Of a DNA stretch of 64,000 nt, positions 1 to 64,000 are shown piece after piece (within the stretch, counting starts at the first letter, position 1; each line of letters opens with the position of its first letter). Where the stretch lies: the IMG/VR virus record IMGVR_UViG_3300042326_002445, positions 1 to 64,000 of that record; one strand, given 5' to 3'. The translations under genes were made by a program, and so were the position numbers. Under the pieces are notes generated by a model, which was given only the letters and a program-made list of their open reading frames with translations, was not told the origin of the DNA and searched no databases.

Positions 1-369
1 CACGACATCCTATTAAGTGCTTCTTATGGTGAAGGTTTTGGTTTGCCAGCTTTACAGGCTTGCATGGCAGGTTTGGCTGTAGTTTGTCCGAATTATGGAG
101 GTTATTGTGAATTTTTTAATAAAAACTGTTATGTAGAAGTTAAATCTAAAGGTTTTGCAAAACGGCTTGGTAAAATGGATGGGTTGCCTCAATTTGATAA
201 TTTAGTATGGCCCGTATATGACAAGGATTCCGTACTTGATGCCTTGTATTTATGTATAGGTAATTTGCCTAACATTAAGGAATCTGCTCGTAAAATATCT
301 AATGAATATTCTATAAAATTTAATCATAAGAATATTGGTAAATCTTTTTTAAATGTATTGAAAATGTAA
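1..369 (+). CDS. Glycosyltransferase family 4 (GT-B fold), C-terminal part, 5'-truncated by the window edge
   Basis: Frame 1 is open from base 1 and reads HDILLSASYGEGFGLPALQACMAGLAVVCPNYGGYCEF, matching the GT4 signature S..EGFGLP.LEA.A.G.PV. The ORF-track start at 43 (TTG) is internal. Confidence 0.85.
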   Translation, partial: HDILLSASYGEGFGLPALQACMAGLAVVCPNYGGYCEFFNKNCYVEVKSKGFAKRLGKMDGLPQFDNLVWPVYDKDSVLDALYLCIGNLPNIKESARKISNEYSIKFNHKNIGKSFLNVLKM

Positions 370-370
370 G

Positions 371-3300
371 ATGTTATCACCAGTAATAAAAATAAACAAA
401 TTTGATTCTAAGTCTAAGACTATAAATGCTGTTCTTTTGAATCTAGATTCTAGCAAAAAATATAGACTTGATTTTTCTAATTTAAATTTTGATAATATAA
501 ATGATTCAATTTTTCTATCTTCACATAGTGTATCTCAAATAGAAAATTTGTCTGAAATATCTTTTTCTTATAAAATATTAAGAGATGAAGACAAATTCTT
601 ATACTGTCAAATATATGAGTGGGATCTTGATGGCTGGAACGCTTCTCATGTTGCTACTGCTGTTGTAAAAGAAGATGAAGTTTTAGAAAACAAACATCTT
701 ATTATTGACCCATTATATGTTAGTCACGAAGATAAAATTAATGCTCGTATAAATGGACTACCTAATCATAAATATGATGTAATTATTGGCAAAAATAGTT
801 TTACTATTACTACTAATTCTCGTGGAGTTGGGTCTTTGCACGTTAATGCTATCAATGTAGTAGATTACAAAACTTTTTCTCAAAAATTTGTTCGTAAGTA
901 TTCTTGTAGTTTAATTGATAATGAAACAAAGCAAACAATAGAAAAATCATACTTTGAGTTTGTGCCTGAAAATATGTATGCACTTGCAGCTACTAACGAT
1001 CCTAATAGACCAAGCTGTGTAATATTAGATCCAGACCCTATAGCTGCATTTTCAGTATCTACGGAGCCATTTGACGCTCCATGCTTTTCTCAGCCTTTAG
1101 TTGGTTCTCTGTTTACTTCTGATGGTTCTTTGTATAGTGAATCTACTAGGCTTGAACCGGCTTATAAAAACTGTAATGATGGCTATGTTTCTTCCGCCAT
1201 TTCTGTTGTTAACTCTGCATGTAAAATTTACAATAAACCCAAGTTTGCTGTTTTGAATACATTTGATGAGCTTGCCAAAAGCAGAATAGATAGTCTGTAT
1301 TCTTCTGGTGAATCACAGTTGCCTAATTCTGTTTTTATTCATAGAAACATAGGCTTTGTTTATAGTTCTTGTGATGAAAATGCATCTGATATAAACAATC
1401 CGATAGACCCATGCTCTTTTGCTTCACAAGAAATAAAAAAAATACCAAGAATATTTTTAGGATGTACTACTGGTTCAAATAAGATAAAAGTTCATAGTCT
1501 TGCTCGTGGAGTAATAAAAGCTCCTCCCGCTTATTTTCACAGTGTACTTATTGGGAAGCAGGGGGAAGACGATATTGAATTGCAAGACGGAGATGTAGTA
1601 AACATAGTTTTTGATTTGTCTAATGGTTCTAGGATATCAAAGTCGCTAGAATATAGTGAATCGAATCATGGTAGTATAGAGGCTTTTGTAGAGGCTTTGT
1701 CGTCAGAGATATCTTCAGACTCTAATATAGTTGATGCTGATATTTCTGTACGTCAATATCCAAATTTAAAGAGAATAGATTTTACCTCAAATACAAAATT
1801 TATTATCTTTGCTGGTCAGGTAAACTTTATTGATCCAAACACTGGAGACTATAAAAAGAATGATAAGATTTTGGTTATAAGAGATTCTAAATATACATTT
1901 GATTTTGAAATAACTAATCCATCAGATTATGATGACATTTTAAATGTTTTAAATTCTGGCGGAACTCATATGGTCTTTTTGGACGGTCAATTTAAAGGTC
2001 TTGTCGTTTCTGTTAATAAGACTTCTCAGAGTGGAGTTATAACTTTAGATACTTGCCCACGTGTCAGTAAAGAAAGAAGAGGACTTGGTTCATTTATTGT
2101 TGCAGAAGACACATATTGCGTACATGTAGCTTTCATTAGCAAAGACGGACTTATTCAAGAGTCAGATTCTACAGCAATAACTGCGTTACCATTTTTAAAA
2201 AATGAATTTAATGAAGTTGTACCGTCTTCTCACCCATGCATTACCTCTAATGGGCATGTATTTTGCCAGGGCTTAGTGAGCGGAAAATGGCAAATATTTG
2301 GATATTTTCCTGGCCTCACAGACTCTTCATGGATTCAACTAACAAATAATGGGGAAAACAGAAATCCTAGTGCAGCTTCTGATTCCGAAGGGAATATTCA
2401 TCTAGCGTGGGAAACTGATAGACTTGGCTATACAAGTATTCAGTACGGTTGCATCGGTCCTTCGGCCAAGTTGATTAATAGGCTTGCCTTATCCGGTTTG
2501 ATATCCAAGCAGTTATCAGATGAATTGGTGTCAAAAATATTCAATGTCAGTCCACTTGGTGACAGTTTAAACTTTGTAGAATCAGAATCTGTAAATATTA
2601 ATTTGTTACCAGAATTACAATTAAGAAGCTTAAGATCTGGAGCAGAAATTGGTGGTGGCTCATTTAAAATTATTAGGGAGTTTACTGGCAATATTCGATT
2701 AGATGAAGATCAATTTAATCAGCTCATCCTAGTTCCTTTATCTTTTAATAAATTTGGCTCTATTCGATGGGCTGATGGTATTCCACCTATATTTAATAAT
2801 GGGACTTATTGCACAAGTTATATTGTGCATTTTCAGCAAAATGGCACTGGATCTGGAGAAACTGTAACAAATAATTTTTCTGCAAGATTTAATGGTAAAA
2901 TATTAAGAGTATTTTTAGGTCCTAGTCAGATGACAAGGTCAAATAAAGTTTTTGCTTCTGATGAAATAATATATCCTGTTGTCTCTGGTGATCAATCTCC
3001 AAGCTTTATTGAAAATTTAAATATCGTATCTGGATCTGTAGAAATTTCTGGTGATGGAAAAACTTTAATTTTTTCTATTAATTATAAAGACGCTTTAAAT
3101 ATTGGCCCTATGCAATTAAGAGTTTTAGTTGAAGGAGTTAAATCTCAAAGTTCTGTTGACCAGTCAAATTGGAATAGAATTTTTTCTAACAACGGTAAAA
3201 TAAGTATTGTTGAAAATTCTCAAGTGTGCATAGAGGCTTCTCCTAAGTATGATTGTGCAGTTGCCGCATTATCCGTATATGAAAACGAAGCTGGAGTTTC

Positions 3301-6300
3301 TTTTGATGGTCAAGAAAAAGAAATAAATTTATCGATTCACGCTGATTGTAGTATAGGTCCTCCTGAAAATGAATATGTAGAACCAATTGGGAATGCATCT
3401 GAAGCTATTTTTGATAATTATCTTTCATTGATTGAAAGACTATCAAATCCATTTAATGTTTTTAATGATTCGATTATATGGTTAAAAGAATTTTCTGGAG
3501 AACCTGGTTTTTCACAAGGCAAACAATTCGCTTCAAATTATAGAGACACAAATAATAATTTGATAGTTTCCTTTGAAAACCAATCTAATCGTTATTTTAA
3601 TGGATTTACAAATAACGATCATGTAACATCTTTTACCTTATCTTTTTACTTGCAATCATCGGACATTAACTTGACTAAAGAAATAGCTTTTGGTAAAGAA
3701 ATTTTGGCTTTTTATATTAGTAGAAATGATTTAGAGAATACAGACACAACACTTGGAAAAGGATCTGCTAATAGAGCAAATTTGATGGAAGACGGTGCAG
3801 TAAAGGTAGTTGTAAATAGTGCGCGCAATAAATTAGTATTTCAAATTCCGTCTAATTCTTTTGTAGATTTTACTGTGCGCGTAGTAGTTGCTTCTCAAGA
3901 TTTCTCAAATCCATTTATTATTAAAGACGCGAAAGAGGTTGATTCATTATTTGTGAAGTTCGTTGATCAATTTGTTAAACAAAACGACTCTTCTTATTCA
4001 TTTGATGGCAATAGATTCTCTATTGCTAAAACAGACAAAAGATATGATAGTCTTATTCCTATGCTTGGAACTTTAAGATTTGATGACTTAAATATTAATC
4101 CCAATGCAGTATCTGCTAATTTTACTAATCTGTCTACTATACAGTCTTCTATAGAGGATGTAGATACTTTTTCTTGTTCTGACATCGTTTCTATAGGCAC
4201 ATACGAATTAGTCGATCAGTTTAATATTGATGGAAGCAATAGCCATATTGGGCACTGTTATGTTGGGATAATACCTGAGAGAGTGTCTTTTATTGCTAAA
4301 AACAATGAAACACTTGACGAATATTCTTCTAGGCGTGGTTCTGTTTCTGGATACAGAGAAGCAATAATATCAGATATATATACTGGTGTCGCAAAAGTTT
4401 GTATTATTATAAATGGCGCATCTTCTGCTGGTAAAAATACTTCCTTTGCAAAAGGAACTGTATTTGCAATTTCTGACTATGCCAATATAGATATATCAAA
4501 TAATTTTGCTTTACAGTTAGATGTGAGCTATTTAAGATTAGGGAAAAATGATAAAGATTTAATCAATAAATGGTCTCATGTCTCAAGTGAAGCATTTTAC
4601 CAATCCTCAGAATATAAATTAAACTATCATTTAATGTGCAATGTTTTTATAAACAATAAGCCTGTTATTTCTCATAATGCTCAGATAGATTTAAGTGATA
4701 AAAATAGACAATGGGAAGTTTGTTTTGGAACACCTTTCGGTCTTTACCCTGTTTGTAGGAACGGAGACTCTAGTTTCCTAGATTTTATATCATCTACCAA
4801 ATGGGAATTAAACTATGATCATATAAGAATAGGAAATCCAAAGGTTTCTATTAATAATTCAATTTCTGAAATATCTTCTTATGTTTATTCTTTACCTGCA
4901 ATATCTAAGCCAGTACCTAACTCTGACTCAAGTACAAAAAATGAAATTTTTTCAGAATCTCTTATTGATCCAGGAGACTGGGTATGTTTAGAAGATAGTA
5001 GTCTTTTAATAGATCAATGGTCTGCAGAAAATGGAGGATGCGTATATGTTGGCACATATGCTAAATCTGCAAATGGATTTAAGTCTGTATTGCTAGAATC
5101 ATCTGTGGTGTATTCACAAAATATTGTAAATTTATCTTATAGACTTTATCCTCAAATAAAAACAAGAAGAGGCCGTGTTTCTACTGGGCAAGGTGGTGGG
5201 GTTTCTCAAACAGCAGGTACTTTATACCCAAATGATAGCCATAAAATATATATGACAACGGGTGTAAGGCAAGTCCCAGAAAATCTTCCAAAAATCACAA
5301 AGTCTTTATTTGTTCAATGTGATTCTGAAGTTTTCACTCATAGGCATGATGTTATTTCTGGAAGTTTTAACAATAGTTTATCTTCTTTAAATTATAAAAC
5401 TTTTAGATCAGAGTTTATTCCTAATAGCTCAAACTTTGACATTAATATAAGAAATGTTTCCGATAGTCTTAGCTCTTGTTTTTCTCATTTTTATATTAGT
5501 TATAATAGTACAAGTTGGATATCTGGGTTTACTGGGCCACTTAACCATACTAATGGCTCTACATATGGAGATTCAATATTTTATATTAATCAAGATGGAA
5601 CACTTAATTTGTATAGAGGCTATAATTTATCTGGAAATGTTAGTTCAGAAGATATTGTGTTAAATCCAGACGATCCTTTACAGGTTATTGCTGTAGATTC
5701 TTCTTTGCATTTTGATACATCTACAAATCAAAATGATTCTGCAATTGCTGTAACTCATGATGGATATTTGACAACGTTTACTTCAGATGGTTCAGAAACG
5801 GACATTCCATCGTTTATGTATCAATCAAATTTGCCATCAGACAATAATTATGTTAATGTCTCAGTTGGATGGACTCATGGATGCGCAATTAAGAAAGATG
5901 GTAGCGTTACTTGCTGGGGAGATGATACTTATGGTCAAGTTAGCGGCCAGCCTGCCAACACAAAATTTGTACAAGTTAAAGCAGGCAAGTACTTTACAGT
6001 TGGTCTTAAAGAAAATGGAGAAATTTCTGTTTGGGGACGTGACAACCACGGACAAATTTCTAATAAACCATCAGGTAAGTTTGTCAAAATTGATACTAGC
6101 GCCGACCATGCAGTTGCAATTGGCTTTGATGGGTATCCGGTATCTTGGGGAAAAAACGTTGGGTCAATGTATAGTGTTTCTGTAAGAATTACCGATCCTC
6201 AAACTAAGTTTATTGATATTGCTGCATGTGGAGGTGATGTGTATAATTTGGATACTTATTCTTCAAGTTCTCCAGGTGCTTCTGTATTGACTTCTACTAA

Positions 6301-9300
6301 TCCATTTAATGTTGGTATTGATGTAGATGGAAATATTGTTGCATGGGGGCCATATTCTACTGCATTTACTCCTACAGGCAGAGAGGGTTCGCATGCAGTG
6401 CCTACAGTGCCTTGTGTGGCTGTAAAGCGTGGTATAAAAAACGCACTTTGCTTGGGCGTAGACGGTAAAATATATTCTTATGGCATTTCCTACACCCCTT
6501 CTGACCCTTCAATTGCAGATGCACCATCAAACGTTTCTTCAATTTATAAAACAGATATAGATTTTATATCAGGAGGCGTTTTTGTTAGTAATATTGACAT
6601 TTATCCAATTGCTAATTTAGTAGAAGAAGACGTAGATGTAGATAATTTTAGACTATACGGAATGACTTCTAATAATGAATTTTTGGCATCATATGGATTG
6701 CCATATCTTACATCTTTAAGTGGTGTCCCTTTGGTTTGGAAAAATAATGATTTACAAAAATCTCCGTTTTGCATAGTAGATAAATTTGATAAATTCAGTG
6801 TTGTTTGGGAAGATAATGGAAGAGGTCCTTGGGGCATATCCTTAACTTCCAATATTTGGCTAAATCGTTTCTGCACAGATAAAGTTTATCTTTCAGACAG
6901 GTCTTATTCTGGGATTAATCCATCTATATCTACTGACTCCTCTGGTAAGCGTGTTGTTGTTTGGGAATCTGTAAAAGATGACAATCATTTAATAGAATGT
7001 GCGTCTCACATACTGCATCCTGACTATGTCTCAGAATGTGATGTTGACAAAATAGTAGTTTCAAGTCGTTCTCTGGGTGTAGATATAGATCCATACGATC
7101 CATATAACGTTGAAAAATCTTTAATGTCTTGTAAGGTTGAGGTTTCATTTACAGCACCAGAATTTGGAAATTATTTTTTTACAGTTAAATTTAAAGATTA
7201 TAATAATGATAACATTATTTATAAAATGGCGTCTTCAAGATCAGAGTCTGGCAAATGGTTTATTAACGGTCTAAATATACCGTATAATGGACAGGTAATA
7301 GCTCAGGGAGAAACTGTTGTATTATCTTATGTTCCAGATGCAAATGATGATGTTTTTAACAAAGTTTTAAAAGTTGAAATAGACTACAGTATAGAAAATG
7401 AGCAAGAAGAAATATTTATTACTTATAAAGCAAATAGTATAACTGATGGTAGAGGAATCGGTTGGTGGGATGCTCCTTCAAGGCCATATCCCATAGAAAT
7501 TAAATCGCCTCCCCCAATAGATTTTTTGAATGAATTTTTAATTTTTGACGAATTTTCAGGAAATTCTCCTATTGCTTTATCTGAGCAAAGATCGTCGTAC
7601 TTTGAATCAATTGGCTCTGCTAAAGACGTTAATTTTATCTTTCCAACTGGAGTTTCCAGTTTGCCTGGTTTTAGTGCAGGAGAGTACGTAAAAAGCTTTT
7701 TGCTTGTTCTTGGAGATGATGGATTGACGAGCAATAACGTAGTAGAAGGAACTCTTACTTTTAGCTCTCCCATCGTTGCAGTAATTATAGATTCAAGTAA
7801 CTTGAAATCTACGGATATATATTTTAATGATTCGTCAAGACCAATTAATGTGCAGAGAAAAAATATAGTATCAAACTTTCAATTTTATCAAGGAGAATAT
7901 ATAAAACTTAGTGAGGACAGAAAATCTTTAACAGTAAGATTTAGGCAGCCACGCAGAGCGTCTTGGCCTTCTGTCCCAGGATCTAGTTCATCTAAAAAGC
8001 CAGGTGCTGTTATTGCAAATGTTGAAACAATTGTGAGCGACGTAATAGTTTCAGCAAAAGAACTTCCCGCTTCTTTGGTTTCAGATTCTGGATCGTTAGT
8101 ATTGTCGGATGCAGACGCATTCGGAACTGTTAGCCCTCTTGCTTCTGCTTTGGGAGCAAGCGAGAGGCCTTTTGGTAGTTTAAGAATAGTAGTTTCTAAT
8201 AGTGGAAGTGCTGTTGGTCAAATATCAACAACTTATTTTTGCGCACAACCAATATTTAATTCATGCAAGATAAACATGTCTTATACTAATCAGTCAACAG
8301 AAGTTAAAAATGTCCACTTTAAAGTTTCTGTGTTTGCTGATGCCGATTATAAAGATTCATTGCTTGTTTTTAGTTCGTCGTCTGATCCAAGAATGTGGTC
8401 AAGTGGTAATGACGTATACCCATCTGCAGGTATTGGTGCAGCTCCTAATGCAAGTGTATCTGTTAATTTTACACCACCTATTATAGATGTAGAAAATTTC
8501 CAAGTGCCAGTAGATAGAAGTTCGGTAAATGAGCAAACAAGAATTGCCGGGTATGGCAATTATTATAATTTATCGAGATCCTCTCTTATATGTGGAGTGA
8601 AGTATTATGTAATATTAGAGGCTATTGTTGATGGAAATTATTCTGAAATATCAAGAGGGTCAATATTGTGTCAATGTCAAAATGAATTGGCTTATAAAGA
8701 AGATTCTTTTGATTGGAGAAGTCCATTGAACGGATCTAAAAATACTAGAATTGCACTTTCTCCATACTACATCGGTCACCCTTATATTTATGGCGGGAAA
8801 GATGGTTTATTTGCCATAGTGTGGGAGGATAGCAGAAATTCTGAAAGCACTTATGGAGTTATAAACCGCAATATACAAAAGTCAGATATTTATTGTGGAT
8901 TTTTTGATTTAAATAAAGATGTGATAGAATCTTCATATCATGGAGGTGTAGATAGGTTGCTGATTAACACATCTAGTTCTTCAGATACCGCCATCACTGA
9001 CCACAGAATGCCTGCAATTGTTGCAGATCATTTTGGTAATTTTTCTTTATTTGCAAATATTGGTTACAACAAAATAATTAAAAGATATTTTAGTGTAGGT
9101 CAAAAAATTACACCAACTATTGTAGAAGAATCTGCTGTTACTAAAGCATGTTCATTCACACTGACTGACATATCAAGTTATGCTACTGCCTTTGATGGCG
9201 GAGAGTTTATGCAAGCAAGAGTATCTGAGCGTTTTGTAAAGTCTTACAGAACTATTGCTGCATCTAGTCCTGCCCCAGTCGTAAATGATTGTTTTGTGGA

Positions 9301-10231
9301 TTTGGAAATTATTGGGATACCAGGTGCTATGGCATTTAGAATTAAGAATGAATCCGAGTCTGAATTTACAGATTGGATACCTATAGGACTCCCCATTCAG
9401 CCACTTGACAGTATGGGCAAGATAATAAGTGAAGATGTCGCTAAGTTCAGAGATGCATTTAAAGGAAAGTGGATAGCTAATGATATATTTGTTGCTCCAT
9501 GGGTTTTGAGTAAAGGAGATGGCGTAAAGCGAGTTTGCATAGAAGTTTTGACTCAATTCGGAAAAACTCAACAATTTTGTTTAGACATCATTGCAGAGTA
9601 CGCGTCTATATCGTATATAGTAGAAGTTTATTATGCAGAGTCTGGTGAAACTGACAAGTTGTTTAAGCCTATTCGTTATAAAGGTGTTCCAGTAGTGAAT
9701 AGGAAAACATGGTATAAGGCATCAGAAAATAATCAAACTGCAGTAACATTGTCATTAGAAGATTTGCGTTCAATTAATTTAGATGAATCTACAGAAGTAG
9801 ATTTATATGTTCAAGTTACTTTTGAAGACCCACAAAGAATAGCAAGACTTAATGCGCTCAACCAAATTTCTTCATATTCCTCAAGACGCAAAGACTCAGG
9901 AATGATGAAAGCTTATTTGTACCAGCAAGGAAGTAGAGTCCACGAATCTTCTTTATCTGCTGTCGCAAATAGCGATGGTGTGTATTTTGCAATATTTAAA
10001 ATAAATAAAAATAATGGAGTGACAGATAAGGACGGATTGGGCTTCATATTTATAGATGTCCCTTCAGAATGTCTTAACCCTTTTGTGAAGTCGTTTGTCA
10101 ATACATTAAGACTACTTAGTGACCCAAATTTGGATCTTTCTTACGCAGAGCCTATTAACAACAATGCTTTTATAGAAAAATATATTAACAATGATAAGAG
10201 AAACGCTTTTGGAACTAGGAGATTATTCTAA
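371..10231 (+). CDS. Giant (3286 aa) multidomain putative virion/tail protein with beta-propeller repeats, RCC1 repeats, a DUF642/choice-of-anchor-C-like domain and repeated beta-sandwich domains
   Basis: Uninterrupted 9.9 kb ORF. Propeller-type repeats include NPSAASDSEGNIHLAWE, NPSISTDSSGKRVVVWES and HPYIYGGKDGLFAIVWEDSR. RCC1 repeats lie at about 5840-6490. No signal peptide; TAATG overlap with the next gene. Confidence 0.7.
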   Translation: MLSPVIKINKFDSKSKTINAVLLNLDSSKKYRLDFSNLNFDNINDSIFLSSHSVSQIENLSEISFSYKILRDEDKFLYCQIYEWDLDGWNASHVATAVVKEDEVLENKHLIIDPLYVSHEDKINARINGLPNHKYDVIIGKNSFTITTNSRGVGSLHVNAINVVDYKTFSQKFVRKYSCSLIDNETKQTIEKSYFEFVPENMYALAATNDPNRPSCVILDPDPIAAFSVSTEPFDAPCFSQPLVGSLFTSDGSLYSESTRLEPAYKNCNDGYVSSAISVVNSACKIYNKPKFAVLNTFDELAKSRIDSLYSSGESQLPNSVFIHRNIGFVYSSCDENASDINNPIDPCSFASQEIKKIPRIFLGCTTGSNKIKVHSLARGVIKAPPAYFHSVLIGKQGEDDIELQDGDVVNIVFDLSNGSRISKSLEYSESNHGSIEAFVEALSSEISSDSNIVDADISVRQYPNLKRIDFTSNTKFIIFAGQVNFIDPNTGDYKKNDKILVIRDSKYTFDFEITNPSDYDDILNVLNSGGTHMVFLDGQFKGLVVSVNKTSQSGVITLDTCPRVSKERRGLGSFIVAEDTYCVHVAFISKDGLIQESDSTAITALPFLKNEFNEVVPSSHPCITSNGHVFCQGLVSGKWQIFGYFPGLTDSSWIQLTNNGENRNPSAASDSEGNIHLAWETDRLGYTSIQYGCIGPSAKLINRLALSGLISKQLSDELVSKIFNVSPLGDSLNFVESESVNINLLPELQLRSLRSGAEIGGGSFKIIREFTGNIRLDEDQFNQLILVPLSFNKFGSIRWADGIPPIFNNGTYCTSYIVHFQQNGTGSGETVTNNFSARFNGKILRVFLGPSQMTRSNKVFASDEIIYPVVSGDQSPSFIENLNIVSGSVEISGDGKTLIFSINYKDALNIGPMQLRVLVEGVKSQSSVDQSNWNRIFSNNGKISIVENSQVCIEASPKYDCAVAALSVYENEAGVSFDGQEKEINLSIHADCSIGPPENEYVEPIGNASEAIFDNYLSLIERLSNPFNVFNDSIIWLKEFSGEPGFSQGKQFASNYRDTNNNLIVSFENQSNRYFNGFTNNDHVTSFTLSFYLQSSDINLTKEIAFGKEILAFYISRNDLENTDTTLGKGSANRANLMEDGAVKVVVNSARNKLVFQIPSNSFVDFTVRVVVASQDFSNPFIIKDAKEVDSLFVKFVDQFVKQNDSSYSFDGNRFSIAKTDKRYDSLIPMLGTLRFDDLNINPNAVSANFTNLSTIQSSIEDVDTFSCSDIVSIGTYELVDQFNIDGSNSHIGHCYVGIIPERVSFIAKNNETLDEYSSRRGSVSGYREAIISDIYTGVAKVCIIINGASSAGKNTSFAKGTVFAISDYANIDISNNFALQLDVSYLRLGKNDKDLINKWSHVSSEAFYQSSEYKLNYHLMCNVFINNKPVISHNAQIDLSDKNRQWEVCFGTPFGLYPVCRNGDSSFLDFISSTKWELNYDHIRIGNPKVSINNSISEISSYVYSLPAISKPVPNSDSSTKNEIFSESLIDPGDWVCLEDSSLLIDQWSAENGGCVYVGTYAKSANGFKSVLLESSVVYSQNIVNLSYRLYPQIKTRRGRVSTGQGGGVSQTAGTLYPNDSHKIYMTTGVRQVPENLPKITKSLFVQCDSEVFTHRHDVISGSFNNSLSSLNYKTFRSEFIPNSSNFDINIRNVSDSLSSCFSHFYISYNSTSWISGFTGPLNHTNGSTYGDSIFYINQDGTLNLYRGYNLSGNVSSEDIVLNPDDPLQVIAVDSSLHFDTSTNQNDSAIAVTHDGYLTTFTSDGSETDIPSFMYQSNLPSDNNYVNVSVGWTHGCAIKKDGSVTCWGDDTYGQVSGQPANTKFVQVKAGKYFTVGLKENGEISVWGRDNHGQISNKPSGKFVKIDTSADHAVAIGFDGYPVSWGKNVGSMYSVSVRITDPQTKFIDIAACGGDVYNLDTYSSSSPGASVLTSTNPFNVGIDVDGNIVAWGPYSTAFTPTGREGSHAVPTVPCVAVKRGIKNALCLGVDGKIYSYGISYTPSDPSIADAPSNVSSIYKTDIDFISGGVFVSNIDIYPIANLVEEDVDVDNFRLYGMTSNNEFLASYGLPYLTSLSGVPLVWKNNDLQKSPFCIVDKFDKFSVVWEDNGRGPWGISLTSNIWLNRFCTDKVYLSDRSYSGINPSISTDSSGKRVVVWESVKDDNHLIECASHILHPDYVSECDVDKIVVSSRSLGVDIDPYDPYNVEKSLMSCKVEVSFTAPEFGNYFFTVKFKDYNNDNIIYKMASSRSESGKWFINGLNIPYNGQVIAQGETVVLSYVPDANDDVFNKVLKVEIDYSIENEQEEIFITYKANSITDGRGIGWWDAPSRPYPIEIKSPPPIDFLNEFLIFDEFSGNSPIALSEQRSSYFESIGSAKDVNFIFPTGVSSLPGFSAGEYVKSFLLVLGDDGLTSNNVVEGTLTFSSPIVAVIIDSSNLKSTDIYFNDSSRPINVQRKNIVSNFQFYQGEYIKLSEDRKSLTVRFRQPRRASWPSVPGSSSSKKPGAVIANVETIVSDVIVSAKELPASLVSDSGSLVLSDADAFGTVSPLASALGASERPFGSLRIVVSNSGSAVGQISTTYFCAQPIFNSCKINMSYTNQSTEVKNVHFKVSVFADADYKDSLLVFSSSSDPRMWSSGNDVYPSAGIGAAPNASVSVNFTPPIIDVENFQVPVDRSSVNEQTRIAGYGNYYNLSRSSLICGVKYYVILEAIVDGNYSEISRGSILCQCQNELAYKEDSFDWRSPLNGSKNTRIALSPYYIGHPYIYGGKDGLFAIVWEDSRNSESTYGVINRNIQKSDIYCGFFDLNKDVIESSYHGGVDRLLINTSSSSDTAITDHRMPAIVADHFGNFSLFANIGYNKIIKRYFSVGQKITPTIVEESAVTKACSFTLTDISSYATAFDGGEFMQARVSERFVKSYRTIAASSPAPVVNDCFVDLEIIGIPGAMAFRIKNESESEFTDWIPIGLPIQPLDSMGKIISEDVAKFRDAFKGKWIANDIFVAPWVLSKGDGVKRVCIEVLTQFGKTQQFCLDIIAEYASISYIVEVYYAESGETDKLFKPIRYKGVPVVNRKTWYKASENNQTAVTLSLEDLRSINLDESTEVDLYVQVTFEDPQRIARLNALNQISSYSSRRKDSGMMKAYLYQQGSRVHESSLSAVANSDGVYFAIFKINKNNGVTDKDGLGFIFIDVPSECLNPFVKSFVNTLRLLSDPNLDLSYAEPINNNAFIEKYINNDKRNAFGTRRLF
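5840..6490 (+). repeat. RCC1/BLIP-II-like beta-propeller repeats (protein level) within 371..10231
   Basis: VSVGWTHGCAIKKDGSVTCWGDDTYGQ, VKAGKYFTVGLKENGEISVWGRDNHGQ, IDTSADHAVAIGFDGYPVSWG and VGIDVDGNIVAWG match the RCC1 consensus. Confidence 0.85.
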
Positions 10232-11736
10232 TGGCACTTCCTGGCATACCGGTTATAGAATATCCGCTTGGTGCTGAAAAAATTTCTACAAAAATAATAG
10301 AAATTAAATGGAAATCTCCAAATGTTACATTTGGTCAGTTTGATCCAGTTTATTTTTATGAAATTTATTATAGGATAGGAAATGTTATTTCTTATTCTTC
10401 ACAAGAATGGAAAAGAATATCTAGAGTGCCATCTTCTGTTAATAAATACAATTGGGTAATACCAGAGTATTTATTTGGTTCAGATATATTTATTGGGGTA
10501 AGAAGTATTAATCAAAGTGGTCAGTTTTCTGATTATTCATCAAGCGGAATATTGTCAATATTGTCAAAACCATTGCCTAAGATATCAATATCTAACCCTA
10601 TTTCTGGTAAAACATATGGTTCTCAAATAAATATACAGTTGCAAAATTCTATCATATCTGAAGATACTTACAAGCTGAATAGGTACAGAATAAATCTATA
10701 TTATTCTAGCCAGTCAAATGATATATCTTATGCTCCAATAGTGGAAAGGGTTTCTGGCTCTACCTCTCAAATTATATGGAATACTTCTCAGTTGAATCCT
10801 GGTCAAGACTATTTTATATACGGTTTTTATAGCGATGATTTTGGTAGAAAGGGCCCTCAGTCTTCAATAGGACCTTTCACAGTAGAGAATCAAGGATACG
10901 TAATTATTGACACTGACGGCCCAGATGTAGCTTTAAAAATAAGTTCTAACAATGGATATATAAGAGATAGAACTGTCGGCATTGAACTATTCGCTTATGA
11001 CGACATGTCTGGCATACATGGCTTTAAGCTCATAGAAAATGAAAGAAATGCTGATGGTTCTACTACGGAAAATTCTCAAAGTGAACCTCGTTTTTATCAA
11101 AAAAATAATTTCTTACAACTTTCTGATAAAGATGCCAGATTTGTAATCACAGGTCTTGTTCAAGACATTGCCGGAAATAGAGCTAATCAAGAAGATGCAA
11201 GTTTAATTAAGATCGGAAATAAATTTAGAAAATTTTATAACAGAAATGGATTTAAGATCACTTCTTGGTCTAAAACGGAAGATTCACTATATATATGTAT
11301 ATATGATGGTAATTTTACTCAAGTTTTAAAAATATCTGACGGGCTTATTACGCCCATAAGTTCGTTTAGTGGTCTTATATCATCTCTAGCTTATATTGGC
11401 GGAAAATTGTACGGAAGTAGATTTAATGGAAATAGACTATTAGATCTTGTTTCTATAGAGGCAAATGGCATAGTGCCTGTTGCTTCTCTTTTAACACCAG
11501 ATACTGAAATAGTGGCAATTGCAGATTCGGGAGATGGAGGTGTACTGGTAGGTTGTATAAATGGTGAAATATATAGGCTATTTAATGATTCACTGCAATT
11601 TATATTCGATGTTCAAATTGGAATTTTAGGTTTTTCAAAAGGTCAATTTAATTCTGTTTTTATATTAACAAATAGTTCCGAAAAAGTATTTATATACAAA
11701 GATCAAAATGTCAATTTGGTAGAAATAACGATTTAA
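10231..11736 (+). CDS. FN3/Ig-like domain protein with a C-terminal beta-propeller-like region (501 aa), putative structural protein
   Basis: FN3-like pattern IEIKWKSP...YEIYYR...WKRI...YNWVIP...IGVRSIN. Ig-like IIDTDGP...AYDDMSGI...VQDIAGN. Coupled to the upstream gene by TAATG. Confidence 0.65.
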   Translation: MALPGIPVIEYPLGAEKISTKIIEIKWKSPNVTFGQFDPVYFYEIYYRIGNVISYSSQEWKRISRVPSSVNKYNWVIPEYLFGSDIFIGVRSINQSGQFSDYSSSGILSILSKPLPKISISNPISGKTYGSQINIQLQNSIISEDTYKLNRYRINLYYSSQSNDISYAPIVERVSGSTSQIIWNTSQLNPGQDYFIYGFYSDDFGRKGPQSSIGPFTVENQGYVIIDTDGPDVALKISSNNGYIRDRTVGIELFAYDDMSGIHGFKLIENERNADGSTTENSQSEPRFYQKNNFLQLSDKDARFVITGLVQDIAGNRANQEDASLIKIGNKFRKFYNRNGFKITSWSKTEDSLYICIYDGNFTQVLKISDGLITPISSFSGLISSLAYIGGKLYGSRFNGNRLLDLVSIEANGIVPVASLLTPDTEIVAIADSGDGGVLVGCINGEIYRLFNDSLQFIFDVQIGILGFSKGQFNSVFILTNSSEKVFIYKDQNVNLVEITI

Positions 11737-11739
11737 TTT

Positions 11740-14700
11740 ATGCAAATTCCAAAATCACAATTTAGGGTAGACCGTCGTCCAATTGCTCGCATCATATGCG
11801 ATCCTATGTCCTTTGCAACTGTACCCTCTCTTGCATACACTCCATGTCCAGATTTGAATAGGGATGGCGTCGTGGACGACCTAGACTTGGCTATAGTGCA
11901 AGAGAATTGGGGAAATAACCCTGGTCATCCGGCAGATCTTGACCGTAATGGAGAAGTTGATGGGCTAGATGTGGGCATTGTAATTACCAATTTCGGACCT
12001 GCTAGATGTGTCCCTAATGTTGAAGATTTGTGCAACATAGTTAAAACAAGGGGATTGGGTCCTGCCTTCTATGGGCCTAATGGCTTTAAGAATTTCTTTA
12101 ATAATTATTTAAGCAGATTATATGACGCTGGTTTTAGAAGATTTTCTTTGCAATGCCCTTCTGGATGTCATCTTAATACAGAAACTCACAATTTATCCAG
12201 TAATATTAGAAATACATTTGATAATTTGCAATCTTATTATTTCACTACATTATTAGAAGAGTCTGGCGCTTGTTCTGAGGATTCTTTGCCATTTGACGTA
12301 AGCAATCTTCGCTTAGACGACAAAATATATGCAAGTTTTTATGATTCTTTTATTGGCCATTTATCTTATTGGACAAGAAGTCAACACGAGTTTGTTGAAG
12401 TGAATGTAGAGATGGGGTCTAAGGTCATATTTTCAAATAGTGAAGTAAATCTTGACGTTTTAAGTTTACCACAGGATGATTTTATAAATATAGAATCGGA
12501 TTTTAATATTAATTTACCTGCTCATAGAATATGGCTTGAATATAATTTAAATGAATTTTTTGCTAATGGTATTTCTGGAGTAGGTTTAAGTAATTGTAAA
12601 TTGTCTCTATTGCAAAATATATTAAACTTTAATAACATTAATGATGCTGTTTGGAAATTGTATGGTGCATATTTTATGCACGTTAACATACCTAATATAA
12701 ATGGAGAACTTTTAAACAGTAATGAGTATTCTAATTTTAGAATAATATCTAATTTTGATAATCCTTTTGGATTTACTAGTCAGAATATGACACGTCTTTT
12801 CGGTGGTTTAAGAATGTTTGATAAAGGAGCTGAAATACACAGTTCATTCAGTCTCAATGATATCTCATCTTATTCCCAGGAGGAACTAGATGAGATGGTG
12901 GATGATTGCGGGTTTATTCCTGGAATTCAAATCCCGTATTCTATTAATATAAATTCACTAAGTTTTGACAACATAGTTTCTCAATTCAATAAAATATCAG
13001 CATCGGTGGAATATGCAGAAAAGAAATCGAATGAAAGATTATTCGGTAAATCTCTTTTCTTTTTTAGTGAGTCTGCAGGGGAAGCAAAAGATTCAAATGG
13101 TGCAACCAGTGTAAGTAATTCTTATTTAAGATCTTCTGTAAAATTTGACGAGCGTATAGTGCCAGTAATTAAAGTAAACTGCTCTAAAAATTACAAAAAT
13201 ATTGATGAAAGCATATCTAGAACATATGTCCCATCCTGGTGGTTTTCTAATCGTCCAGAAAATTGCATTGACACATCTATGGTGGATGAAGTTGTAAGTA
13301 GTTGGACAATTCAAAATTCTGACGATATTTTAAAAGTAAATAACTCTAGTCCTTATGGAACTTATGGTCCAGAAAAATGTGCTGATGCAGCTTTTGATAT
13401 GATATTGCAATATCAGAGTTCATATAATGGAGTGGACAGGGCTAATATAGATTTTGAAAATCCTAATAACGTAGCCATTAAGCTAGAAAATTGGGGAGAT
13501 CTTTTTGACCATCAATGTACTCAGGAAAATTTAGATGAAACCTTATCTCAAGGCTGGTGTAGACTTTTTACTAATTCATTAGATCAGATTTTTAGCTATT
13601 TTGATGAAGACTTAGATGCAGAAAGAAAGCCGATTGACAGACTTAAAAATCTGTATGCCAAAAATGGTGTTTTTGAGTGTTCAGTGTGGACAAAAAGATT
13701 TATTGAAAGATTTAAATATAGGCAGCATAACAGGAGGGCATATGGGGGGCTCAGTATAGTTCCTAATCCTCGCATAGTATACATTGATGAACAATCCGTG
13801 TTAGCTCCACATGATTTTATAAATTATATAGGTGTAGAATCAGCAAGTGATTCTGAGTGTTTAGAAATTGGAAGCTATTTTGGTTCATGGCATCATCATT
13901 TCAGTGATGAAAGATTTAGGGATGTATCACAGGGTTTTGTTTGGAGAAATTATTTAACATTAAAAGACGCTTACGATTACGCATGTCAGTCTAGCGAATT
14001 TAGTGTAAATCGCATGTCTGAGAATTCAAACAATATTATTGGTCAAATTAGTGTTAAAGATTACAGTAGGCAGGATAAATCGTATGCATATTCAGTTCAA
14101 GACAATGCTGCTATGGAAAAATGGTTGCAAGTTTTAATTGACGAAGTTGCTAGTAGACGCATTTATGAAAGTTTGGGCATTCATGTAGAAAATGCTTTTA
14201 CAAATGGCAGGTATGCTCAAAGAGGTTTCGCTTGCGGTATTAATAACAATCTTTCTTATTGCAATGTACAGGCTCCATTTTATTATTTTGTTAATAGGTG
14301 GCATTATTACAATGGTAAGCATGATTTTAATTTACCAAAAACTTCTAGTTTTCATATTAATCATGTTTGCCCAACTTCAATCGCAATAGATGATGGAGTT
14401 AATAATGCCTTATTTGATTGGGAACCTAATTTTGATAATCGTAAAGTTAGGTTTGAAAGTCTAGAATATTTTAATAGTTATAGTAATAACAATCAAGTTG
14501 AAATGAATTTTGGATGGAGGCCTTCTTATGAAAACGCTCCTGATGGAAGAGGTACGTTCTCTTATGGTGCAGGACCTACTGGAGATCCAGAAAGCGATAT
14601 AGTATATGGAGACATACATAGATCAAATATACAGATGCTTTTACAAAAAAATCATACTAGGTATGCTCAATATTTATTAAATACTATATACGCACTCAAT

Positions 14701-17070
14701 TCTTCTTCTTCTTTTAAGGAAAAAACAAAAGTTATATTTACTCATGGCATAAACAATAATACCTCGCATGTTTCTTTGGCAGCAAACACATTATCTTTGG
14801 GAAATTTTCAAAATGGTACTATTACCAATGGTATTAGCAATATTTTTGATATAGATTTTCAAGATGGATATTCTTTCGATATCCGAGCATTTGTGTCTTC
14901 TTGGTATGATATTTTACAAAAAATTTCTAAAGAAAAATTATTTGATAATTTTATCTTTATACATAAACACAAAGAGCAGACTGTAGCCGATTGGCAAGAC
15001 TTTTCTTTAGGCATAGAGAATGCACTTAATTATGATGGAGGTGGGAGTTCAAGTAGTTCTTCATCTTCTAGCTCTTCTTTCATGAAGGGTGACTGGAATG
15101 GGGATGGAGTTATTGATGCCGTCGATCTTGGCGCATTGCTTGGATGCTGGGGTTCAAACTCATCTTCTGAATGTTTAAGAGTCTTTGACTTTGATGGAGA
15201 TGGAGCTGTTGGCGCAAATGATTTGGGTGCATTGCTTGGAATATGGACTGTCGTATCTTCATCTTCTAGCTCTTCTTTCATGAAGGGCGACTGGGACGAT
15301 AATGGAGTTATTGATGCCGTCGATCTTGGCGCATTGCTTGGATGCTGGGGTTCAAACCCGTCAGATAGATGCAGAAGATATTTTGACTTTGATGGAGATG
15401 GAGCTGTTGGCGCAAATGATTTGGGTGCATTGCTTGGAATGTGGACTGTCGTGCCTGGATCTTCTAGCTCTTCTTTCATGAAGGGCGACTGGGACGATAA
15501 TGGAGTTATTGATGCCGTCGATCTTGGCGCATTGCTTGGATGCTGGGGTCCAAATCCATCTCCTGAATGTTTAAGAGTCTTTGACTTTGATGGAGATGGA
15601 GTTGTTGGCGCAAATGATTTGGGTGCATTGCTTGGCAGCTGGTCAGTTTCTCCTATTTCCTCTAGCAGTTCTTCAAGCTCTTCAGTGGACGTATCCGCAT
15701 ATACTGGAGTTATGGCGGTAAGAATTAATGAAAATGGAATCAAAAATATCACCGGACTAGATTTAAACAACTTTTCATGGAAAATCTTAGTTGGTCAAAG
15801 AGGCGGAGAAAATTTCTTACAAGCAATTTTGCTTAATGATAATGGATCTTCTTCAAATATTCTTTTTGATATTTCTATTAAAAACAAATTTATTGGAGAT
15901 ATAGTTTCAGAAATAGATTCGATTCCTGGCTTTCATGCTGAAGTTTTGAATAATTCTGATCTGTCTTTGAGTGACGGACTTTATTTTGATCCACAAAAAG
16001 TTTATACAGAAGTTGATTTTGCTACAGGCTTATTGGCCAATCCATCTGTTAATTTTACTGGGTTTGACAATCCTTTTGTTATTATGTCTTTAGAGGGTAC
16101 TCTAAATGATCATTCTTTAATAGGATCTCAGGTTAAGCAAAATTTTGGTAGATATTGTTCTTTTAAGTCAGTTTGCCCACACGCAAGCTTAACCAGTATA
16201 ATTGGAGGTTCTTCTGGCTTCTTGTCGATTAATGATGCCCAGTCTGATATGCTGTCAAGTTTTGACCATGTTTCTGTGGACGGAGAAATTATAAAGATTG
16301 GAAATTGGAATAACAGTACAGCTGAAATACTTGAAAGAGGCGTTGGCAATACTCCTAGGAGATTCCACGCTAGTGGAGCAAACGTATTTGGGGTTGGAAA
16401 AAATGAAGTATTTGATAATAACTTTTATTTAGATGTAAATTCAAAATATATTTATCAATACAGATGTTTAAGTATTAGAAATATATATCCAAATATATCT
16501 ATTATTGATCCAAAAATTTTATTAGATAATAATTTTAAACCTGGTCTCGTGAAGCTTAGCTTTGCTGTTGAATTGCCAGCACACAAATATGTTGTTCTAA
16601 GTAGTTCGGTTGGCTCTGGAACTAGAAGTATAAATATTGAAACAGAAAATTTACAAAATTATGTTATAAATCGCAATATAAGTCAATACGTAGATTCTCT
16701 CATGAGATTTTCTATGGTTTCTGGAGACTCTTACTATCGCAAAATTTCTTCTATCAATCAAAGTTATATTGAACTCGATAATGATCTACCTATGCCAGCT
16801 AACCAATTTGAAAAAATAGAAATTATACCTGGTCCTGCATCTAATAGTTTTCAAGGTAAAATAGCTCCTGTAATATCAAATAGACTAACTCAGTTCTATG
16901 ATATTAACAATTTAGATGATTTATCAATACCGCAAGTTGATAATAATTTGACTAGGTCTATTTCTTATAATAATATAATATATTTATGGATAAAAAGAGA
17001 AATTCCCAAAGATGTAAGAATTAAGTTTACAAATACCTTGCCAATAAAATTTAAGTTTACAATTAAATGA
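11740..17070 (+). CDS. 1776-aa dockerin-like-repeat protein with possible TIM-barrel regions and a phage-structural-like C-terminus
   Basis: One N-terminal dockerin-like domain and three tandem dockerin-like domains with Ser linkers. C-terminal VDGEII...ERGVGNT...HASGANV and QYRCLSIRN...LWIKREIP resemble motifs of phage tail/structural proteins. Confidence 0.7.
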   Translation: MQIPKSQFRVDRRPIARIICDPMSFATVPSLAYTPCPDLNRDGVVDDLDLAIVQENWGNNPGHPADLDRNGEVDGLDVGIVITNFGPARCVPNVEDLCNIVKTRGLGPAFYGPNGFKNFFNNYLSRLYDAGFRRFSLQCPSGCHLNTETHNLSSNIRNTFDNLQSYYFTTLLEESGACSEDSLPFDVSNLRLDDKIYASFYDSFIGHLSYWTRSQHEFVEVNVEMGSKVIFSNSEVNLDVLSLPQDDFINIESDFNINLPAHRIWLEYNLNEFFANGISGVGLSNCKLSLLQNILNFNNINDAVWKLYGAYFMHVNIPNINGELLNSNEYSNFRIISNFDNPFGFTSQNMTRLFGGLRMFDKGAEIHSSFSLNDISSYSQEELDEMVDDCGFIPGIQIPYSININSLSFDNIVSQFNKISASVEYAEKKSNERLFGKSLFFFSESAGEAKDSNGATSVSNSYLRSSVKFDERIVPVIKVNCSKNYKNIDESISRTYVPSWWFSNRPENCIDTSMVDEVVSSWTIQNSDDILKVNNSSPYGTYGPEKCADAAFDMILQYQSSYNGVDRANIDFENPNNVAIKLENWGDLFDHQCTQENLDETLSQGWCRLFTNSLDQIFSYFDEDLDAERKPIDRLKNLYAKNGVFECSVWTKRFIERFKYRQHNRRAYGGLSIVPNPRIVYIDEQSVLAPHDFINYIGVESASDSECLEIGSYFGSWHHHFSDERFRDVSQGFVWRNYLTLKDAYDYACQSSEFSVNRMSENSNNIIGQISVKDYSRQDKSYAYSVQDNAAMEKWLQVLIDEVASRRIYESLGIHVENAFTNGRYAQRGFACGINNNLSYCNVQAPFYYFVNRWHYYNGKHDFNLPKTSSFHINHVCPTSIAIDDGVNNALFDWEPNFDNRKVRFESLEYFNSYSNNNQVEMNFGWRPSYENAPDGRGTFSYGAGPTGDPESDIVYGDIHRSNIQMLLQKNHTRYAQYLLNTIYALNSSSSFKEKTKVIFTHGINNNTSHVSLAANTLSLGNFQNGTITNGISNIFDIDFQDGYSFDIRAFVSSWYDILQKISKEKLFDNFIFIHKHKEQTVADWQDFSLGIENALNYDGGGSSSSSSSSSSSFMKGDWNGDGVIDAVDLGALLGCWGSNSSSECLRVFDFDGDGAVGANDLGALLGIWTVVSSSSSSSFMKGDWDDNGVIDAVDLGALLGCWGSNPSDRCRRYFDFDGDGAVGANDLGALLGMWTVVPGSSSSSFMKGDWDDNGVIDAVDLGALLGCWGPNPSPECLRVFDFDGDGVVGANDLGALLGSWSVSPISSSSSSSSSVDVSAYTGVMAVRINENGIKNITGLDLNNFSWKILVGQRGGENFLQAILLNDNGSSSNILFDISIKNKFIGDIVSEIDSIPGFHAEVLNNSDLSLSDGLYFDPQKVYTEVDFATGLLANPSVNFTGFDNPFVIMSLEGTLNDHSLIGSQVKQNFGRYCSFKSVCPHASLTSIIGGSSGFLSINDAQSDMLSSFDHVSVDGEIIKIGNWNNSTAEILERGVGNTPRRFHASGANVFGVGKNEVFDNNFYLDVNSKYIYQYRCLSIRNIYPNISIIDPKILLDNNFKPGLVKLSFAVELPAHKYVVLSSSVGSGTRSINIETENLQNYVINRNISQYVDSLMRFSMVSGDSYYRKISSINQSYIELDNDLPMPANQFEKIEIIPGPASNSFQGKIAPVISNRLTQFYDINNLDDLSIPQVDNNLTRSISYNNIIYLWIKREIPKDVRIKFTNTLPIKFKFTIK
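11845..12009 (+). other. Dockerin-like domain (two EF-hand-like Ca-binding loops)
   Basis: CPDLNRDGVVDDLDLAIVQENWG...ADLDRNGEVDGLDVGIVITNFG has two DxNxDGxVDxxD loops. Confidence 0.8.
15061..15645 (+). repeat. Three near-identical 198-nt tandem repeats, each encoding a Ser linker plus a dockerin-like domain
   Basis: tcttctagctcttctttcatgaaggg recurs at 15064, 15262 and 15460. Unit: FMKGDW..[DN]GVIDAVDLGALLGCWG....C...FDFDGDG.VGANDLGALLG.W. Confidence 0.95.
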
Positions 17071-18137
17071 GTACATTAAGTATAGAAAAATATATACATT
17101 TTAGTTTTGATCAATTTCCTGTCATCGAAACAGGAAGTTTTGAAATTGTAAATTTTAATGGATCAGGAGTTACGGACTTAGTCCCTGCAGTGTTTGGCAA
17201 AGGTGTTTTAATGTCAGATTCTGGGTACTTTTCGCTGCCAATTTCTTATACAAGATATCAAAATATAAAGTCGGAGTTTTCTGTAGGATTTTGGTTGAAT
17301 TCTATATCTTTGTCTGACAAGATCTTTGGGGATGTTGCTATTAGTCCCTCCATGCCAATAGTGTCTGTAGGAAACTCTAGTGTAATTAACCAGTCTTATG
17401 TTCTAAATGATGGCTTATTTTTAATATATGAAAAGTGCGTATTTTCTAAATACAATAAAATGTATCTGGTTCTTATGACTGCTGGTGGAGAGAGGGTCGA
17501 ATTTGATAGTGAGATATATGAGACAGGCTTATTTAACCATTTTATGTTTTCAGTCAATCCAGAAATAGGAGAAGTGAAATTATACATCAATGGTGTAGAG
17601 AGCATTTTGTCATCAAGCGCTGCCATGTTGCCTCCATTTTTTGGGCTTCCATCTCTTCCAGAATTGTACATAAACAAAAATATAGAAGGTGATATTAGAA
17701 GTTTAGAAAAGAATAAAGGGGTATTAGATGATTTATTTATTATCGCTGATGCAATTAATGAAAATTACAAAATATCCAAAATTATAGCAGACGGATTTTC
17801 TACTTATATTAATGAAATTTCTGGGAATATATCAGAAAGAGTGTTTGATGCAAAAATAAGCTTTTTTCAAGACGCTTCTATATCTCCCCCTGTTTCAGCA
17901 GTTGATATATCCAGTGGAGATATTATAGCTGGCACTCAAGACGGGGTCATTTTAAAGGGAGACTCTGGCTATTGGAATAAAAAGTATAGTTTGACTTCAG
18001 AAAATGCATTAAGTGATTTAACGGTAGTTTATTTGTCACAGGATGAGTCTGGTTCTAATCAAGAATCTTCAAGTGACGGACAAATACTTTCTGGACAAGG
18101 TTTAATTCTAATTAAAAACGGAATTATAATAAAATAA
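17067..18137 (+). CDS. LamG/concanavalin A-like jelly-roll protein (356 aa)
   Basis: FGKGV...EFSVGFWL...FNHFMFSV...VKLYING...GVLDDLFI follows the LamG-like pattern. ATGA overlap with the upstream gene. Confidence 0.75.
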   Translation: MSTLSIEKYIHFSFDQFPVIETGSFEIVNFNGSGVTDLVPAVFGKGVLMSDSGYFSLPISYTRYQNIKSEFSVGFWLNSISLSDKIFGDVAISPSMPIVSVGNSSVINQSYVLNDGLFLIYEKCVFSKYNKMYLVLMTAGGERVEFDSEIYETGLFNHFMFSVNPEIGEVKLYINGVESILSSSAAMLPPFFGLPSLPELYINKNIEGDIRSLEKNKGVLDDLFIIADAINENYKISKIIADGFSTYINEISGNISERVFDAKISFFQDASISPPVSAVDISSGDIIAGTQDGVILKGDSGYWNKKYSLTSENALSDLTVVYLSQDESGSNQESSSDGQILSGQGLILIKNGIIIK

Positions 18138-18138
18138 A

Positions 18139-21100
18139 ATGATTGAATATATTGACATTAGTATAAATGGTAAGAAATTTATAGATGAGCCACTTAAGGT
18201 TCTCCCTAAAGGGTTTGTTATTGCTTGGCAATTTGGTCCATCACAGTTTTCGCAAAGTGGTTTTGATATAAAAATAGGTTCAGATAGTTTTGGGTTAGGA
18301 ACAGACTTGTTTGTGGGAAACGTTTATGAGCATGTGGGAAGCAATAAGGCTAGGCAGGACTACTCTTTTTTCCCTGGTGTTAATTTGCCAAGAAGTCTTG
18401 AACTATATGGGCAAATCAGAATTTTTGATCAATTTGGAAATACGTCTTTTTGGAAAACTTTTACAGTTTACGTAAATGATATTCCTCATATTATAGATGC
18501 CTACTTTTTAAATAATTATGGAATTGAATCTGGAATAACCCTTAATGTTATTAAGCCTAATGCTGACACTTTAATAAAAACTCGATGGTTTCAGAATGGG
18601 AAAATGCAATCTTATTTAGATGACTCATACTCTGTGCCATCAAGAAATATTGAATATGGAGACGTGTGGAATGCTCAAGTTATCCCGTACAATGAATTGG
18701 AGTCTGGATTATTATTTGACGTAGACTCAATATTGATCCCTAATCCAAACGTGTATGTAAGTAACATATCTATAATCCCATCTAATCCAAATCCAGATGA
18801 CATTTTAGAAGTGTCATATAGTTTATATAAAAATAATGTTTTAGAGAATATTGGAGACGAATCTGTAGTAAGGTGGTATGTAAATGATGTTGAAGTCAGT
18901 GGCTCATCTGATTCTAAATTTGCTAGACTTAATATAAGACCTAACGATATTGTTCATGCAAGAATAGATTCTAATTGGAGCGGTTTTTCAGGCAACAGCG
19001 TCTTAACAGATCGAGTAACTATAGGAGACTACAATTTACAGTTAGAAAATTGTGTAATTAATGGAGTATCTGATTCTAATTTTGTTTCTTATGACGCTGT
19101 TAACGTATTGTGGAATGTAAGCGACAATATAAAAGAAAAAGTTCATAAGTATCATATTAAATTAGGCCATTCAGAAGGAAGTTCTAACTTATTAAGCACG
19201 CATGTAGATTCTAATGTTTATAGTTTTTTCATTCCACCTGATGTCTTAGAAAAAGGCATGGATTATTACGTATCCGTTGCTCCGGTTGATAAAAACAACA
19301 ATATCGGACGATATGAAACTGTATATTTTAAAACGTTTGGAAATACTTGGAATGACAATATTTCTGCTTCAAATGGCTACACAATATTCATAAAATTAAA
19401 ATGTGAGATACTCACTGGTGAAGAATCTCCACTAGATGTTTTGTCTTTGAATATTGCAGATGGTGCACAGTCTTATGTTGTTGATTTTCATAAAAGTTTT
19501 GTAAGAATTAATATTGACACCAATACTAAAGTTAAGGCAGATGTGGATAACTCTATTTTTAGAGAGTATATTTTATCAGTAAAGGGTAACGATATTAATT
19601 TGTATGTGGACGGTATTTTGCTTGCAAAGTACAATCAGTCTACGCAAATTTCTAAAGATAAGTATTTTAATTTGATACCACGTGGTGGAAATGGAGATTT
19701 AAAGTGCACTATCTCTTCTATTAGATTGAGTGTTGATAATGCTTATCATTTAGATTCAGGTGAGGTATCTGCATTGACAAGTTTTTCAGAAATTATAGAT
19801 TTACCAAACTTAGTTATCAATGACATAGAGGTTACTCCGAATGGTGTTTTAGTCGCAGCAAAAGATATATCCGATGAGTATTCTAAAATATATAAGTATG
19901 ACTATTCTAAAAATAATTTAAAGTTTGATGTTGAAAGTCTGTCAGAGTCTGTATTTGTTGTAAATCATGTAGACATTTCTCCAGCTCATGAATCTTTTGC
20001 GGTTTCTAGCAATAAAGGTATTTCTTTATTTAAAGGAGATCCATTTTTAAGTTGGGATTCTTCAGTAGAGTTTCAGTCTCTTAGTGATTTGTATGATAAT
20101 AATTGGAGTGTTGTTTCCTCTTCTGGAGGTTCTGGAATTTCGATTGTTTCTGATGGACTTTACATATCTAATAGTTTTGCTTCTGTGGGAAGAGTTTCTA
20201 CAATAAAAAGATCTAATGAACTAGAATACCCATCTTTTGTAATCAAAAGTTTATTTTTGAATGAATTTAGCTTTTCTGTTAACAATGGCATATTGTCTAT
20301 ATTAAATAACGGAGATACGAATTTACGTCAGCATTCTGTTAATTTAGATAATTTTACTACTATAGATAATTTAGTAACATATTTAAAAGACTTGTTTGCC
20401 ACTGTTGACAATACTTCTTATATAAAAGATTTCTTTTCATTTTATATTTTAAATGGAACAAATAATTTATCAACATTAGATTTGGTAGAATATAGCTCTG
20501 ACTCACAGCAAGTGGAATATATTTTTTATATAAATAACACTGCTGATTCTATCGATCCATATGCTGATGCTTCTCAAACTTCTTTCTCTGGTGGAAGAGC
20601 TTTCATATCTCATAACAGCCCAGGATCTCCATGGTTTGATAGTGCAAATAGTGCATCTGGGTATTCTCTAGAAATAGAGTGTAAGGTTAATCCATTAGAA
20701 GATAGTCTAAGGCCAGTTGGATTTTCTGACAAAAACTTTTTAGGCATTTACATTAATGATGGCTCGTATGATCAAGAAATATCTTTTAGTAATTCGTCAA
20801 TTAGAATAGCAAAGATAGGAAAAAATATTCCTATAGATTTGTCTGAAATGACTAAGCTAAGATTTAATGGAATTGATGGTAGGGTAAAATTGTGGAAGAA
20901 GTCTTCTGCAGACCGTGACTATGTGTTGCTTGACAGTTTTGCATTAAATCCCATATCTAATATATCTAGGAATATAACTAACCACAAAATATTCAATGTT
21001 AATTCTAAAACATACGTTATGTGGATTGAAGATGATGGAGACTATGACAGTATACGATATGTTGAATCTTTAGAAAGTGGGCAATTTTCTGCAGTTTATA

Positions 21101-24100
21101 CAGTACCTGTATACATGTCGTCAATCAAGTCATTTGATTTTGTAGTAACTGCCTCTGGCTATATATATGTATCTTATGAAACATTTGCATATGACCATTC
21201 TGATATCATAGTTATAAGTAAAAACGACATTGGCTGGAGTACTCAATTTAATATAAGCAATGATAGAGGCTCGTCTATCAGGCCTTCTATGATACTGGAC
21301 GAAAATGATGGGGTTCATGTACTTTGGTCTGACTCTAGGACTGGCGTATACGAAATTATGCATGCATATTTTGACTCGTTTGCAAGGAATTGGGTGGGCG
21401 TTGGAGATGATGCTAGAGCAATTAGTTCCAGTGGATATGCTGCATACAATCCTGCAGTATCGGGAAGAATGAATTATTTATATGCAACTTGGACTGAATT
21501 GGATCCAAATGGAAATAGTCATATAAAGATAGCTAAATACAATATAGCCTTACATTCTTGGACAAATGAAAGTGGCCTAGAAATAGGAAAGCTTGTTAGC
21601 AATCCTGGCATATCAAAAGCTGACTTATCTGATATCATTGCAGATAAAGATGGAAACGTGCATATTGTTTATCAAGATATTATAGAGAATGCTTATAAAA
21701 TATTTTATAGACAATGTTCTGCTGAGCTAAATTTTTATGACTTGCCTAGTTCAATTGTGTCTATAAATGAAATTTCACATTCCGTTGAGCCTTCCATATC
21801 TTTAGTGGATTCTTCTGGCGATTTGATACTGTGCTGGAAAAAATCGAATGATTATATAGCCAAAGACCTTGCAACATCTTCTTTTGACTTTACGGATCCA
21901 TATTCTCCAAATCTATTAACTCAAACAGAGACTGGAAAGCTCGCAGATAATGGGTATTATTTTGCCAGATGGAGTAGAGTATATAGATCTTGGCTATCGT
22001 CTGGTAGTTCTATAGTAAATGATTCTGGATCTACTGAGGGCGGGTATGACTCAAGACTTGACATAGGTAGACTTGGAGGCTCTTCTAGCGTCGCTTTACC
22101 AAAATTAATTTCTTCTAATAACTTTATCAGCACATTGTTGTATGATGATTTTTCAGATGAAAATACTAGAGCATATATATATGAGCTTGACGTAAGTTTA
22201 CCTTCAAATATATTGGGTTTTGATAACCAAGATCCGTATAGTTTTTCTTTGAATCCTGTTAGTGATGCACTTGTGCGTAAAAGTCTTTTAATCGGAGACG
22301 CTAGTAATTATGTGTCTACTGGAATGACTATTAAATCTGTGAGTTACTCAGTTTCTGGTGCAAGAAACCCACTATCTTATAGAAAAGTCGGATATCTAAC
22401 GCACATTATGCCATCAGATCCAATTATAAAGTCTTTTGTGGCTGATGATGGGGATGTATGGATGATAGGAAAAAGTGGCATATATTATTACGACTATGCA
22501 AGTGACCAAGTGTTTAACTCTTGGGAATCTAGCTTATGGGACAATAATAATTTAGCATCTATTATTGGCAATGCTTCATACGTTATAAAAGATGCATTTA
22601 TTGATCCCTTTGGAAACATGTTTGTTTTTATGCATATAGACAATAGTTGCAAGTTATTAATTTCAGCAGACCATTTTAGATGGTTTGAAGTTTCAATTAA
22701 TGATTTTACGTTTGATGTCAATAAAAATATTAAAATTAATTTCAATGGTACTGGCAATATGGTTGTTGGAAAAATAGGTCAAACATGTTTGATAAAAGAC
22801 TATATTTTAGAAATAAGAAATCAAATACCTAATTCAAGCTTTGCTGACAGTTCAGGTAATGAAAATAGTCAGCTTCCCAAGCTACAGTTGGAATTTACCT
22901 CATCTACTAGTAGTCCTTCTTTATCTAATATTTTTGATATTAATGATATTACCATCGATAATAGTAATAACATTTCAGTGTCAACTAATTTGGGATTATT
23001 TTTTGGTCAAATTGGCAATCTTACATATTACGGTATCGAAGACGGCCTCCCAGGAAGCATAGTAAAGTCAGTCTATGCCAAAGATGCATATAGCAGAATA
23101 TGCACTTTTGAAAGAAAAGTTGCATATATGAATGGGGCATCATTTGATGAAATTCCATTAATATCTAATTATCCAATTTCTACTTTTAATGGCGTTTCTT
23201 CCTCTAATCAAACAAGTCAAAGATTTGATTCCGGCAAATTGATTAACACGGAAGAGTACGGCAAATATTTACTGATATCCAGTCAAAATGGACTGATAGT
23301 TATCCTTAATAGTGATCCCGTTCTTATGAGGAAGCTTCCAAAGAGTGTATTTTTTGGATCAGAATTACTGGATATTATTTCTTCTGAAAATGCAAGATCT
23401 ATTGTCAATAAGGAATTGAAGTTTAGTTTACCAAGTTATGTTTTGAATGATCCAAATATAAATAAATTTGTGGTACAAGTTTTTATAAATGGAAATGCAA
23501 TAAATAGAGGTTATGAATTTAGCGCTAAGCAACAAGTGATTAATTTCTTGACATCGTTACTGCCTAATGATAAAGTAACTTTTAATTTGAGAACAGATAT
23601 TGTTCTAGAAAACAATTTTTCTCAAAATGGCGCAGAAAAAGCCGCATTTGGCGTAGAGACAAGAAATGTAAAAAGTATTCTTTTTGATAATGGTCAGTCT
23701 TATGCCGTCGTGCATGGCAACTCTGACTATATAGCAGTGAGTGACGAGAATATATCTCTTCCTTATGATGAAGTAATATTAGATAGAACTCCGCCTAGTG
23801 GTAAGGTTAAATTTATATCGCAAACTGGTCCTGATTCCATATATTTAGGCATAGACCCTCCATCTCAAAATACGCCTTATGACGCAGTAAGCGGTATCGC
23901 CTCAATGGTTATATCTAATTATGACAATTTCACTTCGGACGGTAGTACGCCTATAGATCCCATTCCGTTTAGGCCAACTGTAGGTCATAATCTGATATCT
24001 GCTCTAAGCAATAATGCAAGTATATTTGAAAGTGATACAGACAATTTCTCTAAGCTTATCACTTTTACTAGACCCAATTCAGTTCAAAAACTATATGCGT

Positions 24101-26565
24101 TTACATCATCACCAATAAGAATTTATGAAAGAGAAACTTCAGGTTCTTTTTCTGATATTCCATTGGCAATTTTAGAAAATGGAAATGATGATTTTGCAAT
24201 TGGATTTGTGCATAAATTTGGCTCATCTCTCATCATAGGAACAAGATCAATAAGCGGAATTAATTCTGGCAAGGTTATTAAGACTACAGATATGCAGACA
24301 TTTACAGAGATCGCAGTGTTGCCAGGGTCTGGGGCTACTTCTGCTTTTATGTCTACATTTGATCAAAATCTTTATATTGGCACGGATGGGTCTTTGTCTT
24401 CTGATCCAAATGGATCTATAGTTGTTTACAATGGGGAATCTGTGTCTAGTTTTAAAAATAGACTTGACAAGGCCATTTTGTCATTATCTGGGTTTGAACG
24501 GTTCTTGTTTGCTGGCACTTATGATTCTGGTTATATTTATAGAATAGATATTGCATCTGGAGTTGTAGAGATAATCCATGCAGATTCTTCAGATGCCATT
24601 CTATCTTTAACTACATTAGGAACTGCAGTGTTTGGCGGTACTGCAGGAAGAGGTGTGATTATAAGAGCAAAAGATAATGATGTAGGTTTTATAGACTCAT
24701 TTAAAACAGTTCCGTCCAACATCAATGTATTGAAGACTATCCAGCTTTCGGATAATACTTCTAGAATATATGCTGGAGTCGGCAGTAAGCTTTACAGTTT
24801 TAAAAACGCTTGGACATTAGAGGGAACTGCAGATTCAGATATTAATGATTTTGTTATTGACGAAAATGACAGATTAATATTCTGCTCTAACAGTCAGGTC
24901 AAGTCTGTTCAACCTGAAGGCTCTCAAGAAAGAAGGGTATTCGTTAAATTAATAGATAACGCCGGAAATGAAACTGATATTAAATCTGCTCCAGACACAA
25001 TTGCTCCTCCAGATGGCTATAATGATGATTTGACTCTTGTGTTGACTTCAGAAGAGCTAGCCGCTACTTATCTGCAATCAAAAATGTTGGAAGTAGATGG
25101 CAGTGGAAATGTAGTGTATTATATAAATGGAGATGCGCCTTTTTATTCTTCTGAAAGAATAATGAAAGAGACAGGAGTGTATTTAAGTGAAGTATTTAAT
25201 GGTACTACGGGTCATGTATCTTGGGGCAAATTTGCTTGGGAAGGTTTTTCTCCAGATGGGACAGACATAAGATTTTATATCAGAGTATCTGATTCTCGCA
25301 GTGGTATATTGAGTCAGCCATTTACTTTTGAAATAGATAAAAACTCTAATAACGTAGATATATCTTTTTTGAATGGTCAATATTTGCAGATTAAAGTAGT
25401 AATGCGTTCACTTGTTAACACGTCTCCATATGTATCTAAAATTGTTATAACAAACAACGCAGGGTCTGCAAGTCATTTCTTCACAAACACCTTCCCATTG
25501 CCTGCAAATATCAAGAGGGGCATTATTACTTTAGAGAAAGATTTGCCAGTAGGTTCTGATATAATTGTTGGTGTGTCTGGAAGAGATGCAACAGATTTTT
25601 CTCAATATCAAATTATCCCAGAAAATAGAATATTTAGTTTTGATAATAGCAATCAAGGACAGAAATTGCGCGTGGGATTTAGATTTGTGTCGCCACAAAA
25701 TGTTTCAGATGTACCTGCGGGAAGTGATTTAGGAAGTTTACAAGGTCTTGGTAGTATACTTTCTAATTCTATCTATTTTGATTTTGAAAATACTACAGGA
25801 AATTCAAGACTTGTTGATTTTAAAATAGATATTTTTGAAGATCAAAATATGCAAGTTCTTAATTCTTCTTTTGATTCTTTATCTTCTCCTCAGCTTTTTA
25901 GAGTAAATGGAAACCCATTCCCAGGAGGTGGAGGAGTGAATATTCCTTCTGGGTTTGGATATAGGTTCCACTTCATCCCATTTGGCGCAGAGCTCGCTTG
26001 TGACTCAAATTATTTTGTTAAAGTTTCAGTTATAGAAGGCGCAAATGTGAGTCAGTATGGGAATTTGATACCATTTAGAAAAGTATGTGGCGTTAATTTT
26101 GTAAATGATATAAATTTCACATATATTAATCAACAAGATACTGTGCAAAATCTTCATTTTGAAGTTGCATTCTATGAAGACGAATTAAGACAAAATATTG
26201 TCAAATCTTATTCTAGTTTATATCCAGCTACTAATTTCAAATATTTAGCAGACTTTTTCGACTATCCTCTTGGAGGTCTGATCTTAGAGCCTAATCAGTC
26301 ATCTGTTATTTCTTTAAGCTTTATTAACCAAGAAATATCTAAGTTTGACTCCACTAAAACTTATTATGTTACTATAAGTTATTTTGACTTGAACCAAAGT
26401 GCTACATCAAGAAGTGTAGAGTCTATGAATTATACTTTCCGTGTCGTGTACGTTAATTCTGATATCGCTTGCGGATCATCTTCTGGAGTGCCTGTACTAA
26501 AGGGATTCGCATTTATGTTTGAACTAGAAGACGGGCGTTTAATAAAATTCAACTACTTATCCTAA
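18139..26565 (+). CDS. Giant (2808 aa) Ig/FN3 plus multiple beta-propeller putative virion/tail protein
   Basis: N-terminal FN3/Ig-like domains; propeller repeats (RPSMILDENDGVHVLWSDSR, SDIIADKDGNVHIVYQD); a Reg_prop-like YGIEDGLPGSIVKSV motif; C-terminal domains paralogous to 371..10231. No signal peptide. Confidence 0.7.
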   Translation: MIEYIDISINGKKFIDEPLKVLPKGFVIAWQFGPSQFSQSGFDIKIGSDSFGLGTDLFVGNVYEHVGSNKARQDYSFFPGVNLPRSLELYGQIRIFDQFGNTSFWKTFTVYVNDIPHIIDAYFLNNYGIESGITLNVIKPNADTLIKTRWFQNGKMQSYLDDSYSVPSRNIEYGDVWNAQVIPYNELESGLLFDVDSILIPNPNVYVSNISIIPSNPNPDDILEVSYSLYKNNVLENIGDESVVRWYVNDVEVSGSSDSKFARLNIRPNDIVHARIDSNWSGFSGNSVLTDRVTIGDYNLQLENCVINGVSDSNFVSYDAVNVLWNVSDNIKEKVHKYHIKLGHSEGSSNLLSTHVDSNVYSFFIPPDVLEKGMDYYVSVAPVDKNNNIGRYETVYFKTFGNTWNDNISASNGYTIFIKLKCEILTGEESPLDVLSLNIADGAQSYVVDFHKSFVRINIDTNTKVKADVDNSIFREYILSVKGNDINLYVDGILLAKYNQSTQISKDKYFNLIPRGGNGDLKCTISSIRLSVDNAYHLDSGEVSALTSFSEIIDLPNLVINDIEVTPNGVLVAAKDISDEYSKIYKYDYSKNNLKFDVESLSESVFVVNHVDISPAHESFAVSSNKGISLFKGDPFLSWDSSVEFQSLSDLYDNNWSVVSSSGGSGISIVSDGLYISNSFASVGRVSTIKRSNELEYPSFVIKSLFLNEFSFSVNNGILSILNNGDTNLRQHSVNLDNFTTIDNLVTYLKDLFATVDNTSYIKDFFSFYILNGTNNLSTLDLVEYSSDSQQVEYIFYINNTADSIDPYADASQTSFSGGRAFISHNSPGSPWFDSANSASGYSLEIECKVNPLEDSLRPVGFSDKNFLGIYINDGSYDQEISFSNSSIRIAKIGKNIPIDLSEMTKLRFNGIDGRVKLWKKSSADRDYVLLDSFALNPISNISRNITNHKIFNVNSKTYVMWIEDDGDYDSIRYVESLESGQFSAVYTVPVYMSSIKSFDFVVTASGYIYVSYETFAYDHSDIIVISKNDIGWSTQFNISNDRGSSIRPSMILDENDGVHVLWSDSRTGVYEIMHAYFDSFARNWVGVGDDARAISSSGYAAYNPAVSGRMNYLYATWTELDPNGNSHIKIAKYNIALHSWTNESGLEIGKLVSNPGISKADLSDIIADKDGNVHIVYQDIIENAYKIFYRQCSAELNFYDLPSSIVSINEISHSVEPSISLVDSSGDLILCWKKSNDYIAKDLATSSFDFTDPYSPNLLTQTETGKLADNGYYFARWSRVYRSWLSSGSSIVNDSGSTEGGYDSRLDIGRLGGSSSVALPKLISSNNFISTLLYDDFSDENTRAYIYELDVSLPSNILGFDNQDPYSFSLNPVSDALVRKSLLIGDASNYVSTGMTIKSVSYSVSGARNPLSYRKVGYLTHIMPSDPIIKSFVADDGDVWMIGKSGIYYYDYASDQVFNSWESSLWDNNNLASIIGNASYVIKDAFIDPFGNMFVFMHIDNSCKLLISADHFRWFEVSINDFTFDVNKNIKINFNGTGNMVVGKIGQTCLIKDYILEIRNQIPNSSFADSSGNENSQLPKLQLEFTSSTSSPSLSNIFDINDITIDNSNNISVSTNLGLFFGQIGNLTYYGIEDGLPGSIVKSVYAKDAYSRICTFERKVAYMNGASFDEIPLISNYPISTFNGVSSSNQTSQRFDSGKLINTEEYGKYLLISSQNGLIVILNSDPVLMRKLPKSVFFGSELLDIISSENARSIVNKELKFSLPSYVLNDPNINKFVVQVFINGNAINRGYEFSAKQQVINFLTSLLPNDKVTFNLRTDIVLENNFSQNGAEKAAFGVETRNVKSILFDNGQSYAVVHGNSDYIAVSDENISLPYDEVILDRTPPSGKVKFISQTGPDSIYLGIDPPSQNTPYDAVSGIASMVISNYDNFTSDGSTPIDPIPFRPTVGHNLISALSNNASIFESDTDNFSKLITFTRPNSVQKLYAFTSSPIRIYERETSGSFSDIPLAILENGNDDFAIGFVHKFGSSLIIGTRSISGINSGKVIKTTDMQTFTEIAVLPGSGATSAFMSTFDQNLYIGTDGSLSSDPNGSIVVYNGESVSSFKNRLDKAILSLSGFERFLFAGTYDSGYIYRIDIASGVVEIIHADSSDAILSLTTLGTAVFGGTAGRGVIIRAKDNDVGFIDSFKTVPSNINVLKTIQLSDNTSRIYAGVGSKLYSFKNAWTLEGTADSDINDFVIDENDRLIFCSNSQVKSVQPEGSQERRVFVKLIDNAGNETDIKSAPDTIAPPDGYNDDLTLVLTSEELAATYLQSKMLEVDGSGNVVYYINGDAPFYSSERIMKETGVYLSEVFNGTTGHVSWGKFAWEGFSPDGTDIRFYIRVSDSRSGILSQPFTFEIDKNSNNVDISFLNGQYLQIKVVMRSLVNTSPYVSKIVITNNAGSASHFFTNTFPLPANIKRGIITLEKDLPVGSDIIVGVSGRDATDFSQYQIIPENRIFSFDNSNQGQKLRVGFRFVSPQNVSDVPAGSDLGSLQGLGSILSNSIYFDFENTTGNSRLVDFKIDIFEDQNMQVLNSSFDSLSSPQLFRVNGNPFPGGGGVNIPSGFGYRFHFIPFGAELACDSNYFVKVSVIEGANVSQYGNLIPFRKVCGVNFVNDINFTYINQQDTVQNLHFEVAFYEDELRQNIVKSYSSLYPATNFKYLADFFDYPLGGLILEPNQSSVISLSFINQEISKFDSTKTYYVTISYFDLNQSATSRSVESMNYTFRVVYVNSDIACGSSSGVPVLKGFAFMFELEDGRLIKFNYLS

Positions 26566-29500
26566 TGACATTTTATACTGAAAAATTTAATCTTCCATTT
26601 TTTTCTAGAGGCGAAATTTATTCTGCCTCCAAAGACAAAAAAAGGTTTGAAATCATTGACGAAGAATTGTCATATCTTTCTTCTTTGATTGGTTCTGGAG
26701 TAGTTAATGGATTAAGGGTATCAAAGATTTCTGGTAATTCAATTAAAATTGAAAGTGGAGTATTTTGTATAGATGGAAAAATGTTTGAGAATGCAGTAGA
26801 CCAAGTTTTTGAAGTTGGCTATATTGGCACTAGTTATGTTAGAATTAACAATGGTTCTTCTGGAACTTTGATATTTGGAAGATCAAGTAATATTGAAACA
26901 ATTAATTATACTGATACTGGTGTTGACAGGATGATAGAAAATGTTAAATTTGAGACTATTAGTCCTTACAGTGTGGATATTGAAATTGATAGTCCATTGC
27001 CAGCAGATGCTAAAAAAATAAGAATATATAGATCAACAAGTGATCTGTTTAACACTGCAGAGCCAGTGTCCGTTATAGATTATCCAAATATTAAATTCAC
27101 TGATGATGGTATCACTGCTGGCGTCACTTATTATTACTGGTTAACAATAGAAGATGTCAATGGTTTTATGTCAGATGTTTCTGATTCTTTTATTTACGTA
27201 AGCCAGGGAGATTTTTCCGTGCCAGATATGCCATCATCTTTAAAATGCTTTCCTGCTCATAGAAGTGTATGTGTGAATTGGAAACATTCTTTTAGTAAAA
27301 ATGTTGATTATTACTTGGTAACTTTAAATCAGGCTGGAGTTTTACAAGAAAGAGTTGTTGCAAACAACATAAATCATACTGTTTTTTCAAATTTAAAAAA
27401 TGGTGTTGTATGCTCAATATCTATAAGAGCCGTCAGTTCATTTGGAGTAGAGTCTTCAGATTCAACAATAACTGCTGTTCCAAGCTTTCATCCAGGAGCC
27501 AGAGATTCAGATTCAATTTATGGCGTATTTTCGCCAGCCTATATTGAAAATACCATGCGCTCTTTTATAGATATTACATGGTCCGATCCAAATATAGATC
27601 CAGGTTTGCCAGATTTATCTGCAGGTGAGCTAAAGGAACTGGAGGGCTTTGTTGTTAGTGTTCGTTATCAGGTATGGGAATTAAGGGTTAATGGTACTTT
27701 TTCAATACAGGGTGAGCCAACAGATTCATTTATCCCAAATCACATAAAATTTTCTAGTTATTTAAGAAAGAATTCACAAAATCAATTAGTTAATGAGCCA
27801 TTAAAAGATAATACAACATACTTAATAAGACTTACCAGAGTAGTTAATGGAATGGAAAGCGTTGGCAGATATATTACTGTAGCAACTGGAGATGTGACGC
27901 CTCCATCTAAAGCTTTTAATATTTCTGGTTCTTTACAAAATGACAGTACCATACTATTTACATGGTCTGTAGATAAAATATCTGAAATTTTAAAACAAAA
28001 AGTTGTTGTTAAAAGTGCACCTATAATAAGTACTCAGTATAATTACACTAATATCGCATCTCCTGCGATAAGATTTGAATCAATAACAAGTAGTGGGTCA
28101 AATTCAAATGGAATAATCTCTGCTATTTTTGAAGATATTCCGCCTTTTAAAATTGGATTTACAGGGTCTTATATAATATGTAAAATAGATGAAGATAGAA
28201 TAGAATATTTAAACAACAATTTATCTTTAGACGGGTTTTCAGGAGTCAAGATTGAAGTTTTATCATCTTCAAAAGAAATTTTAATATCTACAGAAAATAA
28301 ATCATTTTCAGATGTAGTAGACGCTTTCAATAGCACTCCTGCGGTGATAAAGTTAACCTTTGTGCCTGGGTCTGGATTTGCTAAATCTATTTCTATAGGA
28401 TTATCTCAATTTTTTAATATACAAAATATATCCTATTACAATGATAAAGAAAATTTATTTGATAGAGCAATAAGTGCAGAGCCTGTTGATTTTAAACCTG
28501 GGATCACTGAATCTTTTGGAGAAAATATTTCATATACGGTGGAGCTTCTAACTTTAAATAATGGATTTTCTTTCTCTGATATTCAAAAGAGCATAATAGT
28601 TGGAGATTATCAGTTAGATATTTCTGACGAGATTGGGAATACAACTTCATATACGCTTGAAGATGCCTATGTGCTTCCTGACAGAAGATACAGTATATCT
28701 GTTTATTTATATGATTTTACTGGCAACCAAAGTGCTGTATCGGAATATTATTTTGACACTCCAAGTACATGGCAAGTTAATCCAGAAAAAGCTCCTATGA
28801 TGCAGATATTATCTGCCCAAGAAAACTTTTTAAAAGTTTCTTGGATACCATCTCCTTCAGAATATGTTTCTAGATATCAAGTATATAGAATTGACATTGG
28901 GACAAGCGATGTAATAAGCTTTCAAAATGAAAGAAATGCTCAATGGACTTATGTAGGTTATGTAGATGCAAACAATCATGAGTTTGTTGATTACTCTGTC
29001 ACTCCTGGAAATTACTATATTTACAGAGTTACTACTGTTGGATTGTTGAAGCAAACTTCTCCTGTATTTTTTGGATTAATGGAAAATGATGTAACTACTG
29101 CAGTAAAAAAAGTCAATAAATTATATAATAATGAGTTTGTTCCAGACATATCCGTAGATCAAAGTAATAATGATGTCATTGTAAAAATAAATAAACAGAG
29201 TGGTGATTTTGATGGATTTAAGATTTATAGAAGTTTTGATATGGAAGAATTCAAATTAGTTGGCTCGCTGTCTACTGGAGAATATGAATTCATTGATAAA
29301 AGTGTGCTTATAAAAAGTGGATCTTATAGATACTTAGCTATACCTGTAACTACCCAGTCTGCAGTAATTATAACAAATGATGAAACTATAAATGATGGAG
29401 TGCTTCTTGCTGAAGTTGTTGTGGGCATAGATTCTATGGATGTCATTGATAAAAGAAAATCAGTTTTACTTGGCTCTTCATCTGTGATGCCTGAATTGTC

Positions 29501-32114
29501 AGATAAGATTGAAAATCATAGACATTTAGCTTATTCTGATGATGTAGATATGAGAGTATCTTTAAGTGAAGAATACGTATTCACATCATTTAATTCTGAC
29601 AACTATCAGCGATTTTTTGTTGTTGATCGTATCCCGAAGCTTCCTTCAAATTTCGAAGTTGTTATATTGTTAAATGGAGAAGTTTCTCCTATTAATTATG
29701 AATTTTTACCAGAAAGAAAGCTAATTAAATTTTCGTCACAGCTTGCCCCCTTGTCTGGCCAAGAAAAAACCACGCAGATATATGATTCATTACCAGAAAT
29801 AAAATTAGTTATATATTGTGATGGAGAATTTGATAATAATTTGCCTAAAGAAAGACTAAGTTCTGTATTTGCACAGCAATTAGGTTCTGGTAAAATCAAG
29901 ATAGATAGTATACCTGATCTAGGACATTCTGGGATATATGGAGAGAAAATGTCTGCTCTTGATTGTATTGCTGAATCCGTAGACGGGTTCAAATTTTTAG
30001 TCACTAGAAATGAAAAAAGAAACTATTTATTATATAACCAGCAAAACAATACTTTATCAGAAATGTCTGATTTTGAATTTAATGATCTAGAATTATCTGA
30101 TGGTTTTTTGTCTAAAGTTGGATTCCCTCTTAACAAAACAAGGCATTATTTAGTTTATGATTCTTTTAACATACCTGGAACAGAAAACTTTATATTTTCT
30201 ACTAGTCGTGGAGTGTATTATTATTGGCAAAACGGCGATTCTTTTTCTATGAGCTTGTTGATTGCTTCTGAGCCACCACAGGACTCTGGTCCTTGTCATA
30301 AAATTGTATATATGCCCATATCTAAATCAATATATTGTTTAAACTTTAGAAGTTTTGATATACTAAAAGTATCTTCTAATGGCGGAATCGGACTTGCATA
30401 CGCTCAGCAGGCTTTAAACTTTAATGCTCATGTTTTCAGAGATGCAGTTGAACTGAAAGATGGGACCGTAATGATCAGTTCAGATATTGGGATTTTTAGA
30501 GTAAAAACTGCAAGTGCTGCTAACTATCAAAATAATAATGAATCTTTTTTTGGTGACGTTTCAAATATCAAGATAGATCAGATAGGATTTTTCTCTGGAT
30601 CTAGCACTGAGGTTTACGGGATGTGGACAAACGATGATCAAAGTATATTTTATGTAAGTACTGAATTTGGTATATTTTATTCATTAGATAGCGGAGATTC
30701 TTTTATTAGAGATCAAGACTTGAGGAAGACCCCTGTCTTTTATCACATTATAAGCCATCAGAATGTATTGTTTGCAGTTGGAGAAAATGGTATTTATAGA
30801 AAAAGATCTAATGAAAAAGAATTTAAAAGAATTTTTTATAGTACAAGTATGTCTTTTAAGCGTGTGACTGCAAAATATGGTAGACTCTTAATTACTACCA
30901 ACGATGGAGTTTATGTTACTGATAGTATAGTCAACTGTAAATATAATGACAGTATTAATATAAAACCTATTGACATAGAAACTGCAGAAAGTGGAACTAG
31001 AAAATTGATATATTCACTTTCTAACTTTGGTCCATACTTAGTCGCATGTCTTGAGGGTAAAACAAAAATTATATATAATCTAGACAGATATTCTGATCAT
31101 GTAGATTTTTCTTCAACAATTACTATTTTTGGTCATGATGATTTTCCCACTGTACAGGTAAACGGTAAATTAGAGAACATTCACGTATATTTCCAGTATG
31201 CTTCAGATGGTTTAAAAAATGATTGTATATTTTTTGATAAATATATAGATCAGGATGCAGAAGTAAAAGTAATTAGACAGTATTCTTCATTTAAATTACC
31301 ATCAGGTGGCTGGGCAAGAAGAGACTTTGCATCTACTTGTATATTATATAAAAATAATTCTGATCTTAATGAAGGCAGTAGGGCTCATAAGCCATTTAAT
31401 CAAATAGCGTATTATGCTGATATATCTCATTCTTTAAATGACAAAGTTGCAAATTTAGAGCTAGTTAATGCTGGTATAGAGTCAATCAAGTCTCATTCTC
31501 TATACATGCTCACAAATGCAGTTGATAATGATGGCAATACGACCGAATTAGGCGTGCATCGTTTTACTCGAAATAATATAAGAATGCTTATAGACAAAAT
31601 AGATCAAGTTAATGCAAGCATATACGACGACAATGATGCTGCTAATATGGGCATTTTAAGCTCATTAAGATTGCCTTATTTAAATTTGCAGGTTGATTTT
31701 ATATCTAATGTTTTGCCTAGCCCGTATGGAATTTCTTTAGAAGATTTAAGTAATTTGGGAATTATTTCAGAATCATATGTAGAACCAGCTTATACTGGAA
31801 CTCTTGGGACTTACGATCCAGAAGACCCAAATTATTTATTGCCAACCATTCCACTTTCTGCGCCAATAGACGGCACTTCTGAGCCTAATTATGAATTAAA
31901 TGATGAAGATGCATTTGCTGATAATTTAGAAATTCCCTATAGTGGCTATTATGGTCAGAATAACGCAGGAGTTCAAGGCTTTTTATGGGTTGGTGGTAGA
32001 AACAGACCTTCTGGATCTTTTGAACCGCCAGAAGGTGGAGATTTTGGTTGTCGCTATAACTGTGACGAAGATACTGGTGGCAATACGGGCGGTCCTGGTG
32101 GAGGTTTAGGATAA
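26565..32114 (+). CDS. 1849-aa FN3-repeat and BNR/beta-propeller putative tail fibre or baseplate protein
   Basis: Several FN3 patterns (IYRS...FTDDGITAGVTYYYWL, YQVYR...FVDYSVTPGNYYIYRV, FKIYRS...FIDKSV...YRYLA). HRH motif at 29517, BNR-like GIFYSLDSGDSF, Gly-rich C-terminus. Confidence 0.7.
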   Translation: MTFYTEKFNLPFFSRGEIYSASKDKKRFEIIDEELSYLSSLIGSGVVNGLRVSKISGNSIKIESGVFCIDGKMFENAVDQVFEVGYIGTSYVRINNGSSGTLIFGRSSNIETINYTDTGVDRMIENVKFETISPYSVDIEIDSPLPADAKKIRIYRSTSDLFNTAEPVSVIDYPNIKFTDDGITAGVTYYYWLTIEDVNGFMSDVSDSFIYVSQGDFSVPDMPSSLKCFPAHRSVCVNWKHSFSKNVDYYLVTLNQAGVLQERVVANNINHTVFSNLKNGVVCSISIRAVSSFGVESSDSTITAVPSFHPGARDSDSIYGVFSPAYIENTMRSFIDITWSDPNIDPGLPDLSAGELKELEGFVVSVRYQVWELRVNGTFSIQGEPTDSFIPNHIKFSSYLRKNSQNQLVNEPLKDNTTYLIRLTRVVNGMESVGRYITVATGDVTPPSKAFNISGSLQNDSTILFTWSVDKISEILKQKVVVKSAPIISTQYNYTNIASPAIRFESITSSGSNSNGIISAIFEDIPPFKIGFTGSYIICKIDEDRIEYLNNNLSLDGFSGVKIEVLSSSKEILISTENKSFSDVVDAFNSTPAVIKLTFVPGSGFAKSISIGLSQFFNIQNISYYNDKENLFDRAISAEPVDFKPGITESFGENISYTVELLTLNNGFSFSDIQKSIIVGDYQLDISDEIGNTTSYTLEDAYVLPDRRYSISVYLYDFTGNQSAVSEYYFDTPSTWQVNPEKAPMMQILSAQENFLKVSWIPSPSEYVSRYQVYRIDIGTSDVISFQNERNAQWTYVGYVDANNHEFVDYSVTPGNYYIYRVTTVGLLKQTSPVFFGLMENDVTTAVKKVNKLYNNEFVPDISVDQSNNDVIVKINKQSGDFDGFKIYRSFDMEEFKLVGSLSTGEYEFIDKSVLIKSGSYRYLAIPVTTQSAVIITNDETINDGVLLAEVVVGIDSMDVIDKRKSVLLGSSSVMPELSDKIENHRHLAYSDDVDMRVSLSEEYVFTSFNSDNYQRFFVVDRIPKLPSNFEVVILLNGEVSPINYEFLPERKLIKFSSQLAPLSGQEKTTQIYDSLPEIKLVIYCDGEFDNNLPKERLSSVFAQQLGSGKIKIDSIPDLGHSGIYGEKMSALDCIAESVDGFKFLVTRNEKRNYLLYNQQNNTLSEMSDFEFNDLELSDGFLSKVGFPLNKTRHYLVYDSFNIPGTENFIFSTSRGVYYYWQNGDSFSMSLLIASEPPQDSGPCHKIVYMPISKSIYCLNFRSFDILKVSSNGGIGLAYAQQALNFNAHVFRDAVELKDGTVMISSDIGIFRVKTASAANYQNNNESFFGDVSNIKIDQIGFFSGSSTEVYGMWTNDDQSIFYVSTEFGIFYSLDSGDSFIRDQDLRKTPVFYHIISHQNVLFAVGENGIYRKRSNEKEFKRIFYSTSMSFKRVTAKYGRLLITTNDGVYVTDSIVNCKYNDSINIKPIDIETAESGTRKLIYSLSNFGPYLVACLEGKTKIIYNLDRYSDHVDFSSTITIFGHDDFPTVQVNGKLENIHVYFQYASDGLKNDCIFFDKYIDQDAEVKVIRQYSSFKLPSGGWARRDFASTCILYKNNSDLNEGSRAHKPFNQIAYYADISHSLNDKVANLELVNAGIESIKSHSLYMLTNAVDNDGNTTELGVHRFTRNNIRMLIDKIDQVNASIYDDNDAANMGILSSLRLPYLNLQVDFISNVLPSPYGISLEDLSNLGIISESYVEPAYTGTLGTYDPEDPNYLLPTIPLSAPIDGTSEPNYELNDEDAFADNLEIPYSGYYGQNNAGVQGFLWVGGRNRPSGSFEPPEGGDFGCRYNCDEDTGGNTGGPGGGLG

Positions 32115-32752
32115 TGCCAGGCGCTGGAGGAGGTTCCAATTCTGGTGGTGGCGGAGGCCAGGATTTAGGCTTTGGTGGCTTTACTAGCTACCAGCAGTTA
32201 GTGGATGCTGTTGTAAATTGGACTCCAAAATTAACAAGAATTTTTCTTTCCAAATATCAGGGCAAATATAGGGCATGGACATCTGGATCTGACTTGGCCG
32301 CTGGTGCTCCACAGCTTCCATCAAGTAGTACTTCTTCAGAAGAGTCCATACTTCAGCAGTGGTCTGCATTAACAGAAAAGCAGAGAATATCTATATTGCA
32401 ATTTGTGCTATCTTTCAGAGTTGGAGGAAGAGGTTGTACTAGGAAATACAATAGGCCATATGTTGAATGCGAAAAAATAGTAACATATCAAGGCAAAAGT
32501 ATATGTGTTAGATATAAGCCAGGGGCTAACAAGGACATATGCGATCAAGCGTCTGCTCCAGCAATTTGCAAAAAAGTAATTGCGACATGGCAAGAAGTCG
32601 CAACTTGTGATTCTTTTTCTGACGAAGCAACAGACCAGTTTTTTGCATGGTTATCTTCTAAGTTTACTAACAATTCATTAAATAATATATCTCAAAAATC
32701 TTTAGACGATCTTTATCTTAATGGGGTGCCGAGAAAAAGGAGAGAAGATTAA
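32114..32752 (+). CDS. Hypothetical protein (212 aa), Gly-rich N-terminus and Cys-rich centre
   Basis: TAATG overlaps at both ends; GGAGG Shine-Dalgarno at 32100-32104. Confidence 0.65.
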   Translation: MPGAGGGSNSGGGGGQDLGFGGFTSYQQLVDAVVNWTPKLTRIFLSKYQGKYRAWTSGSDLAAGAPQLPSSSTSSEESILQQWSALTEKQRISILQFVLSFRVGGRGCTRKYNRPYVECEKIVTYQGKSICVRYKPGANKDICDQASAPAICKKVIATWQEVATCDSFSDEATDQFFAWLSSKFTNNSLNNISQKSLDDLYLNGVPRKRRED

Positions 32753-34377
32753 TGGATAATGCATTTAATCAAAAACCAATATATGGAAGTACAAAAATAC
32801 AGACCAATAGGGTATATCATGCTGTTGCTTCGCTAGATAAAAATGGTTTTCAGGTTTCTGGAAGAAAAAATAGTGATGCTTTTTACCAAATTGGAAAAGG
32901 CGGAAGTGTTTCGATTCTTTTTTCCAACTATAGATCAGATTGTGGCGTTCACTATGTTAATTTTGAAGATTTTATTCCTATATTTTTGGATTTGCAAAAT
33001 CGAAAAAGTTCCTACTCAGAAGTAGTTAGTTCTGATTTTGCTATTAATGGGGTGAAATCTAGCGTAGGATATTTAGTGTCTGGCAATTCTTATTGCTTGA
33101 GATATCCCAAAAATTTTGGGAAAATTGTTTTTGAAAAACGTAATGACCAGTTTTATCTCGATGATCTTGTAGACATGGGAAGCTATTATGAAACCCATAT
33201 ACATCCAAGATCTAATAAGCATTTTGTGTTTAATATACTATTTGAAAATTTACCACTAGCTTCTGTCAAATTCAATATTTTTAAACCTTCTCGTATTGAT
33301 TCTGAAGTAATAACTTTGAAGCATTACTTAAATTTTTATAATTTTACATTGCAAAATGATAGATGGTTACTTGACGCACCAGCTAAGATGACGGTAGAAA
33401 AAAATGAAAAAAATAAATACTCTTATTTTAAATCAAGTGGCGACCGAGAGTGTTTTAATATAAATGGATATAATTCTCCTATTTTGATATTTGATTATGA
33501 TAAAAATTATGTTATTGAAAATAAAAATAAATCAGATAGTCCATTTTATTTTGACTTTTACCCAGAAGGCATGTATAAAAAGCCATACAGTGATTTTGAT
33601 AATGATATAAACACTGATCGATTAAACTTGTATTTTCTATTTAAGGGTTATGGGGATGTATTTAAAAGATCTTACGAAAACACTGAAATAGATCCATATA
33701 TAGAAACTGATTTTGATCGAGCAATTTCTTATGATCCTGACAATATTTTTTATGCTTGTTCAAATAAAAGATATTTTGGAAATAAGATTCATATAGGTAA
33801 AAAAAATATATCCAGCATTGCTGGCATGTATGGTATGTTTGCTCCAGAATCTAAGAAGATTATTTTTGACAACCCAGGTTCTTACCTGATATATGATTAT
33901 TTTGATCATGTGTGTGGAAAAATTATGAATGTGGAAGTGATCGATTACGCGTTAAAAACAATAAATTCACAAGACGATATATCTTCTATTTCTTTTTCTA
34001 GCAATGAGCTAAAGTTTGTAGATCAAAAGTCTGGGACCGTATATATGTCCTTAATAGGAGATTTGTTTAAAAATGTAGAAGAATTCGCTGGCTATTTGAC
34101 ATCTGGTAGTCTACCATCTAACTTACCAACAAATGGTAGTATAGTAATAAAAATAAATACAGCGTATTTTTATAATGATAAAAACAATTCTTCACTATTT
34201 GCTTATCATTATAAAAAATATATAAAAAACGATTCAGTTATAGATGATAGACATTTTTATGAAAAGATGATGTTAGATGTAGACGGATACATTAAACAAA
34301 TTATACATAAGTTAAAATCTTATAGAATATTTGAAGTAAATGTTGAATTTGAAAATACTTCATTAACTAATAGGTGA
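32752..34377 (+). CDS. Hypothetical protein (541 aa)
   Basis: Long ORF coupled at both ends (TAATG, GTGA); no motif recognised. Confidence 0.7.
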   Translation: MDNAFNQKPIYGSTKIQTNRVYHAVASLDKNGFQVSGRKNSDAFYQIGKGGSVSILFSNYRSDCGVHYVNFEDFIPIFLDLQNRKSSYSEVVSSDFAINGVKSSVGYLVSGNSYCLRYPKNFGKIVFEKRNDQFYLDDLVDMGSYYETHIHPRSNKHFVFNILFENLPLASVKFNIFKPSRIDSEVITLKHYLNFYNFTLQNDRWLLDAPAKMTVEKNEKNKYSYFKSSGDRECFNINGYNSPILIFDYDKNYVIENKNKSDSPFYFDFYPEGMYKKPYSDFDNDINTDRLNLYFLFKGYGDVFKRSYENTEIDPYIETDFDRAISYDPDNIFYACSNKRYFGNKIHIGKKNISSIAGMYGMFAPESKKIIFDNPGSYLIYDYFDHVCGKIMNVEVIDYALKTINSQDDISSISFSSNELKFVDQKSGTVYMSLIGDLFKNVEEFAGYLTSGSLPSNLPTNGSIVIKINTAYFYNDKNNSSLFAYHYKKYIKNDSVIDDRHFYEKMMLDVDGYIKQIIHKLKSYRIFEVNVEFENTSLTNR

Positions 34378-35285
34378 CAATTAAAGTGAACATACTGGGC
34401 ATAGCAAAAAACTTTGATTACGTTTATTTTGATGTTAAGTCAAATGCTATTAGCATATATGATTTAGTCAAGCTATCAGAAAACATGTATGTTAAAAAAA
34501 TTATTATTAAAAACTGGAACAAAAATTATATCGCATCTAATTATAAAATATTAAAGCGATTGCAAAAATCTGTAGTTTTACAATTTTCTATTTTGGGCAC
34601 ATCTGCTGACGATATTGCCGTGATGCAATCATTTTTATCAAAAGAAGACTCAGCTTTAAATGTGACATCTCTTGATGTAGACAGAACTATTTTTGTTCCT
34701 GAATGGGTCAGTCAAAACGGAAATAAGATTATTTGGGATAGTAATTTGCTTAATAAAAGCTTTTCATTCACAGTTTCTAAATATGTAAATCGATTTCCTA
34801 ATTCAGTAAAAAAAGTTATATTATTTCCAAATAATCCAGTATCATTGGAGCGCATGGATTTTAATTTATTAAAAAACATGAATGGGATGGACTTAAGCTT
34901 TATATCTTCATATGCTGGTCTTTTAGTATCTAAATACGGAGTAGACACGATATGGCCCATATCTGTTTCTTCATATGAAGAAATAAATGATATAGCGCCT
35001 TTGCTGAGACAATACTTTAATTCAATGAACATATTGAGCGTAATGATTGTATTTAGCAATAATATCAATAAGTCTAGTCTAAGTTTAGAAGAATATTATG
35101 CTATATCAAATTTGGAAAGATATGTAAACGTATACTTGTATGGTGTGCCAGTCGATAAGAGTGGGACCGTCACTTTTGATACAGACAGGTTTAAATGGAT
35201 ATCTGATGTAAAATATGTTAGTAGTTTTAAAAACGGCGTAGATATTTATAATAAAAATAATATCAATTTTATTTTGTTAAAATGA
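34374..35285 (+). CDS. Hypothetical protein (303 aa)
   Basis: GTG start overlapping the upstream TGA; no motif recognised. Confidence 0.65.
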   Translation: MTIKVNILGIAKNFDYVYFDVKSNAISIYDLVKLSENMYVKKIIIKNWNKNYIASNYKILKRLQKSVVLQFSILGTSADDIAVMQSFLSKEDSALNVTSLDVDRTIFVPEWVSQNGNKIIWDSNLLNKSFSFTVSKYVNRFPNSVKKVILFPNNPVSLERMDFNLLKNMNGMDLSFISSYAGLLVSKYGVDTIWPISVSSYEEINDIAPLLRQYFNSMNILSVMIVFSNNINKSSLSLEEYYAISNLERYVNVYLYGVPVDKSGTVTFDTDRFKWISDVKYVSSFKNGVDIYNKNNINFILLK

Positions 35286-35292
35286 TTTTGTC

Positions 35293-38200
35293 ATGTCTAT
35301 AAAAGGTATTTCTACATATTCAGTCTATTTTCAGTTTAATGAGGTTGGAGGGATGCCTACCCCTGGCTCTGTTGTTAAATATATAGACCAAAACAGCGTA
35401 GAACATCATTTCGTCATTACTTTCTATTCTGCCGGTATTAAGTCGATTGGAATTAAGCCTGTTTCTGGTTTTGGCAAAGTTTTTCCAGGCCTTATTCCTA
35501 GTTCTTATTTATATGCGTTAGATGAAAGTTTTTATATTAAAATTGCTAATAATTCTGTAAAGCTTAATGATGGTTCAATAATTCATAAACTTTATTCTGT
35601 AACTGATGTTCAAAATTCATCATTAGTCACTCGTCATAGCTTAATTAACAGTGATTCTAGAGGTGTGACGTGGAATGAATCTTTTATGGATGGGTCTTTA
35701 TATTCTTATTCAGAATGTAATTTGGATTTTTTAAGTTTTACACTTCCATATGAAGAAGAATTTATTAGTGGCATATCAAAAAACAAACCAAATCCTGTAA
35801 TAGCTATTAATAGCAAGTTTGGTTTAGTGCTACATAAAGACGTTGCACACTATAGATCTCATCCTGTATTGTTTTTAGATAAAAGCTTAAATAGTATAGT
35901 GAAAATAAATACTATTGATTTTATCAATATGGGAGATTTTGCTAAAAATAATTTACGCGAAAACTACACTGAAGCGCTTGACGAGTACTCTATATGTGTT
36001 TTTGCAGATAACGATTATTTAAATGCACAAACAAATTTTGTTAATTTTGCAAATAATATTAATTCTTTTGAATCATCATATAATTTTCATGATTTGCTAG
36101 TAATTAATAGTTCTTTACATGCTGGTCTTATTAGATTGAATGTTTCTCCAGGATATACTGGATTTGGAGAAATGAAGAATTACAATTCAATACAAAAAGT
36201 TCTGTCTGAAGGGTGTTTTGATGGAGATTATGTTAATGAGTTTTCTCCTATAGATGACGAGTCTATGGTTTTTTTAAAATATGACAACAAAACATATTGT
36301 GTAGGCCATGTCAATTACAGAGACACAACGTATTTTTCTGGATGCAATTTTATTAATGGCAGATATGTTGCAGATGGAAGAAATTCATTTGGAGAATTTT
36401 CTAAATCTTTGATAGACAGCGGCAACTATTGCACCATTAATAAAATAAAACTGTTTTTTGATAGATCTTTTATTAATGTTATTAACGCTATTACTAATCT
36501 TTATGAACATATGACAGTGTCATATGAGGAAATAGGCATCATTAATAAAGTGATTGATGGAAATGTTGTCAACAGAAATTATCAAAACTATGATCCAATA
36601 CAATGTTTTCATCAATATGTTATTGGAGATAGTATATGTTCGTATATAGACGGCAAATATCGTTTTGATGATGGTTGTGAAAATTATGTTCCAGGTAGTG
36701 CTTATCTTCCAAGAGACGTAAGGCCAATAACAAAAAATGTTAATACAAAAGGTTTGGCAGAAAAAAGTGTTGGCATGCATTTTAGTCCACAATATGCATA
36801 TATGCAAGGTCAATACAAGTCGCTTGCGATTCCAATGTTCGGTGAAGCTGACTTATTTATGCCATTTAAAAATACTATAAAAGATCTTTATGTAGATCAT
36901 AATTTTGTATTTGTAGAAAAATGCGACTTAGGTCTTGCTATAAAAGATCGAATATCTAAAAAACAATTAAAAAATTTGTATATTTCAGGAATATCATGTG
37001 TAGAAAATGATCAGGTATTATCTGGATCAGATGGTGTGTTAAAATATTTAAGAAAAGATGGGAGTATTAGCAATGTAATAAGACATGACGATGCGGCAAT
37101 TTTATTGTGTCTTTCTTTACAATTTTTGTCTTTTTTAAACGAAGGTGAATATTCTGAAAAGATGTCGCTTATGTCTAATGTTATTTTTGACTTTGGACAA
37201 GATGGTAGAAGTAAATCTGTTAAACTTTCTTTTGTTCTTAATTCAATAAATAAAAGTATCTATCAATATAGCGATTATAATGATACATATTATGTATCTA
37301 AATTGGATAGAGACATAGCAATTCATGAGATGCAGAGAATGGTTAAAAGTTTAAGAGGTTTTTATGGCGGTCCATCTAGTGCTGTTTATCAAGATCTTAT
37401 AGGATTGATAAATGATTACGGATTGAAATATCCATCATCTACCATAAATGTATTAAAAGAAAAAATTATAGACACTGCTCATCTATTGACAAAGCTTAAT
37501 TTTTATATCAAAGGTCTTGGAGAACCTCAAGTTGATGTATTTGGCATGGCAGAAGACGCTACTGGAATTGTGGACTTAGAAAGCATATCTAGTCTTTCAT
37601 TAAATGATAAAGGACTAAGAAAGTATAAATCAAATAATGTTAGCAAATCAATTTCTTTATATTCATCTTATAAATCCATGGCTTATGGACAAACTTCACC
37701 TATTTGGTCTGGAATTGAAATTTTTTCTGGTTCTATTAGAAGCCCTTATCCTCCAAATGATGGCAAAAATGCCGCACCTATTGATGTGCGCAATACAGTT
37801 GAGGTGATGATTAATAGGTGGCTTGATTCTGTATCGCAACTATCTGAGCATTTTGACGGATATATTGTCGAATCAAAAGACCATATTAGTATAGTTGATG
37901 ATAATGAAATGCGTTCAAGAAATTATGTGCTTATAGAGTCTCTGAAGAACAAAACGAATGTGCTACTAAATAGTAATTTTAAGATTGGCATTTCGTTCTC
38001 TTGCATAAGTGATGTAGATTTTCCAACTAGAACAACTGGCTATCTCAATAGTGGCTATATCATAAATGCTTCAAGAATATTCGCAAATATAATAAAGCCA
38101 TCTTTAGACGCTGGAGCAAGAATAGTAGTTCAAGATCAAAATATAGACATGTATATATTAAGCTACTTTAACTTTATTGATGCAGCAATTATCGGTAATC

Positions 38201-39030
38201 GCAGTAAAGAAGCTGAAAATGCTTTGTGTTTTTTTGAAAATGTTTATAATCCTGATTATCCCAATAAGTCTTTTTTATTAGATTTAGACGGCAATGAGTC
38301 TGCCGTATTTGATGGTATAAAATTTAACACAATCGAGCAAAACGCTTTTATTAATTATCTGAATTATCAAGGTTCTTACTATTTTTCATCTTATAGTGCG
38401 TTTAAAAGCGCATACTCTCCAGCTGGTGCAGAACTTTCAGACAGCAATATAGATTTAGAAAGATTTTGTGAAAGAAAATCAGTTTTGTATGTGGCTCAAA
38501 ATTTGATTGCTGAGCAAATATCTACTGTTGTATCTAGCATAAATGACTATGAAATAACTCAGAATACTCAAAAATCTTTACTGATGTACGGATATAGATC
38601 TGCTGCTGTTCAGGCTCCAAAAAGAATTACTCATAATATATTTGCTCATAATTTCTTTAACTTTGTTATGGTAAAAATGGGTGAAGAAGTACAAAACACT
38701 CATTTTACAAGAAATTTATTTTCTTCTCCATACGCAGGTTTAAAAACAAATCAAATTCATGCATTTACTCATGACGACAATTTTGTATTAAAGAAGATTT
38801 TTCATAGGAGTAGTAACATTAAAGATTCTTATATTGAAAGTTGCATTGTAGGAGATTGGGGTAAGTTAAAAAATGTTTATCCAATTCCTCCAAATGAATT
38901 TGTCACGTCTGATGGAATAAATATGACTAAGGGAGAAGGCTCTAATAATCGTGATGACGATATAATATTTAGATTAAGCACATCGAATTTGCCAAATATC
39001 AAGAATTATTCTATTAATGGAATTATATAA
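35293..39030 (+). CDS. Large hypothetical protein (1245 aa)
   Basis: 3.7 kb uninterrupted ORF within the operon; no confident motif. Confidence 0.7.
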   Translation: MSIKGISTYSVYFQFNEVGGMPTPGSVVKYIDQNSVEHHFVITFYSAGIKSIGIKPVSGFGKVFPGLIPSSYLYALDESFYIKIANNSVKLNDGSIIHKLYSVTDVQNSSLVTRHSLINSDSRGVTWNESFMDGSLYSYSECNLDFLSFTLPYEEEFISGISKNKPNPVIAINSKFGLVLHKDVAHYRSHPVLFLDKSLNSIVKINTIDFINMGDFAKNNLRENYTEALDEYSICVFADNDYLNAQTNFVNFANNINSFESSYNFHDLLVINSSLHAGLIRLNVSPGYTGFGEMKNYNSIQKVLSEGCFDGDYVNEFSPIDDESMVFLKYDNKTYCVGHVNYRDTTYFSGCNFINGRYVADGRNSFGEFSKSLIDSGNYCTINKIKLFFDRSFINVINAITNLYEHMTVSYEEIGIINKVIDGNVVNRNYQNYDPIQCFHQYVIGDSICSYIDGKYRFDDGCENYVPGSAYLPRDVRPITKNVNTKGLAEKSVGMHFSPQYAYMQGQYKSLAIPMFGEADLFMPFKNTIKDLYVDHNFVFVEKCDLGLAIKDRISKKQLKNLYISGISCVENDQVLSGSDGVLKYLRKDGSISNVIRHDDAAILLCLSLQFLSFLNEGEYSEKMSLMSNVIFDFGQDGRSKSVKLSFVLNSINKSIYQYSDYNDTYYVSKLDRDIAIHEMQRMVKSLRGFYGGPSSAVYQDLIGLINDYGLKYPSSTINVLKEKIIDTAHLLTKLNFYIKGLGEPQVDVFGMAEDATGIVDLESISSLSLNDKGLRKYKSNNVSKSISLYSSYKSMAYGQTSPIWSGIEIFSGSIRSPYPPNDGKNAAPIDVRNTVEVMINRWLDSVSQLSEHFDGYIVESKDHISIVDDNEMRSRNYVLIESLKNKTNVLLNSNFKIGISFSCISDVDFPTRTTGYLNSGYIINASRIFANIIKPSLDAGARIVVQDQNIDMYILSYFNFIDAAIIGNRSKEAENALCFFENVYNPDYPNKSFLLDLDGNESAVFDGIKFNTIEQNAFINYLNYQGSYYFSSYSAFKSAYSPAGAELSDSNIDLERFCERKSVLYVAQNLIAEQISTVVSSINDYEITQNTQKSLLMYGYRSAAVQAPKRITHNIFAHNFFNFVMVKMGEEVQNTHFTRNLFSSPYAGLKTNQIHAFTHDDNFVLKKIFHRSSNIKDSYIESCIVGDWGKLKNVYPIPPNEFVTSDGINMTKGEGSNNRDDDIIFRLSTSNLPNIKNYSINGII

Positions 39031-42000
39031 TGGCTCAATACATAAACACATCTTTAATATCTGATAGCGAATTTTGGGATGCATCTACTTGGAGAAAGAT
39101 GTGCAGAGAACTTGCTGGCCTTCGTGGATTGGCTCCAGCTATTCATTTTAGAAATACGGCTAACGATTCAGATGCGTCTCAGTCAGCGCCAGATGACCGT
39201 ATTTTTCATACCCACACGCACCAGAAAATATATGTTTGGGGTGTTGAAATGTGCGCAGGTGGATATGATACCTTAAAAATATATTGGAGAAGTCCTAGTA
39301 ATCCGCCAGATACTCAATGGAACTTAGATAGTGGATGGACTTTAATTAAAGGTGCTGGTGCTGCAAGTAACTCTGGAGAAGGGTATGGTCCTGGTCAGAC
39401 AAATCCAAGCAACGTAACTAATATACAGCCGGGTCCAAGTCCTGCTGGAAACAGGGGTGTGTCAGAGTCTACTCTTGGAGGGACTGGCACGGGGCTTCAT
39501 TTCCCTCAAAGTAACCCGTTGCCGGATGGATCAACGACCCTTACAACTTATTTTTATAATCAATGGCTGCTGGAGATGAAACATAGTGGAGCTATTTATA
39601 CTATGGCAGGTCCATCTCCAGCCTATGATAGCGGAAAGGCTTACACTACTTTAACATCCAATTTTTTAAGAACTTTTCTTTTGATGAAAGAAGGGTATTG
39701 GAAATTTGTATTAGATGAAACTGCATCGCCTTGGTATAATGCAAATCTTAATAAGCCGTCTACAAATTGGGATGGAGGACTTGATAACGATTGGTTCTAC
39801 AATAAGGGCAGAATGAGTCCGGTAGATTATTCTCAAAATCCAACTTTACACGAGTCTTTGCCAGGACATGTGGACAGTAGTAAAAATTTACAAGTATCTT
39901 CAACCGGAGTAAGGTATAGATCCAGATTTACTCGCTCTCTTAATGTAAGAGCTTTTTTCCCAGAAAAAGATTTAGTTACTGGCGTTCGCTTTACTCGTGT
40001 GACAAAAACTATGACTCCTGGCGTATTGACCACTGACACTCAAGTTGACGCGCCCTACACAAAGGTTGTTGGCTATGGAGGAGAGTGGGGTAGTTCTTTA
40101 AATGTAGACAGAAGTACAGAGTGGTCTAGATTTATAAAAACTAGGAATTCTTCTGGACAAGACGGGACAACAGGCTTCCCTCATATTTCAGAAATAACTG
40201 CTAATGAAAGATTTAGTAATACCGCATGGAGATTTACTCCTAACTTTAAAAAACGAACTATTAATAGAAGACATTTAATTTTAGACGGTGTCACCATTAA
40301 CGGTGGTGATAAATTCACTTCAGGTTATTACGGAAGTCAGATTTCAATGTATGAAACTGATCCGATATGGGTAAGGCAGGGGGCTCCCAGCTCTCCTGGT
40401 AGTTTGTTTCCATCTGGAGATGGGCAAGTAAAAGGATGGTTTATAGATTTTCGTGGCTGTGTTTTTAAAAATTGTACTTTTAAAAATGTTGGCATAGGAG
40501 GCTTCAATGAAACTTGTTTTTCTGGTGCATCTTTTTTAAATTGCAAGTTTATTAATTGTGCAATTAATACCAATGGTGATTCTATTCTTTTTAGCGAATG
40601 TTCTTTTATAGGTGGATGCAAGCAGGGGCCAATATTTACTCCACCAAATTTTCATTCAAGTGCTTTTATTAGTTGCCAATTTTTAAATAATGATAGATTT
40701 TTTATATTTACTTCGTCAAGAGGTCCTGTTAGTGACAATTTATGGTGGAGAAATGAATTTGATAATTATGTAAATATGAACGGCGGAGGTTCAGAACTGC
40801 TATGTACTGAATTCCCTGGTTTTATGAGATCTGGTGCTCATCAGTACGCATTTGAGACTTCTGGTACTGGAGGAAATACGGATTATATTCAGCAGCAGCA
40901 TGAATACGCTAGAAATATGTTTATATTCAATAGATTTCACAGCGGCTTAGGTGGAATAGTGTCTTCTTACGAAACTTTTAGTCGTGCAAATTTTTTCTAC
41001 TCTAATACATTTAATGATCCCATAAAGATATACGGGCATACTCCATCTTATCATGCAGAAGATAAATGTCTTTACGAATCTTGGGCTCACAATTTTATTC
41101 ATAAGTTATCAATTGCTTTAGATGGAAAATCTCATCATTTTAGATTTATATGTAATGCAATATCAGAGCCACATTTTAATTCATCTAAGTCCATAGATAA
41201 TCATTGGACAAGGTATCCATTTGGGAATAATGCATGGATCGTCGCTCAGGGTGTTGAGGCAGACGCCTCTGCTCCTACGGGTGAATGGTATTGTGTTAAC
41301 ACAACGGGAATGGGCAATAAAATAATAGGAAATCAAATAACTAATTGGGGCGATTATTTTATGAACAATGCATTAGGTCCATGTTCTATCTTTAATGGCT
41401 TTCATCATGTGTATGATCCAGATTTTGATATTAACATAAGTGGTGATTCATATTGGGGTCAAAATAATCGATGGAAATATGTTAATGTGGCTACTAGAAA
41501 TAGGTTTTTTATGCCTAGTCCATTTAAAAATTATGGATGGCATGATGGTGAGATAGGAAGAAAAAATGCTGATGGCACGTCTTGGAACCCGAGTAGACAT
41601 AATAATACTGGATCTAGGCTCTGGTCTCCTATGCCATTAGAATGGCAAATAAAAGGAGACGCCGGGGTTCATGGCGAAAGTGCAGGCGGACCACCTAATG
41701 GCTTCCAATGTTCTCAAACTGCGTCCGATATTTCTGCAAGAAATGAATGCAGATCTATATATGTGAAAAATGTAAGCACTGGTGTTTGGGAAAAGAAAAA
41801 TACTGGAGTTTTGTACAGTAATGAAGCAAATCTTAATGATAGAACCGGATGGAGTCAGCAAATATTTAAAAGTGATTTGATCACAAATGGACTTGTACTT
41901 TTTTTAGATGCTAGTCGTAGTCAGTCAATTGCTTATGGGAGTGGTGCTTCTTTTGACATTCCAGATGGAACTCTTTGGAAAAATATTGTATCTAACGGGT

Positions 42001-42716
42001 TTCATGGTACAGTAAAAAATGTTCCAAGATTTGCGGGGATTAACGGAGCATCTCCTCATGCCTCTTGTTCTAATACTTATTTAAGTGGATCTTTGGCCGG
42101 TCAGACTATAAATGATGGAAGTGGTGGCAGCATAAAATTTAATTGCACTGACACTAATGATTCTGTCATTGTCTCTAATATAAACTCATCTGGCGTGAGT
42201 GTTGCAAATACTTTCAGTGCTAGCACTACTAATTTTATTACCCTGCAAATATGGGCAAGGTTCAGGACACTTCCCAATCAAGGCATTTTGGGAAAAGGAA
42301 CAAACGCCCTTGCCACCGGATGGGATGGATATTCTATTCAAACTGATGGGGCAAGCAAGTTGCTTATAGTGACAAATGGAGGGTCTGCTTATACAACTCA
42401 TAGCTCTATAGCTACTGCGTCTTCTCTATCTTTAGATAAATGGTATTTAATAACTGCTGTCATAAAAATTGGGTCTTCTTCTGGGGATGTGCAGGGTTAC
42501 GTCAATAATAACAGGGTCATTAATTCTTCTCATGGCGCAGAGTCATCTTATGATGACACTGCAAATCCATTAACAATTGCTCAAGGGTATAGAAACAGCA
42601 CATCAGCTTTTTCTTTTAACGGATGGATTGGAGAGTTTTATTTTTACAATAGAGCTTTGACTGCTAATGAAATATCAAATAATTATACAGCCACAAAAGG
42701 CAGATTTGTTTATTAA
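39030..42716 (+). CDS. Tailspike-like beta-helix protein with C-terminal LamG domain (1228 aa), paralog 1
   Basis: Pentapeptide/beta-helix pattern IDFRGCVFKNCTFKN...SFLNCKFINC. C-terminal LITNGLVLFLDAS...FNGWIGEFYFYNRALTANEISNNYTATKGRF is the LamG type common in phages. Confidence 0.7.
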   Translation: MAQYINTSLISDSEFWDASTWRKMCRELAGLRGLAPAIHFRNTANDSDASQSAPDDRIFHTHTHQKIYVWGVEMCAGGYDTLKIYWRSPSNPPDTQWNLDSGWTLIKGAGAASNSGEGYGPGQTNPSNVTNIQPGPSPAGNRGVSESTLGGTGTGLHFPQSNPLPDGSTTLTTYFYNQWLLEMKHSGAIYTMAGPSPAYDSGKAYTTLTSNFLRTFLLMKEGYWKFVLDETASPWYNANLNKPSTNWDGGLDNDWFYNKGRMSPVDYSQNPTLHESLPGHVDSSKNLQVSSTGVRYRSRFTRSLNVRAFFPEKDLVTGVRFTRVTKTMTPGVLTTDTQVDAPYTKVVGYGGEWGSSLNVDRSTEWSRFIKTRNSSGQDGTTGFPHISEITANERFSNTAWRFTPNFKKRTINRRHLILDGVTINGGDKFTSGYYGSQISMYETDPIWVRQGAPSSPGSLFPSGDGQVKGWFIDFRGCVFKNCTFKNVGIGGFNETCFSGASFLNCKFINCAINTNGDSILFSECSFIGGCKQGPIFTPPNFHSSAFISCQFLNNDRFFIFTSSRGPVSDNLWWRNEFDNYVNMNGGGSELLCTEFPGFMRSGAHQYAFETSGTGGNTDYIQQQHEYARNMFIFNRFHSGLGGIVSSYETFSRANFFYSNTFNDPIKIYGHTPSYHAEDKCLYESWAHNFIHKLSIALDGKSHHFRFICNAISEPHFNSSKSIDNHWTRYPFGNNAWIVAQGVEADASAPTGEWYCVNTTGMGNKIIGNQITNWGDYFMNNALGPCSIFNGFHHVYDPDFDINISGDSYWGQNNRWKYVNVATRNRFFMPSPFKNYGWHDGEIGRKNADGTSWNPSRHNNTGSRLWSPMPLEWQIKGDAGVHGESAGGPPNGFQCSQTASDISARNECRSIYVKNVSTGVWEKKNTGVLYSNEANLNDRTGWSQQIFKSDLITNGLVLFLDASRSQSIAYGSGASFDIPDGTLWKNIVSNGFHGTVKNVPRFAGINGASPHASCSNTYLSGSLAGQTINDGSGGSIKFNCTDTNDSVIVSNINSSGVSVANTFSASTTNFITLQIWARFRTLPNQGILGKGTNALATGWDGYSIQTDGASKLLIVTNGGSAYTTHSSIATASSLSLDKWYLITAVIKIGSSSGDVQGYVNNNRVINSSHGAESSYDDTANPLTIAQGYRNSTSAFSFNGWIGEFYFYNRALTANEISNNYTATKGRFVY

Positions 42717-42727
42717 AAAGGAAAACT

Positions 42728-45079
42728 ATGTTTCAAGCTTACGATTCTAATTCTGCTTTAAGAGAAATGGTTGGCATAAGAGGAGCTGCACCTTCTATAA
42801 GATTTAATGAATCAGTTCCTGGAGTTTCTTCCTCAAAGGAAGTATTACATGTACCTGCGAATGAAAGCGTGTACGTTTGGGGGGTAGAGCTTTTTAGCGC
42901 AGGGCATGATTGCATAAAGATAACGCATTACCCAGAAAATAGTCCTCCATTTTTAATAAAAGATGGCGGATCTCATATATCAAATTTTAAAAATCAAAAA
43001 ACAATAACTTATGTCAAAAATGAAATAAGCATAAAAGAAGAAGTTCCATTTGATGATTTTTGGCAAGAGCCTTATCTAGTTAATAAAAATGATGAGCAAA
43101 TTATTAAAAGTAATTTTTTTAGATGTTTTATTTTTTTGGAAGAAGGCTACTACAAAATAGAGATTGATGAGTCTTTTAATCCAAAATACATGGATCCAAA
43201 TTTTTTGCCAATTGATTATAGCTCCGATGAAATTTATAGTCCTGGTAGCGGGGATAGGAGTGTAAGAAGAGCTGCAACATGGCAGGTAAAGAAATCTAAA
43301 AGCAATACTGTAAATGAGTCATATGCAAGATCTAATAGTTTTTTGAAAAGAGAAATTTATGTTAGAGCAATTTCTCGTACTAAAGACATAGTTGACGGAA
43401 GTTCATTTACTAGAAATGTGTTTAATCTTTCGCCTGGCATGGTGAAGTATGAAAATCTGCCACCATTTACTCCTTCTACAAATCTAGACACAAACGGCAA
43501 TCCAGTTCGTCTTGATTTAGTTGGTCCGTGGCATTTACTTGGAAATAATTCATATTACAATATAGATACATACCATAACAGTAATACAACTACAAGTGGC
43601 GCGCCTACTATTGACACTACACATGGATGGCAGGGAAGACATGCAGTTATAGCCCCACGTTATACTATGTCTTCTTTTATGAACCAATTTTTAGAAAACA
43701 CTTATAGGCCATATTCAGACTACTTCAGGCAAGGATGCCGTTATGTTAATATGCGTAACGGTATAATGGAAAATATCAATTTTTATGGATCAGACTATAC
43801 GATTGTTCATCAATTTATGATTGTTCCGTCTAGCTATTACAATGACTATCTTACAGTATCTGCAAGTGAAGCTAGTCAATATCTTTCAACTACATCGTAT
43901 GTTGTTACTATAAATAACATTGATAATGTTGTTACTATAGATAGCATTGATAATGTTGTTGCCTATTTAAATAATGGAACTTCAACACCTTCGTCATCTA
44001 CAAATCCTTTGAGCGTTCCAGACCAGTATAATAATAATGTCTTGTTGGATATGAGAGGCTGTGTCTTTAAAAATTGCACGTTTGATAAGTATAATATTGG
44101 CTGGTCTTTTAGAAAAGACACTATGCTTGATGGCGCCGTATTTGAAAATTGCACTTTTATAGGAGCTGGTTTAGGCTATTTGCATTACGGTGGAGTGTTA
44201 ATAAAAAATTGTCATTTTGAAGAAATAAGTTCAAATTCAGATTTAAGCTTATCTTGGGACGCTGGAGGTTCATGTTGTGTAATGGGTTGTACCCAAAAAT
44301 ATACTGAACGTGGTACACTTTTTTCATTCCATAAGGGTGGTTTTAATGACAGTGTTTGGATAAGAAATTCACTTCATGGCATTGATAGATTCCAAATTGC
44401 AAATGAGCACTGGGTGTGCGAGTCATGTTGCTGTGGAGATTGTGAAATTTCAAATAGATTTGACAATAACATGTACATCATGAACAGGGCGTCTAAGGGG
44501 CCTGCTTCAATCGGTCCATATAGAACTAACTCTAAACTTAACTTAATGGCATTTAATTCTTTTGAGTCACCTTCTGGTGGTGCTGGTATGATCATAGTCA
44601 ATGATCCTGGTAGGGCATTTGACATGGAGTGTAATGTTTGGCTGTACAATGATATATTAGGTGGATATGTGGATTTTCAAAATTGGTGTAAAAACAATAG
44701 GTTGATCAATTGTACTTTTAGAAAAGCACAAAATACTGGAAATCCATGGGGAGGGTATAATTGGGTTGCGCAAGATGAGCAAAGTGGGTGCTGCATGTAT
44801 AGTTCTTACAAATTTTTAAATATTAGCGGCACTACAACTAATGCTCCACAAAGCAATTTGCTTATTAATTGCTCTATGATTGATTATCAAGACGATAGTT
44901 ACACTTTTGGTGCCAGTTATGCTAGCGATAATAATTGGTTTTTTAGCAATAAAGATCCTAAAATTGACAATTCAGAATTATTAGCAGGTAAAAATGTAAT
45001 TTATAATTTAAGAAGAATTATAGAAAATAGTATGAGCAGAAAATATCCATTTGGAGAAAGCGTTCCTGGGCCATCTTAA
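42728..45079 (+). CDS. Tailspike-like beta-helix protein (783 aa), paralog 2
   Basis: Shares N-terminal motifs with 39030 and 45083; LDMRGCVFKNCTF...AVFENCTF; AAGGA Shine-Dalgarno-like sequence upstream. Confidence 0.7.
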   Translation: MFQAYDSNSALREMVGIRGAAPSIRFNESVPGVSSSKEVLHVPANESVYVWGVELFSAGHDCIKITHYPENSPPFLIKDGGSHISNFKNQKTITYVKNEISIKEEVPFDDFWQEPYLVNKNDEQIIKSNFFRCFIFLEEGYYKIEIDESFNPKYMDPNFLPIDYSSDEIYSPGSGDRSVRRAATWQVKKSKSNTVNESYARSNSFLKREIYVRAISRTKDIVDGSSFTRNVFNLSPGMVKYENLPPFTPSTNLDTNGNPVRLDLVGPWHLLGNNSYYNIDTYHNSNTTTSGAPTIDTTHGWQGRHAVIAPRYTMSSFMNQFLENTYRPYSDYFRQGCRYVNMRNGIMENINFYGSDYTIVHQFMIVPSSYYNDYLTVSASEASQYLSTTSYVVTINNIDNVVTIDSIDNVVAYLNNGTSTPSSSTNPLSVPDQYNNNVLLDMRGCVFKNCTFDKYNIGWSFRKDTMLDGAVFENCTFIGAGLGYLHYGGVLIKNCHFEEISSNSDLSLSWDAGGSCCVMGCTQKYTERGTLFSFHKGGFNDSVWIRNSLHGIDRFQIANEHWVCESCCCGDCEISNRFDNNMYIMNRASKGPASIGPYRTNSKLNLMAFNSFESPSGGAGMIIVNDPGRAFDMECNVWLYNDILGGYVDFQNWCKNNRLINCTFRKAQNTGNPWGGYNWVAQDEQSGCCMYSSYKFLNISGTTTNAPQSNLLINCSMIDYQDDSYTFGASYASDNNWFFSNKDPKIDNSELLAGKNVIYNLRRIIENSMSRKYPFGESVPGPS
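43899..43966 (+). repeat. 27-nt in-frame tandem repeat (about 2.5 copies)
   Basis: gttgttactataaataacattgataat / gttgttactatagatagcattgataat / gttgttgcctat encodes VVTINNIDN VVTIDSIDN VVAY. Confidence 0.85.
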
Positions 45080-45082
45080 AAT

Positions 45083-46789
45083 ATGGGGTACACCGATCAC
45101 AGTTTTCATTTAGGTTTACGCAAGCTTGCTGGCATGAGGTCAGTAGCGCCTGCTGTTCGCTATATTGATTCAGATTTAGGCGAAGAAGCTTTTTGCGTCA
45201 GAAAAGATGAGCTTATTACTTTATGGGGTTGCGAATTAATGCCCTTGCAGTCTGATTGTGTAAAAATTAGCTATAAATCAAGCCCATCAGCATCGTGGCA
45301 AGTTTTAAAAAACTATTTAGTTCAAACTTCTATAGCTATTTCTGGCGGGCACAATCCTACAGATGCATCTTATACGTTTTCTGGCTTTCCAAGTTTAGCT
45401 GATAACTACGAATTAAATGATCCTTTATACGCAAATGGATTTCAAATAAGTGGAATTACTTACTGTAGAGAGCATGACAGCCCATTTAAAACTGTTGGAT
45501 ATTCTTTATCTTGGATATATAGAGTGCAAGACGACACTCACGCAAAAGTTTCGTATACTAATTTTGGAAGAGGGTTTAGGTTTTACGTAGAGGGTTATTA
45601 CAAATTTGAGTACGATGAGTCTAGATCGGCTTTGTACAGACAGACAAGTTCAAATTTTCCTATAGTAAACCCGGATACTCAAGACTACAATACATTTAAA
45701 TATAATGGATCTGTACCTTGGACCCCTTCTGATTCTTCTTTATACGAACATGGAGACTCATTAGTAAGATCTATAATTATTAAGTGTAAAAGTAATTTTG
45801 ATGTAGTTTCTAATAGCACTTATGTTAATAACAATGTGTCTATATCTTCTTCTAATATTGAGAGTTTTGTAGCCTTAACTGCTGATAATATTTGTAAAAA
45901 AGTAGGTCTTAATATTAAGTCAAAGTCATATTTATTACCATCTGCTAATGGATCAGTTTTGGCTAGACAGTATTGTGCTTCTGATAATTTTTTAATAGAT
46001 GTATCTTCTACGGGTGTTGCATCAAGTGTTATTAATCAATTTGACAAAGCCATGGGGGTGCAATCAGGAGAAGTGGTTAAAAATCTTAGAAATAGAACTT
46101 TTGATACAGCTAATTTTTTAGGACCAGGAGATTTTGTTCAACATATTGCTTCAACTCCCGGTTCTTTAGACTGTGCTCAAAAAATAGATATGAGGAATTC
46201 TAGATTTTATAATTGTATTTTTAAAAATGTTATATTTGGATCTCCAGGAAATTCACAATTAATTTTAGATGGTTCGTTATTTTTTCAATGTTCATTTTTT
46301 AACTGTAAATTTTACTTGAATGGACAAAATATTGCTATTAAAAATTGTAATGTTAATAATAGTTCAGTTCGTGATGGTTTTTTAATATTCAATGGATCTT
46401 ATGGAAATATGATTTCTGATGTTATATTCAAAGATACAGATAAGCCATTTGTATTTGTTAATGGAGTTAATGCAAATCGTAATAATTTTATTATGATGAA
46501 TAATTGCAGTCAGGCTGGAGACGTAGAAATAGGTAGTTGTCCTTTTGTAAATGTTGTAGGAGATTCAAATAACAGCGGATCTTTTTCTGGAAATATTGTT
46601 ATGAGAAATTATATAGACGACGGATCTGGAGATCCAATAAGAATTGAAAAAACTTCGGCTCATGGTAATTTTTTTGGTGGTAATTATATGATTTCTCATG
46701 GAAATGTATCTCTGGCAGACGACGCAAGGCAGAAGCAAAAAAATAAGGATATTATCAAATATCCGAGTATTAAGCCGTATATTCCTTAA
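45083..46789 (+). CDS. Tailspike-like beta-helix protein (568 aa), paralog 3
   Basis: LRKLAGMRSVAPAVRY, LWGCEL, EGYYKFEYDES and IDMRNSRFYNCIFKN are shared with the two upstream paralogs. Confidence 0.7.
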   Translation: MGYTDHSFHLGLRKLAGMRSVAPAVRYIDSDLGEEAFCVRKDELITLWGCELMPLQSDCVKISYKSSPSASWQVLKNYLVQTSIAISGGHNPTDASYTFSGFPSLADNYELNDPLYANGFQISGITYCREHDSPFKTVGYSLSWIYRVQDDTHAKVSYTNFGRGFRFYVEGYYKFEYDESRSALYRQTSSNFPIVNPDTQDYNTFKYNGSVPWTPSDSSLYEHGDSLVRSIIIKCKSNFDVVSNSTYVNNNVSISSSNIESFVALTADNICKKVGLNIKSKSYLLPSANGSVLARQYCASDNFLIDVSSTGVASSVINQFDKAMGVQSGEVVKNLRNRTFDTANFLGPGDFVQHIASTPGSLDCAQKIDMRNSRFYNCIFKNVIFGSPGNSQLILDGSLFFQCSFFNCKFYLNGQNIAIKNCNVNNSSVRDGFLIFNGSYGNMISDVIFKDTDKPFVFVNGVNANRNNFIMMNNCSQAGDVEIGSCPFVNVVGDSNNSGSFSGNIVMRNYIDDGSGDPIRIEKTSAHGNFFGGNYMISHGNVSLADDARQKQKNKDIIKYPSIKPYIP

Positions 46790-46879
46790 AATAATAAAAT
46801 TTATACGAAATATATATGTATATTCATATAAATGGTATCATCAGTTTATTTTAAATATATGCTCACCCGTTAATAATAT
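46790..46879 (+). promoter_or_regulatory. AT-rich intergenic region, candidate promoter (TACGAAATAT at 46804; TATAAATG near 46827)
   Basis: Largest non-coding gap in the window; shares an exact 10-mer with the gap at 63671-63733. Confidence 0.4.
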
Positions 46880-49800
46880 ATGGCTTACATAATTAACTAT
46901 AAACCTAATTTACATGACCTGTACACCTATGGGTCTCAGCCGATTATAGATCCTAGTAATTGGCAAAATAATAGAAGAGTATATCCAACTGGTTATAATC
47001 AAAATTTATTTATTAAAGATCCATTTTATAATTTAAATTTTAATGTTGATTTTAGCGGAATGGATCGTGAAGGTAGGGGTGCTCCTGGTTACGGATTTAA
47101 TCAATACGAAGGTCAGTCTGGGTATCTACCATCCGGTGTTTTGGTAAATTCTGGCAGTGGATCTGTTACTCTGCCTAGCATAGCTGGCCAGTTTAGGTCG
47201 TTTGGCAACAATGCAGACTGCTACCATTTAGGCTGTCCTGTTGGTAATTTTGAAATAGCTTCTAATTATAATCATTGGAATAATGGAGCATGGGCAAAAG
47301 TCTTGATTAGCCCAAAACATTTTCTTGCAACAGCACACTATGTTGGTTCTGGCAACAACAACACTTCAATACGCTTGCTTGGAAAAAATAATCAAGTAGT
47401 TACTAGAAATGCAACAAAGCTTATAGACTTTAGTAATTCATCTAATTTTCCACCTGGATATAATTGGCCAAATTCATCTTTTGATTATACTTTATTTGAA
47501 TTAGACACTGCTCTTACAGAGCAGGAAATGCAACAAATTAAAGTTTATAAATTTTTAAATGCATTTAATTTGCCAACAAGTGTTCCACTTTTTTATGTTT
47601 CTCCTCAAAGCGTTGTATCTGTACTGAATTCTTTAGGAAATGATTATTTTAATATAAATTTGTATCCTGATGCTGCATATAGAGGCAGTTTAGTTTCCGG
47701 CGTTCCAACGCAATCTACATTTAGTGTTTGGGTTGGCGACAGCGGGACTCCAGTGTTTGCTTATGTTCCTGGTATTGATGAAACATGTTTTTTATACTCT
47801 GCTTGGGGTGGAATGACGATATCAGACAACGGCAATACTGCAAATCCAACGGCTACAAAAAAATGGTTTGATGCTTTAAAACAATATATTTTTGATAGAA
47901 TCGGGTACAATATTGGCTTAGTCAATTACTCTACTACCGGAGGCGGCAATTCGTCAAGCAGTAGCTCCATAGGTAGTTCAAGCAGTAGTTCAAGCAGTAG
48001 TTCAAGTAATGTTGACTCAGGTTTGTGGATGCCCATATCTTCTGATAATCCGTTTGCAAGGAATATCGATATGACTTCCGATACTGACTCTCCTCCTATA
48101 GCTCGTTGGTCCAGTGTTCCATTGCAGTGGATCCATGATGGTGAGTCGGTAAAGGCCTCCGTTGTCGCCTATCACTCTACAGGAATAAAGCGTGTAGATT
48201 TTATATGCGATGGAGGAGAGTACGAATCTGGAGCTCATATTATAGGTGTTATAAATCCGGTTGCTGACTCTAGTTCTAAGCAAGATGAGTATGCTTGCAG
48301 TATAGATATAAATGATTCTTGGTCCGAGGGAATACACACAATAAGAGCTATTGTTTATGCAAATAATGGGACAAAGAGAGTACTTCAAGGTTCTTGGTTG
48401 CCTAAATATAGTAGTATATCTGATCCTTATAATTATTTTAATAATGGAGAAGTCGATTTTACTTTTATTGTTAATCGTGGCTCTTATGATGGCAATACGG
48501 TATATGTAGATGCGGTTAATGGAGATGATTCGAATAATGGTTCTTTTAATAGCCCATTTAAAAATTTATGGAATGCGATTCCCGCAGCACACGCATTTCA
48601 TTTAGAAAATTCTATTAAAGAAGATGTGATTATATGCAAAGCTGGAGAGTACAGGCTAAGTCCATTGTTAAATGGTGATTATTCTTCTGGAACTCCATCT
48701 GCACTTGCTTTGGGTGCTGGAAGAATAGGTTGGTTAAAAATAAAAGCGCTGGATGGTTTAAGTAAAAAAGATGTCGTAATTACAAATCGTTCAACTAATT
48801 TTGGCAGTGTTGCCAATCCGACGAGCTATGCTGTAAAATCAAATACTTTAGTCTCTAGGTTTACTGTCTTTGAAAATATAACATTGGAAAATTTCTATGA
48901 CAGTAGTACAAATGTTTCGGGAGAAAAAGATTACATTATTTCTACTGACGGTTCTTATGGATTTGATTCTAGAGGTGTGTGGTTAAACAACTGCTCTATT
49001 AGAGGACGCTCAGGCGTCTCTGTTGATACTCTAGTATCTACTTTGAACAATCAAGTTAATATTTTTTTTAAAGCATATCCGGGTATTGCTCAAAATGTAG
49101 TTGGTTTTGCCACTAATTGCAATGTAAATAGTCTTTATAGAGGATTTGACGGTTTTGTAATGTTAAAGCAATGTGGAATTGGTAATACTGTAGAGTTTGC
49201 AATTAAAAATTGTGCTTCAATTTTCTCTTGCAATATATCTAATGTCGGCAATGTTGGTGCTGTCGCAGATTCAGCTGTCATTAATTTTAGCCATACTTCA
49301 TTGGCAAAAAGTAACATTATAGTTGCAAAGAATCAGATTAATAAATCTGCTATATCTCATTTTAGGATTAATCCACATCGTAACGTTTTTGATTCAGAAA
49401 TTTACTTTGAAGGTTTTGCAATTGTATCAAATTATTTTTCTAGAGCTACTGGAGGTCCAGGTAAATCATACATATATAATGGTATAAAGCAGATTTTCAT
49501 GTCACACAATAGTATGTTAGACTATTTGTCTATACATGATGCTAGTGGTGGAGTTTGGGGCGGTGATGTCTTAGTCTCAGACGTGTATTGTAAAAGTAAT
49601 CTGCTCAATGGGATTATTGTAGACTCTACTTCTGGTTCGTCTGCGTCCCTTGGAGCAGGCTCTGTCGCATTAAATCAGGGATTTTTAAATTCTAATTCAG
49701 AAATATCTTCCAATATATTTTTATTACCAACTCAGTCAAATAATCCGTTATTTTTATCATTAATTGTTAATGATAAAAATAAGCAAGTTAATCAAAGTGT

Positions 49801-52800
49801 TCATAAAATTGTAAAAAACTATAGTGAGGGTAATCTTTCGCTTTTATGTGTTAGTTTAAATGGAGTGTCTAATCCAGCTAAAGGAATAGAAACAGCTACA
49901 TTGTTAAATACTGATATTTTAGGAAACTCTTATGAAGGTTCAAAGTCCGACTGTGGCGCAAGACAGGATTGCACAGAAGAAGTTTCGCCAGATATTATAG
50001 AAGTTGCAGATTTTCAGACAGTTCCTATTTCTGGTTTTCCAGTTCTTGGATCTAATCAAGTAGAATTTTTTCAGTCTTCCACATTTGCTTTACAATATCA
50101 GTTTAGTGCGTTTGATATGGTTTTGTGGTATGATCAAAACGTAAGAAATTTTCCAGTATCTGCCTCAGAAGTCGGGTCTGAATATTATCCGGGCGGCTCA
50201 TATGAAACTTGCCAGATTTGCACGTTAGGTTCTGGACTTTGCACCAGCACTGTTGACGGTGGCATAAATTGGTTTAAGCGATGGAGCTTACCATCAAGTT
50301 TGACTTACGAACTTTCAACTTTGCCTGCATGTGGTAGCGGAAATACTTCAAAAATAGCTGGCACAAGAGCAGCATTTAAAGAATATTTTGATGTTGATGG
50401 AATGATCAGGGGAATGTCAAGATACAGTCCAGATTGGGCTTTAGTATTTTTACATGGCGGCTCTGAGCCTTTATGGTGGGACACTCAAATCCCAGGGATG
50501 CAGCAGTGGGCCTTGTTAGCAGATGATGGGGAAGAATCTACTTCCATGGGATTGGGATTAGACGTTGTTCAGGCATATAAGGACGCATCTAATAAGTATA
50601 AACAAAAATTAATGGCTTATTTTTTCCCATTTGCTTGGATTGAGCTTGATTCTTCTGTTTATCCATATGCTTTAGACATTTTTGGAAATCATGTTATTGA
50701 AGGTCGTCACGGACCTAATATTAGTTATAGATCTTGTTTCAATAGTGCATTTGTTGAATTACTTGCTAAAATACACGTTGAGATGGCTCAAAAATGCTAT
50801 GATCTAGAAACTGGATATGGGTTTAATGGTTGCATGTGGGATGCAGCTCCATTGTTTTATACACTAGATTTTAGTCCAGATGCAATATCCGCATCTGGTA
50901 TCGATTCAACTACAAACTTTCCATGGCCATTGAATAATCCAGCAGACGGCTCTGACACCACTGCTTTGACTGACTTTGTTAGTAGTGTAACTGCCAATGC
51001 CAACCCTGGAACTTTGCTACTAAGAGATCCCAATCCTTCTTTTGGATGGACTCAGGCAGTAAAAGATAAGCTTCAAGCTTATGTATATGCTTTAAATAAT
51101 AAACAGCCAGATATAGTCAGAACTATAAGAGAGGCAGTTGATCAGGCTGGCTACTCGGAATTTGCTATACTGCATGCAGTAGGAAACTCTCAGCCTTCTT
51201 TTGAATGGCCTGGGAATTCTGAAGACGTTGTTTTGTATGCGTCTGGAGTAAAAACTGAAATCGGTGCAGAAGGGTATGTTCGCAGAAGACAAGCACCTGG
51301 AGTTACGAATAAAACTGGCGCTAAATCAGTGCCAGATCTTTGGCTTGCGATGCATACCGACTTGCTCCTTTCTCAAGCTCGCACAGGCAAGAGGGCTTAT
51401 GGATGGCAGATTGGCCAGTGGTTTATACCAAACTGGATATCTGGGGGTACTTGCGATGATACCTTCAAGTCTTGTTTGACATCTTTTGATAGTGGGTATT
51501 CTGGTAAGGTAGAGTTTAAAAATAATGTTCTTCCAAGAGACATAGCTGTTCGTGGTTGGCTGGAAAATCAATCTCTTCTTGCTCTAGTTTCACATACAAC
51601 TCCAGAATTTATGTATGCGTTTTATGATTGGTACAAATATGACCAAATAGAAGATCTTTCTGGTTTTGAAAATAGTGCTGACGCATTTGCTATTCAACAC
51701 TTACCCTTCATGAGAAGAATCTCGTCCATATTAGGTTCAATAGGTGACGCAAATGTTAGGTTGTTTAATAGAACTAATGTTGCATGGTGCGTAATATTGC
51801 ACAGGCCAGAAGTAGGATGGGGAAGTTATGCTTTTATAAACACTGGGATAAATGAGTCTTATGCTAATTTCTCATATTATTGGCCTATTTTTGGCGCAGT
51901 ACAAACGTGTGTCGAGCACGGCATCCCATATGTAATCGCGCAAGATGATGCATTTACGGTTAATAATTTTACTAATTCTGGCGTTGTTATAGTACCATTT
52001 GATAAAAATTTATTACCCATTTCTGCAAGACAAGAATTAGACAGTTTTAATGGACATGTAATATACTTGCAAGATGAAATTGCAAATGGTCAAGTTGATG
52101 ACAATTTCCATAATACGGAATTAGTTGGGAATAAGACTAGAGGGCAAGTTGCAAGAGACCAGCTATGGACGTTAATTCAGCAAGGTTCAAGAAATATCGT
52201 ATTACAGACAGAATTTTCTTATCCAGATAGTTTGCCTGAAAAACCAGTTCCTATAGCAGGATATGAAATAGGATTAGACTCATATGGGAATGAATCATTG
52301 CTTGTTACGCTTATTGCAGATGCTGCATGGCATGATGCAAGAAAGTTTGGCTTCTTTGGGCTTACGACAAATAATTATCCTATTAATGGAACATGTGGTA
52401 GGCAAAATCTGCTACTAGCTTCTCCAAATGATCCAGAGAATGATCTGGTAAGTTCGTTGGGTTTAAGGAAGATTTTAGATGTTTGCAGTTGCACTTATTC
52501 TGATACTTTTACGACTATCAACACCCTTGCTGGAAGAGATTGTTATTATGTTGAGCACGCTGCTGCAGGAGCTATTCCAGTAGATGTATTACCAGCAAGA
52601 GGAAAGTTAAACTACTATGCAGGATATCCTCCAGTTTGGAACAGCAATAGAGGTGCTAGAATAACTTTCAATGCATCTCAGTCTCCTTATAGATTACGTC
52701 AATTACTACTTGATAAAGAAAGTGGAATATTTGGACCAGTTGATATGTTTGTTAATGGGGATATGATAGATGTTGTACCTTTTGAAATAGGTTCAGTTGT

Positions 52801-55800
52801 TCAGGTTCAAATGAAAAACGAACAGATTATCCCACATGTTGGAATTTGCGTTAATCAAGATTCTCTTAAAATTTCTAACAATAATGAATTTGCTAATTTA
52901 CTTAATGATTTACAATCTCAGCCGACTTCATTTAACGTGATTAAGATTAGATTGGTGTGCGGCAATTCCTTAGTGGAAAGCGAAGTAGTTGCAAATACAA
53001 TATTTTCAGAGCTAGAGAGTCATGCTCGATCTAATCCTGACGCATATGACTGGTTGCGAAACTGTATTGGAGAAATTGGATATCCGACTTCTCACACTTT
53101 GTTGGGATTTTTAGAGTCTACTGAAGTTAACCCTTGTGGTAATGGCGATTTTTCTATAGGTGGAATTGTCATTCAAAATGAGGGGATTTGTACTATAGCT
53201 TCTAACCTGCCATCGCTATCTTCTCTTTATCAGGAAGTTAATGCTAATAGCGCATGCGAGTGCGAAAGCTCTTCAACTTACAAGATTTATGCTTCAAAAG
53301 CAAAAATAGACAGATCTTTAAATCCTGATGATGGCTCTTCTTGGGCAAGTTTTGTAGAAAATGAAATATCTTCTGTCTCAGACATATCAAATGGTTTGAT
53401 GCTTTTTATTAAACCGGTAAGTGATAATTCAAGTATTTACTACAATATTGACTCTAATGGCATGCCAATCATAGATGGTGTAGTAAAATATATTTCTGAT
53501 ATAAATGACGCAATATTTAATTACACTTTAGGCGAGAAAGACATCACAGATTACTATGCGGGTGTTGTAATAGATTTTAATCACTTATTTAACATAAACG
53601 ATAATCAGAGCTCCCTACACGCCTACGCTTGCTCGTACCCATTTACAATAAATTCGCAGGGTTCAGATTCTTATGATAATGTTAGAAGAGCAATAGCTTA
53701 TGTGAATGGTAATTTGATAGCACTGATTAATGCAATTAAATTTATTAATCAAAACATTTCTGTATCTATTAGAGGTCTTGGAAGAATTAATGACAGTGAT
53801 TTTGAAGAAAGCATGACATCTAAAACTCCTTATTCTGCCATTAATTGCACCCCTAATGCTAGAAAAGAATTGAGTAAAAGAGTATCTGAATTTTATGGAC
53901 CTTTGTTGGAAGCATGTGACTTTATTTACTTGTGGAACGGGAATGAAAGTGCAGAGCCTGATCTTTCTTCAGCTCTTGATTCGGTCTCTGCATCAAAGCT
54001 AAGACTTTCATGTTTGGTTAAACATTTTGAATATAGACAAGCAGATTGTCCATCTATATTTGTTGAAATTAATGGAGTTCATTTATCTTCTGACGGTTTA
54101 GGTCAGAATGATTATTGTAAAGTTTCTAATGCAGAAATTATTAAAGAATCTATTGATCCTTTTACCAACAAAAACATAGATGGGTTTGTATATTATTCAG
54201 AGCAAGAAAACATAGAAAAATTAATTTTTGAAAATTGTCCCATTTCTATTTCTAATCCTGAAGTATATGGTGCAGTAAATAGCTGTTGGGACTTGTCTAT
54301 AGATGGCTGCTCAGATCAGTCCACATTGATTGATGTTTTTGAGACTTCAATATATAATAATATATCATTTATTAATTCTTATATTAATAATACTAGCAGT
54401 AATCTTTATGTTCCATTAATTATCATGATTGGAGAATCTAATTCTGGTGGTTTGGCTAGAAATTCTCAAGCATTGCCTGAAGAACTTGGTATTAGACCAG
54501 AAGTAAAGATACTAAATAATTATACTTTAAATTTTGAAAATCTTAATATTTCGTCAAGTGGAAACAATATATTAGATCATCGTGGTCCGAATGGCATACC
54601 AGATGTAACAGATTCTGTATGGAATAGCAATGGAGGTTCTCCTCATGGCTGGGAGCTGGGTCTTGCCAATGCAGTTAGAGATAAAATGTTCTCTAGGGAT
54701 GTTGCATATCTCATCAAGGCTGGTCACGGTGGGTCTAAAATAGGAGATGACAGTATACCTGGAGATTGGGACACTTCAGGAATTTACTGGAACTTGTTCT
54801 TGCAAAGATACTCTGCAGCAATTTCGGAACTCAATGTTGACGGGTATTCTCCTCAGACATATATATGGTACGAAATAGGAATTAATGATTGCATATCAAA
54901 TGTTAACGTTGATCAGTGGAAAAATAAATTAGTACAAAAAATTAATAATATTAGATCAGTGACGGGAGTAAATTCTCCAGTATTTATTACTTTGCTGCCC
55001 GATGTAGCAAAAACTGGAGATTTAACTGATAGCATATCTGATTTTAATAATGCTATATTAGAAATATGTGTTGATCAACAGCTAGTATATTGGGTTAAGT
55101 CAGATGACGCTCATTTAAGATTCAACGACATATATCACTGGGATTACTATGGAATGAAGCTTATCTCCAGCAGAATGTCTAAGCTCTCTGCAAATACGAT
55201 AGGAGAAGGCGGAAATTATGTCGTTAGTCTAGATAACCCGCCTTTGCAGCCAGATTATTCTGATTACAGACCAATTGTGGCTGCTGTCCCTTATAATGAA
55301 GAACCTGACCCAGTACTTGAGTTCGTATATCCAGTATTCACGGTGAGAGGAAGGCTTTCTGGAGGTCCTACTTTAGATGAGCCAGGTACAGGCCCTACTC
55401 CAAGCCATATTGGTAATCCATCTGATGCTATTGGCTTCTTTAATGCCAGAGGAATACCAGCAGTAAAAAGATTTGTATTTTATTTTAATATTGGATCATC
55501 TACTTTTGACGGCGTATTTGCCGATCCAATTTACAATCAAACTTATGATAAATTATACAATCCTGCAGATAGTTGCATAAATGTAAATGGGGAAATAGTA
55601 AAACAAGACACTTTAGATCCCAGAGAAGGATCAAATCCAACTTTTAGAGGAAATCTTCCTTTTATATCACCATGGACGCTTGGAGCTAACACAAGATTAG
55701 AGCAATTTACCAGACAGTGGGTTGCAGAATATAAAAACTTGAATGGAAAGATATACGGTTTTATATCAGATAATGAGTCTTTAAATCCAACTGGATTTTG

Positions 55801-58800
55801 GGCTGAAAGCTCTTTAAGATATGATAATAACAACACCTCTAGAATACCACACTTTACAAAAATAATAAATGATCCAAGAGCATCTTTAACTGATTCCAGT
55901 GCTGGATATGCCTCAGAAATAAATCAAACTTTAGTTCAACAGTTAAGGTTAAATGATTTCTACAATATTAATGATTTTGATGTGGTTGACACAAAGACTG
56001 TAGACGACCCTCAGTTTAGGGGCGGATATTTGCATTGGGATTACGTGATGTATAGGCATGCTATTTGGTATGCGCAAAAACATTGGTATGATGTTATTAG
56101 CGAATATTTCCCAGGCCATAATTCAACCCATGTATGGACTTTTTATGTGCCAAAAGAGGACCATTTTAATGATATGAATGGGCATATCACATATCGAGAC
56201 ATGCTTTGTGGAGATACTGCCAATCCTTTACTTTTTGCAGAAGCTGGTGGCATTAGCGTAAACAGTGAAATAGATCCAAATAATAAAACTCGCACAAGAT
56301 TTCTTTCTCAATACAATCCCGGAGGCACTCCTTTTGGCTCAAGAGCATGGAATGCTCTTTTGCTTCAACAGCAAGAAATTAAAGCTATTAGGAGGCATGG
56401 GGAGAACCAGAAGTTTATACCATGGATAGGTAGTAGAAACTTAACTCTTAATAATGCCTTTGGTGGTAAAAATGATGTTAACCATAATTCTCTATGGGCT
56501 GAAGGCGTGTATCATTTAGCTCTACATAATCCTAATGCTATATACATGTTCTATCCAAGAAATTCAGATGGAGCTGGAGATACTGCTTGGTATCCTGAAA
56601 ATGGTTTAGTCTCTTATCAGCTACTCAACTCAATACTTAAAGAAGTTAATCAGCGAACTGGAAACAAGATTATATCTCTTGTAGAAAGTTCTGTGCAAAG
56701 AATAGATCTAGATTCTAAAGTACTTATAACTGGATGCAAAACTATTAAGAATAAGCATTTGTGGAGAATAACAGCTGATGTTATTAATGTGAACGAAGTA
56801 ATTATTGATGGTAATGTTTTTGCGGTTGATTCTAACTCTCCTGCTATTTGGTATGAAACAGAAATTAATGTTGGTTCTATAGATATTTTATCATATAATG
56901 CGGCGACTAAGTCAATTATACTTATTTCTTCAGTTGCTGAGGGACCTTTGTGCAAGCAGTGCTTGACCTATAGGGTCGCTCCAGCATTTACTGCTGACGA
57001 GATTAGTGTAGACAGTAGTTCTCTTCCTCAAAATGTAAGTAAGATGATACAAATTAGTGATAAATATCTCACTAGGAATTCTTACGATGAGGCAGACTCG
57101 TGTGGCGCAGGTGTATTCAGAATAAATGCTTGCCAAAGATATGCATTTTATGAAAACGACAATTTACGTTATAATTACAATGGCGCGATTAACTATATTA
57201 ATGAAGTTGTGCTAAAAAATAGTGATGTTAATCTGATCGACTACACAGGTTATATTGGTGCAGAATTTTCAAAGATAAAGCAGTTGTTTGTTGAGTACCT
57301 TTCTAATGCTTCTGGGCTAGCAGTAATGGGAGATTCTCTGCAATCTGGCATATCTCAAATGTTTGAAAATATTCAGGCAATAAAGAATTCTTCTCCTAAA
57401 GCAAAAGTAGGCTTATTAAATTGTCCTGTTGTTCCTTTTATTGCACCTAATATAACTTGGTCTTCTGCTAGTGATTCTGTAAAGTTCAACTATATAGATA
57501 AATGTGCTTCAATTATAGAAGACGTAATTTCAGAATCTGATTTTATATGCTTAGATCTTCGTCAGGAAATTTCAGTAAAAAATACTGAAGAATACGCTGA
57601 ATACCTGGCCTACATTAGATCTGTTAGTAAGGGCTTTAATGATTGGTTGGCATCCAAAAATCTAGTTAAAACAATTTTTGGTATTGTTTCAAAAGAAAGT
57701 TATGTAGACTTTAATGCCTTACCTGGTTATCAGTATAGACAGTCAGTAGCGATTACAGCAGATTATGTTCATGGTTTTATAGATAGTTCAGACGTTATTC
57801 TTAGATGGCTGGAATTGTTTGACTCAGATTCTTCTAATGATAATGGGGCTTTGTCTGCAATTTCAAATGTCATTGGTTTTGAAATAAGCGGTGCAGACAG
57901 TACTAGTTATAACGCAATTGCTGCTTATGGATTAAATAATCTTGCTGAGTTAAAATCTGAAATTTCTAGAAATTGCAGATCATATAACTCTACTAATGAC
58001 AACGTTAACACTATAGGTTTTAGACCTTCAAGAGGTCCTGATTATCCTGAATGGTTATCCAATTCTAGTCTGGCTATGAAATTTAATTTAACTGCAGAGG
58101 ATATAAAATCTTGTGCAGCTTTAGCGGTTCCGCATATGCCAGCATCTTCTTCAGTTCCAGTAGATGATGTCATTGTATGTTCTTTTATAAATACACAGTA
58201 TATTTCTACAAGTAGTCTATATGATATTCAAACTTCTTTGCCTTGCAGTACTACAAGAAATATAAATACTGCAAGATCTTCTTTCTTAAATGGATTAAAA
58301 ATTCAAGATTTCGTAGATTATGCGCAAAGTTATTCCCCAGATATACTTGTATTTAATGCTCATCAATATGATGAGCCATTGTGGTATGCAACTGATACAG
58401 CAATTGGACAATGGAATATTTTGACAAATGATCCACGGTATGGTCTAGGATTTGGTGTTGATATTCTGCTTTCTTACTCTGTAGCTGCAAATTTTATAAA
58501 TGCTAGGTGTATCGTGGAAATAAATCCATGTTCATTTGTTACCTTGCCTGCCGCCAAGTATCCATATAGTCTTAATTGTTTTGGCGGGATTATAAAAGAA
58601 AACTTTGATGGCGGAATCAATATATCTATAAGAAGTTTTTTGAACCAAGATTATGTAGATTTAACTTTTGATTATCATAATGAAATATTTGATAAAGGTA
58701 TAGACGGGATAATGTGGAGTAGAGAAGTAGTTTCAAAATTTGGAGATTTTTCTACAAATGTAATTGAAAAGTTTGCTAGATATTTAGGTTATGAAAATAT

Positions 58801-61800
58801 TGATGACTCAGAATTTAAAGAAAAGTTTCCATTCCCAGTTGCTTGTGGATCTATTTTAGGAAATTACTTATATAATGCTGCTGGCTTTACTGGAAGTTGC
58901 GATTCTTCTGCAAATATAAGTGTTGAAGACATTGCATTTAAAATCCCAACATTTGGCACCATATTCACTCAAGACATAAAAAATACCGTTATAGAATATC
59001 ATGCTTTTTGTCACAATTTAGCTAATACAAATATACTGTATTTGCAAAGTAAAATTAACGAATACTATGGATCTAGAGTAAAGGCCATAATTCCTCACGT
59101 TGAAAATGATATATTTTATAATTGGAAGTCTTGTTTAAGCGCTGAGATTTCAAATTACTCTAGTATTGTTAGTACAAATTCAGGAATTGAAAAACAAGCT
59201 CGTTCAAGGAGAATCCAAAATCCCAGCGCAGCTAGTAATACAGTAGATATACAAAGACCTGGCGCTGCGACCGTAGAAAATTTTGGACTTGACTTACTTT
59301 CATCTGCAGATGGTAAGAAAATTATTGTCAAGAAAATTCCAAATATACTTAGATACAGAGACACTGATTTTAGTAGCTTGTGGAATGAATTTGACAATGT
59401 TAATTCTACTAATATAGTAGAAGATGGCATCGTGAGAGAGGATGGCATTAAGGGCCATTTGGCTTCCTGTGTATTTGACTACATGCGCGCCGGTCATATT
59501 GTTATGTTAGATATGCCAAGCTGGAGTACATATAAGGATGATGGAGATACTTTATCAAATTCTTATATAAATAGCGACCCTCCCAGAAATGATATGCCAT
59601 TTATATTAAATGTCATAGATCTCAATAATCAGTTGAAGCAAAACGTATCTAGTTTATATAGACAAAACAAGCATGCTTGGATTGGTATACATTATGCAAA
59701 CAGAGCAAGAAAGTATATTCATGTATCAGATGCAGTCTCTTCAAATGGTCAAGAGTTTTACAGTGACATTAATCTTGACCTTTCTCGCTATGGCTATTCT
59801 GGAAATATGACAATAGGAGAATTTGCGTGGCCAATAATAGGAGCATACGAAACTTGCATATACAGTGGAATTTCTTCTGCAGTTATTAATGATTCTAGTT
59901 TAGAAAATGGTGATTTTTCTAGTCTAAAATTAATAATTATTCCGCATAGAAAACTTCTTAATAGTTTGCAAAAAGATAAGCTCAATCAATTTGAGGGTTC
60001 TGTAATTTATTTAGAAGATTTGTTGAGTCAAACAGGAAATCGCTGGTATAGTACGGCAAGCGATTTATCTGAATCCACGCCCGATTACGTTACTTTATAT
60101 AATTTGCTTTCTTTGCGGATCAAGAACTTAGTTGGCAGTTCTCCAATAAAAGTAAAATTAAATGTTGACAATTCTATAGTGACTGATTCTGGTAAGTACT
60201 TTTTGAAACCATCAAGTGTTTTTGACGCAGGCTTAAATAGCGATGTGCATAGAATCGTCGTGTGTGTTTCTAATGATAGAAATTGGGCTGATGTTAGAAA
60301 TAATACAAATGAAAATGGCATTTTTGGATTGACATCAAGAAACAATGATTTGTTAAATACTCAATCTGCTAATCAAATTTTCTCTAGTATTTATAGTAAT
60401 GACTCATTCTATGCAGATGGCTCTTATCCAGTTTTGGGTCAGTTTGCATATTATGCAGGAGATCCTCCAGCTGGATTTGGCAAAAGTTTCTCTGTATTTA
60501 TAACTTTCAACAATTATATATCTTTGGTGTCTGCTAAACAGATATCTTTAAATTTTGCTGATAATACTGTAGATAGTAAAGTTGTTTCTTGGTCTAACGG
60601 CTCAAGCGGTCAGTCAATATCTTCTAATTTTATATCTGATTTTTCTTGGTTTGAAATAGAATTTAAGTACGAAACGCCGCCTTCTAGTTCAAGCAGCAGT
60701 AGTTCAAGCAGTAGCAGTAGTTCAAGCAGCAGTAGTTCAAGCAGCAGTAGTTCAAGCAGCAGTAGTTCTAGCAGCAGTAGTTCAAGTTCTGGGTGTGTTG
60801 TTTGGACTGGTCCTGGCTGCCCGGACATGGATGGTGACGGGTTTGTTGGTGGTGCAGACCTTGGAGTATATTTCAGTGCTTTTACAGATTATAACCCGAT
60901 TGCTGACTTAAATGGAGATGGCGTTGTTAACGGAGCGGATCTTGGTATTCTTCAATCATATTGGGGTTCGTGCGTCGAATGTCCTAATTGGAACGGTAGC
61001 AGTAGTTCAAGCAGTAGTTCAAGCAGTAGTTCAAGCAGTAGTTCAAGCAGCAGTAGTTCAAGCAGCAGTAGTTCAAGCAGTAGTAGTTCAAGCAGTAGTT
61101 CAAGCAGTAGTTCAAGTTCTGGGTGCATTGTGTGGAATGGTCCTGGCTGCCCGGATGCAAATCAGGATGGAGTAGTAAATCAGTTTGATTTCGACATATT
61201 CTTGGCTTCTCAAGAAGAGTATAATCCTATTGCAGATCTTAACGGTGATGGTTTCGTAAATGGTAATGACATAGGTGTTTTACTTTCTTTTTGGGATAAT
61301 TGTGTTATATGCCCTAATTGGCCTCCTAGTTCTTCTAGTTCTTCTTCTAGTTCTTCTTCTAGTTCTTCTAGTTCTTCTTCTAGTTCTTCTTCTAGTTCTT
61401 CTTCTAGTTCTTCTTCTAGTTCTTCTTCTAGTTCTTCTTCTAGTTCTATTAATTTGTTTGGGGTTTTAAATACAAGGTCTGCTGTTGGGCCAAATCAGCC
61501 TTCATGGTGGTCTACTGCAAATGTGCATTTTCAATCCTTTAATCCATATGCAACGATCAAGCAGATTTATGAAGGCAATATGGAGGAATCTGCTTCGGCT
61601 TTAATTGAGCCATCATTATTGCTAGCATACGACAATCCATCTTCTGGTTGTTCCGTAAGGCCATATTATAGTTCAAGTCCAAACGGATATCCGCCTGGTT
61701 ATGAATTTGTTTATAGGTCAGAATATAATTGGATTCGAGTTGAAGGAAGTAATTTTAAGGAAAGATTTAATAATGGGCTTAATCGATGGTTTAATCCTGA

Positions 61801-63670
61801 GCAACGAGCGATAGTAGCTCACAGATATAGGCCAGATATTGTTATGATAGATTTGCATAATGGAGATGAGCCATTTATATATAAGTCTGCGGTTCCTCAA
61901 GCTCAGAGTTCTTTAATGATATCTGAAGAATATGGCTTGCCCGAGTATGACATGGTAAGGCCTTTTATAAGAAAGTCTCATGAGTTAGGAATGAAATGTA
62001 CAGCTTATTTTAAACCTCATTTTGCTTTCTTGAAAGAAGATATATTCCCGCCAGCATTAACTGCTAATGGCCAAAAAATTAGAGTAGAAATCAATCTCAC
62101 TCAATCGTGTAGCGTGCAAAGAAGTATATTCAATACTAACTTTAAGAATTTTTTGAAGAATTGCATGATAGAAATAGTAACTCCAGAATCTGGTGGTGGA
62201 TTAAATTGCGATGGCATTTATTGGGATTCAAGTTTACTTGAGGAGTTTTTAGATTTTAGTAATGACGCAATAGATGTTTTTGCCAAATATTTAGGATACG
62301 AAGGTTTTGATGATCCTGATTATATTTCTTGGGCTAGTGTTAATTTTCCATTCCCAAAAACTTCAGGCTGGGAAGTTTCAACAGAAAATGGATATGTTGG
62401 AGGTGGCGATAGACCATCCTACAGGGATGCATATCCAGACAATACATTTGAAGGTCTTGGTTATTGGAATCTTGTGAACAATATCAATGATTTAGATGCA
62501 AATGAAATTGCAAATTTAAAATCATATGTTAGTATAATTAAAAATAAGTACCACGAAATACTTAGAGAGATATCTGACGCTGTTTCTGTCGCCAGTAATG
62601 GGAATGCAGTATTTTTCCCAGGCGAGCTTCCATCTTGGCCAGACCAGCCACATGGTGCTGTTTCCGTAGAAATAGCCAGACATACTCATGCTGTAAAAAC
62701 TGAATTTGCAGTAGAGCCAAGAGGCTATAGTGGACTTAGAAAGAAATCAGAGCTCACTGATTCTGTTCTTAATAATGAAAGATTGTATTGCGACATACAA
62801 AGGCCGTCAATGTATCTCTCTATGACTTTGAACCAGAAACTTGATTTTGCCTCTGGAAATAAAACTGCTATTCAGTGGAATCCTCAAAGGGTTTGGATAT
62901 CTGATTTGCCTTTAGGCACATCTGGAGCAGCAAATACTTTGACAACTTTTAATAGTGATAGATTTTATCTATATCCAACTGGCTATCCGCTATTTTTTGA
63001 AAGAGGATTGGGAAGAGAAGATAGCATTCATGGATATTTAAGAGCAGTATATCAAATTATGATTAAAAATGGTAATATCTTTGATTTTAATACATGGTAC
63101 GGGACTGGATGGACTGGAGATCAAGATGAATTTATACAAGACGCAACTTTGATTAATAATGACGGTTATTATAATAATCCTAATAAGGGAGTATCTCCTG
63201 GAAATACTTATTCATTTTGGCGTAAAGCACTTTATCATGCAAGAAAAATGAAAGAAGAAATTATTAAAGAAGGACTAATATTAAGCATAAGGGAAGCTTA
63301 TTCTTGGGCTGCAATACATGTTTCAACCGCTGGCAGAATAGGGATCAACGCTCCAGTTGCTTGGGGCTCAGGCTATGTGACTGGATCTAATAAGCTTATA
63401 AACTTAACAAATAACACAAATTCTTTAGGACAAAATTGGGGAGAATTCTGGTGGCCCATACTCGGCGCGATGCAATCTTTTGAAAATAAGATGATTCCTT
63501 ACAGCTTAGTTCTTGACGATCAGCTTAAAAATGGGGAATTAAATGGGATTAAGGTAATAGTAGTACCTCATCGTGAATGGCTTTCTCTTGCTCAAGAATT
63601 GCGTCTTGTAGAATTTGTAAGCAGAGGTGGAAAAGTGGTTTATATGGATGAAATATTTAATGTAACTTGA
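46880..63670 (+). CDS. Giant (5596 aa) multi-enzyme protein: trypsin-like protease, beta-helix, three GHL6/GH42-like modules, SGNH esterase, GH56-like barrels, two dockerin-like domains
   Basis: 16.8 kb uninterrupted ORF with TAHY/FDY/GDSG, VYVDAVNGDDSNNGS...PFK, GESNS...HWD, three copies of WPI.GA, DLNGDGVVNGADLG and poly-Ser spacers. No signal peptide. Confidence 0.8.
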   Translation: MAYIINYKPNLHDLYTYGSQPIIDPSNWQNNRRVYPTGYNQNLFIKDPFYNLNFNVDFSGMDREGRGAPGYGFNQYEGQSGYLPSGVLVNSGSGSVTLPSIAGQFRSFGNNADCYHLGCPVGNFEIASNYNHWNNGAWAKVLISPKHFLATAHYVGSGNNNTSIRLLGKNNQVVTRNATKLIDFSNSSNFPPGYNWPNSSFDYTLFELDTALTEQEMQQIKVYKFLNAFNLPTSVPLFYVSPQSVVSVLNSLGNDYFNINLYPDAAYRGSLVSGVPTQSTFSVWVGDSGTPVFAYVPGIDETCFLYSAWGGMTISDNGNTANPTATKKWFDALKQYIFDRIGYNIGLVNYSTTGGGNSSSSSSIGSSSSSSSSSSSNVDSGLWMPISSDNPFARNIDMTSDTDSPPIARWSSVPLQWIHDGESVKASVVAYHSTGIKRVDFICDGGEYESGAHIIGVINPVADSSSKQDEYACSIDINDSWSEGIHTIRAIVYANNGTKRVLQGSWLPKYSSISDPYNYFNNGEVDFTFIVNRGSYDGNTVYVDAVNGDDSNNGSFNSPFKNLWNAIPAAHAFHLENSIKEDVIICKAGEYRLSPLLNGDYSSGTPSALALGAGRIGWLKIKALDGLSKKDVVITNRSTNFGSVANPTSYAVKSNTLVSRFTVFENITLENFYDSSTNVSGEKDYIISTDGSYGFDSRGVWLNNCSIRGRSGVSVDTLVSTLNNQVNIFFKAYPGIAQNVVGFATNCNVNSLYRGFDGFVMLKQCGIGNTVEFAIKNCASIFSCNISNVGNVGAVADSAVINFSHTSLAKSNIIVAKNQINKSAISHFRINPHRNVFDSEIYFEGFAIVSNYFSRATGGPGKSYIYNGIKQIFMSHNSMLDYLSIHDASGGVWGGDVLVSDVYCKSNLLNGIIVDSTSGSSASLGAGSVALNQGFLNSNSEISSNIFLLPTQSNNPLFLSLIVNDKNKQVNQSVHKIVKNYSEGNLSLLCVSLNGVSNPAKGIETATLLNTDILGNSYEGSKSDCGARQDCTEEVSPDIIEVADFQTVPISGFPVLGSNQVEFFQSSTFALQYQFSAFDMVLWYDQNVRNFPVSASEVGSEYYPGGSYETCQICTLGSGLCTSTVDGGINWFKRWSLPSSLTYELSTLPACGSGNTSKIAGTRAAFKEYFDVDGMIRGMSRYSPDWALVFLHGGSEPLWWDTQIPGMQQWALLADDGEESTSMGLGLDVVQAYKDASNKYKQKLMAYFFPFAWIELDSSVYPYALDIFGNHVIEGRHGPNISYRSCFNSAFVELLAKIHVEMAQKCYDLETGYGFNGCMWDAAPLFYTLDFSPDAISASGIDSTTNFPWPLNNPADGSDTTALTDFVSSVTANANPGTLLLRDPNPSFGWTQAVKDKLQAYVYALNNKQPDIVRTIREAVDQAGYSEFAILHAVGNSQPSFEWPGNSEDVVLYASGVKTEIGAEGYVRRRQAPGVTNKTGAKSVPDLWLAMHTDLLLSQARTGKRAYGWQIGQWFIPNWISGGTCDDTFKSCLTSFDSGYSGKVEFKNNVLPRDIAVRGWLENQSLLALVSHTTPEFMYAFYDWYKYDQIEDLSGFENSADAFAIQHLPFMRRISSILGSIGDANVRLFNRTNVAWCVILHRPEVGWGSYAFINTGINESYANFSYYWPIFGAVQTCVEHGIPYVIAQDDAFTVNNFTNSGVVIVPFDKNLLPISARQELDSFNGHVIYLQDEIANGQVDDNFHNTELVGNKTRGQVARDQLWTLIQQGSRNIVLQTEFSYPDSLPEKPVPIAGYEIGLDSYGNESLLVTLIADAAWHDARKFGFFGLTTNNYPINGTCGRQNLLLASPNDPENDLVSSLGLRKILDVCSCTYSDTFTTINTLAGRDCYYVEHAAAGAIPVDVLPARGKLNYYAGYPPVWNSNRGARITFNASQSPYRLRQLLLDKESGIFGPVDMFVNGDMIDVVPFEIGSVVQVQMKNEQIIPHVGICVNQDSLKISNNNEFANLLNDLQSQPTSFNVIKIRLVCGNSLVESEVVANTIFSELESHARSNPDAYDWLRNCIGEIGYPTSHTLLGFLESTEVNPCGNGDFSIGGIVIQNEGICTIASNLPSLSSLYQEVNANSACECESSSTYKIYASKAKIDRSLNPDDGSSWASFVENEISSVSDISNGLMLFIKPVSDNSSIYYNIDSNGMPIIDGVVKYISDINDAIFNYTLGEKDITDYYAGVVIDFNHLFNINDNQSSLHAYACSYPFTINSQGSDSYDNVRRAIAYVNGNLIALINAIKFINQNISVSIRGLGRINDSDFEESMTSKTPYSAINCTPNARKELSKRVSEFYGPLLEACDFIYLWNGNESAEPDLSSALDSVSASKLRLSCLVKHFEYRQADCPSIFVEINGVHLSSDGLGQNDYCKVSNAEIIKESIDPFTNKNIDGFVYYSEQENIEKLIFENCPISISNPEVYGAVNSCWDLSIDGCSDQSTLIDVFETSIYNNISFINSYINNTSSNLYVPLIIMIGESNSGGLARNSQALPEELGIRPEVKILNNYTLNFENLNISSSGNNILDHRGPNGIPDVTDSVWNSNGGSPHGWELGLANAVRDKMFSRDVAYLIKAGHGGSKIGDDSIPGDWDTSGIYWNLFLQRYSAAISELNVDGYSPQTYIWYEIGINDCISNVNVDQWKNKLVQKINNIRSVTGVNSPVFITLLPDVAKTGDLTDSISDFNNAILEICVDQQLVYWVKSDDAHLRFNDIYHWDYYGMKLISSRMSKLSANTIGEGGNYVVSLDNPPLQPDYSDYRPIVAAVPYNEEPDPVLEFVYPVFTVRGRLSGGPTLDEPGTGPTPSHIGNPSDAIGFFNARGIPAVKRFVFYFNIGSSTFDGVFADPIYNQTYDKLYNPADSCINVNGEIVKQDTLDPREGSNPTFRGNLPFISPWTLGANTRLEQFTRQWVAEYKNLNGKIYGFISDNESLNPTGFWAESSLRYDNNNTSRIPHFTKIINDPRASLTDSSAGYASEINQTLVQQLRLNDFYNINDFDVVDTKTVDDPQFRGGYLHWDYVMYRHAIWYAQKHWYDVISEYFPGHNSTHVWTFYVPKEDHFNDMNGHITYRDMLCGDTANPLLFAEAGGISVNSEIDPNNKTRTRFLSQYNPGGTPFGSRAWNALLLQQQEIKAIRRHGENQKFIPWIGSRNLTLNNAFGGKNDVNHNSLWAEGVYHLALHNPNAIYMFYPRNSDGAGDTAWYPENGLVSYQLLNSILKEVNQRTGNKIISLVESSVQRIDLDSKVLITGCKTIKNKHLWRITADVINVNEVIIDGNVFAVDSNSPAIWYETEINVGSIDILSYNAATKSIILISSVAEGPLCKQCLTYRVAPAFTADEISVDSSSLPQNVSKMIQISDKYLTRNSYDEADSCGAGVFRINACQRYAFYENDNLRYNYNGAINYINEVVLKNSDVNLIDYTGYIGAEFSKIKQLFVEYLSNASGLAVMGDSLQSGISQMFENIQAIKNSSPKAKVGLLNCPVVPFIAPNITWSSASDSVKFNYIDKCASIIEDVISESDFICLDLRQEISVKNTEEYAEYLAYIRSVSKGFNDWLASKNLVKTIFGIVSKESYVDFNALPGYQYRQSVAITADYVHGFIDSSDVILRWLELFDSDSSNDNGALSAISNVIGFEISGADSTSYNAIAAYGLNNLAELKSEISRNCRSYNSTNDNVNTIGFRPSRGPDYPEWLSNSSLAMKFNLTAEDIKSCAALAVPHMPASSSVPVDDVIVCSFINTQYISTSSLYDIQTSLPCSTTRNINTARSSFLNGLKIQDFVDYAQSYSPDILVFNAHQYDEPLWYATDTAIGQWNILTNDPRYGLGFGVDILLSYSVAANFINARCIVEINPCSFVTLPAAKYPYSLNCFGGIIKENFDGGINISIRSFLNQDYVDLTFDYHNEIFDKGIDGIMWSREVVSKFGDFSTNVIEKFARYLGYENIDDSEFKEKFPFPVACGSILGNYLYNAAGFTGSCDSSANISVEDIAFKIPTFGTIFTQDIKNTVIEYHAFCHNLANTNILYLQSKINEYYGSRVKAIIPHVENDIFYNWKSCLSAEISNYSSIVSTNSGIEKQARSRRIQNPSAASNTVDIQRPGAATVENFGLDLLSSADGKKIIVKKIPNILRYRDTDFSSLWNEFDNVNSTNIVEDGIVREDGIKGHLASCVFDYMRAGHIVMLDMPSWSTYKDDGDTLSNSYINSDPPRNDMPFILNVIDLNNQLKQNVSSLYRQNKHAWIGIHYANRARKYIHVSDAVSSNGQEFYSDINLDLSRYGYSGNMTIGEFAWPIIGAYETCIYSGISSAVINDSSLENGDFSSLKLIIIPHRKLLNSLQKDKLNQFEGSVIYLEDLLSQTGNRWYSTASDLSESTPDYVTLYNLLSLRIKNLVGSSPIKVKLNVDNSIVTDSGKYFLKPSSVFDAGLNSDVHRIVVCVSNDRNWADVRNNTNENGIFGLTSRNNDLLNTQSANQIFSSIYSNDSFYADGSYPVLGQFAYYAGDPPAGFGKSFSVFITFNNYISLVSAKQISLNFADNTVDSKVVSWSNGSSGQSISSNFISDFSWFEIEFKYETPPSSSSSSSSSSSSSSSSSSSSSSSSSSSSSSSSSSSSGCVVWTGPGCPDMDGDGFVGGADLGVYFSAFTDYNPIADLNGDGVVNGADLGILQSYWGSCVECPNWNGSSSSSSSSSSSSSSSSSSSSSSSSSSSSSSSSSSSSSSSSSGCIVWNGPGCPDANQDGVVNQFDFDIFLASQEEYNPIADLNGDGFVNGNDIGVLLSFWDNCVICPNWPPSSSSSSSSSSSSSSSSSSSSSSSSSSSSSSSSSSSSSSSSINLFGVLNTRSAVGPNQPSWWSTANVHFQSFNPYATIKQIYEGNMEESASALIEPSLLLAYDNPSSGCSVRPYYSSSPNGYPPGYEFVYRSEYNWIRVEGSNFKERFNNGLNRWFNPEQRAIVAHRYRPDIVMIDLHNGDEPFIYKSAVPQAQSSLMISEEYGLPEYDMVRPFIRKSHELGMKCTAYFKPHFAFLKEDIFPPALTANGQKIRVEINLTQSCSVQRSIFNTNFKNFLKNCMIEIVTPESGGGLNCDGIYWDSSLLEEFLDFSNDAIDVFAKYLGYEGFDDPDYISWASVNFPFPKTSGWEVSTENGYVGGGDRPSYRDAYPDNTFEGLGYWNLVNNINDLDANEIANLKSYVSIIKNKYHEILREISDAVSVASNGNAVFFPGELPSWPDQPHGAVSVEIARHTHAVKTEFAVEPRGYSGLRKKSELTDSVLNNERLYCDIQRPSMYLSMTLNQKLDFASGNKTAIQWNPQRVWISDLPLGTSGAANTLTTFNSDRFYLYPTGYPLFFERGLGREDSIHGYLRAVYQIMIKNGNIFDFNTWYGTGWTGDQDEFIQDATLINNDGYYNNPNKGVSPGNTYSFWRKALYHARKMKEEIIKEGLILSIREAYSWAAIHVSTAGRIGINAPVAWGSGYVTGSNKLINLTNNTNSLGQNWGEFWWPILGAMQSFENKMIPYSLVLDDQLKNGELNGIKVIVVPHREWLSLAQELRLVEFVSRGGKVVYMDEIFNVT
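47270..47930 (+). other. Trypsin-like (clan PA) serine protease domain
   Basis: VLISPKHFLATAHYV (His at 47336), FDYTLFELD (Asp at 47483) and VGDSGTP (Ser at 47741) give an intact triad in the canonical order. Confidence 0.8.
48497..49970 (+). other. DUF1565-like motif followed by a pectin-lyase-like right-handed beta-helix
   Basis: TVYVDAVNGDDSNNGSFNSPFKNLWNAI...IICKAGEY, Asn-ladder repeats, and a closing DILGN...DCGARQ. Confidence 0.7.
54410..55190 (+). other. SGNH hydrolase, sialate O-acetylesterase (SASA)/CE6-like domain
   Basis: Block I IIMIGESNSGG, block II YLIKAGHGGS, block III WYEIGIND, block V DIYHW. Confidence 0.8.
60683..61447 (+). repeat. Poly-Ser tracts (36, 41 and 40 residues) flanking two Cys-bracketed dockerin-like domains
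   Basis: Ser tracts at 60683-60790, 60998-61120 and 61328-61447. Dockerin-like units at 60794-60991 and 61124-61321 (C.VW.GPGCPD...YNPIADLNGDG.VNG.D.G.L.S.W..CV.CPNW). Confidence 0.95.
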
Positions 63671-63733
63671 ATCTCTTGTAGTAGTATTTTAAATTAATTT
63701 ACGAAATATCATATAAGGACAGTAATAAATATC
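63671..63733 (+). promoter_or_regulatory. Intergenic region, candidate promoter and RBS (TACGAAATAT at 63700; AAGGA near 63715; AATAAATA just before the ATG)
   Basis: Second sizeable gap; same 10-mer as 46804. Confidence 0.4.
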
Positions 63734-64000
63734 ATGAACGATCCAAGAAACAAGGGAAGATGGTACTCTTATGAAGATCAGATTTCAGAGTCTGAAAAAT
63801 TTATAAACGCTGTTAAGTCTTCCGCTGGAGAACCAGACTTTAGCGGTACTGTTACCAGTTATGAATATACAGATGGAACCTATAGGAATAAACAGGCCGG
63901 TTGGTTTAGATTGTCTGATCCAGATCAAAATGGTAAATTTTTGATAGGCGTTCATTTACTCAACGATATGTCTTGGATGGACATGAGAAAAAATTCTAGC
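63734..64000 (+). CDS. Hypothetical protein, 3'-truncated by the window edge
   Basis: ATG at 63734 opens a frame (MNDPRNKGRWYSYEDQISESEKF...) with no stop before 64000; absent from the ORF track because it has no stop. Confidence 0.65.
   Translation, partial: MNDPRNKGRWYSYEDQISESEKFINAVKSSAGEPDFSGTVTSYEYTDGTYRNKQAGWFRLSDPDQNGKFLIGVHLLNDMSWMDMRKNSS

What the first reader, a model, noticed from the sequence alone, without database searches (positions are those of the whole stretch)
371..63670. Multiple modules point to a Planctomycetota (Phycisphaerales) host or donor despite low GC
Several motifs resemble, from my recollection of protein families, surface proteins of planctomycetes: the C.ADLNGDG.V.GADLG.LLG.WG dockerin type, short RCC1 repeats, the IARW..VP.Q...VVA.H..GI.RV.F module (48092-48386), and the S[YF]...F...I....L..[ST]D...[LI]S.D.K.L...LRV domain seen in PVC FecR/PEP-CTERM proteins. 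Those bacteria are typically GC-rich while this DNA is AT-rich, implying old capture and amelioration by a virus. Planctomycete phages are barely characterised.
Basis: inference. Interest (0 to 1): 0.75.

Follow-up and report, generated by a model that had tools for sequence, protein, structure and literature searches.

The report
Lake huge phage carrying Phycisphaerales-type dockerins
The window is a block of giant fibre-like genes from an AT-rich huge phage of lake water, and two of its small modules are of a kind otherwise concentrated in GC-rich Phycisphaerales bacteria, which makes that group the likely source of the modules and a plausible but unproven host.

Summary
The window is the first 64 kb of a 223.6-kb virus record from lake water, 34.7% GC and rated about 55% complete. 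It holds 14 co-directional genes of up to 5,596 aa.

The dockerin motif passes NCBIfam's GC-type dockerin model, folds as a dockerin, and shares the flanking cysteines of the planctomycete form. In a scan of one genome per prokaryote species, 63 of the 79 best loci were Planctomycetota, 41 of them labelled Phycisphaer*. Single Phycisphaerales genomes carry tens to over 200 copies.

The IARW module is an Ig-like domain ahead of a beta-helix glycanase. It matched 23 of 121 Phycisphaerales genomes and 0 of 222 Pseudomonadota and Acidobacteriota genomes. RCC1 is enriched but widespread.

So the Phycisphaerales link is real at module level. These modules are only about 4% of the window's protein. 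They have phage-like codon use (GC3 0.33, against 0.85 in the bacteria), so any capture is old.

Nothing tested ties the phage to a host. The five lake MAGs checked have no Cas1, the lists of best-holding runs for the phage and for a candidate MAG share no run, and the GC gap is about 30 points.

Verdict: partly supported.

The parts
371..10231 (+). gpA, 3286-aa giant protein. Only its RCC1 part has recognisable homologues.
   Evidence: ORF list; Pfam; weak PHROG 'tail protein' hit, E 1e-4; in 101 Phycisphaerales genomes only aa ~1784-1953 of aa 1-3000 match
5801..6484 (+). RCC1-type beta-propeller repeats in gpA (aa 1811-2038)
   Evidence: PF13540 58.8 bits, cut-off 22; nearest ESM-atlas clusters have scattered taxa; 22/101 Phycisphaerales against 3/101 Pseudomonadota
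11740..17070 (+). gpC, 1776 aa, with dockerin pairs at the N-terminus and three tandem pairs separated by poly-Ser
   Evidence: Dockerin_1 87.1 bits in 4 stretches, plus EF-hand hits; sequences
11815..12024 (+). N-terminal dockerin pair of gpC (aa 26-95)
15079..15651 (+). Three tandem dockerin pairs of gpC (aa 1114-1304). They are a simpler form without the outer cysteine frame.
18139..26565 (+). gpE, 2808 aa, with no recognisable family except a weak BNR_4 hit
   Evidence: no match in 101 Phycisphaerales genomes
26565..32114 (+). gpF, 1849 aa, with a weak match to central tail fibre J
   Evidence: phrog_31, E 5.6e-8, aa 104-208
32114..39030 (+). gpG, gpH, gpI and gpJ (212, 541, 303 and 1245 aa), candidate baseplate proteins without family matches
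   Evidence: no Pfam or PHROG hit; for gpH the atlas gives only viral clusters, one of them Baseplate_wedge, at a weak score of 0.73
39030..46789 (+). gpK, gpL and gpM (1228, 783 and 568 aa): paralogous fibres with shared N-termini. gpK ends in a Laminin_G_3 lectin-like domain (42186-42677).
   Evidence: local all-against-all BLASTP; Pfam 47.6 bits
46880..63670 (+). gpN, 5596-aa multi-module protein: poly-Ser, Ig-like domain plus beta-helix, a weak SASA-esterase-like region, two GC-type dockerins, and a 740-aa tip
   Evidence: Continuity across 60742-61418 is not confirmed by independent assemblies.
48098..48385 (+).
   Evidence: atlas features point to Big_7; AlphaFold model strands 31-126 with pLDDT about 90; family consensus
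48458..49624 (+). Right-handed beta-helix, glycanase or tailspike-like (gpN aa 527-915)
   Evidence: AlphaFold model; Foldseek best hits are GH28 exopolygalacturonase, GH136, rhamnogalacturonan lyase and chondroitinase B, with P22 and CBA120 tailspikes lower down (E from 1e-5)
54419..55177 (+). Weak SASA-type carbohydrate-esterase-like region (gpN aa 2514-2766)
   Evidence: PF03629 22.8 bits, just under the 24.8 cut-off
60683..61447 (+). Poly-Ser linker, GC-type dockerin 1 (60791-60994), poly-Ser, GC-type dockerin 2 (61121-61324), poly-Ser
   Evidence: AlphaFold pLDDT 94.8 and dockerin fold; 60763-61027 is 97% identical in DNA to 150.2 kb of the same contig

Best explanation
The window is the host-adsorption gene block (baseplate and giant fibres) of an incompletely assembled huge lake phage. 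The giant proteins are strings of modules joined by poly-serine linkers. Two module types belong to families centred on Phycisphaerales. The first is the GC-type dockerin. In those bacteria it is the extreme C-terminal tag of tens to hundreds of proteins per genome. The second is an Ig-like domain plus beta-helix glycanase family. The modules were most likely taken from that lineage long ago, directly or through other phages, because their codon use is now the phage's own. Proposed mechanism (inferred, not shown): the calcium-binding dockerin pairs, displayed on flexible poly-Ser tethers, latch onto the same still-unknown cell-surface partner that holds the bacterium's own dockerin-tagged proteins. 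The beta-helix and esterase-like domains then cut surface glycans, and the RCC1, Kelch and LamG domains add binding sites. On this reading Phycisphaerales are the likeliest present host, with a phage-host GC gap of about 30 points.
For: It is a phage: the tool classes it as a virus record, and the contig carries a replication module with split DnaE-type polymerase, UvsX, DnaB, clamp and clamp loader. Fibre block: 14 co-directional genes with touching or overlapping ends, a J-like hit in gpF, shared N-termini in gpK/L/M, and a beta-helix glycanase fold. Dockerin: Pfam and NCBIfam scores over their cut-offs, true dockerins as best PDB profile hits (2y3n_B, E 2e-15), a model at pLDDT 94.8 whose top structural matches are dockerins, and the planctomycete cysteine frame (C-P-x-D ... 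W-G-x-C) shared in the alignment. Taxonomy: 63 of the 79 best loci among 185,579 species genomes are Planctomycetota, 41 labelled Phycisphaer*. One 2.7-Mb Phycisphaeraceae genome gives 96 matches. First-look candidates reach 100-220 per genome in the order. Each of five lake MAGs gives 31-55 matches to the phage's own profile, against 0 of 120 other Pseudomonadota. IARW module: 23/121 Phycisphaerales, 3/151 across the phylum (two of these are Phycisphaerales), 0/121 Pseudomonadota and 0/101 Acidobacteriota (Fisher p 9e-12). Phycisphaerales rows lie in most clades of the family tree. Old capture: module GC3 is 0.33 against 0.27 expected from phage codon use and 0.85 in the bacteria, and the phage clade sits on a stem of 1.66 changes per site. 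Same ecosystem: the run that best holds a lake Phycisphaerales MAG locus also holds the phage at 1-4x. The phage tRNAs read its commonest AT-rich Ser, Asn, Thr, Gln and Tyr codons.
Against: The phage is 34.7% GC, while every bacterial locus carrying these modules is 47-74% GC. There is no CRISPR evidence: five lake Planctomycetota MAGs have no Cas1. The 24 best runs for the phage and the 14 lake-water runs that hold the MAG locus best share no run. The shared modules cover only about 4% of the window's residues, and gpE, gpN aa 701-3700 and the gpN tip have no homologue in 101 Phycisphaerales genomes. In the phage the dockerins are internal, not C-terminal. No Pfam cohesin was found in four Phycisphaerales genomes or in the phage contig, so the partner is unknown. 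The one neighbour of the phage's IARW clade whose gene neighbourhood could be read lies on a phage-like contig of 54% GC; another lies on a 3-kb contig of 43% GC. IMG/VR holds dockerin-like modules on contigs from 30% to 62% GC, so phage-to-phage spread is possible. Control phyla were limited to those reachable; Bacteroidota, Verrucomicrobiota and Cyanobacteriota were not sampled genome by genome. The tail assignment rests on weak PHROG hits.
Confidence: 0.5

Rival explanations
1. The present host is a low-GC lake bacterium from another phylum. The Phycisphaerales-type modules are old passengers that move among phage fibre genes and say nothing about today's host.
For: The GC gap is about 30 points. 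The modules are fully phage-like in codon use. The phage IARW clade has a long stem, and its one neighbour with a readable neighbourhood is on a phage-like contig. Dockerin-like modules occur on IMG/VR contigs from 30% to 62% GC. The best-run lists do not overlap. Most of the giant proteins have no Phycisphaerales homologue.
Against: Two unrelated modules point to the same order. No low-GC genome appeared among the 79 best dockerin loci. None of 50,697 deposited phages has the module, so it is not a common phage currency. From general knowledge, phiKZ (about 37% GC) on Pseudomonas aeruginosa (about 66%) shows that such a gap can occur.
Confidence: 0.35
2. The dockerin pairs work inside the virion. 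They plug fibres into a cohesin-like partner on the baseplate or on other fibres, as in a cellulosome, rather than binding the host.
For: gpC carries a pair at its very N-terminus, where fibres usually attach to the particle. Several different giant proteins carry the same module. One copy was recently duplicated within the genome.
Against: No cohesin family match was found in the 224-kb contig or in the Pfam scans of the window. Most copies lie deep inside or near the distal end of the proteins. The module is of the host-lineage type rather than a phage-specific one. Only about 55% of the genome is in hand.
Confidence: 0.2
3. The resemblance is convergence or chance: short calcium-binding D-x-N-x-D-G loops recur in many proteins.
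For: The module is only about 60 residues and loop-dominated. Calmodulins also score with the profile. gpC's tandem copies lack the cysteine frame.
Against: The scores pass curated cut-offs. The flanking Cys and W-G positions are shared with the planctomycete form and absent from the proteobacterial hits. The profile finds 31-55 copies per lake Planctomycetota genome and none in 120 control genomes. The fold is a dockerin. A second, 240-residue module shows the same taxonomic bias.
Confidence: 0.04

Closest known systems
GC-type dockerin domain-anchored proteins of Phycisphaerales (NCBIfam NF041540)
   Same: Same duplicated loop-helix sequence (ADLNGDGVVNGADLG.LL..WG), same cysteine before the first loop and W-G-x-C after the second, and a score over the curated cut-off.
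   Different: In the bacteria the domain is the last 50-60 residues of 300-1600-aa proteins. In the phage it is internal, doubled in tandem, bracketed by extra cysteine pairs (GC..W.GPGC ... C..CPNW) and poly-Ser, and encoded with AT-rich codons.
Cellulosomal type I dockerins (Pfam PF00404) and cohesin-dockerin assembly
   Same: Sequence family and fold. The best PDB matches are cellulosomal dockerins solved in complex with cohesins.
   Different: No cohesin was detected in the phage contig or in four Phycisphaerales genomes. The setting is a virus particle gene block, not a polysaccharide-degrading complex.
Phage tailspike and depolymerase proteins (P22 tailspike, CBA120 TSP3, Klebsiella K1 lyase) and bacterial beta-helix glycanases (GH28, PL6, PL9)
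   Same: gpN aa 407-915 is predicted as an Ig-like domain followed by a right-handed beta-helix, with these as structural matches.
   Different: Sequence identity is about 10%. The nearest sequence family is unnamed in Pfam, and two of three looked-up members lie beside polysaccharide-synthesis or glycosyltransferase genes. Here the domain is one bead in a 5,596-aa protein.
phiKZ-like jumbo phages, as a precedent for a large phage-host GC gap (general knowledge, not tested here)
   Same: A very large genome that is far more AT-rich than the proposed host.
   Different: The replication genes here are DnaE-type and show at most 37% identity to any deposited phage. None of the 30 mid-size proteins scanned against PHROGs matched an RNA polymerase, and phiKZ's other hallmarks were not searched for; half the genome is missing.

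Membership tests
Dockerin (Pfam PF00404) | Profile score over the gathering cut-off | tested here: met
   gpC 87.1 bits and gpN 28.9 bits against a cut-off of 22.9
Dockerin (Pfam PF00404) | Two calcium-loop plus helix repeats folding as a dockerin | tested here: met
   AlphaFold pLDDT 94.8 with helices at 21-29 and 48-56. The 17 best Foldseek matches are dockerin or cohesin-dockerin entries, the best being 2y3n_B at TM 0.71/0.80 and rmsd 1.1 A.
Dockerin (Pfam PF00404) | Binds a cohesin partner | tested here: not met
   PF00963 was not found in the phage contig or in four Phycisphaerales genomes. Binding itself cannot be tested with these tools.
GC-type dockerin (NCBIfam NF041540) | Score over the curated cut-off | tested here: met
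   44.2 bits against 29, in two stretches
GC-type dockerin (NCBIfam NF041540) | Cysteine before loop 1 and W-G-x-C after helix 2 | tested here: met
   Alignment A3 of 5 phage, 21 planctomycete, 3 viral and 3 other sequences. gpC's three tandem copies lack this frame.
GC-type dockerin (NCBIfam NF041540) | Located at the extreme C-terminus of the protein, as an anchor tag | tested here: not met
   The bacterial copies end 0-15 residues before the stop. The phage copies lie 780-3900 residues from either end, or at the N-terminus of gpC.
Phage of Phycisphaerales (host assignment) | CRISPR spacer or other physical link | not testable with these tools
   No Cas1 in five lake Planctomycetota MAGs; no spacer database is available.
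Phage of Phycisphaerales (host assignment) | Composition similar to the host | tested here: not met
   34.7% GC against 47-74% GC
Phage of Phycisphaerales (host assignment) | Shares lineage-specific genes or modules with the host group | tested here: met
   Dockerin type and IARW family
Phage of Phycisphaerales (host assignment) | Co-occurrence in samples | tested here: inconclusive
   One run holds both, but the lists of best runs do not overlap.
RCC1-like beta-propeller | RCC1_2 repeats over the cut-off | tested here: met
   gpA 58.8 bits; the neighbouring gene gpO has a full propeller at 179.5 bits
Beta-helix depolymerase or tailspike | Right-handed parallel beta-helix fold | tested here: met
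Beta-helix depolymerase or tailspike | Catalytic residues and glycan-cleaving activity | not tested
   No active-site mapping was done; identity to solved enzymes is about 10%.
Tail or baseplate module | Matches to known tail protein families | tested here: inconclusive
   Only weak hits: phrog_31, E 5.6e-8; phrog_13857, E 1e-4; a Baseplate_wedge lead at 0.73

The most novel reading that the evidence does not exclude
A huge phage of about 400 kb and 35% GC infects Phycisphaerales of 60-70% GC. It adsorbs by mimicry: it displays the host's own dockerin anchor tag on poly-serine tethers, so that it is captured by the receptor that holds the host's 50-200 dockerin-tagged surface proteins. This would be the first described adsorption strategy for a planctomycete phage and a second, unrelated case of a phiKZ-scale GC gap.
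Probability: 0.3. Interest if true: 0.8.

Novelty: new variant of a known kind. Interest (0 to 1): 0.6.

Why it matters
Planctomycete phages are almost unknown, and Phycisphaerales are common in lakes and seas. If modules in fibre genes can name a host where composition-based methods would point elsewhere, that is a useful caution and a useful tool. The work also exposes an unexplained feature of the bacteria themselves: tens to hundreds of dockerin-tagged proteins per 3-Mb genome and no recognisable cohesin. The phage modules are small, soluble-looking baits that could be used to fish out that unknown receptor.

Tried and rejected
2. A single-protein scan of IMG/VR with the polymerase found no relative.
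3. The first alignment, A1, was too diverse for the genome scan, so the five cysteine-framed modules (A2) were used instead.
4. tblastn of the dockerin region against 50,697 deposited phages gave no match.
5. The word-based protein search with gpN aa 377-1100 returned a single fragmentary relative.
6. Look-ups of distant IARW homologues gave unnamed metagenome contigs, so their taxonomy could not be tabulated directly.
7. The CRISPR route failed: no Cas1 in five lake MAGs.
8. The lists of best-holding runs for the phage and a lake Phycisphaerales MAG do not overlap.
9. An exact 30-mer next to the repeat found no second IMG/VR assembly to confirm gpN's continuity.
10. Replication proteins give at most 37% identity to phages of scattered hosts, so they carry no host signal.
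11. Literature searches for GC-type dockerin, dockerins in tail fibres, and huge phages of Planctomycetes gave nothing specific. One preprint reports lake phages predicted to infect Planctomycetes, but its tables are not held.
12. Rejected reading, recent transfer: module GC3 is phage-like.
13. Rejected reading, assembly artefact for the whole block: both flanks of the repeat are held at equal depth in three runs.
Full report
WHAT THE WINDOW IS

The 64-kb window is the start of a single 223,646-bp contig of 34.7% GC with no terminal repeat. The tools class it as a virus record, linear, with a CheckV completeness of 55%. Its DNA is held almost word for word by at least 24 lake-water metagenome runs released between 2020 and 2024.

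Downstream of the window lies a phage replication module: a DnaE-type polymerase split into two ORFs, a UvsX-like recombinase, a DnaB-like helicase, a clamp, a clamp loader and an exonuclease. No terminase or HK97-type capsid family is found in the contig. That fits a genome of which only about half is in hand.

Replication proteins are at most 37% identical to any of 50,697 deposited phages, and the hosts of those phages are scattered.

The window holds 14 co-directional genes with touching or overlapping ends, and it encodes 21,052 residues. Four of the genes are giants of 3286, 2808, 1849 and 5596 aa. Three more giants follow up to 84.9 kb, and another three lie at 127-153 kb.

Evidence that this is the adsorption apparatus is indirect:
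- gpF has a match to central tail fibre J.
- gpA has a weak 'tail protein' match.
- gpK, gpL and gpM share N-termini, as fibre paralogues do.
- Part of gpN has a beta-helix glycanase fold.
- gpK ends in a lectin-like LamG domain.

Most of the protein sequence matches no Pfam, PHROG or NCBIfam family.

CHECKING THE OBSERVATION

Three of the four motifs are there.

Dockerin. gpC has an N-terminal pair and three tandem pairs. gpN has two pairs at aa 4638-4705 and 4748-4815. Further copies sit in the genes at 63.7 kb and 144.9 kb. Each of the five 'framed' copies reads GC.VW.GPGCPD.NGDG...DYNPIADLNGDGVVNG.DLG.L..W..C..CPNW and is set between poly-serine runs of up to 41 residues.

RCC1. The repeats lie at gpA aa 1811-2038.

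IARW.

Fourth pattern. It could not be found with any relaxation I tried.

WHAT THE MODULES ARE

Dockerin. The copies pass Pfam's cut-off, and in gpN they pass the cut-off of NCBIfam NF041540, 'GC-type dockerin' (44.2 against 29 bits). A profile of phage and bacterial copies finds true cellulosomal dockerins as its best solved relatives (2y3n_B, E 2e-15). An AlphaFold model has pLDDT 94.8 and two loop-helix repeats. Its 17 best structural matches are dockerin or cohesin-dockerin entries.

IARW. The stretch is an Ig-like (Big_7-type) domain. It is followed by a right-handed beta-helix whose structural neighbours are glycoside hydrolases, polysaccharide lyases and phage tailspikes.

WHERE THE MODULES COME FROM

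Dockerin, global scan. It confirmed 142 relatives and kept 79 loci. By their record titles, 63 are Planctomycetota:
- 41 labelled Phycisphaerae, Phycisphaerales, Phycisphaeraceae or Phycisphaera
- 7 Isosphaeraceae
- 5 Planctomycetia or Planctomycetaceae
- 10 labelled only to phylum

Of the remaining 16, 14 belong to other phyla and 2 are unnamed.

Dockerin, position and frame. In the bacteria the domain sits 0-15 residues from the stop codon and has the form C-P-A-D-L-N-G-D-G ... W-G-x-C. The phage copies share both the leading Cys and the W-G-x-C. The proteobacterial hits share neither.

Dockerin, copy numbers:
- One 2.7-Mb Phycisphaeraceae genome has 96 matches to NF041540.
- An even sample of the phylum has matches in 4 of 151 genomes, three of which also appear in the Phycisphaerales samples.
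- Within the order, many genomes show 30-220 first-look candidates.
- The phage's own profile finds 31-55 proteins at E <= 1e-6 in each of five lake Planctomycetota MAGs.
- It finds none in 120 Pseudomonadota genomes other than the one picked because it had a hit.
- No deposited phage has the module.
- IMG/VR has five other contigs with weaker relatives, at 30-62% GC.

IARW family (gpN aa 377-700):
- 23 of 121 Phycisphaerales genomes match.
- 3 of 151 genomes across the phylum match; two of these are Phycisphaerales.
- 0 of 121 Pseudomonadota and 0 of 101 Acidobacteriota match (Fisher p 9e-12).

An exhaustive HMMER search of 1.84 billion representatives gave 199 hits. Three are fragments of close phage relatives. 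The rest are 500-1000-aa proteins at 30-38% identity.

The 20 planctomycete homologues I fetched (19 Phycisphaerales, one other) are 625-1658 aa, lie on DNA of 55-68% GC, carry no C-terminal dockerin, and share a C-terminal motif with the metagenomic hits. Of the 147 distant hits, 114 align to one of them over at least 60% of their length.

In a tree of 130 rows, Phycisphaerales sequences lie in most clades. The phage clade is monophyletic on a stem of 1.66 changes per site. Of its nearest neighbours, one lies on a phage-like contig of 54% GC and another on a 3-kb lake contig of 43% GC.

RCC1. The part in gpA matches 22 of 101 Phycisphaerales genomes and 3 of 101 Pseudomonadota. The two queries differed in length, so the E-values are not strictly comparable. 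The nearest ESM-atlas clusters are Myxococcota, Bacillota, Verrucomicrobiota and Planctomycetota. RCC1 is therefore not diagnostic.

Stretches without homologues. gpE, gpN aa 701-3700, the gpN tip and gpA aa 1-3000 outside its RCC1 part have no homologue in about 100 Phycisphaerales genomes each. The shared modules are about 4% of the window's residues.

AGE OF THE LINK

Every bacterial locus with these modules has 47-74% GC. Third-position GC is 0.85 in 30 planctomycete dockerin modules and 0.33 in the nine phage modules. The phage's own codon use for the same amino acids predicts 0.27. Only a small excess is left, so any capture from a GC-rich donor is old.

Inside the phage the module is still mobile. 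A 265-bp stretch of gpN is 97% identical in DNA to a copy at 150.2 kb.

HOST

Nothing tested here links the phage physically to a cell:
- The five lake Planctomycetota MAGs I could reach have no Cas1.
- The best-holding runs for the phage and for a lake Phycisphaerales MAG locus are all lake-water metagenomes but do not overlap.
- The run that holds the MAG locus best does also hold the phage at 1-4x, with no mismatches in its listed pieces.
- The six credible phage tRNAs read the commonest AT-rich codons of its most used residues, Ser and Asn among them. That would help in a GC-rich host but proves nothing.
- From general knowledge, phiKZ (about 37% GC) on Pseudomonas aeruginosa (about 66%) shows that such a gap is possible.

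MECHANISM (INFERRED)

In Phycisphaerales the GC-type dockerin tags tens to hundreds of proteins per genome. There must therefore be an abundant, conserved partner at the cell surface. It is not a Pfam cohesin.

A phage that hangs the same tag on flexible poly-Ser tethers could use that partner for first, reversible attachment. The beta-helix and the weak SASA-like esterase would then work on surface glycans. The rival mechanism, dockerins as plugs that assemble the fibres on the particle, is not excluded. gpC's N-terminal copy fits that rival best.

CAVEAT ON GENE STRUCTURE

Short-read contigs from three runs cover both flanks of the dockerin and poly-Ser region at equal depth (13-14x). They all break between 60,742 and 61,418, and no second IMG/VR assembly was found. 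gpN as one 5,596-aa gene therefore rests on the original assembly.

VERDICT

A Phycisphaerales origin of two modules is well supported. Phycisphaerales as present host is plausible (about even odds) but unproven. The remaining bulk of these giant genes is without known relatives.

Noticed in passing
window 60763-61027 and L006:6160-6424 (contig 150160-150424): A 265-bp stretch covering one dockerin module is 97% identical in DNA between gpN and the giant gene at 144.9 kb. This looks like recent intragenomic copying or gene conversion. Short-read contigs break here.
   Followed up: partly
window 60683-60790, 60998-61120, 61328-61447: Poly-serine linkers of 36-41 residues are written with a periodic mix of AGT, TCA and AGC codons (unit about AGT TCA AGC AGC AGT). 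They are slip-prone, and they account for the AT-skew dip at 60-62 kb.
   Followed up: partly
L009:8032-8123 (contig 206032-206123): ARAGORN calls a tRNA-Ser with the unusual anticodon ACT, which would read AGT, the commonest codon in the poly-Ser linkers. It sits in a cluster with tRNA-Asn, Thr and Tyr. The anticodon call was not checked by another method.
   Followed up: partly
window 10364-10447: ARAGORN's tRNA-Val(cac) lies inside the gpB ORF in very AT-rich sequence and is probably a false call.
   Followed up: no
L003:7192-10486 (contig 97192-100489): The DnaE-type replicative polymerase is split into two ORFs of 450 and 650 aa that overlap by 8 nt. Both match the same PHROG (405) end to end.
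   Followed up: partly
G001, G046, G073, G168, G212 and other Phycisphaerales genomes: Genomes of about 3 Mb carry roughly 100-220 candidate GC-type dockerin copies, yet no Pfam cohesin was found in the four genomes tested. The partner of this very large tag family is unknown.
   Followed up: partly
L001:734-8494 and L002:984-12878 (contig 63734-84881): The next giants carry a complete RCC1 propeller (179.5 bits), a pectate-lyase-like domain and a dockerin (gpO), and a Kelch propeller (gpQ). The fibre block therefore runs on to 84.9 kb.
   Followed up: partly
L035 (DAIEHA010000007.1, labelled Candidatus Parcubacteria): A 44.5-kb contig with 59% GC at the sampled locus, carrying a C-terminal dockerin pair, sits in a 0.7-Mb 'Parcubacteria' MAG. 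It may be mis-binned.
   Followed up: no
window 1-369 and contig 171863-205649: The contig starts inside a gene whose product reads like a GT1-type glycosyltransferase (the motif was recognised by eye). A 798-aa ORF at 171.9 kb has glycosyltransferase hits. About 30 unannotated ORFs of 200-340 aa follow at 177-205 kb.
   Followed up: no
L122 (logan:SRR31374329 contig, 44.6 kb, 54% GC): This phage-like contig carries NAPRTase and PRPP-synthetase-like genes, and fibre genes with fn3, CHB_HEX_C and GDSL-lipase domains. Its 953-aa protein is among the nearest neighbours of the phage IARW clade, so it may be a related fibre module in a GC-richer phage.
   Followed up: partly

What the first reader, a model, noticed from the sequence alone, without database searches (positions are those of the whole stretch)
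11740..63670. Candidate cellulosome-like ('virosome') apparatus: dockerin-bearing giant proteins and hydrolases in a phage-like structural operon
Seen: six dockerin-like double Ca-loop domains (four in 11740..17070, two in 46880..63670). Five sit on Ser linkers. They occur in proteins with hydrolase-type modules, co-oriented with FN3/LamG/propeller/beta-helix genes, and none of these proteins has a signal peptide. Known: dockerins with Ser/Thr linkers assemble secreted enzymes on cohesin scaffolds. Inference: either the virion assembles a modular glycan/protein-degrading complex through dockerin contacts (the repeated beta-sandwiches in 371..10231 and 18139..26565 are candidate partners), or the dockerins mimic host surface proteins and bind the host's own anchoring receptor. 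I know of no described phage system of this kind.
Basis: partly seen in the sequence, partly recalled or inferred. Interest (0 to 1): 0.9.

Follow-up and report, generated by a model that had tools for sequence, protein, structure and literature searches.

The report
Dockerin-studded giant fibre proteins, huge phage
An uncultivated huge phage (at least about 324 kb) encodes giant, apparently virion-surface proteins that carry genuine dockerin calcium-binding modules on poly-serine linkers next to sugar-cleaving enzyme domains, but no cohesin partner was found, so a cellulosome-like assembly is unproven.

Summary
Gene 11740-17070 has four Pfam Dockerin_1 modules and gene 46880-63670 has two. 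Five of the six sit between poly-Ser linkers, and none of the proteins has a signal peptide or membrane helix.

The window is the first 64 kb of a 223.6-kb IMG/VR viral contig. Overlapping contigs extend it to at least about 324 kb. The surrounding genes are phage-like, but I found no capsid, portal or terminase gene in the roughly 257 kb I could read.

Two more giant proteins of the same genome add three dockerins, giving nine in four proteins. Orthologues of the first protein at 34-44% identity keep the dockerins and the gene order.

The 5596-aa protein also has an intact SGNH esterase motif set and three paralogous modules with a glycosidase-like TIM-barrel fold.

No cohesin was detected in any giant protein, and the proposed repeated beta-sandwiches are not supported.

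My best reading is end-to-end fibre or adhesin proteins whose dockerins act as calcium-dependent sticky beads, with the partner unknown. No such phage system is described in the papers or the 50,697 GenBank phage records I searched.

The parts
1..369 (+). 3' end of a GT1-family glycosyltransferase gene (383 aa in full). The window starts at contig position 1.
   Evidence: L001 8848-9999, Glycos_transf_1/Glyco_trans_1_4; window coordinates equal contig coordinates
371..10231 (+). g1, giant protein of 3286 aa with an RCC1-type beta-propeller at aa 1811-2038 (nt 5801-6484). Conserved upstream of the dockerin protein in relatives.
   Evidence: RCC1_2 58.8 bits; BLIP-II-like PDB hits; synteny; one internal repeat pair only
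10231..11736 (+). g2, 501-aa protein of unknown function. It is a conserved neighbour of g3 (44-61% identity in relatives).
11740..17070 (+). g3, 1776-aa dockerin protein: conserved N-terminal motif, dockerin 1, about 1000 aa of unknown fold, three tandem dockerins, and a 460-aa C-terminal domain.
11845..12009 (+). g3 dockerin 1 (aa 36-90), not on a Ser linker and flanked by Cys (PCPD ... C). Its calcium-ligand positions are invariant in the four orthologue or variant sequences aligned with g3.
   Evidence: (invariant D38 N40 D42 G43 D49 D66 G71 D77)
15046..15684 (+). g3 array (aa 1103-1315): polySer-dockerin 2-polySer-dockerin 3-polySer-dockerin 4-polySer. It is a 198-nt tandem repeat of 2.9 copies with 89% matches.
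   Evidence: copy number differs in the near-identical variant P0044
17067..18137 (+). g4, 356-aa protein with a weak LamG/ConA-like match. Its start overlaps the g3 stop and it is conserved in relatives (38-51%). It is an untested candidate partner.
   Evidence: (Laminin_G_3, E=0.033)
18139..26565 (+). g5, giant protein of 2808 aa with only a weak BNR_4 hit. No cohesin and no internal repeats were detected.
26565..32114 (+). g6, 1849-aa protein. Its N-terminus resembles that of the upstream 1221-aa protein. It has a weak match to the phage central tail fibre J family.
   Evidence: (phrog_31, E=5.6e-8)
32114..35285 (+). g7, g8 and g9 (212, 541 and 303 aa): small translationally coupled proteins of unknown function.
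35293..39030 (+). g10, 1245-aa protein with no family match.
39030..46789 (+). g11, g12 and g13 (1228, 783 and 568 aa): paralogues that share an N-terminal domain of about 90 aa and internal segments but differ in their C-terminal parts. g11 has a LamG domain at aa 1053-1216 (nt 42186-42677).
   Evidence: g13 is fused to a g14-like protein in relative P0003
46880..63670 (+). g14, 5596-aa multi-module protein: three GH-like modules, an SGNH esterase and two dockerins on long poly-Ser linkers.
50291..52399 (+). g14 GH-like module A (aa 1138-1840).
54419..55177 (+). g14 SGNH/SASA-like esterase (aa 2514-2766) with the four SGNH blocks present: GESN, G, GIND and DIYH.
   Evidence: SASA 22.8 bits, just under the 24.8 cut-off; motifs read from the sequence
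58205..60364 (+). g14 GH-like module B (aa 3776-4495).
60683..61447 (+). g14 linker-dockerin cassette (aa 4602-4856): polySer(36)-dockerin-polySer(41)-dockerin-polySer(40). Each dockerin is bracketed by four Cys (GC.VW.GPGCPD ... C..CPNW).
61814..63661 (+). g14 GH-like module C (aa 4979-5594): a TIM barrel plus an alpha/beta domain in the AlphaFold2 model.
63735..64000 (+). Start of the next giant gene (2587 aa; contig 63735-71498). It has a pectate-lyase-like domain, an RCC1 propeller and one Cys-bracketed dockerin.

Best explanation
The window is part of a fibre or adhesin gene block of an uncultivated huge phage. About 111 kb of this genome encodes 15 proteins of 1200 aa or more.

I take these proteins to be virion-borne and released by lysis, which would explain the lack of signal peptides. 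They probably join end to end into long appendages that bind and trim host surface glycans. The glycan-acting and glycan-binding parts are an SGNH esterase, three GH-like TIM-barrel modules, a pectate-lyase-like domain, LamG lectin folds and beta-propellers.

The nine dockerins in four proteins are true dockerin-type paired calcium loops, each followed by a helix. They hang on flexible poly-Ser linkers. Most likely they act as calcium-dependent sticky beads that give multivalent attachment to a protein partner. My preferred partner is a component of the host cell surface. The second choice is another fibre protein, such as the conserved neighbours g2 or g4. A classical cohesin scaffoldin is unlikely, because the genome parts I examined encode none.

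Shown: dockerin identity, linkers, enzyme motifs and fold, conservation and synteny in relatives, gene fusions, and the phage-like gene content.

Inferred: virion location, calcium dependence, the binding partner, glycan substrates, and possible O-glycosylation of the linkers by the phage's many glycosyltransferases.
For: Dockerins
- All four proteins pass the Pfam gathering score for Dockerin_1.
- Loop geometry and the alignment of all nine modules fit dockerins.

Conservation
- g3 orthologues at 34-44% identity, from eight sequences or contigs, keep the N-terminal dockerin and two or three internal ones.
- They also keep the gene order giant-510 aa-g3-357 aa-giant.
- The calcium-ligand residues are invariant.

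Favouring avidity or adhesion over a single assembly joint
- The internal g3 units have identical helix residues.
- Copy number varies: three units here, two in the near-identical variant P0044 (98-99% over the two aligned blocks) and in P0047 and P0049.
- Relatives P0001-P0005 have g14-like modules but no dockerin loops.
- Dockerin 1 of g14 is nearly identical to one in a gene about 85 kb away.

Fibre nature
- g11, g12 and g13 share an N-terminal anchor-like domain.
- P0003 fuses g13 with g14 aa 1050-2470. P0001 and P0004 fuse the g14 C-module with the N-terminus of the next gene. This fits consecutive gene products that join physically.
- Pect-lyase_RHGA_epim scores 45.5 bits in the next gene.
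- The SGNH motifs are intact.
- The GH-like fold matches GH151, GH167, GH35, GH42, GH164 and Cwp19, best E=1e-7. Remote sequence hits are GHL6 proteins.

Phage context
- The contig is IMG/VR UViG_3300042326_002445.
- It carries DnaB, DnaG, a split PolIII alpha, RecA, clamp and clamp loader, IF3, HNH endonucleases, phrog_1297 (279 bits), phrog_1314 (270 bits), phrog_8420 (198 bits), phrog_284 (153 bits) and Phage_L5_gp82.

Other
- No signal peptide or membrane helix was found.
- No cohesin was found.
- A cellular analogue exists: the dockerin-type giant proteins of Omnitrophota, proposed to attach to and process prey cell surfaces (bioRxiv 10.1101/2023.11.21.568195).
Against: - No capsid, portal, terminase, sheath or baseplate gene was recognised in the roughly 257 kb surveyed. 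About 77 kb of the genome was out of reach.
- Virion location is inferred only. The PHROG tail hits are weak.
- The GH-like model has low confidence (pLDDT 57.8, TM-scores 0.3-0.38), and its catalytic residues are not assigned.
- The 1000-aa core of g3 could not be modelled (pLDDT 32) and is unrelated to the g14 modules.
- No binding partner of any kind was identified, and the host is unknown.
- Conservation of the g3 dockerins in position across the family would fit an assembly role as well as an adhesion role.
- Many non-cellulosomal dockerins have no known partner, so they may bind nothing.
Confidence: 0.45

Rival explanations
1. Virion 'cellulosome'. The dockerins plug enzyme-bearing giant proteins onto cohesin-like beta-sandwich domains of other virion proteins and so assemble a modular glycan-degrading complex on the particle.
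For: - Dockerins sit on enzyme-bearing proteins.
- The g3 dockerins and their neighbours g2 and g4 are conserved together.
- g4 has a weak match to a LamG-like jelly roll and is translationally coupled to g3.
- Identical dockerins on two different giant proteins could target one common socket.
Against: - No Cohesin match was found in any giant or small protein of the block, even at E<=10 for g1, g2, g4, g5 and g7-g10.
- g1 and g5 show no scaffoldin-like arrays of repeated domains.
- Tandem identical dockerins, and their loss in relatives, are not what a fixed assembly joint predicts.
Confidence: 0.2
2. Structural beads only. The dockerin-like modules bind calcium to stiffen, space or stabilise the long Ser-linked fibres outside the cell, and they have no protein partner. 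The Cys brackets add disulfide locks.
For: - The modules lie inside the proteins, between linkers, rather than at the ends.
- Four conserved Cys bracket the g14-type modules, and two Cys sit in the g3-type linker.
- No partner was found.
- From general knowledge: in many non-cellulosomal genomes dockerins far outnumber cohesins.
Against: - Helix surfaces are strongly conserved within the g3 array, and one dockerin is shared nearly unchanged between two genes. This suggests selection on a binding surface.
- The dockerin fold is best known as an interaction module.
Confidence: 0.25
3. Not a phage. The contig is a cellular genome fragment or a giant non-viral extrachromosomal element, and the proteins are exported surface adhesins of a cell.
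For: - No capsid, portal or terminase was seen in about 257 kb.
- The replication genes are of the bacterial type.
- The only cellular match to the Cys-bracketed dockerin is an Omnitrophota giant protein. Omnitrophota have dockerin-type giant proteins.
Against: - No Pfam hit to a ribosomal protein, aminoacyl-tRNA synthetase or central-metabolism enzyme appears in the gene tables along about 257 kb.
- Most small genes are orphans.
- There are strong PHROG hits and HNH endonucleases.
- PolIII alpha is split and IF3 is present; from general knowledge both occur in huge phages.
- Many fragments are listed in IMG/VR.
- The proteins have no signal peptides or membrane anchors, unlike cellular dockerin proteins.
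Confidence: 0.08

Closest known systems
Type I dockerin modules of cellulosomal enzymes (Pfam PF00404)
   Same: They share the paired 12-residue calcium loops, each followed by a helix. The internal two-fold sequence symmetry is the same. Both are attached to carbohydrate-active modules through Ser-rich linkers. The window modules pass the Pfam gathering score.
   Different: Here there is no cohesin or scaffoldin and no signal peptide. The dockerins are internal and in tandem arrays of two or three. The loop spacing is short (27-32 residues), and conserved Cys brackets enclose most modules. The carrier is a phage.
Non-cellulosomal dockerin-like modules, including the dockerin-type giant proteins of Omnitrophota (bioRxiv 10.1101/2023.11.21.568195)
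   Same: Both are giant multi-domain proteins with repeated dockerins and glycan-binding or glycan-processing domains. The Omnitrophota proteins are proposed to attach to and process another cell's surface. The only cellular hit to the Cys-bracketed dockerin is an Omnitrophota protein.
   Different: The Omnitrophota proteins are 30,000 aa or more. They carry thrombospondin type 3 repeats, C-terminal membrane anchors and SecA-like domains, and lie next to secretion loci. None of that is seen here. Identity is only 33%.
Phage tail fibres and tailspikes with depolymerase or esterase domains, for example the T4 long tail fibre built from consecutive gene products and SGNH-esterase tailspikes (comparison from general knowledge)
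   Same: Consecutive co-oriented genes appear to encode products that join, as shown by fusions in relatives. Paralogues share an N-terminal anchor and differ in their distal parts. Pectate-lyase-like and SGNH esterase domains are present.
   Different: The scale is far larger: up to 5596 aa per protein, and 15 proteins of at least 1200 aa. Dockerins, long poly-Ser linkers and GH42-like TIM-barrel modules are present. There is no detectable similarity to any of 50,697 GenBank phage records.
Clostridium perfringens glycosidase complexes held together by dockerin-cohesin-type pairs (comparison from general knowledge)
   Same: Dockerin-type modules are used outside cellulose degradation, to link enzymes that act on cell-surface or mucosal glycans.
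   Different: Those are secreted bacterial enzymes with identified cohesin-type partners. No partner is found here.
Passing annotations of 'dockerin' in phage genomes: Vibrio phage VvAW1 gene 40 (PMC3558961) and a 406-kb brine-pool jumbo phage (bioRxiv 10.1101/2024.01.25.577265)
   Same: A dockerin-like match was reported in a phage genome.
   Different: Each is a single-line mention with no analysis of architecture, conservation, partner or function. Whether those phages are related to this one is unknown.

Membership tests
Dockerin type I module (PF00404) | Score above the Pfam gathering threshold of 22.9 bits | tested here: met
   g3 87.1 bits in four stretches. g14 28.8 bits, and 39.3 bits for the cassette alone. 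Next gene 24.5 bits and the 2671-aa protein 36.1 bits.
Dockerin type I module (PF00404) | Two tandem segments, each with a 12-residue EF-hand-like calcium loop (D-x-D/N-x-D/N-G ... D) followed by a helix | tested here: met
   All nine modules have two loops 27-34 residues apart (27-32 for the six in the window) with the ligand positions kept. They are invariant in the g3 orthologues. Helices are inferred from the sequence pattern only.
Dockerin type I module (PF00404) | Calcium-dependent folding and binding to a cohesin | not testable with these tools
   This needs recombinant protein (ITC, CD, pull-down) or multimer modelling.
Cellulosome-like complex | Scaffoldin with one or more cohesin modules encoded by the same genome | tested here: not met
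   No Cohesin hit in any of the 15 giant proteins or the small window proteins. None appears in the precomputed Pfam lists of about 257 kb. About 77 kb of the genome and the host were not examined.
Cellulosome-like complex | Dockerins borne by catalytic subunits | tested here: inconclusive
   g14 has intact SGNH motifs and three GH-like modules. The next gene has a pectate-lyase-like domain. The g3 core is of unknown fold. No activity was shown.
Cellulosome-like complex | Secretion of components through signal peptides | tested here: not met
   No signal-like N-terminus was found. Release by lysis would replace secretion if this is a phage.
Tailed-phage tail fibre or tailspike proteins | Shared N-terminal attachment domain with variable distal receptor-binding or enzymatic part | tested here: met
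   g11, g12 and g13 share an N-terminal domain. In P0003 the g13-type N-terminal part carries a g14-type module.
Tailed-phage tail fibre or tailspike proteins | Sequence or profile similarity to known tail, baseplate or fibre families | tested here: inconclusive
   Only weak hits were found: phrog_31 at E=5.6e-8 over 105 residues and phrog_13857 at E=1e-4. PF12708 scores 45.5 bits. There are no tblastn hits in GenBank phages.
Tailed-phage tail fibre or tailspike proteins | Presence in the virion | not testable with these tools
   This needs virion proteomics or cryo-EM.
Huge (jumbo) tailed phage | Major capsid protein, portal and large terminase | tested here: inconclusive
   None was seen from 10 kb upstream of the window to about 247 kb.
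Huge (jumbo) tailed phage | Phage-type gene content and viral classification | tested here: met
   It is an IMG/VR UViG. It has strong PHROG hits and HNH endonucleases, and a replication module with split PolIII alpha and IF3. No Pfam hit to a ribosomal protein, aminoacyl-tRNA synthetase or central-metabolism enzyme appears in the gene tables.
Omnitrophota dockerin-type giant proteins | Length of 30,000 aa or more, thrombospondin type 3 repeats, C-terminal membrane anchor and SecA-like domain | tested here: not met
   The largest protein here is 5596 aa. There is no membrane helix and no TSP3 or SecA hit.

The most novel reading that the evidence does not exclude
A family of huge phages builds a glycosylated, enzyme-laden fibre coat. 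In it, dockerin modules provide specific calcium-dependent docking. They either hijack cohesin-type anchoring proteins on the host surface as the adsorption receptor, or they plug enzyme fibres into non-canonical sockets on the virion. Either case would be the first viral use of the dockerin system.
Probability: 0.22. Interest if true: 0.85.

Novelty: new variant of a known kind. Interest (0 to 1): 0.62.

Why it matters
Dockerins are the classic plug of bacterial multi-enzyme machines. Finding them conserved in the giant surface proteins of a phage family would extend that system to viruses.

It would also give a concrete handle on two open questions. The first is what orphan, non-cellulosomal dockerins bind. 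The second is why some huge phages spend about a third of their genome on giant proteins.

The short, Cys-locked dockerins on poly-Ser linkers could also serve as compact, disulfide-stabilised docking tags if a partner is found.

The genome carries at least 17 glycosyltransferase genes. Together with the poly-Ser linkers, this raises the testable idea of virus-directed glycosylation of virion fibres, as is known for giant viruses of amoebae and for some mycobacteriophages (general knowledge).

Tried and rejected
- Walking the genome for capsid, terminase, portal and sheath genes. I used all 12 exact-protein look-ups and all 8 viral scans. These covered 10 kb upstream of the window to about 247 kb and found no hallmark gene. 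The first metagenome scan, for the upstream gene, found nothing. The genome-collection scan with RecA gave one uninformative hit.
- AlphaFold2 of g3 aa 1-1100 with five sequences gave pLDDT 32 and was unusable, so I ran no fold search on it.
- Profile-profile comparison of the g3 core with the g14 GH-like module showed no relation.
- PDB sequence searches of g1, g3, g5, g6 and g14 found only EF-hand or dockerin and RCC1 hits.
- The BFVD viral fold library has no significant match to the GH-like module.
- Cohesin search by Pfam at permissive E-values found nothing.
- The search for repeated beta-sandwich arrays in g1 and g5 was essentially negative. The first script for it timed out.
- Host inference failed. 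The PolIII alpha, MoxR ATPase and PurA/PurZ-like proteins have only distant phage relatives, at most 42% identity. The Cys-bracketed dockerin has one weak Omnitrophota hit.
- The ARAGORN tRNA-Val at 10364-10447 lies inside g2 and has no Rfam support, so I rejected it as probably spurious.
- I considered and rejected a eukaryotic giant virus. The replication genes are of the bacterial type, and the genes are operon-like with overlapping stops and starts.
Full report
WHAT THE WINDOW IS

The 64-kb window holds 14 ORFs, all on the + strand, running almost without gaps from 371 to 63670. Twelve of the 13 junctions overlap or are separated by 11 nt or less. GC content is 31-37% throughout, and GC skew is positive throughout.

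The window equals positions 1-64000 of IMG/VR contig IMGVR_UViG_3300042326_002445, which is 223,646 bp long. Near-identical contigs occur in many JGI, ENA, Logan and NCBI assemblies.

One JGI contig reaches about 16 kb upstream of the window. ENA contig k141_1443393 (210,909 bp) reaches the equivalent of about 324 kb. The genome is therefore at least about 324 kb.

IS IT A PHAGE?

I walked the genome with exact-protein look-ups and IMG/VR scans, from 10 kb upstream of the window to about 247 kb.

- Upstream lie more giant genes (1558, 1302 and 1221 aa) and a glycosyltransferase.
- Downstream of the window come giant genes of 2587 and 3965 aa and three glycosyltransferases.
- Next is a replication block with a DEAD helicase, IF3, DnaB, DnaG, PolIII alpha split into 445 and 650 aa, RecA, Toprim, UvrD, a clamp and a clamp loader.
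- Three more giant genes follow, of 1936, about 3946 and 2671 aa.
- Then come nucleotide-metabolism genes and a glycan-biosynthesis island of about 36 kb.
- Last are many small orphan genes, HNH endonucleases and proteins with strong PHROG matches: phrog_1297 at 279 bits, phrog_1314 at 270, phrog_8420 at 198 and phrog_284 at 153, plus Phage_L5_gp82.

No Pfam hit to a ribosomal protein, aminoacyl-tRNA synthetase or central-metabolism enzyme appears in the gene tables. This is the gene content of a huge phage.

The closest GenBank phages are very distant. PolIII alpha is 35% identical at best and the MoxR ATPase 42%. I put about 0.9 on 'phage'.

THE OBSERVATION

The six dockerins are real.

- Pfam Dockerin_1 gives 87.1 bits in four stretches for g3 (11740-17070) and 28.8-39.3 bits for g14 (46880-63670).
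- Each module has two 12-residue calcium loops 27-32 residues apart, each followed by a conserved hydrophobic helix pattern.
- g3 has one dockerin at aa 36-90 and three tandem ones at aa 1114-1306, separated by Ser runs. At the DNA level the three form a 198-nt repeat with 89% matches.
- g14 carries polySer(36)-dockerin-polySer(41)-dockerin-polySer(40) at aa 4602-4856.

None of the giant proteins has a signal-peptide-like N-terminus or a membrane helix by hydropathy. Cellular dockerin proteins found as distant hits do have signal-like N-termini.

WHAT I ADDED

(1) The same genome has two more dockerin proteins outside the window. The 2587-aa gene that starts at 63735 has one dockerin, and a 2671-aa gene at contig 144.9-152.9 kb has two. 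That makes nine dockerins in four proteins.

(2) There are two subtypes. The g3 repeats have two Cys in the segment between the two loops. The g14-type modules are enclosed by four conserved Cys (GC.VW.GPGCPD ... C..CPNW), which suggests disulfide locks for life outside the cell (the disulfides are inferred).

(3) g3 belongs to a conserved family.
- Proteins P0045, P0047 and P0049, and four metagenome loci (L064-L067), are 34-44% identical over the full length.
- All keep the N-terminal dockerin and two or three internal ones with Ser-rich linkers. They also keep the gene order giant-510 aa-g3-357 aa-giant.
- The calcium ligands of the N-terminal dockerin are invariant.
- A near-identical variant (P0044, 98-99% over the two aligned blocks) has one dockerin unit fewer.

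(4) The g14-type dockerins are lineage-specific. Relatives with homologous g14 modules (P0001-P0005) have no dockerin loops. Yet dockerin 1 of g14 is nearly identical to dockerin 1 of the 2671-aa protein encoded about 85 kb away.

ENZYME MODULES

g14 aa 2514-2766 matches the SASA/SGNH esterase family just below the cut-off (22.8 against 24.8 bits). It has all four SGNH blocks: GESN, G, GIND and DIYH.

g14 also contains three paralogous modules of about 700 aa, at aa 1138-1840, 3776-4495 and 4979-5594.

- A profile search of 1.84 billion proteins found 43 hits. The distant ones are GHL6 'hypothetical glycosyl hydrolase' proteins, matched through the C-terminal alpha/beta domain.
- An AlphaFold2 model of module C has pLDDT 57.8 and pTM 0.63.
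- Its best PDB matches are nearly all TIM-barrel glycoside hydrolases or related carbohydrate-active TIM-barrel enzymes, several of them with a GH42-like layout. They include a GH151 fucosidase (E=1e-7), GH167, Cwp19, GH35, GH42 and GH164. TM-scores are low, at 0.3-0.38.
- I call this a glycosidase-like fold of unresolved family.

The next gene has a pectate-lyase-like domain at 45.5 bits.

The 1000-aa core of g3 remains unknown. Its model was useless and it has no profile similarity to the g14 modules. So 'hydrolase-type modules' holds for g14 but not for g3.

FIBRE-LIKE BEHAVIOUR

g11, g12 and g13 share an N-terminal domain and diverge distally. g11 ends in a LamG domain.

In a relative, P0003, a g13-like N-terminal half (34% identical over 557 aa) is fused to a segment 45% identical to g14 aa 1050-2470. 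In P0001 and P0004 the g14 C-terminal module is fused to the N-terminus of the next gene, at 41-43% identity. Such fusions indicate that consecutive gene products work as one physical unit. From general knowledge, this is how multi-protein tail fibres are built.

Fifteen proteins of 1200 aa or more, about 37,000 aa or 111 kb of coding sequence, belong to this set.

THE PROPOSED PARTNERS

I found no Cohesin match in any giant protein or small window protein. Thresholds were E<=10 for g1, g2, g4, g5 and g7-g10, E<=1 for four further giant proteins, and E<=0.01 for the rest.

g1 and g5, proposed as scaffolds of repeated beta-sandwiches, do not behave like scaffoldins. Chunked profile-profile comparison with orthologue alignments showed one repeat pair in g1 (91.5% probability) and none in g5. 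A scaffoldin-like organisation is not supported.

g2 and g4, which flank g3, are better conserved than g3 itself. g4 has a weak match to a LamG-like jelly roll, and its start overlaps the g3 stop. They are the most sensible phage-encoded candidates to test.

MECHANISM

I commit to virion-borne, end-to-end fibres that bind and trim host surface glycans. On them the dockerins act as calcium-dependent multivalent attachment beads.

Several findings fit an avidity or host-interaction module better than a single fixed assembly joint:
- the units within an array are identical;
- copy number is variable;
- the g14-type dockerins are gained and lost between lineages;
- the same dockerin appears on two different fibres;
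- no cohesin is encoded.

I therefore prefer a host-surface partner. Assembly within the virion, and a purely structural calcium bead, are the live rivals. All of this is inference.

COMPARISON AND NOVELTY

The modules are members of the dockerin family by sequence. The system is not a cellulosome, because the scaffoldin, cohesin and secretion criteria are not met.

The nearest cellular analogue is the dockerin-type giant proteins of Omnitrophota, proposed to attach to prey surfaces. Those are far larger, membrane-anchored and rich in TSP3 repeats.

In phages I found only one-line mentions of dockerin matches. g3 and the g14 cassette have no tblastn match in 50,697 GenBank phage records.

I rate this a new variant of known kinds: dockerin modules and phage fibre or depolymerase proteins, combined in a way not yet described.

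Noticed in passing
Same genome, contig about 172-208 kb (L031 3200-20594, L032, L033, L034 1-5000) and L014 16808-20648: A very large glycan-biosynthesis repertoire. It includes at least 17 glycosyltransferase genes (GT1, GT2, GT10, GT11, GT25), a sulfotransferase, a DegT aminotransferase, a split transketolase, a TylF methyltransferase, six epimerase or dehydratase genes, NeuB, a CMP-sugar synthetase and two MptE-like genes. The poly-Ser linkers of the giant proteins are plausible O-glycosylation targets (inference).
   Followed up: partly
L033:17616-18626 (- strand); L023 6898-7446; L015 16296-17102: A short (336-aa) adenylosuccinate-synthase homologue is of the size of phage PurZ. It sits with a dCMP deaminase and a deoxynucleotide monophosphate kinase, so DNA base modification is possible. 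Its best phage hit is the 735-kb uncultured phage LR756501, at 39.8%. PurA versus PurZ was not resolved.
   Followed up: partly
P0003, P0001, P0004 against window 45083-63670 and contig 63735-71498: Gene boundaries are fluid in relatives. g13 is fused to a g14-like body, and the g14 C-terminal module is fused to the N-terminus of the next gene.
   Followed up: yes
window 15046-15684; 60683-61447; L008 and L010: There is length polymorphism between near-identical strains. g3 is 1776 aa here and 1710 aa in P0044, which has one dockerin unit fewer. g14 is 5596 or 5600 aa, and the next gene 2587 or 2590 aa. The repeat and poly-Ser tracts appear to expand and contract.
   Followed up: partly
window 60791-60997, 61121-61327; contig 63735-71498 and 144854-152896: Four conserved cysteines bracket each g14-type dockerin (GC.VW.GPGCPD ... 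C..CPNW). They may act as a covalent clasp holding the two ends of the module together. I know of no described dockerin subtype with this bracket, and I did not search for one systematically.
   Followed up: partly
L012 10849-11343, 15218-18500; L014 13510-13836; L034 15245-15436: The genome encodes translation initiation factor IF3, CsrA and SpoVS homologues, and a PolIII alpha split into two ORFs of 445 and 650 aa.
   Followed up: no
window 10364-10447: ARAGORN calls a tRNA-Val (cac) inside the coding sequence of g2. Rfam finds no RNA family anywhere in the window at gathering thresholds. The call is probably spurious.
   Followed up: yes
window 10231-11736 and 17067-18137: g2 and g4, which flank the dockerin protein g3, are better conserved across relatives than g3 itself (44-61% and 38-51%, against 34-44%). 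g4 has a weak match to a LamG-like jelly roll and is translationally coupled to g3.
   Followed up: partly
L044 11105-12358, 15773-16447, 17840-18772: A cluster of HNH and other endonuclease genes with strong PHROG matches lies among small orphan genes, typical of mobile homing elements in large phages.
   Followed up: no

What the first reader, a model, noticed from the sequence alone, without database searches (positions are those of the whole stretch)
39030..46789. Three tandem paralogous tailspike-like genes with a shared, unrecognised N-terminal anchor
All three share R[EK][LM][AV]G.R..AP[AS][IV].[FY], [VL]WG[VC]E[ML].....D.[LIV]KI, [ST]NF.R.F....EGY[WY]K...DE[ST] and [IL]D[FM]R...F.NC.F, with large variable insertions between the blocks. 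Only the first ends in LamG. Inference: a branched receptor-binding set with a common attachment domain and divergent Cys/Asn-ladder beta-helices for different host glycans.
Basis: partly seen in the sequence, partly recalled or inferred. Interest (0 to 1): 0.6.

Follow-up and report, generated by a model that had tools for sequence, protein, structure and literature searches.

The report
Fixed trio of phage beta-helix proteins
A large uncultured lake-water phage carries three neighbouring, anciently duplicated tailspike-like proteins that share a previously undescribed N-terminal domain; the same three-gene set recurs in unrelated freshwater phages, where it probably anchors variable host-binding parts.

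Summary
ORFs 39030-42716 (A, 1228 aa), 42728-45079 (B, 783 aa) and 45083-46789 (C, 568 aa) are true paralogs (BLASTP 3e-28 to 4e-10). All four reader motifs occur exactly once in each protein and nowhere else in the 223.6-kb contig.

An AlphaFold2 model of C (pLDDT 79, pTM 0.86) has two parts:
- Residues ~1-245 form a beta-sandwich with only generic V-set Ig similarity (Z about 5).
- Residues ~245-550 form a right-handed parallel beta-helix, with Z 17-18 to phage tailspikes and depolymerases.

No Pfam, PHROG or NCBIfam model covers the N-domain. A profile search of 1.84 billion proteins finds about 40 clusters carrying it, always at the protein's start.

- The trio is fixed. Nine loci, from jumbo-type and T4-like freshwater phages, each carry one A, one B and one C in the same order. 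This indicates an ancient triplication.
- The beta-helices are conserved among orthologs, not swapped.
- Variability sits in C-terminal add-ons. These are LamG on A and, on C, long fibre segments that in two relatives are fused in frame to the homolog of the window's 5596-aa neighbour.

A homotrimer test gave no verdict. I read the trio as a conserved assembly scaffold for distal binding modules. Virion location and stoichiometry are inferred, not shown.

The parts
35293..39030 (+). Upstream gene U (1245 aa), first gene of the conserved four-gene block U-A-B-C. Its last ~125 residues (about nt 38605-38967) are the only part shared with the U proteins of the T4-like phages.
   Evidence: It always lies immediately upstream of A in all loci examined. 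The C-terminal 1105-1225 matches L002 U 1124-1245 (E about 4e-6; alignment A5). No Pfam, PHROG, NCBIfam or PDB match.
39030..42716 (+). Paralog A (P0001, 1228 aa): N-domain ~1-330 (nt 39030-40019), beta-helix core from ~470 to ~830 (nt ~40437-41519), an unassigned region 830-1050, and a LamG/ConA-like lectin domain 1053-1216 (nt 42186-42677).
   Evidence: The A clade has SH-aLRT 96. LamG and the last ~300 aa are present only in close relatives (P0019-21); other A orthologs are ~900-1030 aa.
42728..45079 (+). Paralog B (P0002, 783 aa): N-domain ~1-240 (nt 42728-43447), a middle region, and a beta-helix core from ~440 to ~720 (nt ~44045-44887).
   Evidence: The B clade has SH-aLRT 98. A weak sub-threshold pentapeptide-repeat hit at 443-480 (19.3 bits against a cut-off of 27) reflects the repetitive helix coils.
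45083..46789 (+). Paralog C (P0003, 568 aa): N-domain 1-~245 (nt 45083-45817), a V-set-like beta-sandwich with insertions, then a right-handed parallel beta-helix ~246-546 (nt 45818-46720).
   Evidence: AF2 models; fold searches. The C clade has SH-aLRT 100. Orthologs range from 529 to 3146 aa.
46880..63670 (+). Giant ORF (5596 aa), functionally linked to C. Its homologs are fused in frame to the C ortholog in two related phages, and a segment (residues ~2800-3350) forms the C-terminal extension of C orthologs in T4-like phages.
   Evidence: L016_C 1-556 matches C and 559-1217 matches giant 380-1044 (E=5e-111). L015_C 10-540 matches C and 564-1951 matches giant 1050-2470 (45% identity). L001/L003/L004/P0036/P0046 C orthologs carry a match to giant ~2800-3350 (E 1e-41 to 1e-58). 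Pfam gives SASA esterase-like (2514-2766, E=7e-5, just under threshold) and a dockerin-like repeat.

Best explanation
A, B and C are three anciently triplicated paralogs of a phage-specific appendage protein family. Each consists of a family-specific N-terminal V-set-like beta-sandwich (about 240-330 aa) followed by a right-handed parallel beta-helix of the tailspike/depolymerase type. Together with the upstream gene U they form a conserved four-gene cassette, U-A-B-C, found in two very different freshwater phage backbones: a >220-kb phage rich in giant ORFs, and T4-like myoviruses. In the T4-like phages the cassette sits among the neck, tail-completion, terminase and sheath genes. I infer the following. 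All three are virion proteins. The N-domain is the assembly and attachment element, with each paralog holding its own non-interchangeable position. The N-domain plus beta-helix core is a conserved scaffold, possibly also glycan-binding or glycan-cleaving. Host specificity is mainly supplied by exchangeable C-terminal payloads: the LamG lectin on A, and on C the multi-thousand-residue fibre that is either fused to it or, as in this window, encoded by the next gene. Shown here: paralogy, the fold, the fixed 1:1:1 trio, restriction to phages, and the C-giant fusion. Inferred: virion location, the attachment role of the N-domain, the oligomeric state, and the ligand.
For: Paralogy and motifs. Fold: the AF2 model of C has pLDDT 79.3 and pTM 0.86. 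Residues ~245-568 match solved tailspikes/depolymerases and PL6/GH28 enzymes at Z 15-18, rmsd 3-4 A, over 230-265 aligned residues. The N-domain model has pLDDT 83.6 and finds only generic Ig V-set matches, Z<=5.2 with ~98-110 of 250 residues aligned. Family size and architecture: a profile search of 1.84e9 representatives gives 37 proteins at E<=1e-30 and 46 at E<=1e-10. The N-domain match starts within the first 10 residues of every full-length member. Weaker hits match only the helix-repeat region. Fixed trio: nine loci each carry U-A-B-C in order. The tree shows three clades (SH-aLRT 96, 98, 100), each with one member per locus and the same internal sub-lineages. At 50% identity there are about 9 A, 10 B and 9 C clusters. 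Structural-gene context: in L002 and the P0028 contig the cassette lies between T4 gp13/gp14/gp15 homologs and TerS/TerL/sheath/portal. Conservation pattern: the first 100 residues are the most conserved, the core is conserved through the helix, and the C-terminal add-ons are lineage-specific. Rosetta-stone link of C to the giant fibre. No relative of the N-domain in 50,697 deposited phage records (tblastn). One pattern-based scan of 185,579 prokaryote species found only a weak helix-repeat hit. The DNA recurs in at least 24 lake-water metagenome runs.
Against: There is no direct evidence that the proteins are in the virion. The phage is uncultured, the 223.6-kb record is about 55% complete, and it shows no terminase, sheath or portal. 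The homotrimer prediction for the helix gave no verdict, so the oligomeric state is unknown. The residues conserved in the helix are mostly structural ladders (C, F, N, G), so neither enzymatic nor binding activity of the helix is established. The attachment partner of the N-domain is unidentified. The idea that U's conserved C-terminus is that partner rests only on co-conservation and adjacency. AF2 used a shallow alignment (38 rows).
Confidence: 0.55

Rival explanations
1. One reading: three independent homotrimeric tailspikes dock through one common anchor domain to the same adaptor, forming a branched set. Each recognises or degrades a different host glycan through its own divergent beta-helix.
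For: The beta-helix fold is closest to solved tailspikes and depolymerases. The genes are in tandem and share an N-domain. The N-terminus is the most conserved part. Multi-tailspike phages with conserved N-termini are well documented (PMC8432352, PMC8825819).
Against: The trio is invariant in number, order and orthology across deeply diverged phages. Helices are conserved among orthologs rather than swapped, whereas Ackermannviridae exchange beta-helix modules (PMC8432352). The paralogous N-domains are only ~25-35% identical and each has many clade-specific invariant residues, which argues for three distinct docking sites rather than one common site. The variable parts are the C-terminal add-ons. 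Trimerisation is not shown (no verdict).
Confidence: 0.22
2. A, B and C assemble 1:1:1 into one hetero-oligomer, a pseudo-trimer formed through their homologous N-domains and first helix coils. This gives a single asymmetric appendage that carries three different distal payloads.
For: Strict 1:1:1 co-occurrence and near-equal cluster counts per clade. Tight spacing of the genes, with U overlapping A. Clade-specific conserved residues in each N-domain.
Against: The homologous cores differ in length (about 830, 720 and 547 residues), because of insertions and different numbers of helix coils. This fits poorly with a side-by-side helix bundle. I know of no solved heterotrimeric tailspike (own knowledge).
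Confidence: 0.13
3. The proteins are not virion components. They would be soluble polysaccharide-active enzymes released at lysis, or intracellular beta-helix proteins of the pentapeptide-repeat or HalA kind acting on host nucleic-acid machinery or defence.
For: Weak sub-threshold hits to pentapeptide repeats and HalA. Beta-helices also occur in free enzymes. Glycosyltransferase genes lie nearby on the contig.
Against: The pentapeptide hits are below the Pfam cut-off and cover only 35-60 residues of repetitive coil. The 50 VIA-align matches listed are pectate-lyase-type helices, tailspikes and related beta-helix proteins, with no pentapeptide-repeat protein among them. The cassette is embedded among neck, terminase and sheath genes in T4-like phages. 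C is fused to multi-thousand-residue fibre-like proteins.
Confidence: 0.07

Closest known systems
Branched tailspike complex of Ackermannviridae (CBA120 TSP1-4) and other multi-tailspike phages such as G7C, SP6 and K1-5 (PMC8825819, PMC8432352, PMC11414711)
   Same: Several tandem genes encode beta-helix tailspike-type proteins. Their N-terminal parts are conserved and serve assembly, while other parts determine specificity. The set is conserved across a phage group.
   Different: The N-terminal domain here is not the T4 gp10-like XD/TD type: no such match appeared among the top structural hits, and the Pfam T4_gp9_10_N search, whose controls also found nothing, gave no hit in the contig. The three proteins here are paralogs over N-domain plus helix, with strict 1:1 orthology. 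The helices are conserved rather than swapped. Variability lies in C-terminal add-ons, including giant fibres. The cassette is shared between unrelated phage backbones.
Canonical homotrimeric tailspikes and depolymerases (e.g. APK09 gp48 8oq0, Det7 gp208 6f7k, HK620 TSP, phi29 gp12)
   Same: A right-handed parallel beta-helix of similar size (Z 15-18, rmsd 3-4 A), preceded by an N-terminal beta-rich particle-binding domain.
   Different: There is no sequence-family membership: no Pfam Beta_helix or Pectate_lyase_3 hit. Trimer formation is undecided. No conserved acidic catalytic pair was identified. The N-domain has no match to known head-binding or anchor domains.
T4 gp10-gp11-gp12 baseplate periphery (PMC3004832; the proposal that the three arose by triplication is recalled from my own knowledge of Leiman et al. 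2006 and was not checked here)
   Same: Three adjacent genes in a T4-type structural region are proposed to descend from one ancestor. They build a fixed-stoichiometry attachment network for fibres.
   Different: No sequence or fold similarity was detected. The position in the T4-like genomes differs, lying between gp15 and gp16 rather than before wac and gp13. The proteins here are beta-helix proteins.
Pentapeptide-repeat proteins (MfpA, Qnr, HalA)
   Same: Repetitive beta-helical coils with a hydrophobic or Cys/Phe ladder, and weak HMM hits.
   Different: The hits are below the family threshold. The 50 VIA-align matches listed are pectate-lyase-type helices, tailspikes and related beta-helix proteins, with no pentapeptide-repeat protein among them. 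Size, domain architecture and genomic context are all different.

Membership tests
Phage tailspike / pectate-lyase-like right-handed parallel beta-helix proteins | Right-handed parallel beta-helix fold | tested here: met
   In the AF2 model of C, residues ~245-568 match 8oq0, 7chu, 6f7k, 9qrm, 6e1r and others at Z 17-18.3, rmsd 3.0-3.9 A, over 229-254 aligned residues. A and B are homologous through this region.
Phage tailspike / pectate-lyase-like right-handed parallel beta-helix proteins | Homotrimeric assembly | tested here: inconclusive
   Complex prediction with three copies of C 240-568 gave no verdict. This is neither support nor evidence against.
Phage tailspike / pectate-lyase-like right-handed parallel beta-helix proteins | Sequence-family membership (Pfam Beta_helix PF13229, Pectate_lyase_3 PF12708 and similar) | tested here: not met
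   No such Pfam hit at E<=0.1 for A, B or C, and no PHROG.
Phage tailspike / pectate-lyase-like right-handed parallel beta-helix proteins | Conserved catalytic acidic residues in a substrate groove (for depolymerase-type spikes) | tested here: inconclusive
   Residues conserved at >=90% in the helices are mostly C, F, N and G ladders. A has a few conserved charged residues (D569, E625, R628, R652, H703, R705, K764), but their placement was not mapped.
Phage tailspike / pectate-lyase-like right-handed parallel beta-helix proteins | Presence in the virion and attachment to the tail | not testable with these tools
   Context only: the cassette lies between gp13/14/15 and TerS/TerL/sheath in T4-like relatives.
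Ackermannviridae-type branched TSP set (T4 gp10-like XD/TD N-terminal domains) | gp10-like XD or TD domains at the N-terminus | tested here: not met
   The best structural matches of the N-domain are generic Ig V-set domains (Z<=5.2), with no gp10, gp9 or TSP N-terminal domain among the top 50. PF07880 gave no match in G000 or G001, but the tool's controls did not match either, so that search alone is weak.
Ackermannviridae-type branched TSP set (T4 gp10-like XD/TD N-terminal domains) | Receptor-binding beta-helix modules exchanged between spikes and phages | tested here: not met
   Orthologs are conserved through the helix, and the three clades are clean with one member per locus.
Pentapeptide-repeat family (PF00805 / PF13576 / PF13599) | Score above the Pfam gathering threshold | tested here: not met
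   B scores 19.3 bits against a cut-off of 27 (PF13576) and 12.7 against 20.2 (PF00805). A and C have no hit.
Laminin G / ConA-like lectin domain (C-terminus of A only) | Pfam PF13385 above the gathering threshold | tested here: met
   A residues 1053-1216, E=2.5e-12, 47.6 bits against a cut-off of 27.6. The domain also matches phrog_4390 and a hypothetical protein of Synechococcus phage S-SKS1.

The most novel reading that the evidence does not exclude
The three paralogs are obligate partners that form one asymmetric 1:1:1 hetero-complex, a pseudo-trimeric tailspike scaffold. Each arm carries a different payload: a lectin, nothing or a short tail, and a giant fibre of up to several thousand residues. 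The whole U-A-B-C cassette moves horizontally as a unit between unrelated phage backbones. This would be a heteromeric alternative to the homotrimer rule for beta-helix spikes.
Probability: 0.13. Interest if true: 0.7.

Novelty: new variant of a known kind. Interest (0 to 1): 0.45.

Why it matters
Phage receptor-binding sets are usually described as interchangeable homotrimeric spikes on gp10-like adaptors, a picture drawn mostly from enterobacterial phages. This family comes from uncultured freshwater phages. It has an undescribed anchor domain, a copy number frozen at three since before the divergence of very different phage lineages, and variable distal modules that include giant fibres. 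If the N-domain is an assembly element, it offers three things:
- a marker for finding host-recognition modules in uncultured aquatic jumbo and T4-like phages
- an explanation of how multi-thousand-residue fibre proteins are attached
- a new docking module for engineering

It also documents a structural cassette shared between unrelated phage backbones.

Tried and rejected
- **Homotrimer prediction.** Complex prediction on C 240-568 with three copies scored 0.00 against a mark of 0.42. The verdict was 'no answer', so it is evidence neither way.
- **Sequence-family scans.** Pfam, PHROGs and NCBIfam found nothing for the N-domain or the helix. The weak TafC hit lies in the LamG part. The HalA and pentapeptide hits are sub-threshold matches to repetitive coil.
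- **PDB by sequence.** A profile search with A3 returned only pentapeptide and HalA hits at E 0.006-0.05.
- **Deposited phage genomes.** tblastn found nothing for C, and only the LamG domain of A matched, to S-SKS1.
- **ESM Atlas.** The feature search gave no usable hit in either call. The Atlas's own model is poor (pLDDT 0.40), so its structural neighbours were not used.
- **Fourth paralog.** The first 400 aa of the giant ORF (nt 46880-48079) are not a hidden fourth N-domain paralog (hhalign probability 0.2%).
- **Protease motifs.** The same region shows HY..GSG and GDSGTP strings that look like a trypsin-type protease. Pfam and PDB searches do not support this, so it stays a motif-level impression only.
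- **U's C-terminal domain.** No PDB or Pfam match. An S74-type intramolecular chaperone was considered but has no support.
- **Virion markers in the 223.6-kb record.** Terminase, sheath, portal and Baseplate_J were not found. The record is about 55% complete, so absence means little.
- **Promoter and terminator scan.** No signal above shuffled expectation.
- **Scan with alignment A4.** It was repeated with A1.
- **'Moraphage' lineage.** Membership (PMC12619734) was considered but could not be tested, so I make no claim.
Full report
**What is there.** The window is the first 64 kb of a 223,646-bp linear IMG/VR virus record (GC 0.35, CheckV completeness about 55%).
- A: 39030-42716, 1228 aa
- B: 42728-45079, 783 aa
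- C: 45083-46789, 568 aa

The upstream gene overlaps A at 39030, the A-B gap is 11 nt and the B-C gap is 3 nt. The three proteins are significantly similar to one another: A-B E=3e-28, A-C 4e-10 and 1e-8, B-C 1e-10 and 3e-7. No other ORF in the window is related to them. Each occurs once in each protein and exactly three times in the six-frame translation of the whole contig. Only A carries a Laminin_G_3 domain (residues 1053-1216, E=2.5e-12).

**Fold.** I built a 38-row alignment from the three proteins and their metagenomic relatives (A3). With it, AlphaFold2 gives a confident model of C (mean pLDDT 79.3, pTM 0.86).
- Residues ~245-550 form a right-handed parallel beta-helix. An exhaustive structural comparison with 48,161 PDB representatives gives Z 15-18.3 (rmsd 3-4 A, 229-265 residues aligned). 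The matches are solved phage tailspikes and depolymerases (8oq0, 7chu, 6f7k, 9qrm, 6e1r, 5w5p, CBA120 TSPs) and PL6/GH28-type enzymes. Foldseek alone was weak.
- The N-terminal ~245 residues were modelled separately (pLDDT 83.6). They form a beta-sandwich whose only matches are generic V-set immunoglobulin domains: Z<=5.2, with about 98-110 of 250 residues aligned. ESM Atlas matches have TM<=0.36.
- The sandwich core is built from the conserved sequence blocks, and the variable insertions lie between them.
- No known tailspike anchor appears among these matches, neither a T4 gp10-like XD/TD domain nor a P22-type head-binding domain.

**How widespread.**
- Pfam, PHROGs and NCBIfam have no model for the N-domain or the helix.
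- tblastn against 50,697 deposited phage genomes finds nothing except the LamG domain.
- A profile search of 1.84 billion representative proteins finds 37 proteins at E<=1e-30 and 46 at E<=1e-10. In every full-length member the N-domain starts at the first residues. Weaker hits match only the repetitive helix coils.
- A pattern-based scan of one genome from each of 185,579 prokaryote species found no N-domain relative.
- The window's DNA is present in at least 24 lake-water metagenome runs, so it is a real, recurrent freshwater phage.
- The rest of the contig encodes phage replication proteins: a split family-B-like DNA polymerase, helicases, a UvsX-like recombinase and an exonuclease.

**The trio is fixed and old.** I examined nine loci: the window, four IMG/VR loci (L001-L004), four assembly loci (L005, L013, L015, L016), plus the gene map of the P0028 contig. 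Each carries the same order: an upstream ~1240 to 2130-aa gene (U), then one A, one B and one C. Reciprocal BLAST shows 1:1 orthology over nearly the whole core: A 1-832, B 2-722, C 3-547, at 27-38% identity. A maximum-likelihood tree of the N-terminal 340 residues was built with the quick method, because the careful search did not finish. It resolves three clades (SH-aLRT 96, 98, 100), each with one member per locus and the same internal sub-lineages. At 50% identity the library holds about 9 A, 10 B and 9 C clusters. The triplication therefore predates the divergence of these phages, and none of the three has been lost or re-duplicated in any locus seen.

**Two different phage backbones.**
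- In L002 and the P0028 contig, the cassette lies between homologs of T4 gp13, gp14 and gp15 (neck and tail completion) and TerS, TerL, tail sheath and portal. That places it inside the late structural region of T4-like myoviruses.
- In the window and in L005, L013, L015 and L016, it lies inside a long run of giant ORFs. No other flanking gene is recognisably shared with the T4-like loci.
- The one exception is the last ~125 residues of U, which are conserved between the two backbones (E about 4e-6).

So U-A-B-C behaves as a cassette that has moved between backbones. U's C-terminus is a candidate partner of the N-domains, but this is an inference from adjacency and co-conservation only.

**Where the variation is.** Block-wise identity shows the first ~100 residues are the most conserved, and the rest of the core, helix included, is conserved in all orthologs. 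The parts that differ are C-terminal.
- A's last ~300 residues, including LamG, exist only in the window's near kin. Other A orthologs are ~900-1030 aa.
- C orthologs range from 529 to 3146 aa.
- In L016 the C ortholog continues in frame into a homolog of residues 380-1044 of the window's neighbouring 5596-aa ORF (E=5e-111).
- In L015 it continues into a homolog of residues 1050-2470 (45% identity).
- In the T4-like phages it carries a homolog of residues ~2800-3350, or RCC1-type repeats.

This fusion/fission pattern links C functionally to the giant ORF 46880-63670. It shows that the N-domain plus helix sits at the proximal end of long fibre-like proteins.

**Most likely mechanism.** The steps below are inferred unless a call is cited. 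A, B and C are virion appendage proteins. Their N-domains mediate assembly, each at its own site. This is suggested by the ~25-35% identity between paralogous N-domains and by the many clade-specific invariant residues. The conserved beta-helix core acts as a rigid scaffold and possibly as a glycan-binding or glycan-cleaving unit. The exchangeable C-terminal modules (the LamG lectin and the giant fibre) provide most of the host specificity. I give this about 0.55.

It fits the fold and the tandem arrangement. It does not fit the frozen copy number or the conserved helices, which contrast with Ackermannviridae, where helix modules are swapped (PMC8432352). A 1:1:1 hetero-complex gets about 0.13, and a non-virion role about 0.07.

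**What could not be decided.** The single complex-prediction job, a homotrimer of C 240-568, returned no verdict and counts neither way. The heteromer and the U/N-domain pair were not tested. Virion location, oligomeric state, ligand and any enzymatic activity remain open. The contig lacks recognisable terminase, sheath and portal genes, but it is incomplete.

**Comparison and novelty.** In function, the closest known systems are the multi-tailspike, branched receptor-binding complexes of Ackermannviridae and similar phages (PMC8825819, PMC8432352, PMC11414711). The present set shares with them the tandem beta-helix proteins and the conserved N-termini. It fails the membership features that were tested:
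- It has no gp10-like XD/TD domains.
- It shows no helix swapping.
- It has no Pfam membership.

It is best filed as a new variant of a known kind: a tailspike-type family with an undescribed anchor domain, a fixed ancient trio and payload variation at the C-terminus. Interest is moderate (0.45). The fold and general role are ordinary. The frozen triplication, the cassette shared between unrelated backbones and the link to giant fibres are not.

Noticed in passing
window 371-63670 (and on to ~84.9 kb of the contig): Nearly the whole window is one co-directional run of very large ORFs: 3286, 501, 1776, 356, 2808, 1849, 212, 541, 303, 1245, 1228, 783, 568 and 5596 aa, followed outside the window by 2587, 497 and 3965 aa. 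Annotation is sparse: RCC1 repeats (ORF 371-10231), dockerin/EF-hand repeats (11740-17070), a weak BNR hit (18139-26565), and a lambda J-like segment (26565-32114). A second block of 1936, 3947 and 2671 aa lies at 127-153 kb. About half of the 223.6-kb record is giant ORFs.
   Followed up: partly
window 46880-48020: The 5596-aa ORF has an extra N-terminal ~355-residue domain followed by a poly-serine linker (residues ~358-377). Close relatives lack this: the L013 and L005 giants start at the equivalent of residue ~381. The domain contains trypsin-like strings (HY..GSG and GDSGTP), but Pfam and PDB searches give no support.
   Followed up: partly
window 54419-55177 (giant ORF residues 2514-2766): A SASA-type (sialic-acid-specific acetylesterase) carbohydrate esterase-like segment, E=6.9e-5, just under the Pfam cut-off. 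It lies immediately before the ~2800-3350 segment that is the commonest C-terminal extension of C orthologs.
   Followed up: no
window 10364-10447: ARAGORN calls a tRNA-Val (CAC) inside the 501-aa ORF 10231-11736. It is probably a false positive or an embedded element.
   Followed up: no
window 38605-38967 (U residues ~1105-1225); L002 9336-9992: The C-terminal ~125 residues of the gene upstream of A are the only flanking sequence shared between the jumbo-type and T4-like loci. They have no known family or structure.
   Followed up: partly
G000 97192-100489 (L006 13192-16486), outside the window: The DNA polymerase (phrog_405) is split into two adjacent ORFs of 450 and 650 aa that overlap by 8 nt. 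This could be a split gene or a frameshift.
   Followed up: no
L015 10001-19441; L016 12037-19791: In two related ~250-kb-class phage contigs the C ortholog is a single 3146-aa or 2585-aa protein, fused to homologs of the window's giant ORF. This is a gene fusion/fission polymorphism within the lineage.
   Followed up: yes

What the first reader, a model, noticed from the sequence alone, without database searches (positions are those of the whole stretch)
46880..63670. 5596-aa single-chain 'Swiss-army-knife' hydrolase
Domain order read from motifs: protease (47270-47930), Ser linker, Ig-like plus beta-helix (48090-49970), GH module 1 (about 50380-52810), GH56-like barrel, SGNH esterase (54410-55190), another barrel-like module (about 55270-56940), second GH56-like barrel, GH module 2 (about 58280-60670), Ser36, dockerin, Ser41, dockerin, Ser40, GH module 3. 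Inference: protease, de-O-acetylase, lyase fold and glycosidases together could strip an acetylated glycoprotein, S-layer or capsule coat. This many enzyme classes on one putative virion chain is exceptional.
Basis: partly seen in the sequence, partly recalled or inferred. Interest (0 to 1): 0.85.

Follow-up and report, generated by a model that had tools for sequence, protein, structure and literature searches.

The report
Giant multi-enzyme fibre protein of jumbo phage
A single uninterrupted 5,596-residue gene of an uncultured ~224-kb phage strings together a protease-like domain, an acetyl-esterase, three sugar-cleaving-type modules, two calcium 'dockerin' connectors and several unknown domains. 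It is one shuffled variant of a family of giant, probably tail-associated, host-coat-stripping proteins.

Summary

**Supported domains**
- An N-terminal trypsin-like domain with canonical His/Asp/Ser motifs.
- A SASA/SGNH esterase with intact blocks I, III and V.
- Two GC-type dockerins.
- Three paralogous ~800-aa modules. Their AlphaFold model matches three-domain GH42/GH35/GH164 enzymes, and they are homologous end to end to GHL6-family proteins.

**Weak or unsupported domains**
- Ig-like (Big_7) and beta-helix (DUF1565 cap) get only sub-threshold hints.
- The two "GH56-like barrels" are not supported.

- Module 2 has lost two acidic residues kept by every module-1 and module-3 relative, so it is probably a non-catalytic binding module.
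- The gene belongs to a recurrent family of giant mosaic genes (2.4-4.4 kaa) in related ~245-250-kb contigs.
- In those relatives the same blocks are fused to the neighbouring genes orf45083 and orf63735, so gene borders move.
- Three junctions are confirmed in independent assemblies, so an assembly chimera is unlikely.

Virion (tail-fibre) location is inferred, not shown. I rate it a new variant of a known kind (phage depolymerase fibres).

The parts
46880..63670 (+). Whole gene, 5,596 codons plus a TGA stop
46880..47269 (+). N-terminal region, aa 1-130, unknown. It has no signal-peptide-like hydrophobic stretch and lacks the anchor motif shared by orf39030, orf42728 and orf45083.
47270..47935 (+). 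Trypsin-like (PA-clan) serine-protease domain, aa 131-352. Candidate triad: H153 (nt 47336), D202 (47483), S288 (47741).
   Evidence: Motifs; ESM Atlas 0.97 with 194 shared features, all ten best named hits in one clan. No Pfam or PDB sequence hit.
47936..48007 (+). Ser-rich linker 1 (aa 353-376), encoded by the same tandem DNA unit as Ser36 and Ser41
48008..48469 (+). Probable bacterial Ig-like domain (aa 377-530)
   Evidence: Pfam Big_7 E=0.0025, 18.9 bits, below the cut-off of 24.1
48470..50059 (+). Candidate right-handed beta-helix (aa 531-1060). Not verified.
   Evidence: Only the N-terminal cap motif VDAVNGDDSNNGSFNSPF, matching DUF1565 at E=0.16. No relatives and no PDB hit.
50060..50287 (+). 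Conserved leader of the module-1 block (aa 1061-1136)
   Evidence: Conserved in P0003, P0002 and L001
50288..52813 (+). Module 1 (aa 1137-1978): TIM barrel, GATase-like middle domain and beta-sandwich of GH42/GH35/GH164 and GHL6 type. It keeps W-D1321 and K-T-E1460.
52814..54391 (+). Segment s8 (aa 1979-2504): a Cys-rich alpha/beta subdomain followed by a beta/alpha region of unknown fold. It always follows module 1 in relatives.
54392..55204 (+). SGNH/SASA-type acetyl-esterase (aa 2505-2775): S2520 in GESN, GIND at 2667-2670, D2750 and H2753 in DIYH
55205..56935 (+). Segment s10 (aa 2776-3352), unknown. The only lead is to TIM-barrel glycosidase-like proteins.
   Evidence: ESM Atlas leads; one relative in the C-terminus of P0002; no other homologues
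56936..58201 (+). Segment s11 (aa 3353-3774), unknown. It precedes module 2 here and in L005.
58202..60679 (+). Module 2 (aa 3775-4600), a paralogue of module 1. W-D is replaced by W-S and K-T-E by S-T-N, so it is probably non-catalytic.
60683..60790 (+). Ser36 linker
60791..60997 (+). GC-type dockerin 1 (two Ca-binding loops, DMDGDG and DLNGDGVVNGAD, with flanking Cys pairs)
60998..61120 (+). Ser41 linker
61121..61327 (+). GC-type dockerin 2
61328..61447 (+). Ser40 linker (different codon unit, TCT-rich)
61448..63667 (+). Module 3 (aa 4857-5596): TIM barrel plus GATase-like domain, no C-terminal sandwich. It keeps W-D and K-T-E.
45083..46789 (+). orf45083 (568 aa), the neighbouring fibre-like gene with the shared N-terminal anchor motif. 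In the relative L005 its homologue is fused in front of the module-1 block.
63735..64000 (+). Start of orf63735 (2,587 aa, running past the window end; also carries a GC-type dockerin). It is in the same frame as the giant gene, separated by 64 nt that hold TGA and TAA. In L005 and L008 its homologue is fused directly behind a module-3 homologue.

Best explanation
The gene encodes a real single-chain, modular protein of an uncultured jumbo phage (contig IMGVR_UViG_3300042326_002445, 223,646 nt). It lies inside a block of at least 72 kb made up almost entirely of giant genes on one strand, which looks like the tail-fibre and host-recognition region. Its most likely role is that of a long, virion-borne 'enzymatic fibre' that binds the host's outer glycan and protein layers and digests a path through them before DNA injection. 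Shown: one uninterrupted ORF; a trypsin-like domain with an intact triad; an SGNH/SASA esterase with intact catalytic blocks; three GH42/GHL6-type three-domain modules; two GC-type dockerins set between poly-Ser linkers. Modules 1 and 3 keep the family's conserved acidic residues and module 2 has lost two of them. The same blocks recur, in a different order and with different gene borders, in related phage contigs. Inferred: the esterase removes O-acetyl groups; modules 1 and 3 cleave glycosidic bonds; module 2 acts as a lectin-like binding module; the protease cuts a surface protein layer. GH42 enzymes are trimers held together by the middle domain (established knowledge), so I suggest the chain forms a homotrimer, as phage fibres usually do, with the GH42-like modules as trimeric beads. 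The dockerins are Ca-dependent connectors. They could fasten the chain to another virion protein, or plug into the cohesin-type sockets that hosts use for their own C-terminally dockerin-anchored surface proteins. Fusions seen in relatives (orf45083-like to the module-1 block; module 3 to orf63735-like) suggest that orf45083, which carries the shared N-terminal anchor motif, the giant protein and orf63735 form one structure.
For: ORF continuity. Viral origin and contig identity. Weak tail-protein profile hits in upstream genes, phrog_31 central tail fibre J at 5.6e-8 and phrog_13857 tail protein at 1e-4. Protease. Esterase. Dockerins. Module fold: AlphaFold pLDDT 71 and pTM 0.77; Foldseek top 50 all GH42, GH35-type or GH164 at probability 1.0 and E from 1e-11 to 1e-7; hhalign to GHL6-family proteins at 98.8% over 505 columns. 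Loss of conserved acidic residues in module-2-type copies only. Synteny and block shuffling with a 249,908-nt relative. Continuity of dockerin, Ser linker, module 3 and the orf63735-like part in one ORF in JGI contig Ga0247840_10008483. Collinearity of aa ~1061-2349, weakly extendable to aa 931, in a Logan contig. The 3,146-aa relative keeps its length in five assemblies. The 3,003-aa neighbour is identical in two samples. Anchor motif shared by orf39030, orf42728 and orf45083.
Against: No virion evidence exists: no proteomics, no recognisable capsid, portal, sheath or baseplate gene within the 72 kb read, and only two weak tail-family hits. The giant protein lacks the N-terminal anchor motif of its neighbours. 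About 2,400 of its residues (aa 1-130, 377-1060, s8, s10, s11) have no verified fold. The catalytic roles of D1321, E1460, E1301 and E1464 are inferred from conservation, not from a structural superposition. No Pfam GH model hits the modules directly. No cohesin was found in the window. A relative, P0002, sits among replication and modification genes rather than in a fibre array.
Confidence: 0.6

Rival explanations
1. Self-processing polyprotein. The N-terminal trypsin-like domain cuts the 5,596-aa precursor, for example at or near the Ser linkers, into several separate enzymes or fibre subunits. On this view the single chain is only a means of expression, which would explain why gene borders can move without harm.
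For: A protease with an intact triad sits at the very N-terminus. Gene borders between the same blocks differ among relatives. Giant Omnitrophota proteins with N-terminal C39 or S8 peptidases have been proposed to be cleaved in the same way (10.1101/2023.11.21.568195).
Against: The relatives that carry the module-1 block (P0002, P0003, L005) have no protease domain, so processing is not required for these blocks. No cleavage motif was identified. Poly-Ser linkers are ordinary flexible spacers of extracellular multi-domain enzymes.
Confidence: 0.15
2. Not a virion part. The protein would be a soluble or host-surface-docked enzyme complex released at lysis, using its dockerins to bind host cohesins. 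It would destroy receptors and matrix on debris and neighbouring cells, helping progeny to escape or spread through biofilm in the way a receptor-destroying enzyme does.
For: It lacks the anchor motif of the neighbouring fibre genes. The dockerin type is the one used as a C-terminal anchor of cellular surface proteins in Phycisphaerae and Flavobacteriales. P0002 lies outside a fibre array.
Against: There is no signal peptide. The gene sits in a tight co-oriented array with fibre-like genes. In relatives its blocks are covalently fused to anchor-bearing (orf45083-like) and orf63735-like proteins.
Confidence: 0.15
3. The contig is cellular, for example from a predatory or episymbiotic bacterium with giant surface proteins, and was misfiled as viral. 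The protein would then be a cell-surface, prey-degrading giant like the Omnitrophota dockerin-type proteins.
For: The architecture resembles those giants in having dockerins, GH-like domains and an N-terminal peptidase. No viral hallmark gene was seen in the 72 kb read. There is no match to 50,697 phage records.
Against: The source is IMG/VR. Related contigs cluster at 245-250 kb. Genes are tightly packed on one strand. There are two tail-family PHROG hits. Neighbours of P0002 look phage-like: small ORFs, an SNF2 helicase, DNA methylases and glycosyltransferases. No relative of the modules was found in 185,579 species genomes. The protein has no transmembrane or signal segment.
Confidence: 0.07
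4. Assembly chimera: the ORF is stitched together from several genes or genomes at the low-complexity Ser repeats or elsewhere.
For: Three of the linkers (the short N-terminal one, Ser36 and Ser41) share the same 12-15-nt tandem DNA unit. The junctions around aa 1050, 2470-2505, 2775, 3352 and 4600 have no independent confirmation.
Against: The frame is kept across every junction and GC3 is uniform. Three junction regions are reproduced in independent assemblies at 37-58% identity: aa ~1050-2470, aa 3356-4590, and dockerin to Ser linker to module 3. The dockerin copies are diverged. The number of Ser codons may still be imprecise.
Confidence: 0.04

Closest known systems
Phage tailspike and tail-fibre depolymerases, including SGNH-esterase tailspikes such as phage G7C gp63.1, and multi-depolymerase jumbo phages such as Klebsiella phiK64-1 and phiKp24 (PMC9700779; the rest from my own knowledge)
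   Same: Virion-borne enzymes that strip capsule or O-antigen. Modular build: an N-terminal attachment part followed by enzymatic or binding domains. Extensive domain shuffling (PMC10684548).
   Different: Known cases put one catalytic domain on each protein of 500-1,300 aa and widen their range by adding separate proteins. Here up to five predicted catalytic modules of three classes, plus dockerins, sit on one 5,596-aa chain. The GH42/GHL6-type three-domain module has no significant match among predicted viral structures (BFVD, best E=1.8e-3).
GH42 beta-galactosidases, GH164 beta-mannosidase and GH35-type GlmA/IaSGT, together with the uncharacterised GHL6 family (PF14871)
   Same: Same three-domain layout: TIM barrel, GATase-like trimerisation domain and beta-sandwich. 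Profile-level homology to GHL6 plus GH42M-type proteins over 505 columns.
   Different: About 10% identity. No direct Pfam hit. Embedded three times in a giant chain rather than free-standing. Catalytic residues not mapped. One copy is degenerate.
Giant 'Archaeovorin' and 'Dockerin-type' proteins of Omnitrophota (10.1101/2023.11.21.568195; 10.64898/2026.06.07.730766)
   Same: Very long chains that combine dockerins, glycan-processing domains and an N-terminal peptidase, proposed to attach to and degrade another cell's surface.
   Different: Those are cellular, 30-147 kaa, membrane-anchored and linked to secretion systems. This one is on a viral contig, is ten times shorter, has no membrane segment and shows no sequence relationship to them in my searches.
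Cellulosomal enzymes (dockerin-bearing CAZymes with Ser/Thr-rich linkers)
   Same: Catalytic modules joined by low-complexity linkers to type-I-like dockerins with two Ca-binding loops.
   Different: The dockerins are internal and duplicated, not C-terminal, and are of the 'GC type' with flanking Cys pairs. No cohesin partner was found in the window, and the context is a phage.

Membership tests
PA-clan (S1/S6-like) serine protease | His, Asp and Ser triad in that order, within the motifs TAAHC-like, D-[IV]-x-L-[LI]-x-L-like and GDSGGP-like, with spacing of about 45 and 93 residues | tested here: met
   LATAH153Y, D202YTLFEL and GDS288GTP; spacing 49 and 86
PA-clan (S1/S6-like) serine protease | Significant match to a family profile or to the double beta-barrel fold | tested here: inconclusive
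   No Pfam, NCBIfam or PDB sequence hit. ESM Atlas feature score 0.97 to trypsin/Peptidase_S6-like clusters. No structure was predicted.
SGNH hydrolase / SASA (PF03629) esterase | Profile score above the curated cut-off | tested here: met
   25.3 bits against 24.8, E=1.4e-5, profile positions 5-220 of 226. The margin is narrow.
SGNH hydrolase / SASA (PF03629) esterase | Block I nucleophilic Ser (GxSN), block III GxND, block V DxxH | tested here: met
   GES2520N, GIND 2667-2670, D2750-I-Y-H2753
GH42 (CAZy) / clan GH-A three-domain glycosidases | Architecture of (beta/alpha)8 barrel, GATase-like trimerisation domain and beta-sandwich | tested here: met
   AlphaFold model at pTM 0.77. Foldseek to 6y2k, 5dfa, 4oif, 5xb7, 7vkz, 7omi and 6jow at E from 1e-11 to 1e-8, probability 1.0, TM 0.36-0.49.
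GH42 (CAZy) / clan GH-A three-domain glycosidases | Match to family profile PF02449 or PF08532 | tested here: not met
   No hit at E<=0.1. Only a faint GLMA_2nd match at E=0.059 at the C-terminus.
GH42 (CAZy) / clan GH-A three-domain glycosidases | Acid/base Glu on strand 4 and nucleophile Glu on strand 7 | tested here: inconclusive
   Conserved acidic residues exist (E1301, D1321, E1460, E1464), but the model coordinates could not be superposed on a GH42 structure.
GHL6 (PF14871) putative glycosidases | Homology to proteins that carry the GHL6 domain | tested here: met
   hhalign of A2 against P0016 (Pfam GHL6, 8.3e-12) gives 98.8%, E=4.4e-17, 505 columns; against P0021 it gives 96.4%. There is no direct Pfam GHL6 hit on the window modules.
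Dockerin (type I / NCBIfam GC-type) | Profile scores above the cut-offs, and two EF-hand-like Ca loops in each module | tested here: met
   PF00404 at 29 bits against 22.9; NF041540 at 46.9 bits against 29, in two stretches. Loops D-x-D/N-x-D-G found twice in each module.
Dockerin (type I / NCBIfam GC-type) | A cognate cohesin partner | tested here: not met
   No cohesin family among the Pfam hits of any window ORF. The rest of the genome and the host were not examined.
   The candidate motif reads IDFN, IDFS, IDFS and LDFP in the four full-length family members.
   Model pLDDT 51. Best Foldseek E=0.22 (GH1); PH-20 at rank 15 with E=1.0. The two segments show no similarity (z=-0.3). The second segment was not modelled.
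Pectate-lyase-like right-handed beta-helix (tailspike fold) | Match to a beta-helix family profile or fold | tested here: inconclusive
   Only DUF1565 at E=0.16 over 29 residues of the cap.
Phage tail fibre / receptor-binding protein | Location in a tail or fibre gene module | tested here: inconclusive
   Co-oriented array with genes that hit phrog_31 and phrog_13857 weakly. Synteny is conserved in a 250-kb relative. No baseplate, sheath or tube gene was recognised.
Phage tail fibre / receptor-binding protein | Conserved N-terminal virion-attachment domain shared with paralogous fibres | tested here: not met
   The motif LRExAGxRGxAPAxR...VYVWGVE is present in orf39030, orf42728 and orf45083 but not in the giant protein. 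In L005 the module-1 block is fused behind such an anchor.
Phage tail fibre / receptor-binding protein | Presence in the virion | not testable with these tools
   Needs proteomics or EM of particles.

The most novel reading that the evidence does not exclude
A clade of aquatic jumbo phages spends about a third of its genome on a 'viral cellulosome': a set of giant, freely re-partitioned chains whose trimeric GH42-like beads, esterase, protease and inactive lectin-like copies are held together by GC-type dockerins. Those dockerins may also plug the particle into the host's own cohesin sockets, so that the host's surface-protein anchoring system serves as the phage receptor. The shared Ser-linker microsatellites would act as the recombination joints that shuffle the blocks.
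Probability: 0.15. Interest if true: 0.85.

Novelty: new variant of a known kind. Interest (0 to 1): 0.62.

Why it matters
Phage depolymerases decide host range and are sought as anti-capsule and anti-biofilm enzymes. All well-studied ones carry one catalytic domain per protein. A chain with three enzyme classes, and a family in which the same blocks are cut into genes at different places, shows a different way of building host-recognition machinery.

It also brings GH42/GHL6-type modules and GC-type dockerins into phage biology. The uncharacterised GHL6 family gains a biological context that could lead to a substrate. The dockerins give a testable idea for how a phage might use a host's cohesin-dockerin anchoring system.

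Tried and rejected
**Searches that found nothing**
- Direct Pfam, PHROGs and NCBIfam scans of 1,000-aa tiles found only SASA, dockerin and a faint GLMA_2nd.
- phmmer against PDB found nothing useful, for either half of the chain or for single domains.
- The A1 profile against PDB gave only weak cellulase hits.
- tblastn of four pieces against 50,697 phage records gave no match.
- A word-based search for full-length giant relatives found none. The same search for s10 found none.
- IMG/VR scans with the beta-helix region and with s10 returned only the contig itself.
- A scan of species genomes with the module profile found no relative.

**Comparisons that were negative**
- A whole-protein self-BLAST returned only the self hit. 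Tiling was needed to show the paralogy.
- Pairwise and profile tests for homology among s8, s10, s11 and the modules were all negative.

**Attempts that failed or were inconclusive**
- The AlphaFold model of s8, built from five sequences, was too poor to use.
- An attempt to walk further along the contig by pattern search returned the same stored block.
- Host inference from dockerin relatives gave no clear answer. Most relatives are in Phycisphaerae, whose GC of 0.57-0.69 is far from the phage's 0.34. A few are in Flavobacteriales.

**Ideas rejected**
- Read-through from orf45083, because the gap holds four in-frame stops.
- The ARAGORN tRNA-Val inside orf10231, because Rfam finds no tRNA there.
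Full report
**1. The observation**

The ORF is exactly as described: 46880..63670 on the + strand, ATG start, TGA stop, 5,596 codons, no internal stop under table 11. The window is 34% G+C, so chance cannot give a 16.8-kb ORF.

Poly-Ser runs of 36, 41 and 40 residues lie at aa 4602-4637, 4707-4747 and 4817-4856. A shorter Ser linker lies at aa 353-376. The 90 nt between orf45083 and this gene contain four in-frame stops, so it is a separate gene.

The window is the first 64 kb of IMGVR_UViG_3300042326_002445 (223,646 nt), and window coordinates equal contig coordinates. Every sizeable ORF is on the + strand and most are huge: 3286, 501, 1776, 356, 2808, 1849, 212, 541, 303, 1245, 1228, 783, 568 and 5596 aa. 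A 2,587-aa gene follows directly.

**2. Domains that can be named**

*(a) Protease, aa 131-352.* LATAH153Y, D202YTLFEL and GDS288GTP reproduce the three chymotrypsin-fold motifs. Their spacing is 49 and 86 residues. The ESM Atlas places aa 1-377 at 0.97, with 194 shared features, next to clusters of 250-290-aa trypsin/Peptidase_S6-like proteins, many of them from phages. Profile and PDB sequence searches see nothing.

*(b) Esterase, aa 2505-2775.* Pfam SASA (PF03629) scores 25.3 bits against a cut-off of 24.8. GES2520N, GIND and D2750xxH2753 are in place.

*(c) Dockerins, aa 4638-4706 and 4748-4816.* Pfam Dockerin_1 scores 29 bits against 22.9. NCBIfam 'GC-type dockerin' scores 46.9 bits against 29, in two stretches. 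Each module has two Ca loops and conserved Cys pairs. The two copies are diverged at the DNA level.

*(d) The three 'GH modules'.*
- aa 1137-1978, 3775-4600 and 4857-5596 are paralogues.
- A profile search of 1.8 billion representatives found 11 strong relatives. It also found weak hits that carry Pfam GHL6.
- An AlphaFold model of module 1 from 17 sequences reached pLDDT 71 and pTM 0.77.
- All top Foldseek matches in the PDB are three-domain GH42 beta-galactosidases, GH35-type GlmA/IaSGT or the GH164 beta-mannosidase. E runs from 1e-11 to 1e-7 at probability 1.0.
- hhalign links the module profile to GHL6-family proteins over 505 columns at 98.8% probability.
- Nothing comparable exists among predicted viral structures; the best BFVD match has E=1.8e-3.

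**3. A nuance inside the modules**

Across 17 family members, every module-1-type and module-3-type copy keeps W-D (D1321 in the giant protein) and K-[TS]-E (E1460). The module-2-type copies differ. In the window they read W-S and S-T-N. In L005 they read W-N and H-F-S.

I infer that module 2 is a non-catalytic, probably glycan-binding, derivative. Which residues are catalytic was not verified by superposition.

**4. Domains that stay open**

- The Ig-like region gets Big_7 at E=0.0025, below threshold. The proposed beta-helix gets only a DUF1565 cap match at E=0.16.
- s8 (aa 1979-2504) has four relatives, but its model is poor (pLDDT 51) and has no significant structural match. GH1 enzymes lead at E=0.2, and human PH-20 (GH56) appears only at E=1.0.
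- The motif that presumably suggested GH56 reads DF[N/S/P], so it has no Glu.
- s8, s10 and s11 show no similarity to each other or to the modules.
- For s10 plus s11 the ESM Atlas gives only leads to TIM-barrel glycosidase-like clusters.

**5. Relatives and the chimera question**

L005 is a 249,908-nt ENA contig that is syntenic with window 32.7-72 kb.
- Its 293-, 1234-, 939- and 684-aa genes match orf34374, orf35293, orf39030 and orf42728.
- Its 3,146-aa gene is [orf45083-like, 33% identity] + [giant aa 1050-2470, 44%].
- Its next gene, 3,003 aa, is [module 3, 37%] + [orf63735 N-terminus] + [s11 + module 2, 31-36%] + [orf63735 C-terminus].

L008 is a JGI contig. Its ORF is open at the contig end. 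It starts in the second half of a dockerin, continues through a Ser-rich linker into a module-3 homologue (58% identity), and runs without a stop into an orf63735 homologue.

In the window, the giant gene and orf63735 are in the same frame, separated by 64 nt that hold TGA and TAA.

L001 (Logan) and P0002 (4,412 aa) are collinear with giant aa ~1050-2350. L001 has a weak collinear extension back to aa 931 (E=3.4).

The 3,146-aa protein keeps its length in five assemblies. The 3,003-aa protein is identical in two samples.

So the blocks are real and recurrent, and gene borders within the array move. Three junction regions of the 5,596-aa chain are independently confirmed. Uniform GC3 argues the same way.

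What remains uncertain is the exact length of the Ser runs. They are encoded by 12-15-nt tandem repeats, and the unit is shared by three linkers.

The N-terminal 1,050 residues, the esterase and most of s10 have no counterpart in the relatives found. The protease-esterase-glycosidase combination is therefore specific to this phage as far as the data go.

**6. Function**

Two upstream genes weakly hit tail families: phrog_31 at 5.6e-8 and phrog_13857 at 1e-4. Three neighbouring genes share an N-terminal motif of the kind that paralogous fibres use to attach to the particle. Dockerins occur in three proteins of the array, seven modules in all.

The best reading is a virion-borne enzymatic fibre that strips an acetylated glycan and protein coat. 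Rosetta-stone logic ties orf45083, the giant protein and orf63735 into one structure.

Because GH42 enzymes trimerise through the middle domain (established knowledge), a trimeric fibre with GH42-like beads is an attractive model, but it is untested.

The rivals are a self-processing polyprotein, a lysis-released enzyme that is not part of the virion, a cellular origin, and an assembly chimera. Each is weighed in the report sections.

**7. Host**

GC-type dockerin relatives in species genomes come mostly from Phycisphaerae/Planctomycetota. There the domain sits at the extreme C-terminus of proteins, but genomic GC is 0.57-0.69. A few relatives come from Flavobacteriales at GC 0.33-0.39.

The phage is 34% GC, so the host is unresolved. 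A described lineage of aquatic jumbo phages of Flavobacteriales (PMC12619734) is a lead that I could not test.

**8. Comparison and novelty**

The thing works like a phage depolymerase fibre and is built like a cellulosomal enzyme. Its closest conceptual parallel is the giant dockerin-type and 'Archaeovorin' proteins of Omnitrophota (10.1101/2023.11.21.568195).

It differs from known phage depolymerases in three ways: several enzyme classes sit on one chain, the module type is GH42/GHL6, and it carries dockerins.

I rate it a new variant of a known kind, interest 0.62. It is solidly real and unusual, but its location, substrates and host are all still inferred.

Noticed in passing
window 1-64000, plus L003 (contig 61141-72244): At least 72 kb, about a third of the 224-kb contig, is an unbroken single-strand array of 15 mostly giant genes, six of them longer than 1,700 aa. 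Almost none has a recognisable family. Domains seen: RCC1 repeats (orf371), BNR (orf18139), LamG (orf39030), EF-hand and dockerin (orf11740).
   Followed up: partly
window 11740-17070: orf11740 (1,776 aa) carries four dockerin modules (Pfam 8.6e-25): one near the N-terminus and three in tandem, separated by poly-Ser linkers. With the giant gene and orf63735 that makes seven dockerins in three proteins, and no cohesin was found.
   Followed up: partly
window 39030-39300, 42728-43000, 45083-45350: orf39030, orf42728 and orf45083 share an N-terminal motif (LRExAGxRGxAPAxR ... VYVWGVE ... DCxKI). It is also present in three L005 genes and looks like a common attachment domain of paralogous fibres.
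   Followed up: partly
L001:396-4325 (Logan ERR14822385): The 42%-identical relative of giant aa ~1061-2349 (weakly from aa 931) has a single in-frame TAG at nt 2271, inside the module, and a frame switch near nt 456. This could be stop-codon recoding, a pseudogene or an assembly error. No window ORF ends in TAG (10 TAA, 4 TGA).
   Followed up: partly
window 47945-48018, 60683-60790, 60998-61120: Three Ser linkers are encoded by the same 12-15-nt tandem unit (AGCAGTAGTTCAAGC). The fourth (61328-61447) uses a TCT-rich unit. Such shared microsatellites could serve as recombination joints for module shuffling, and they make the linker lengths uncertain in short-read assemblies.
   Followed up: no
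window 63668-63737: The giant gene and orf63735 are in the same frame, separated by 64 nt holding TGA and TAA. In two relatives (L005, L008) the homologous parts form one continuous ORF, so this looks like a recent gene fission or fusion point.
   Followed up: yes
window 10364-10447: ARAGORN calls a tRNA-Val (cac) inside orf10231, but Rfam finds no tRNA at gathering threshold. It is probably a false positive.
   Followed up: yes
L004 (ENA ERZ27275072, 78-kb contig): The 4,412-aa relative P0002 (RCC1 repeats, the module-1 block and an s10-like C-terminus) lies among small genes for an SNF2 helicase, DNA methylases, several glycosyltransferases and a SET-like protein, not in a fibre array. Its locus is 43% GC against 34% for the window.
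   Followed up: no
L011-L041 (genome contigs): GC-type dockerins sit at the extreme C-terminus of 400-1,000-aa proteins in many Phycisphaerales MAGs and in some Flavobacteriales. This fits a cell-surface anchoring role that the phage domain may imitate.
   Followed up: partly
L009/L010 20468-29012: Downstream of the 3,003-aa gene, the related phage has a 483-aa gene and then a 4,294-aa gene (LamG and beta-propeller), so the giant-gene array extends further in that lineage.
   Followed up: no
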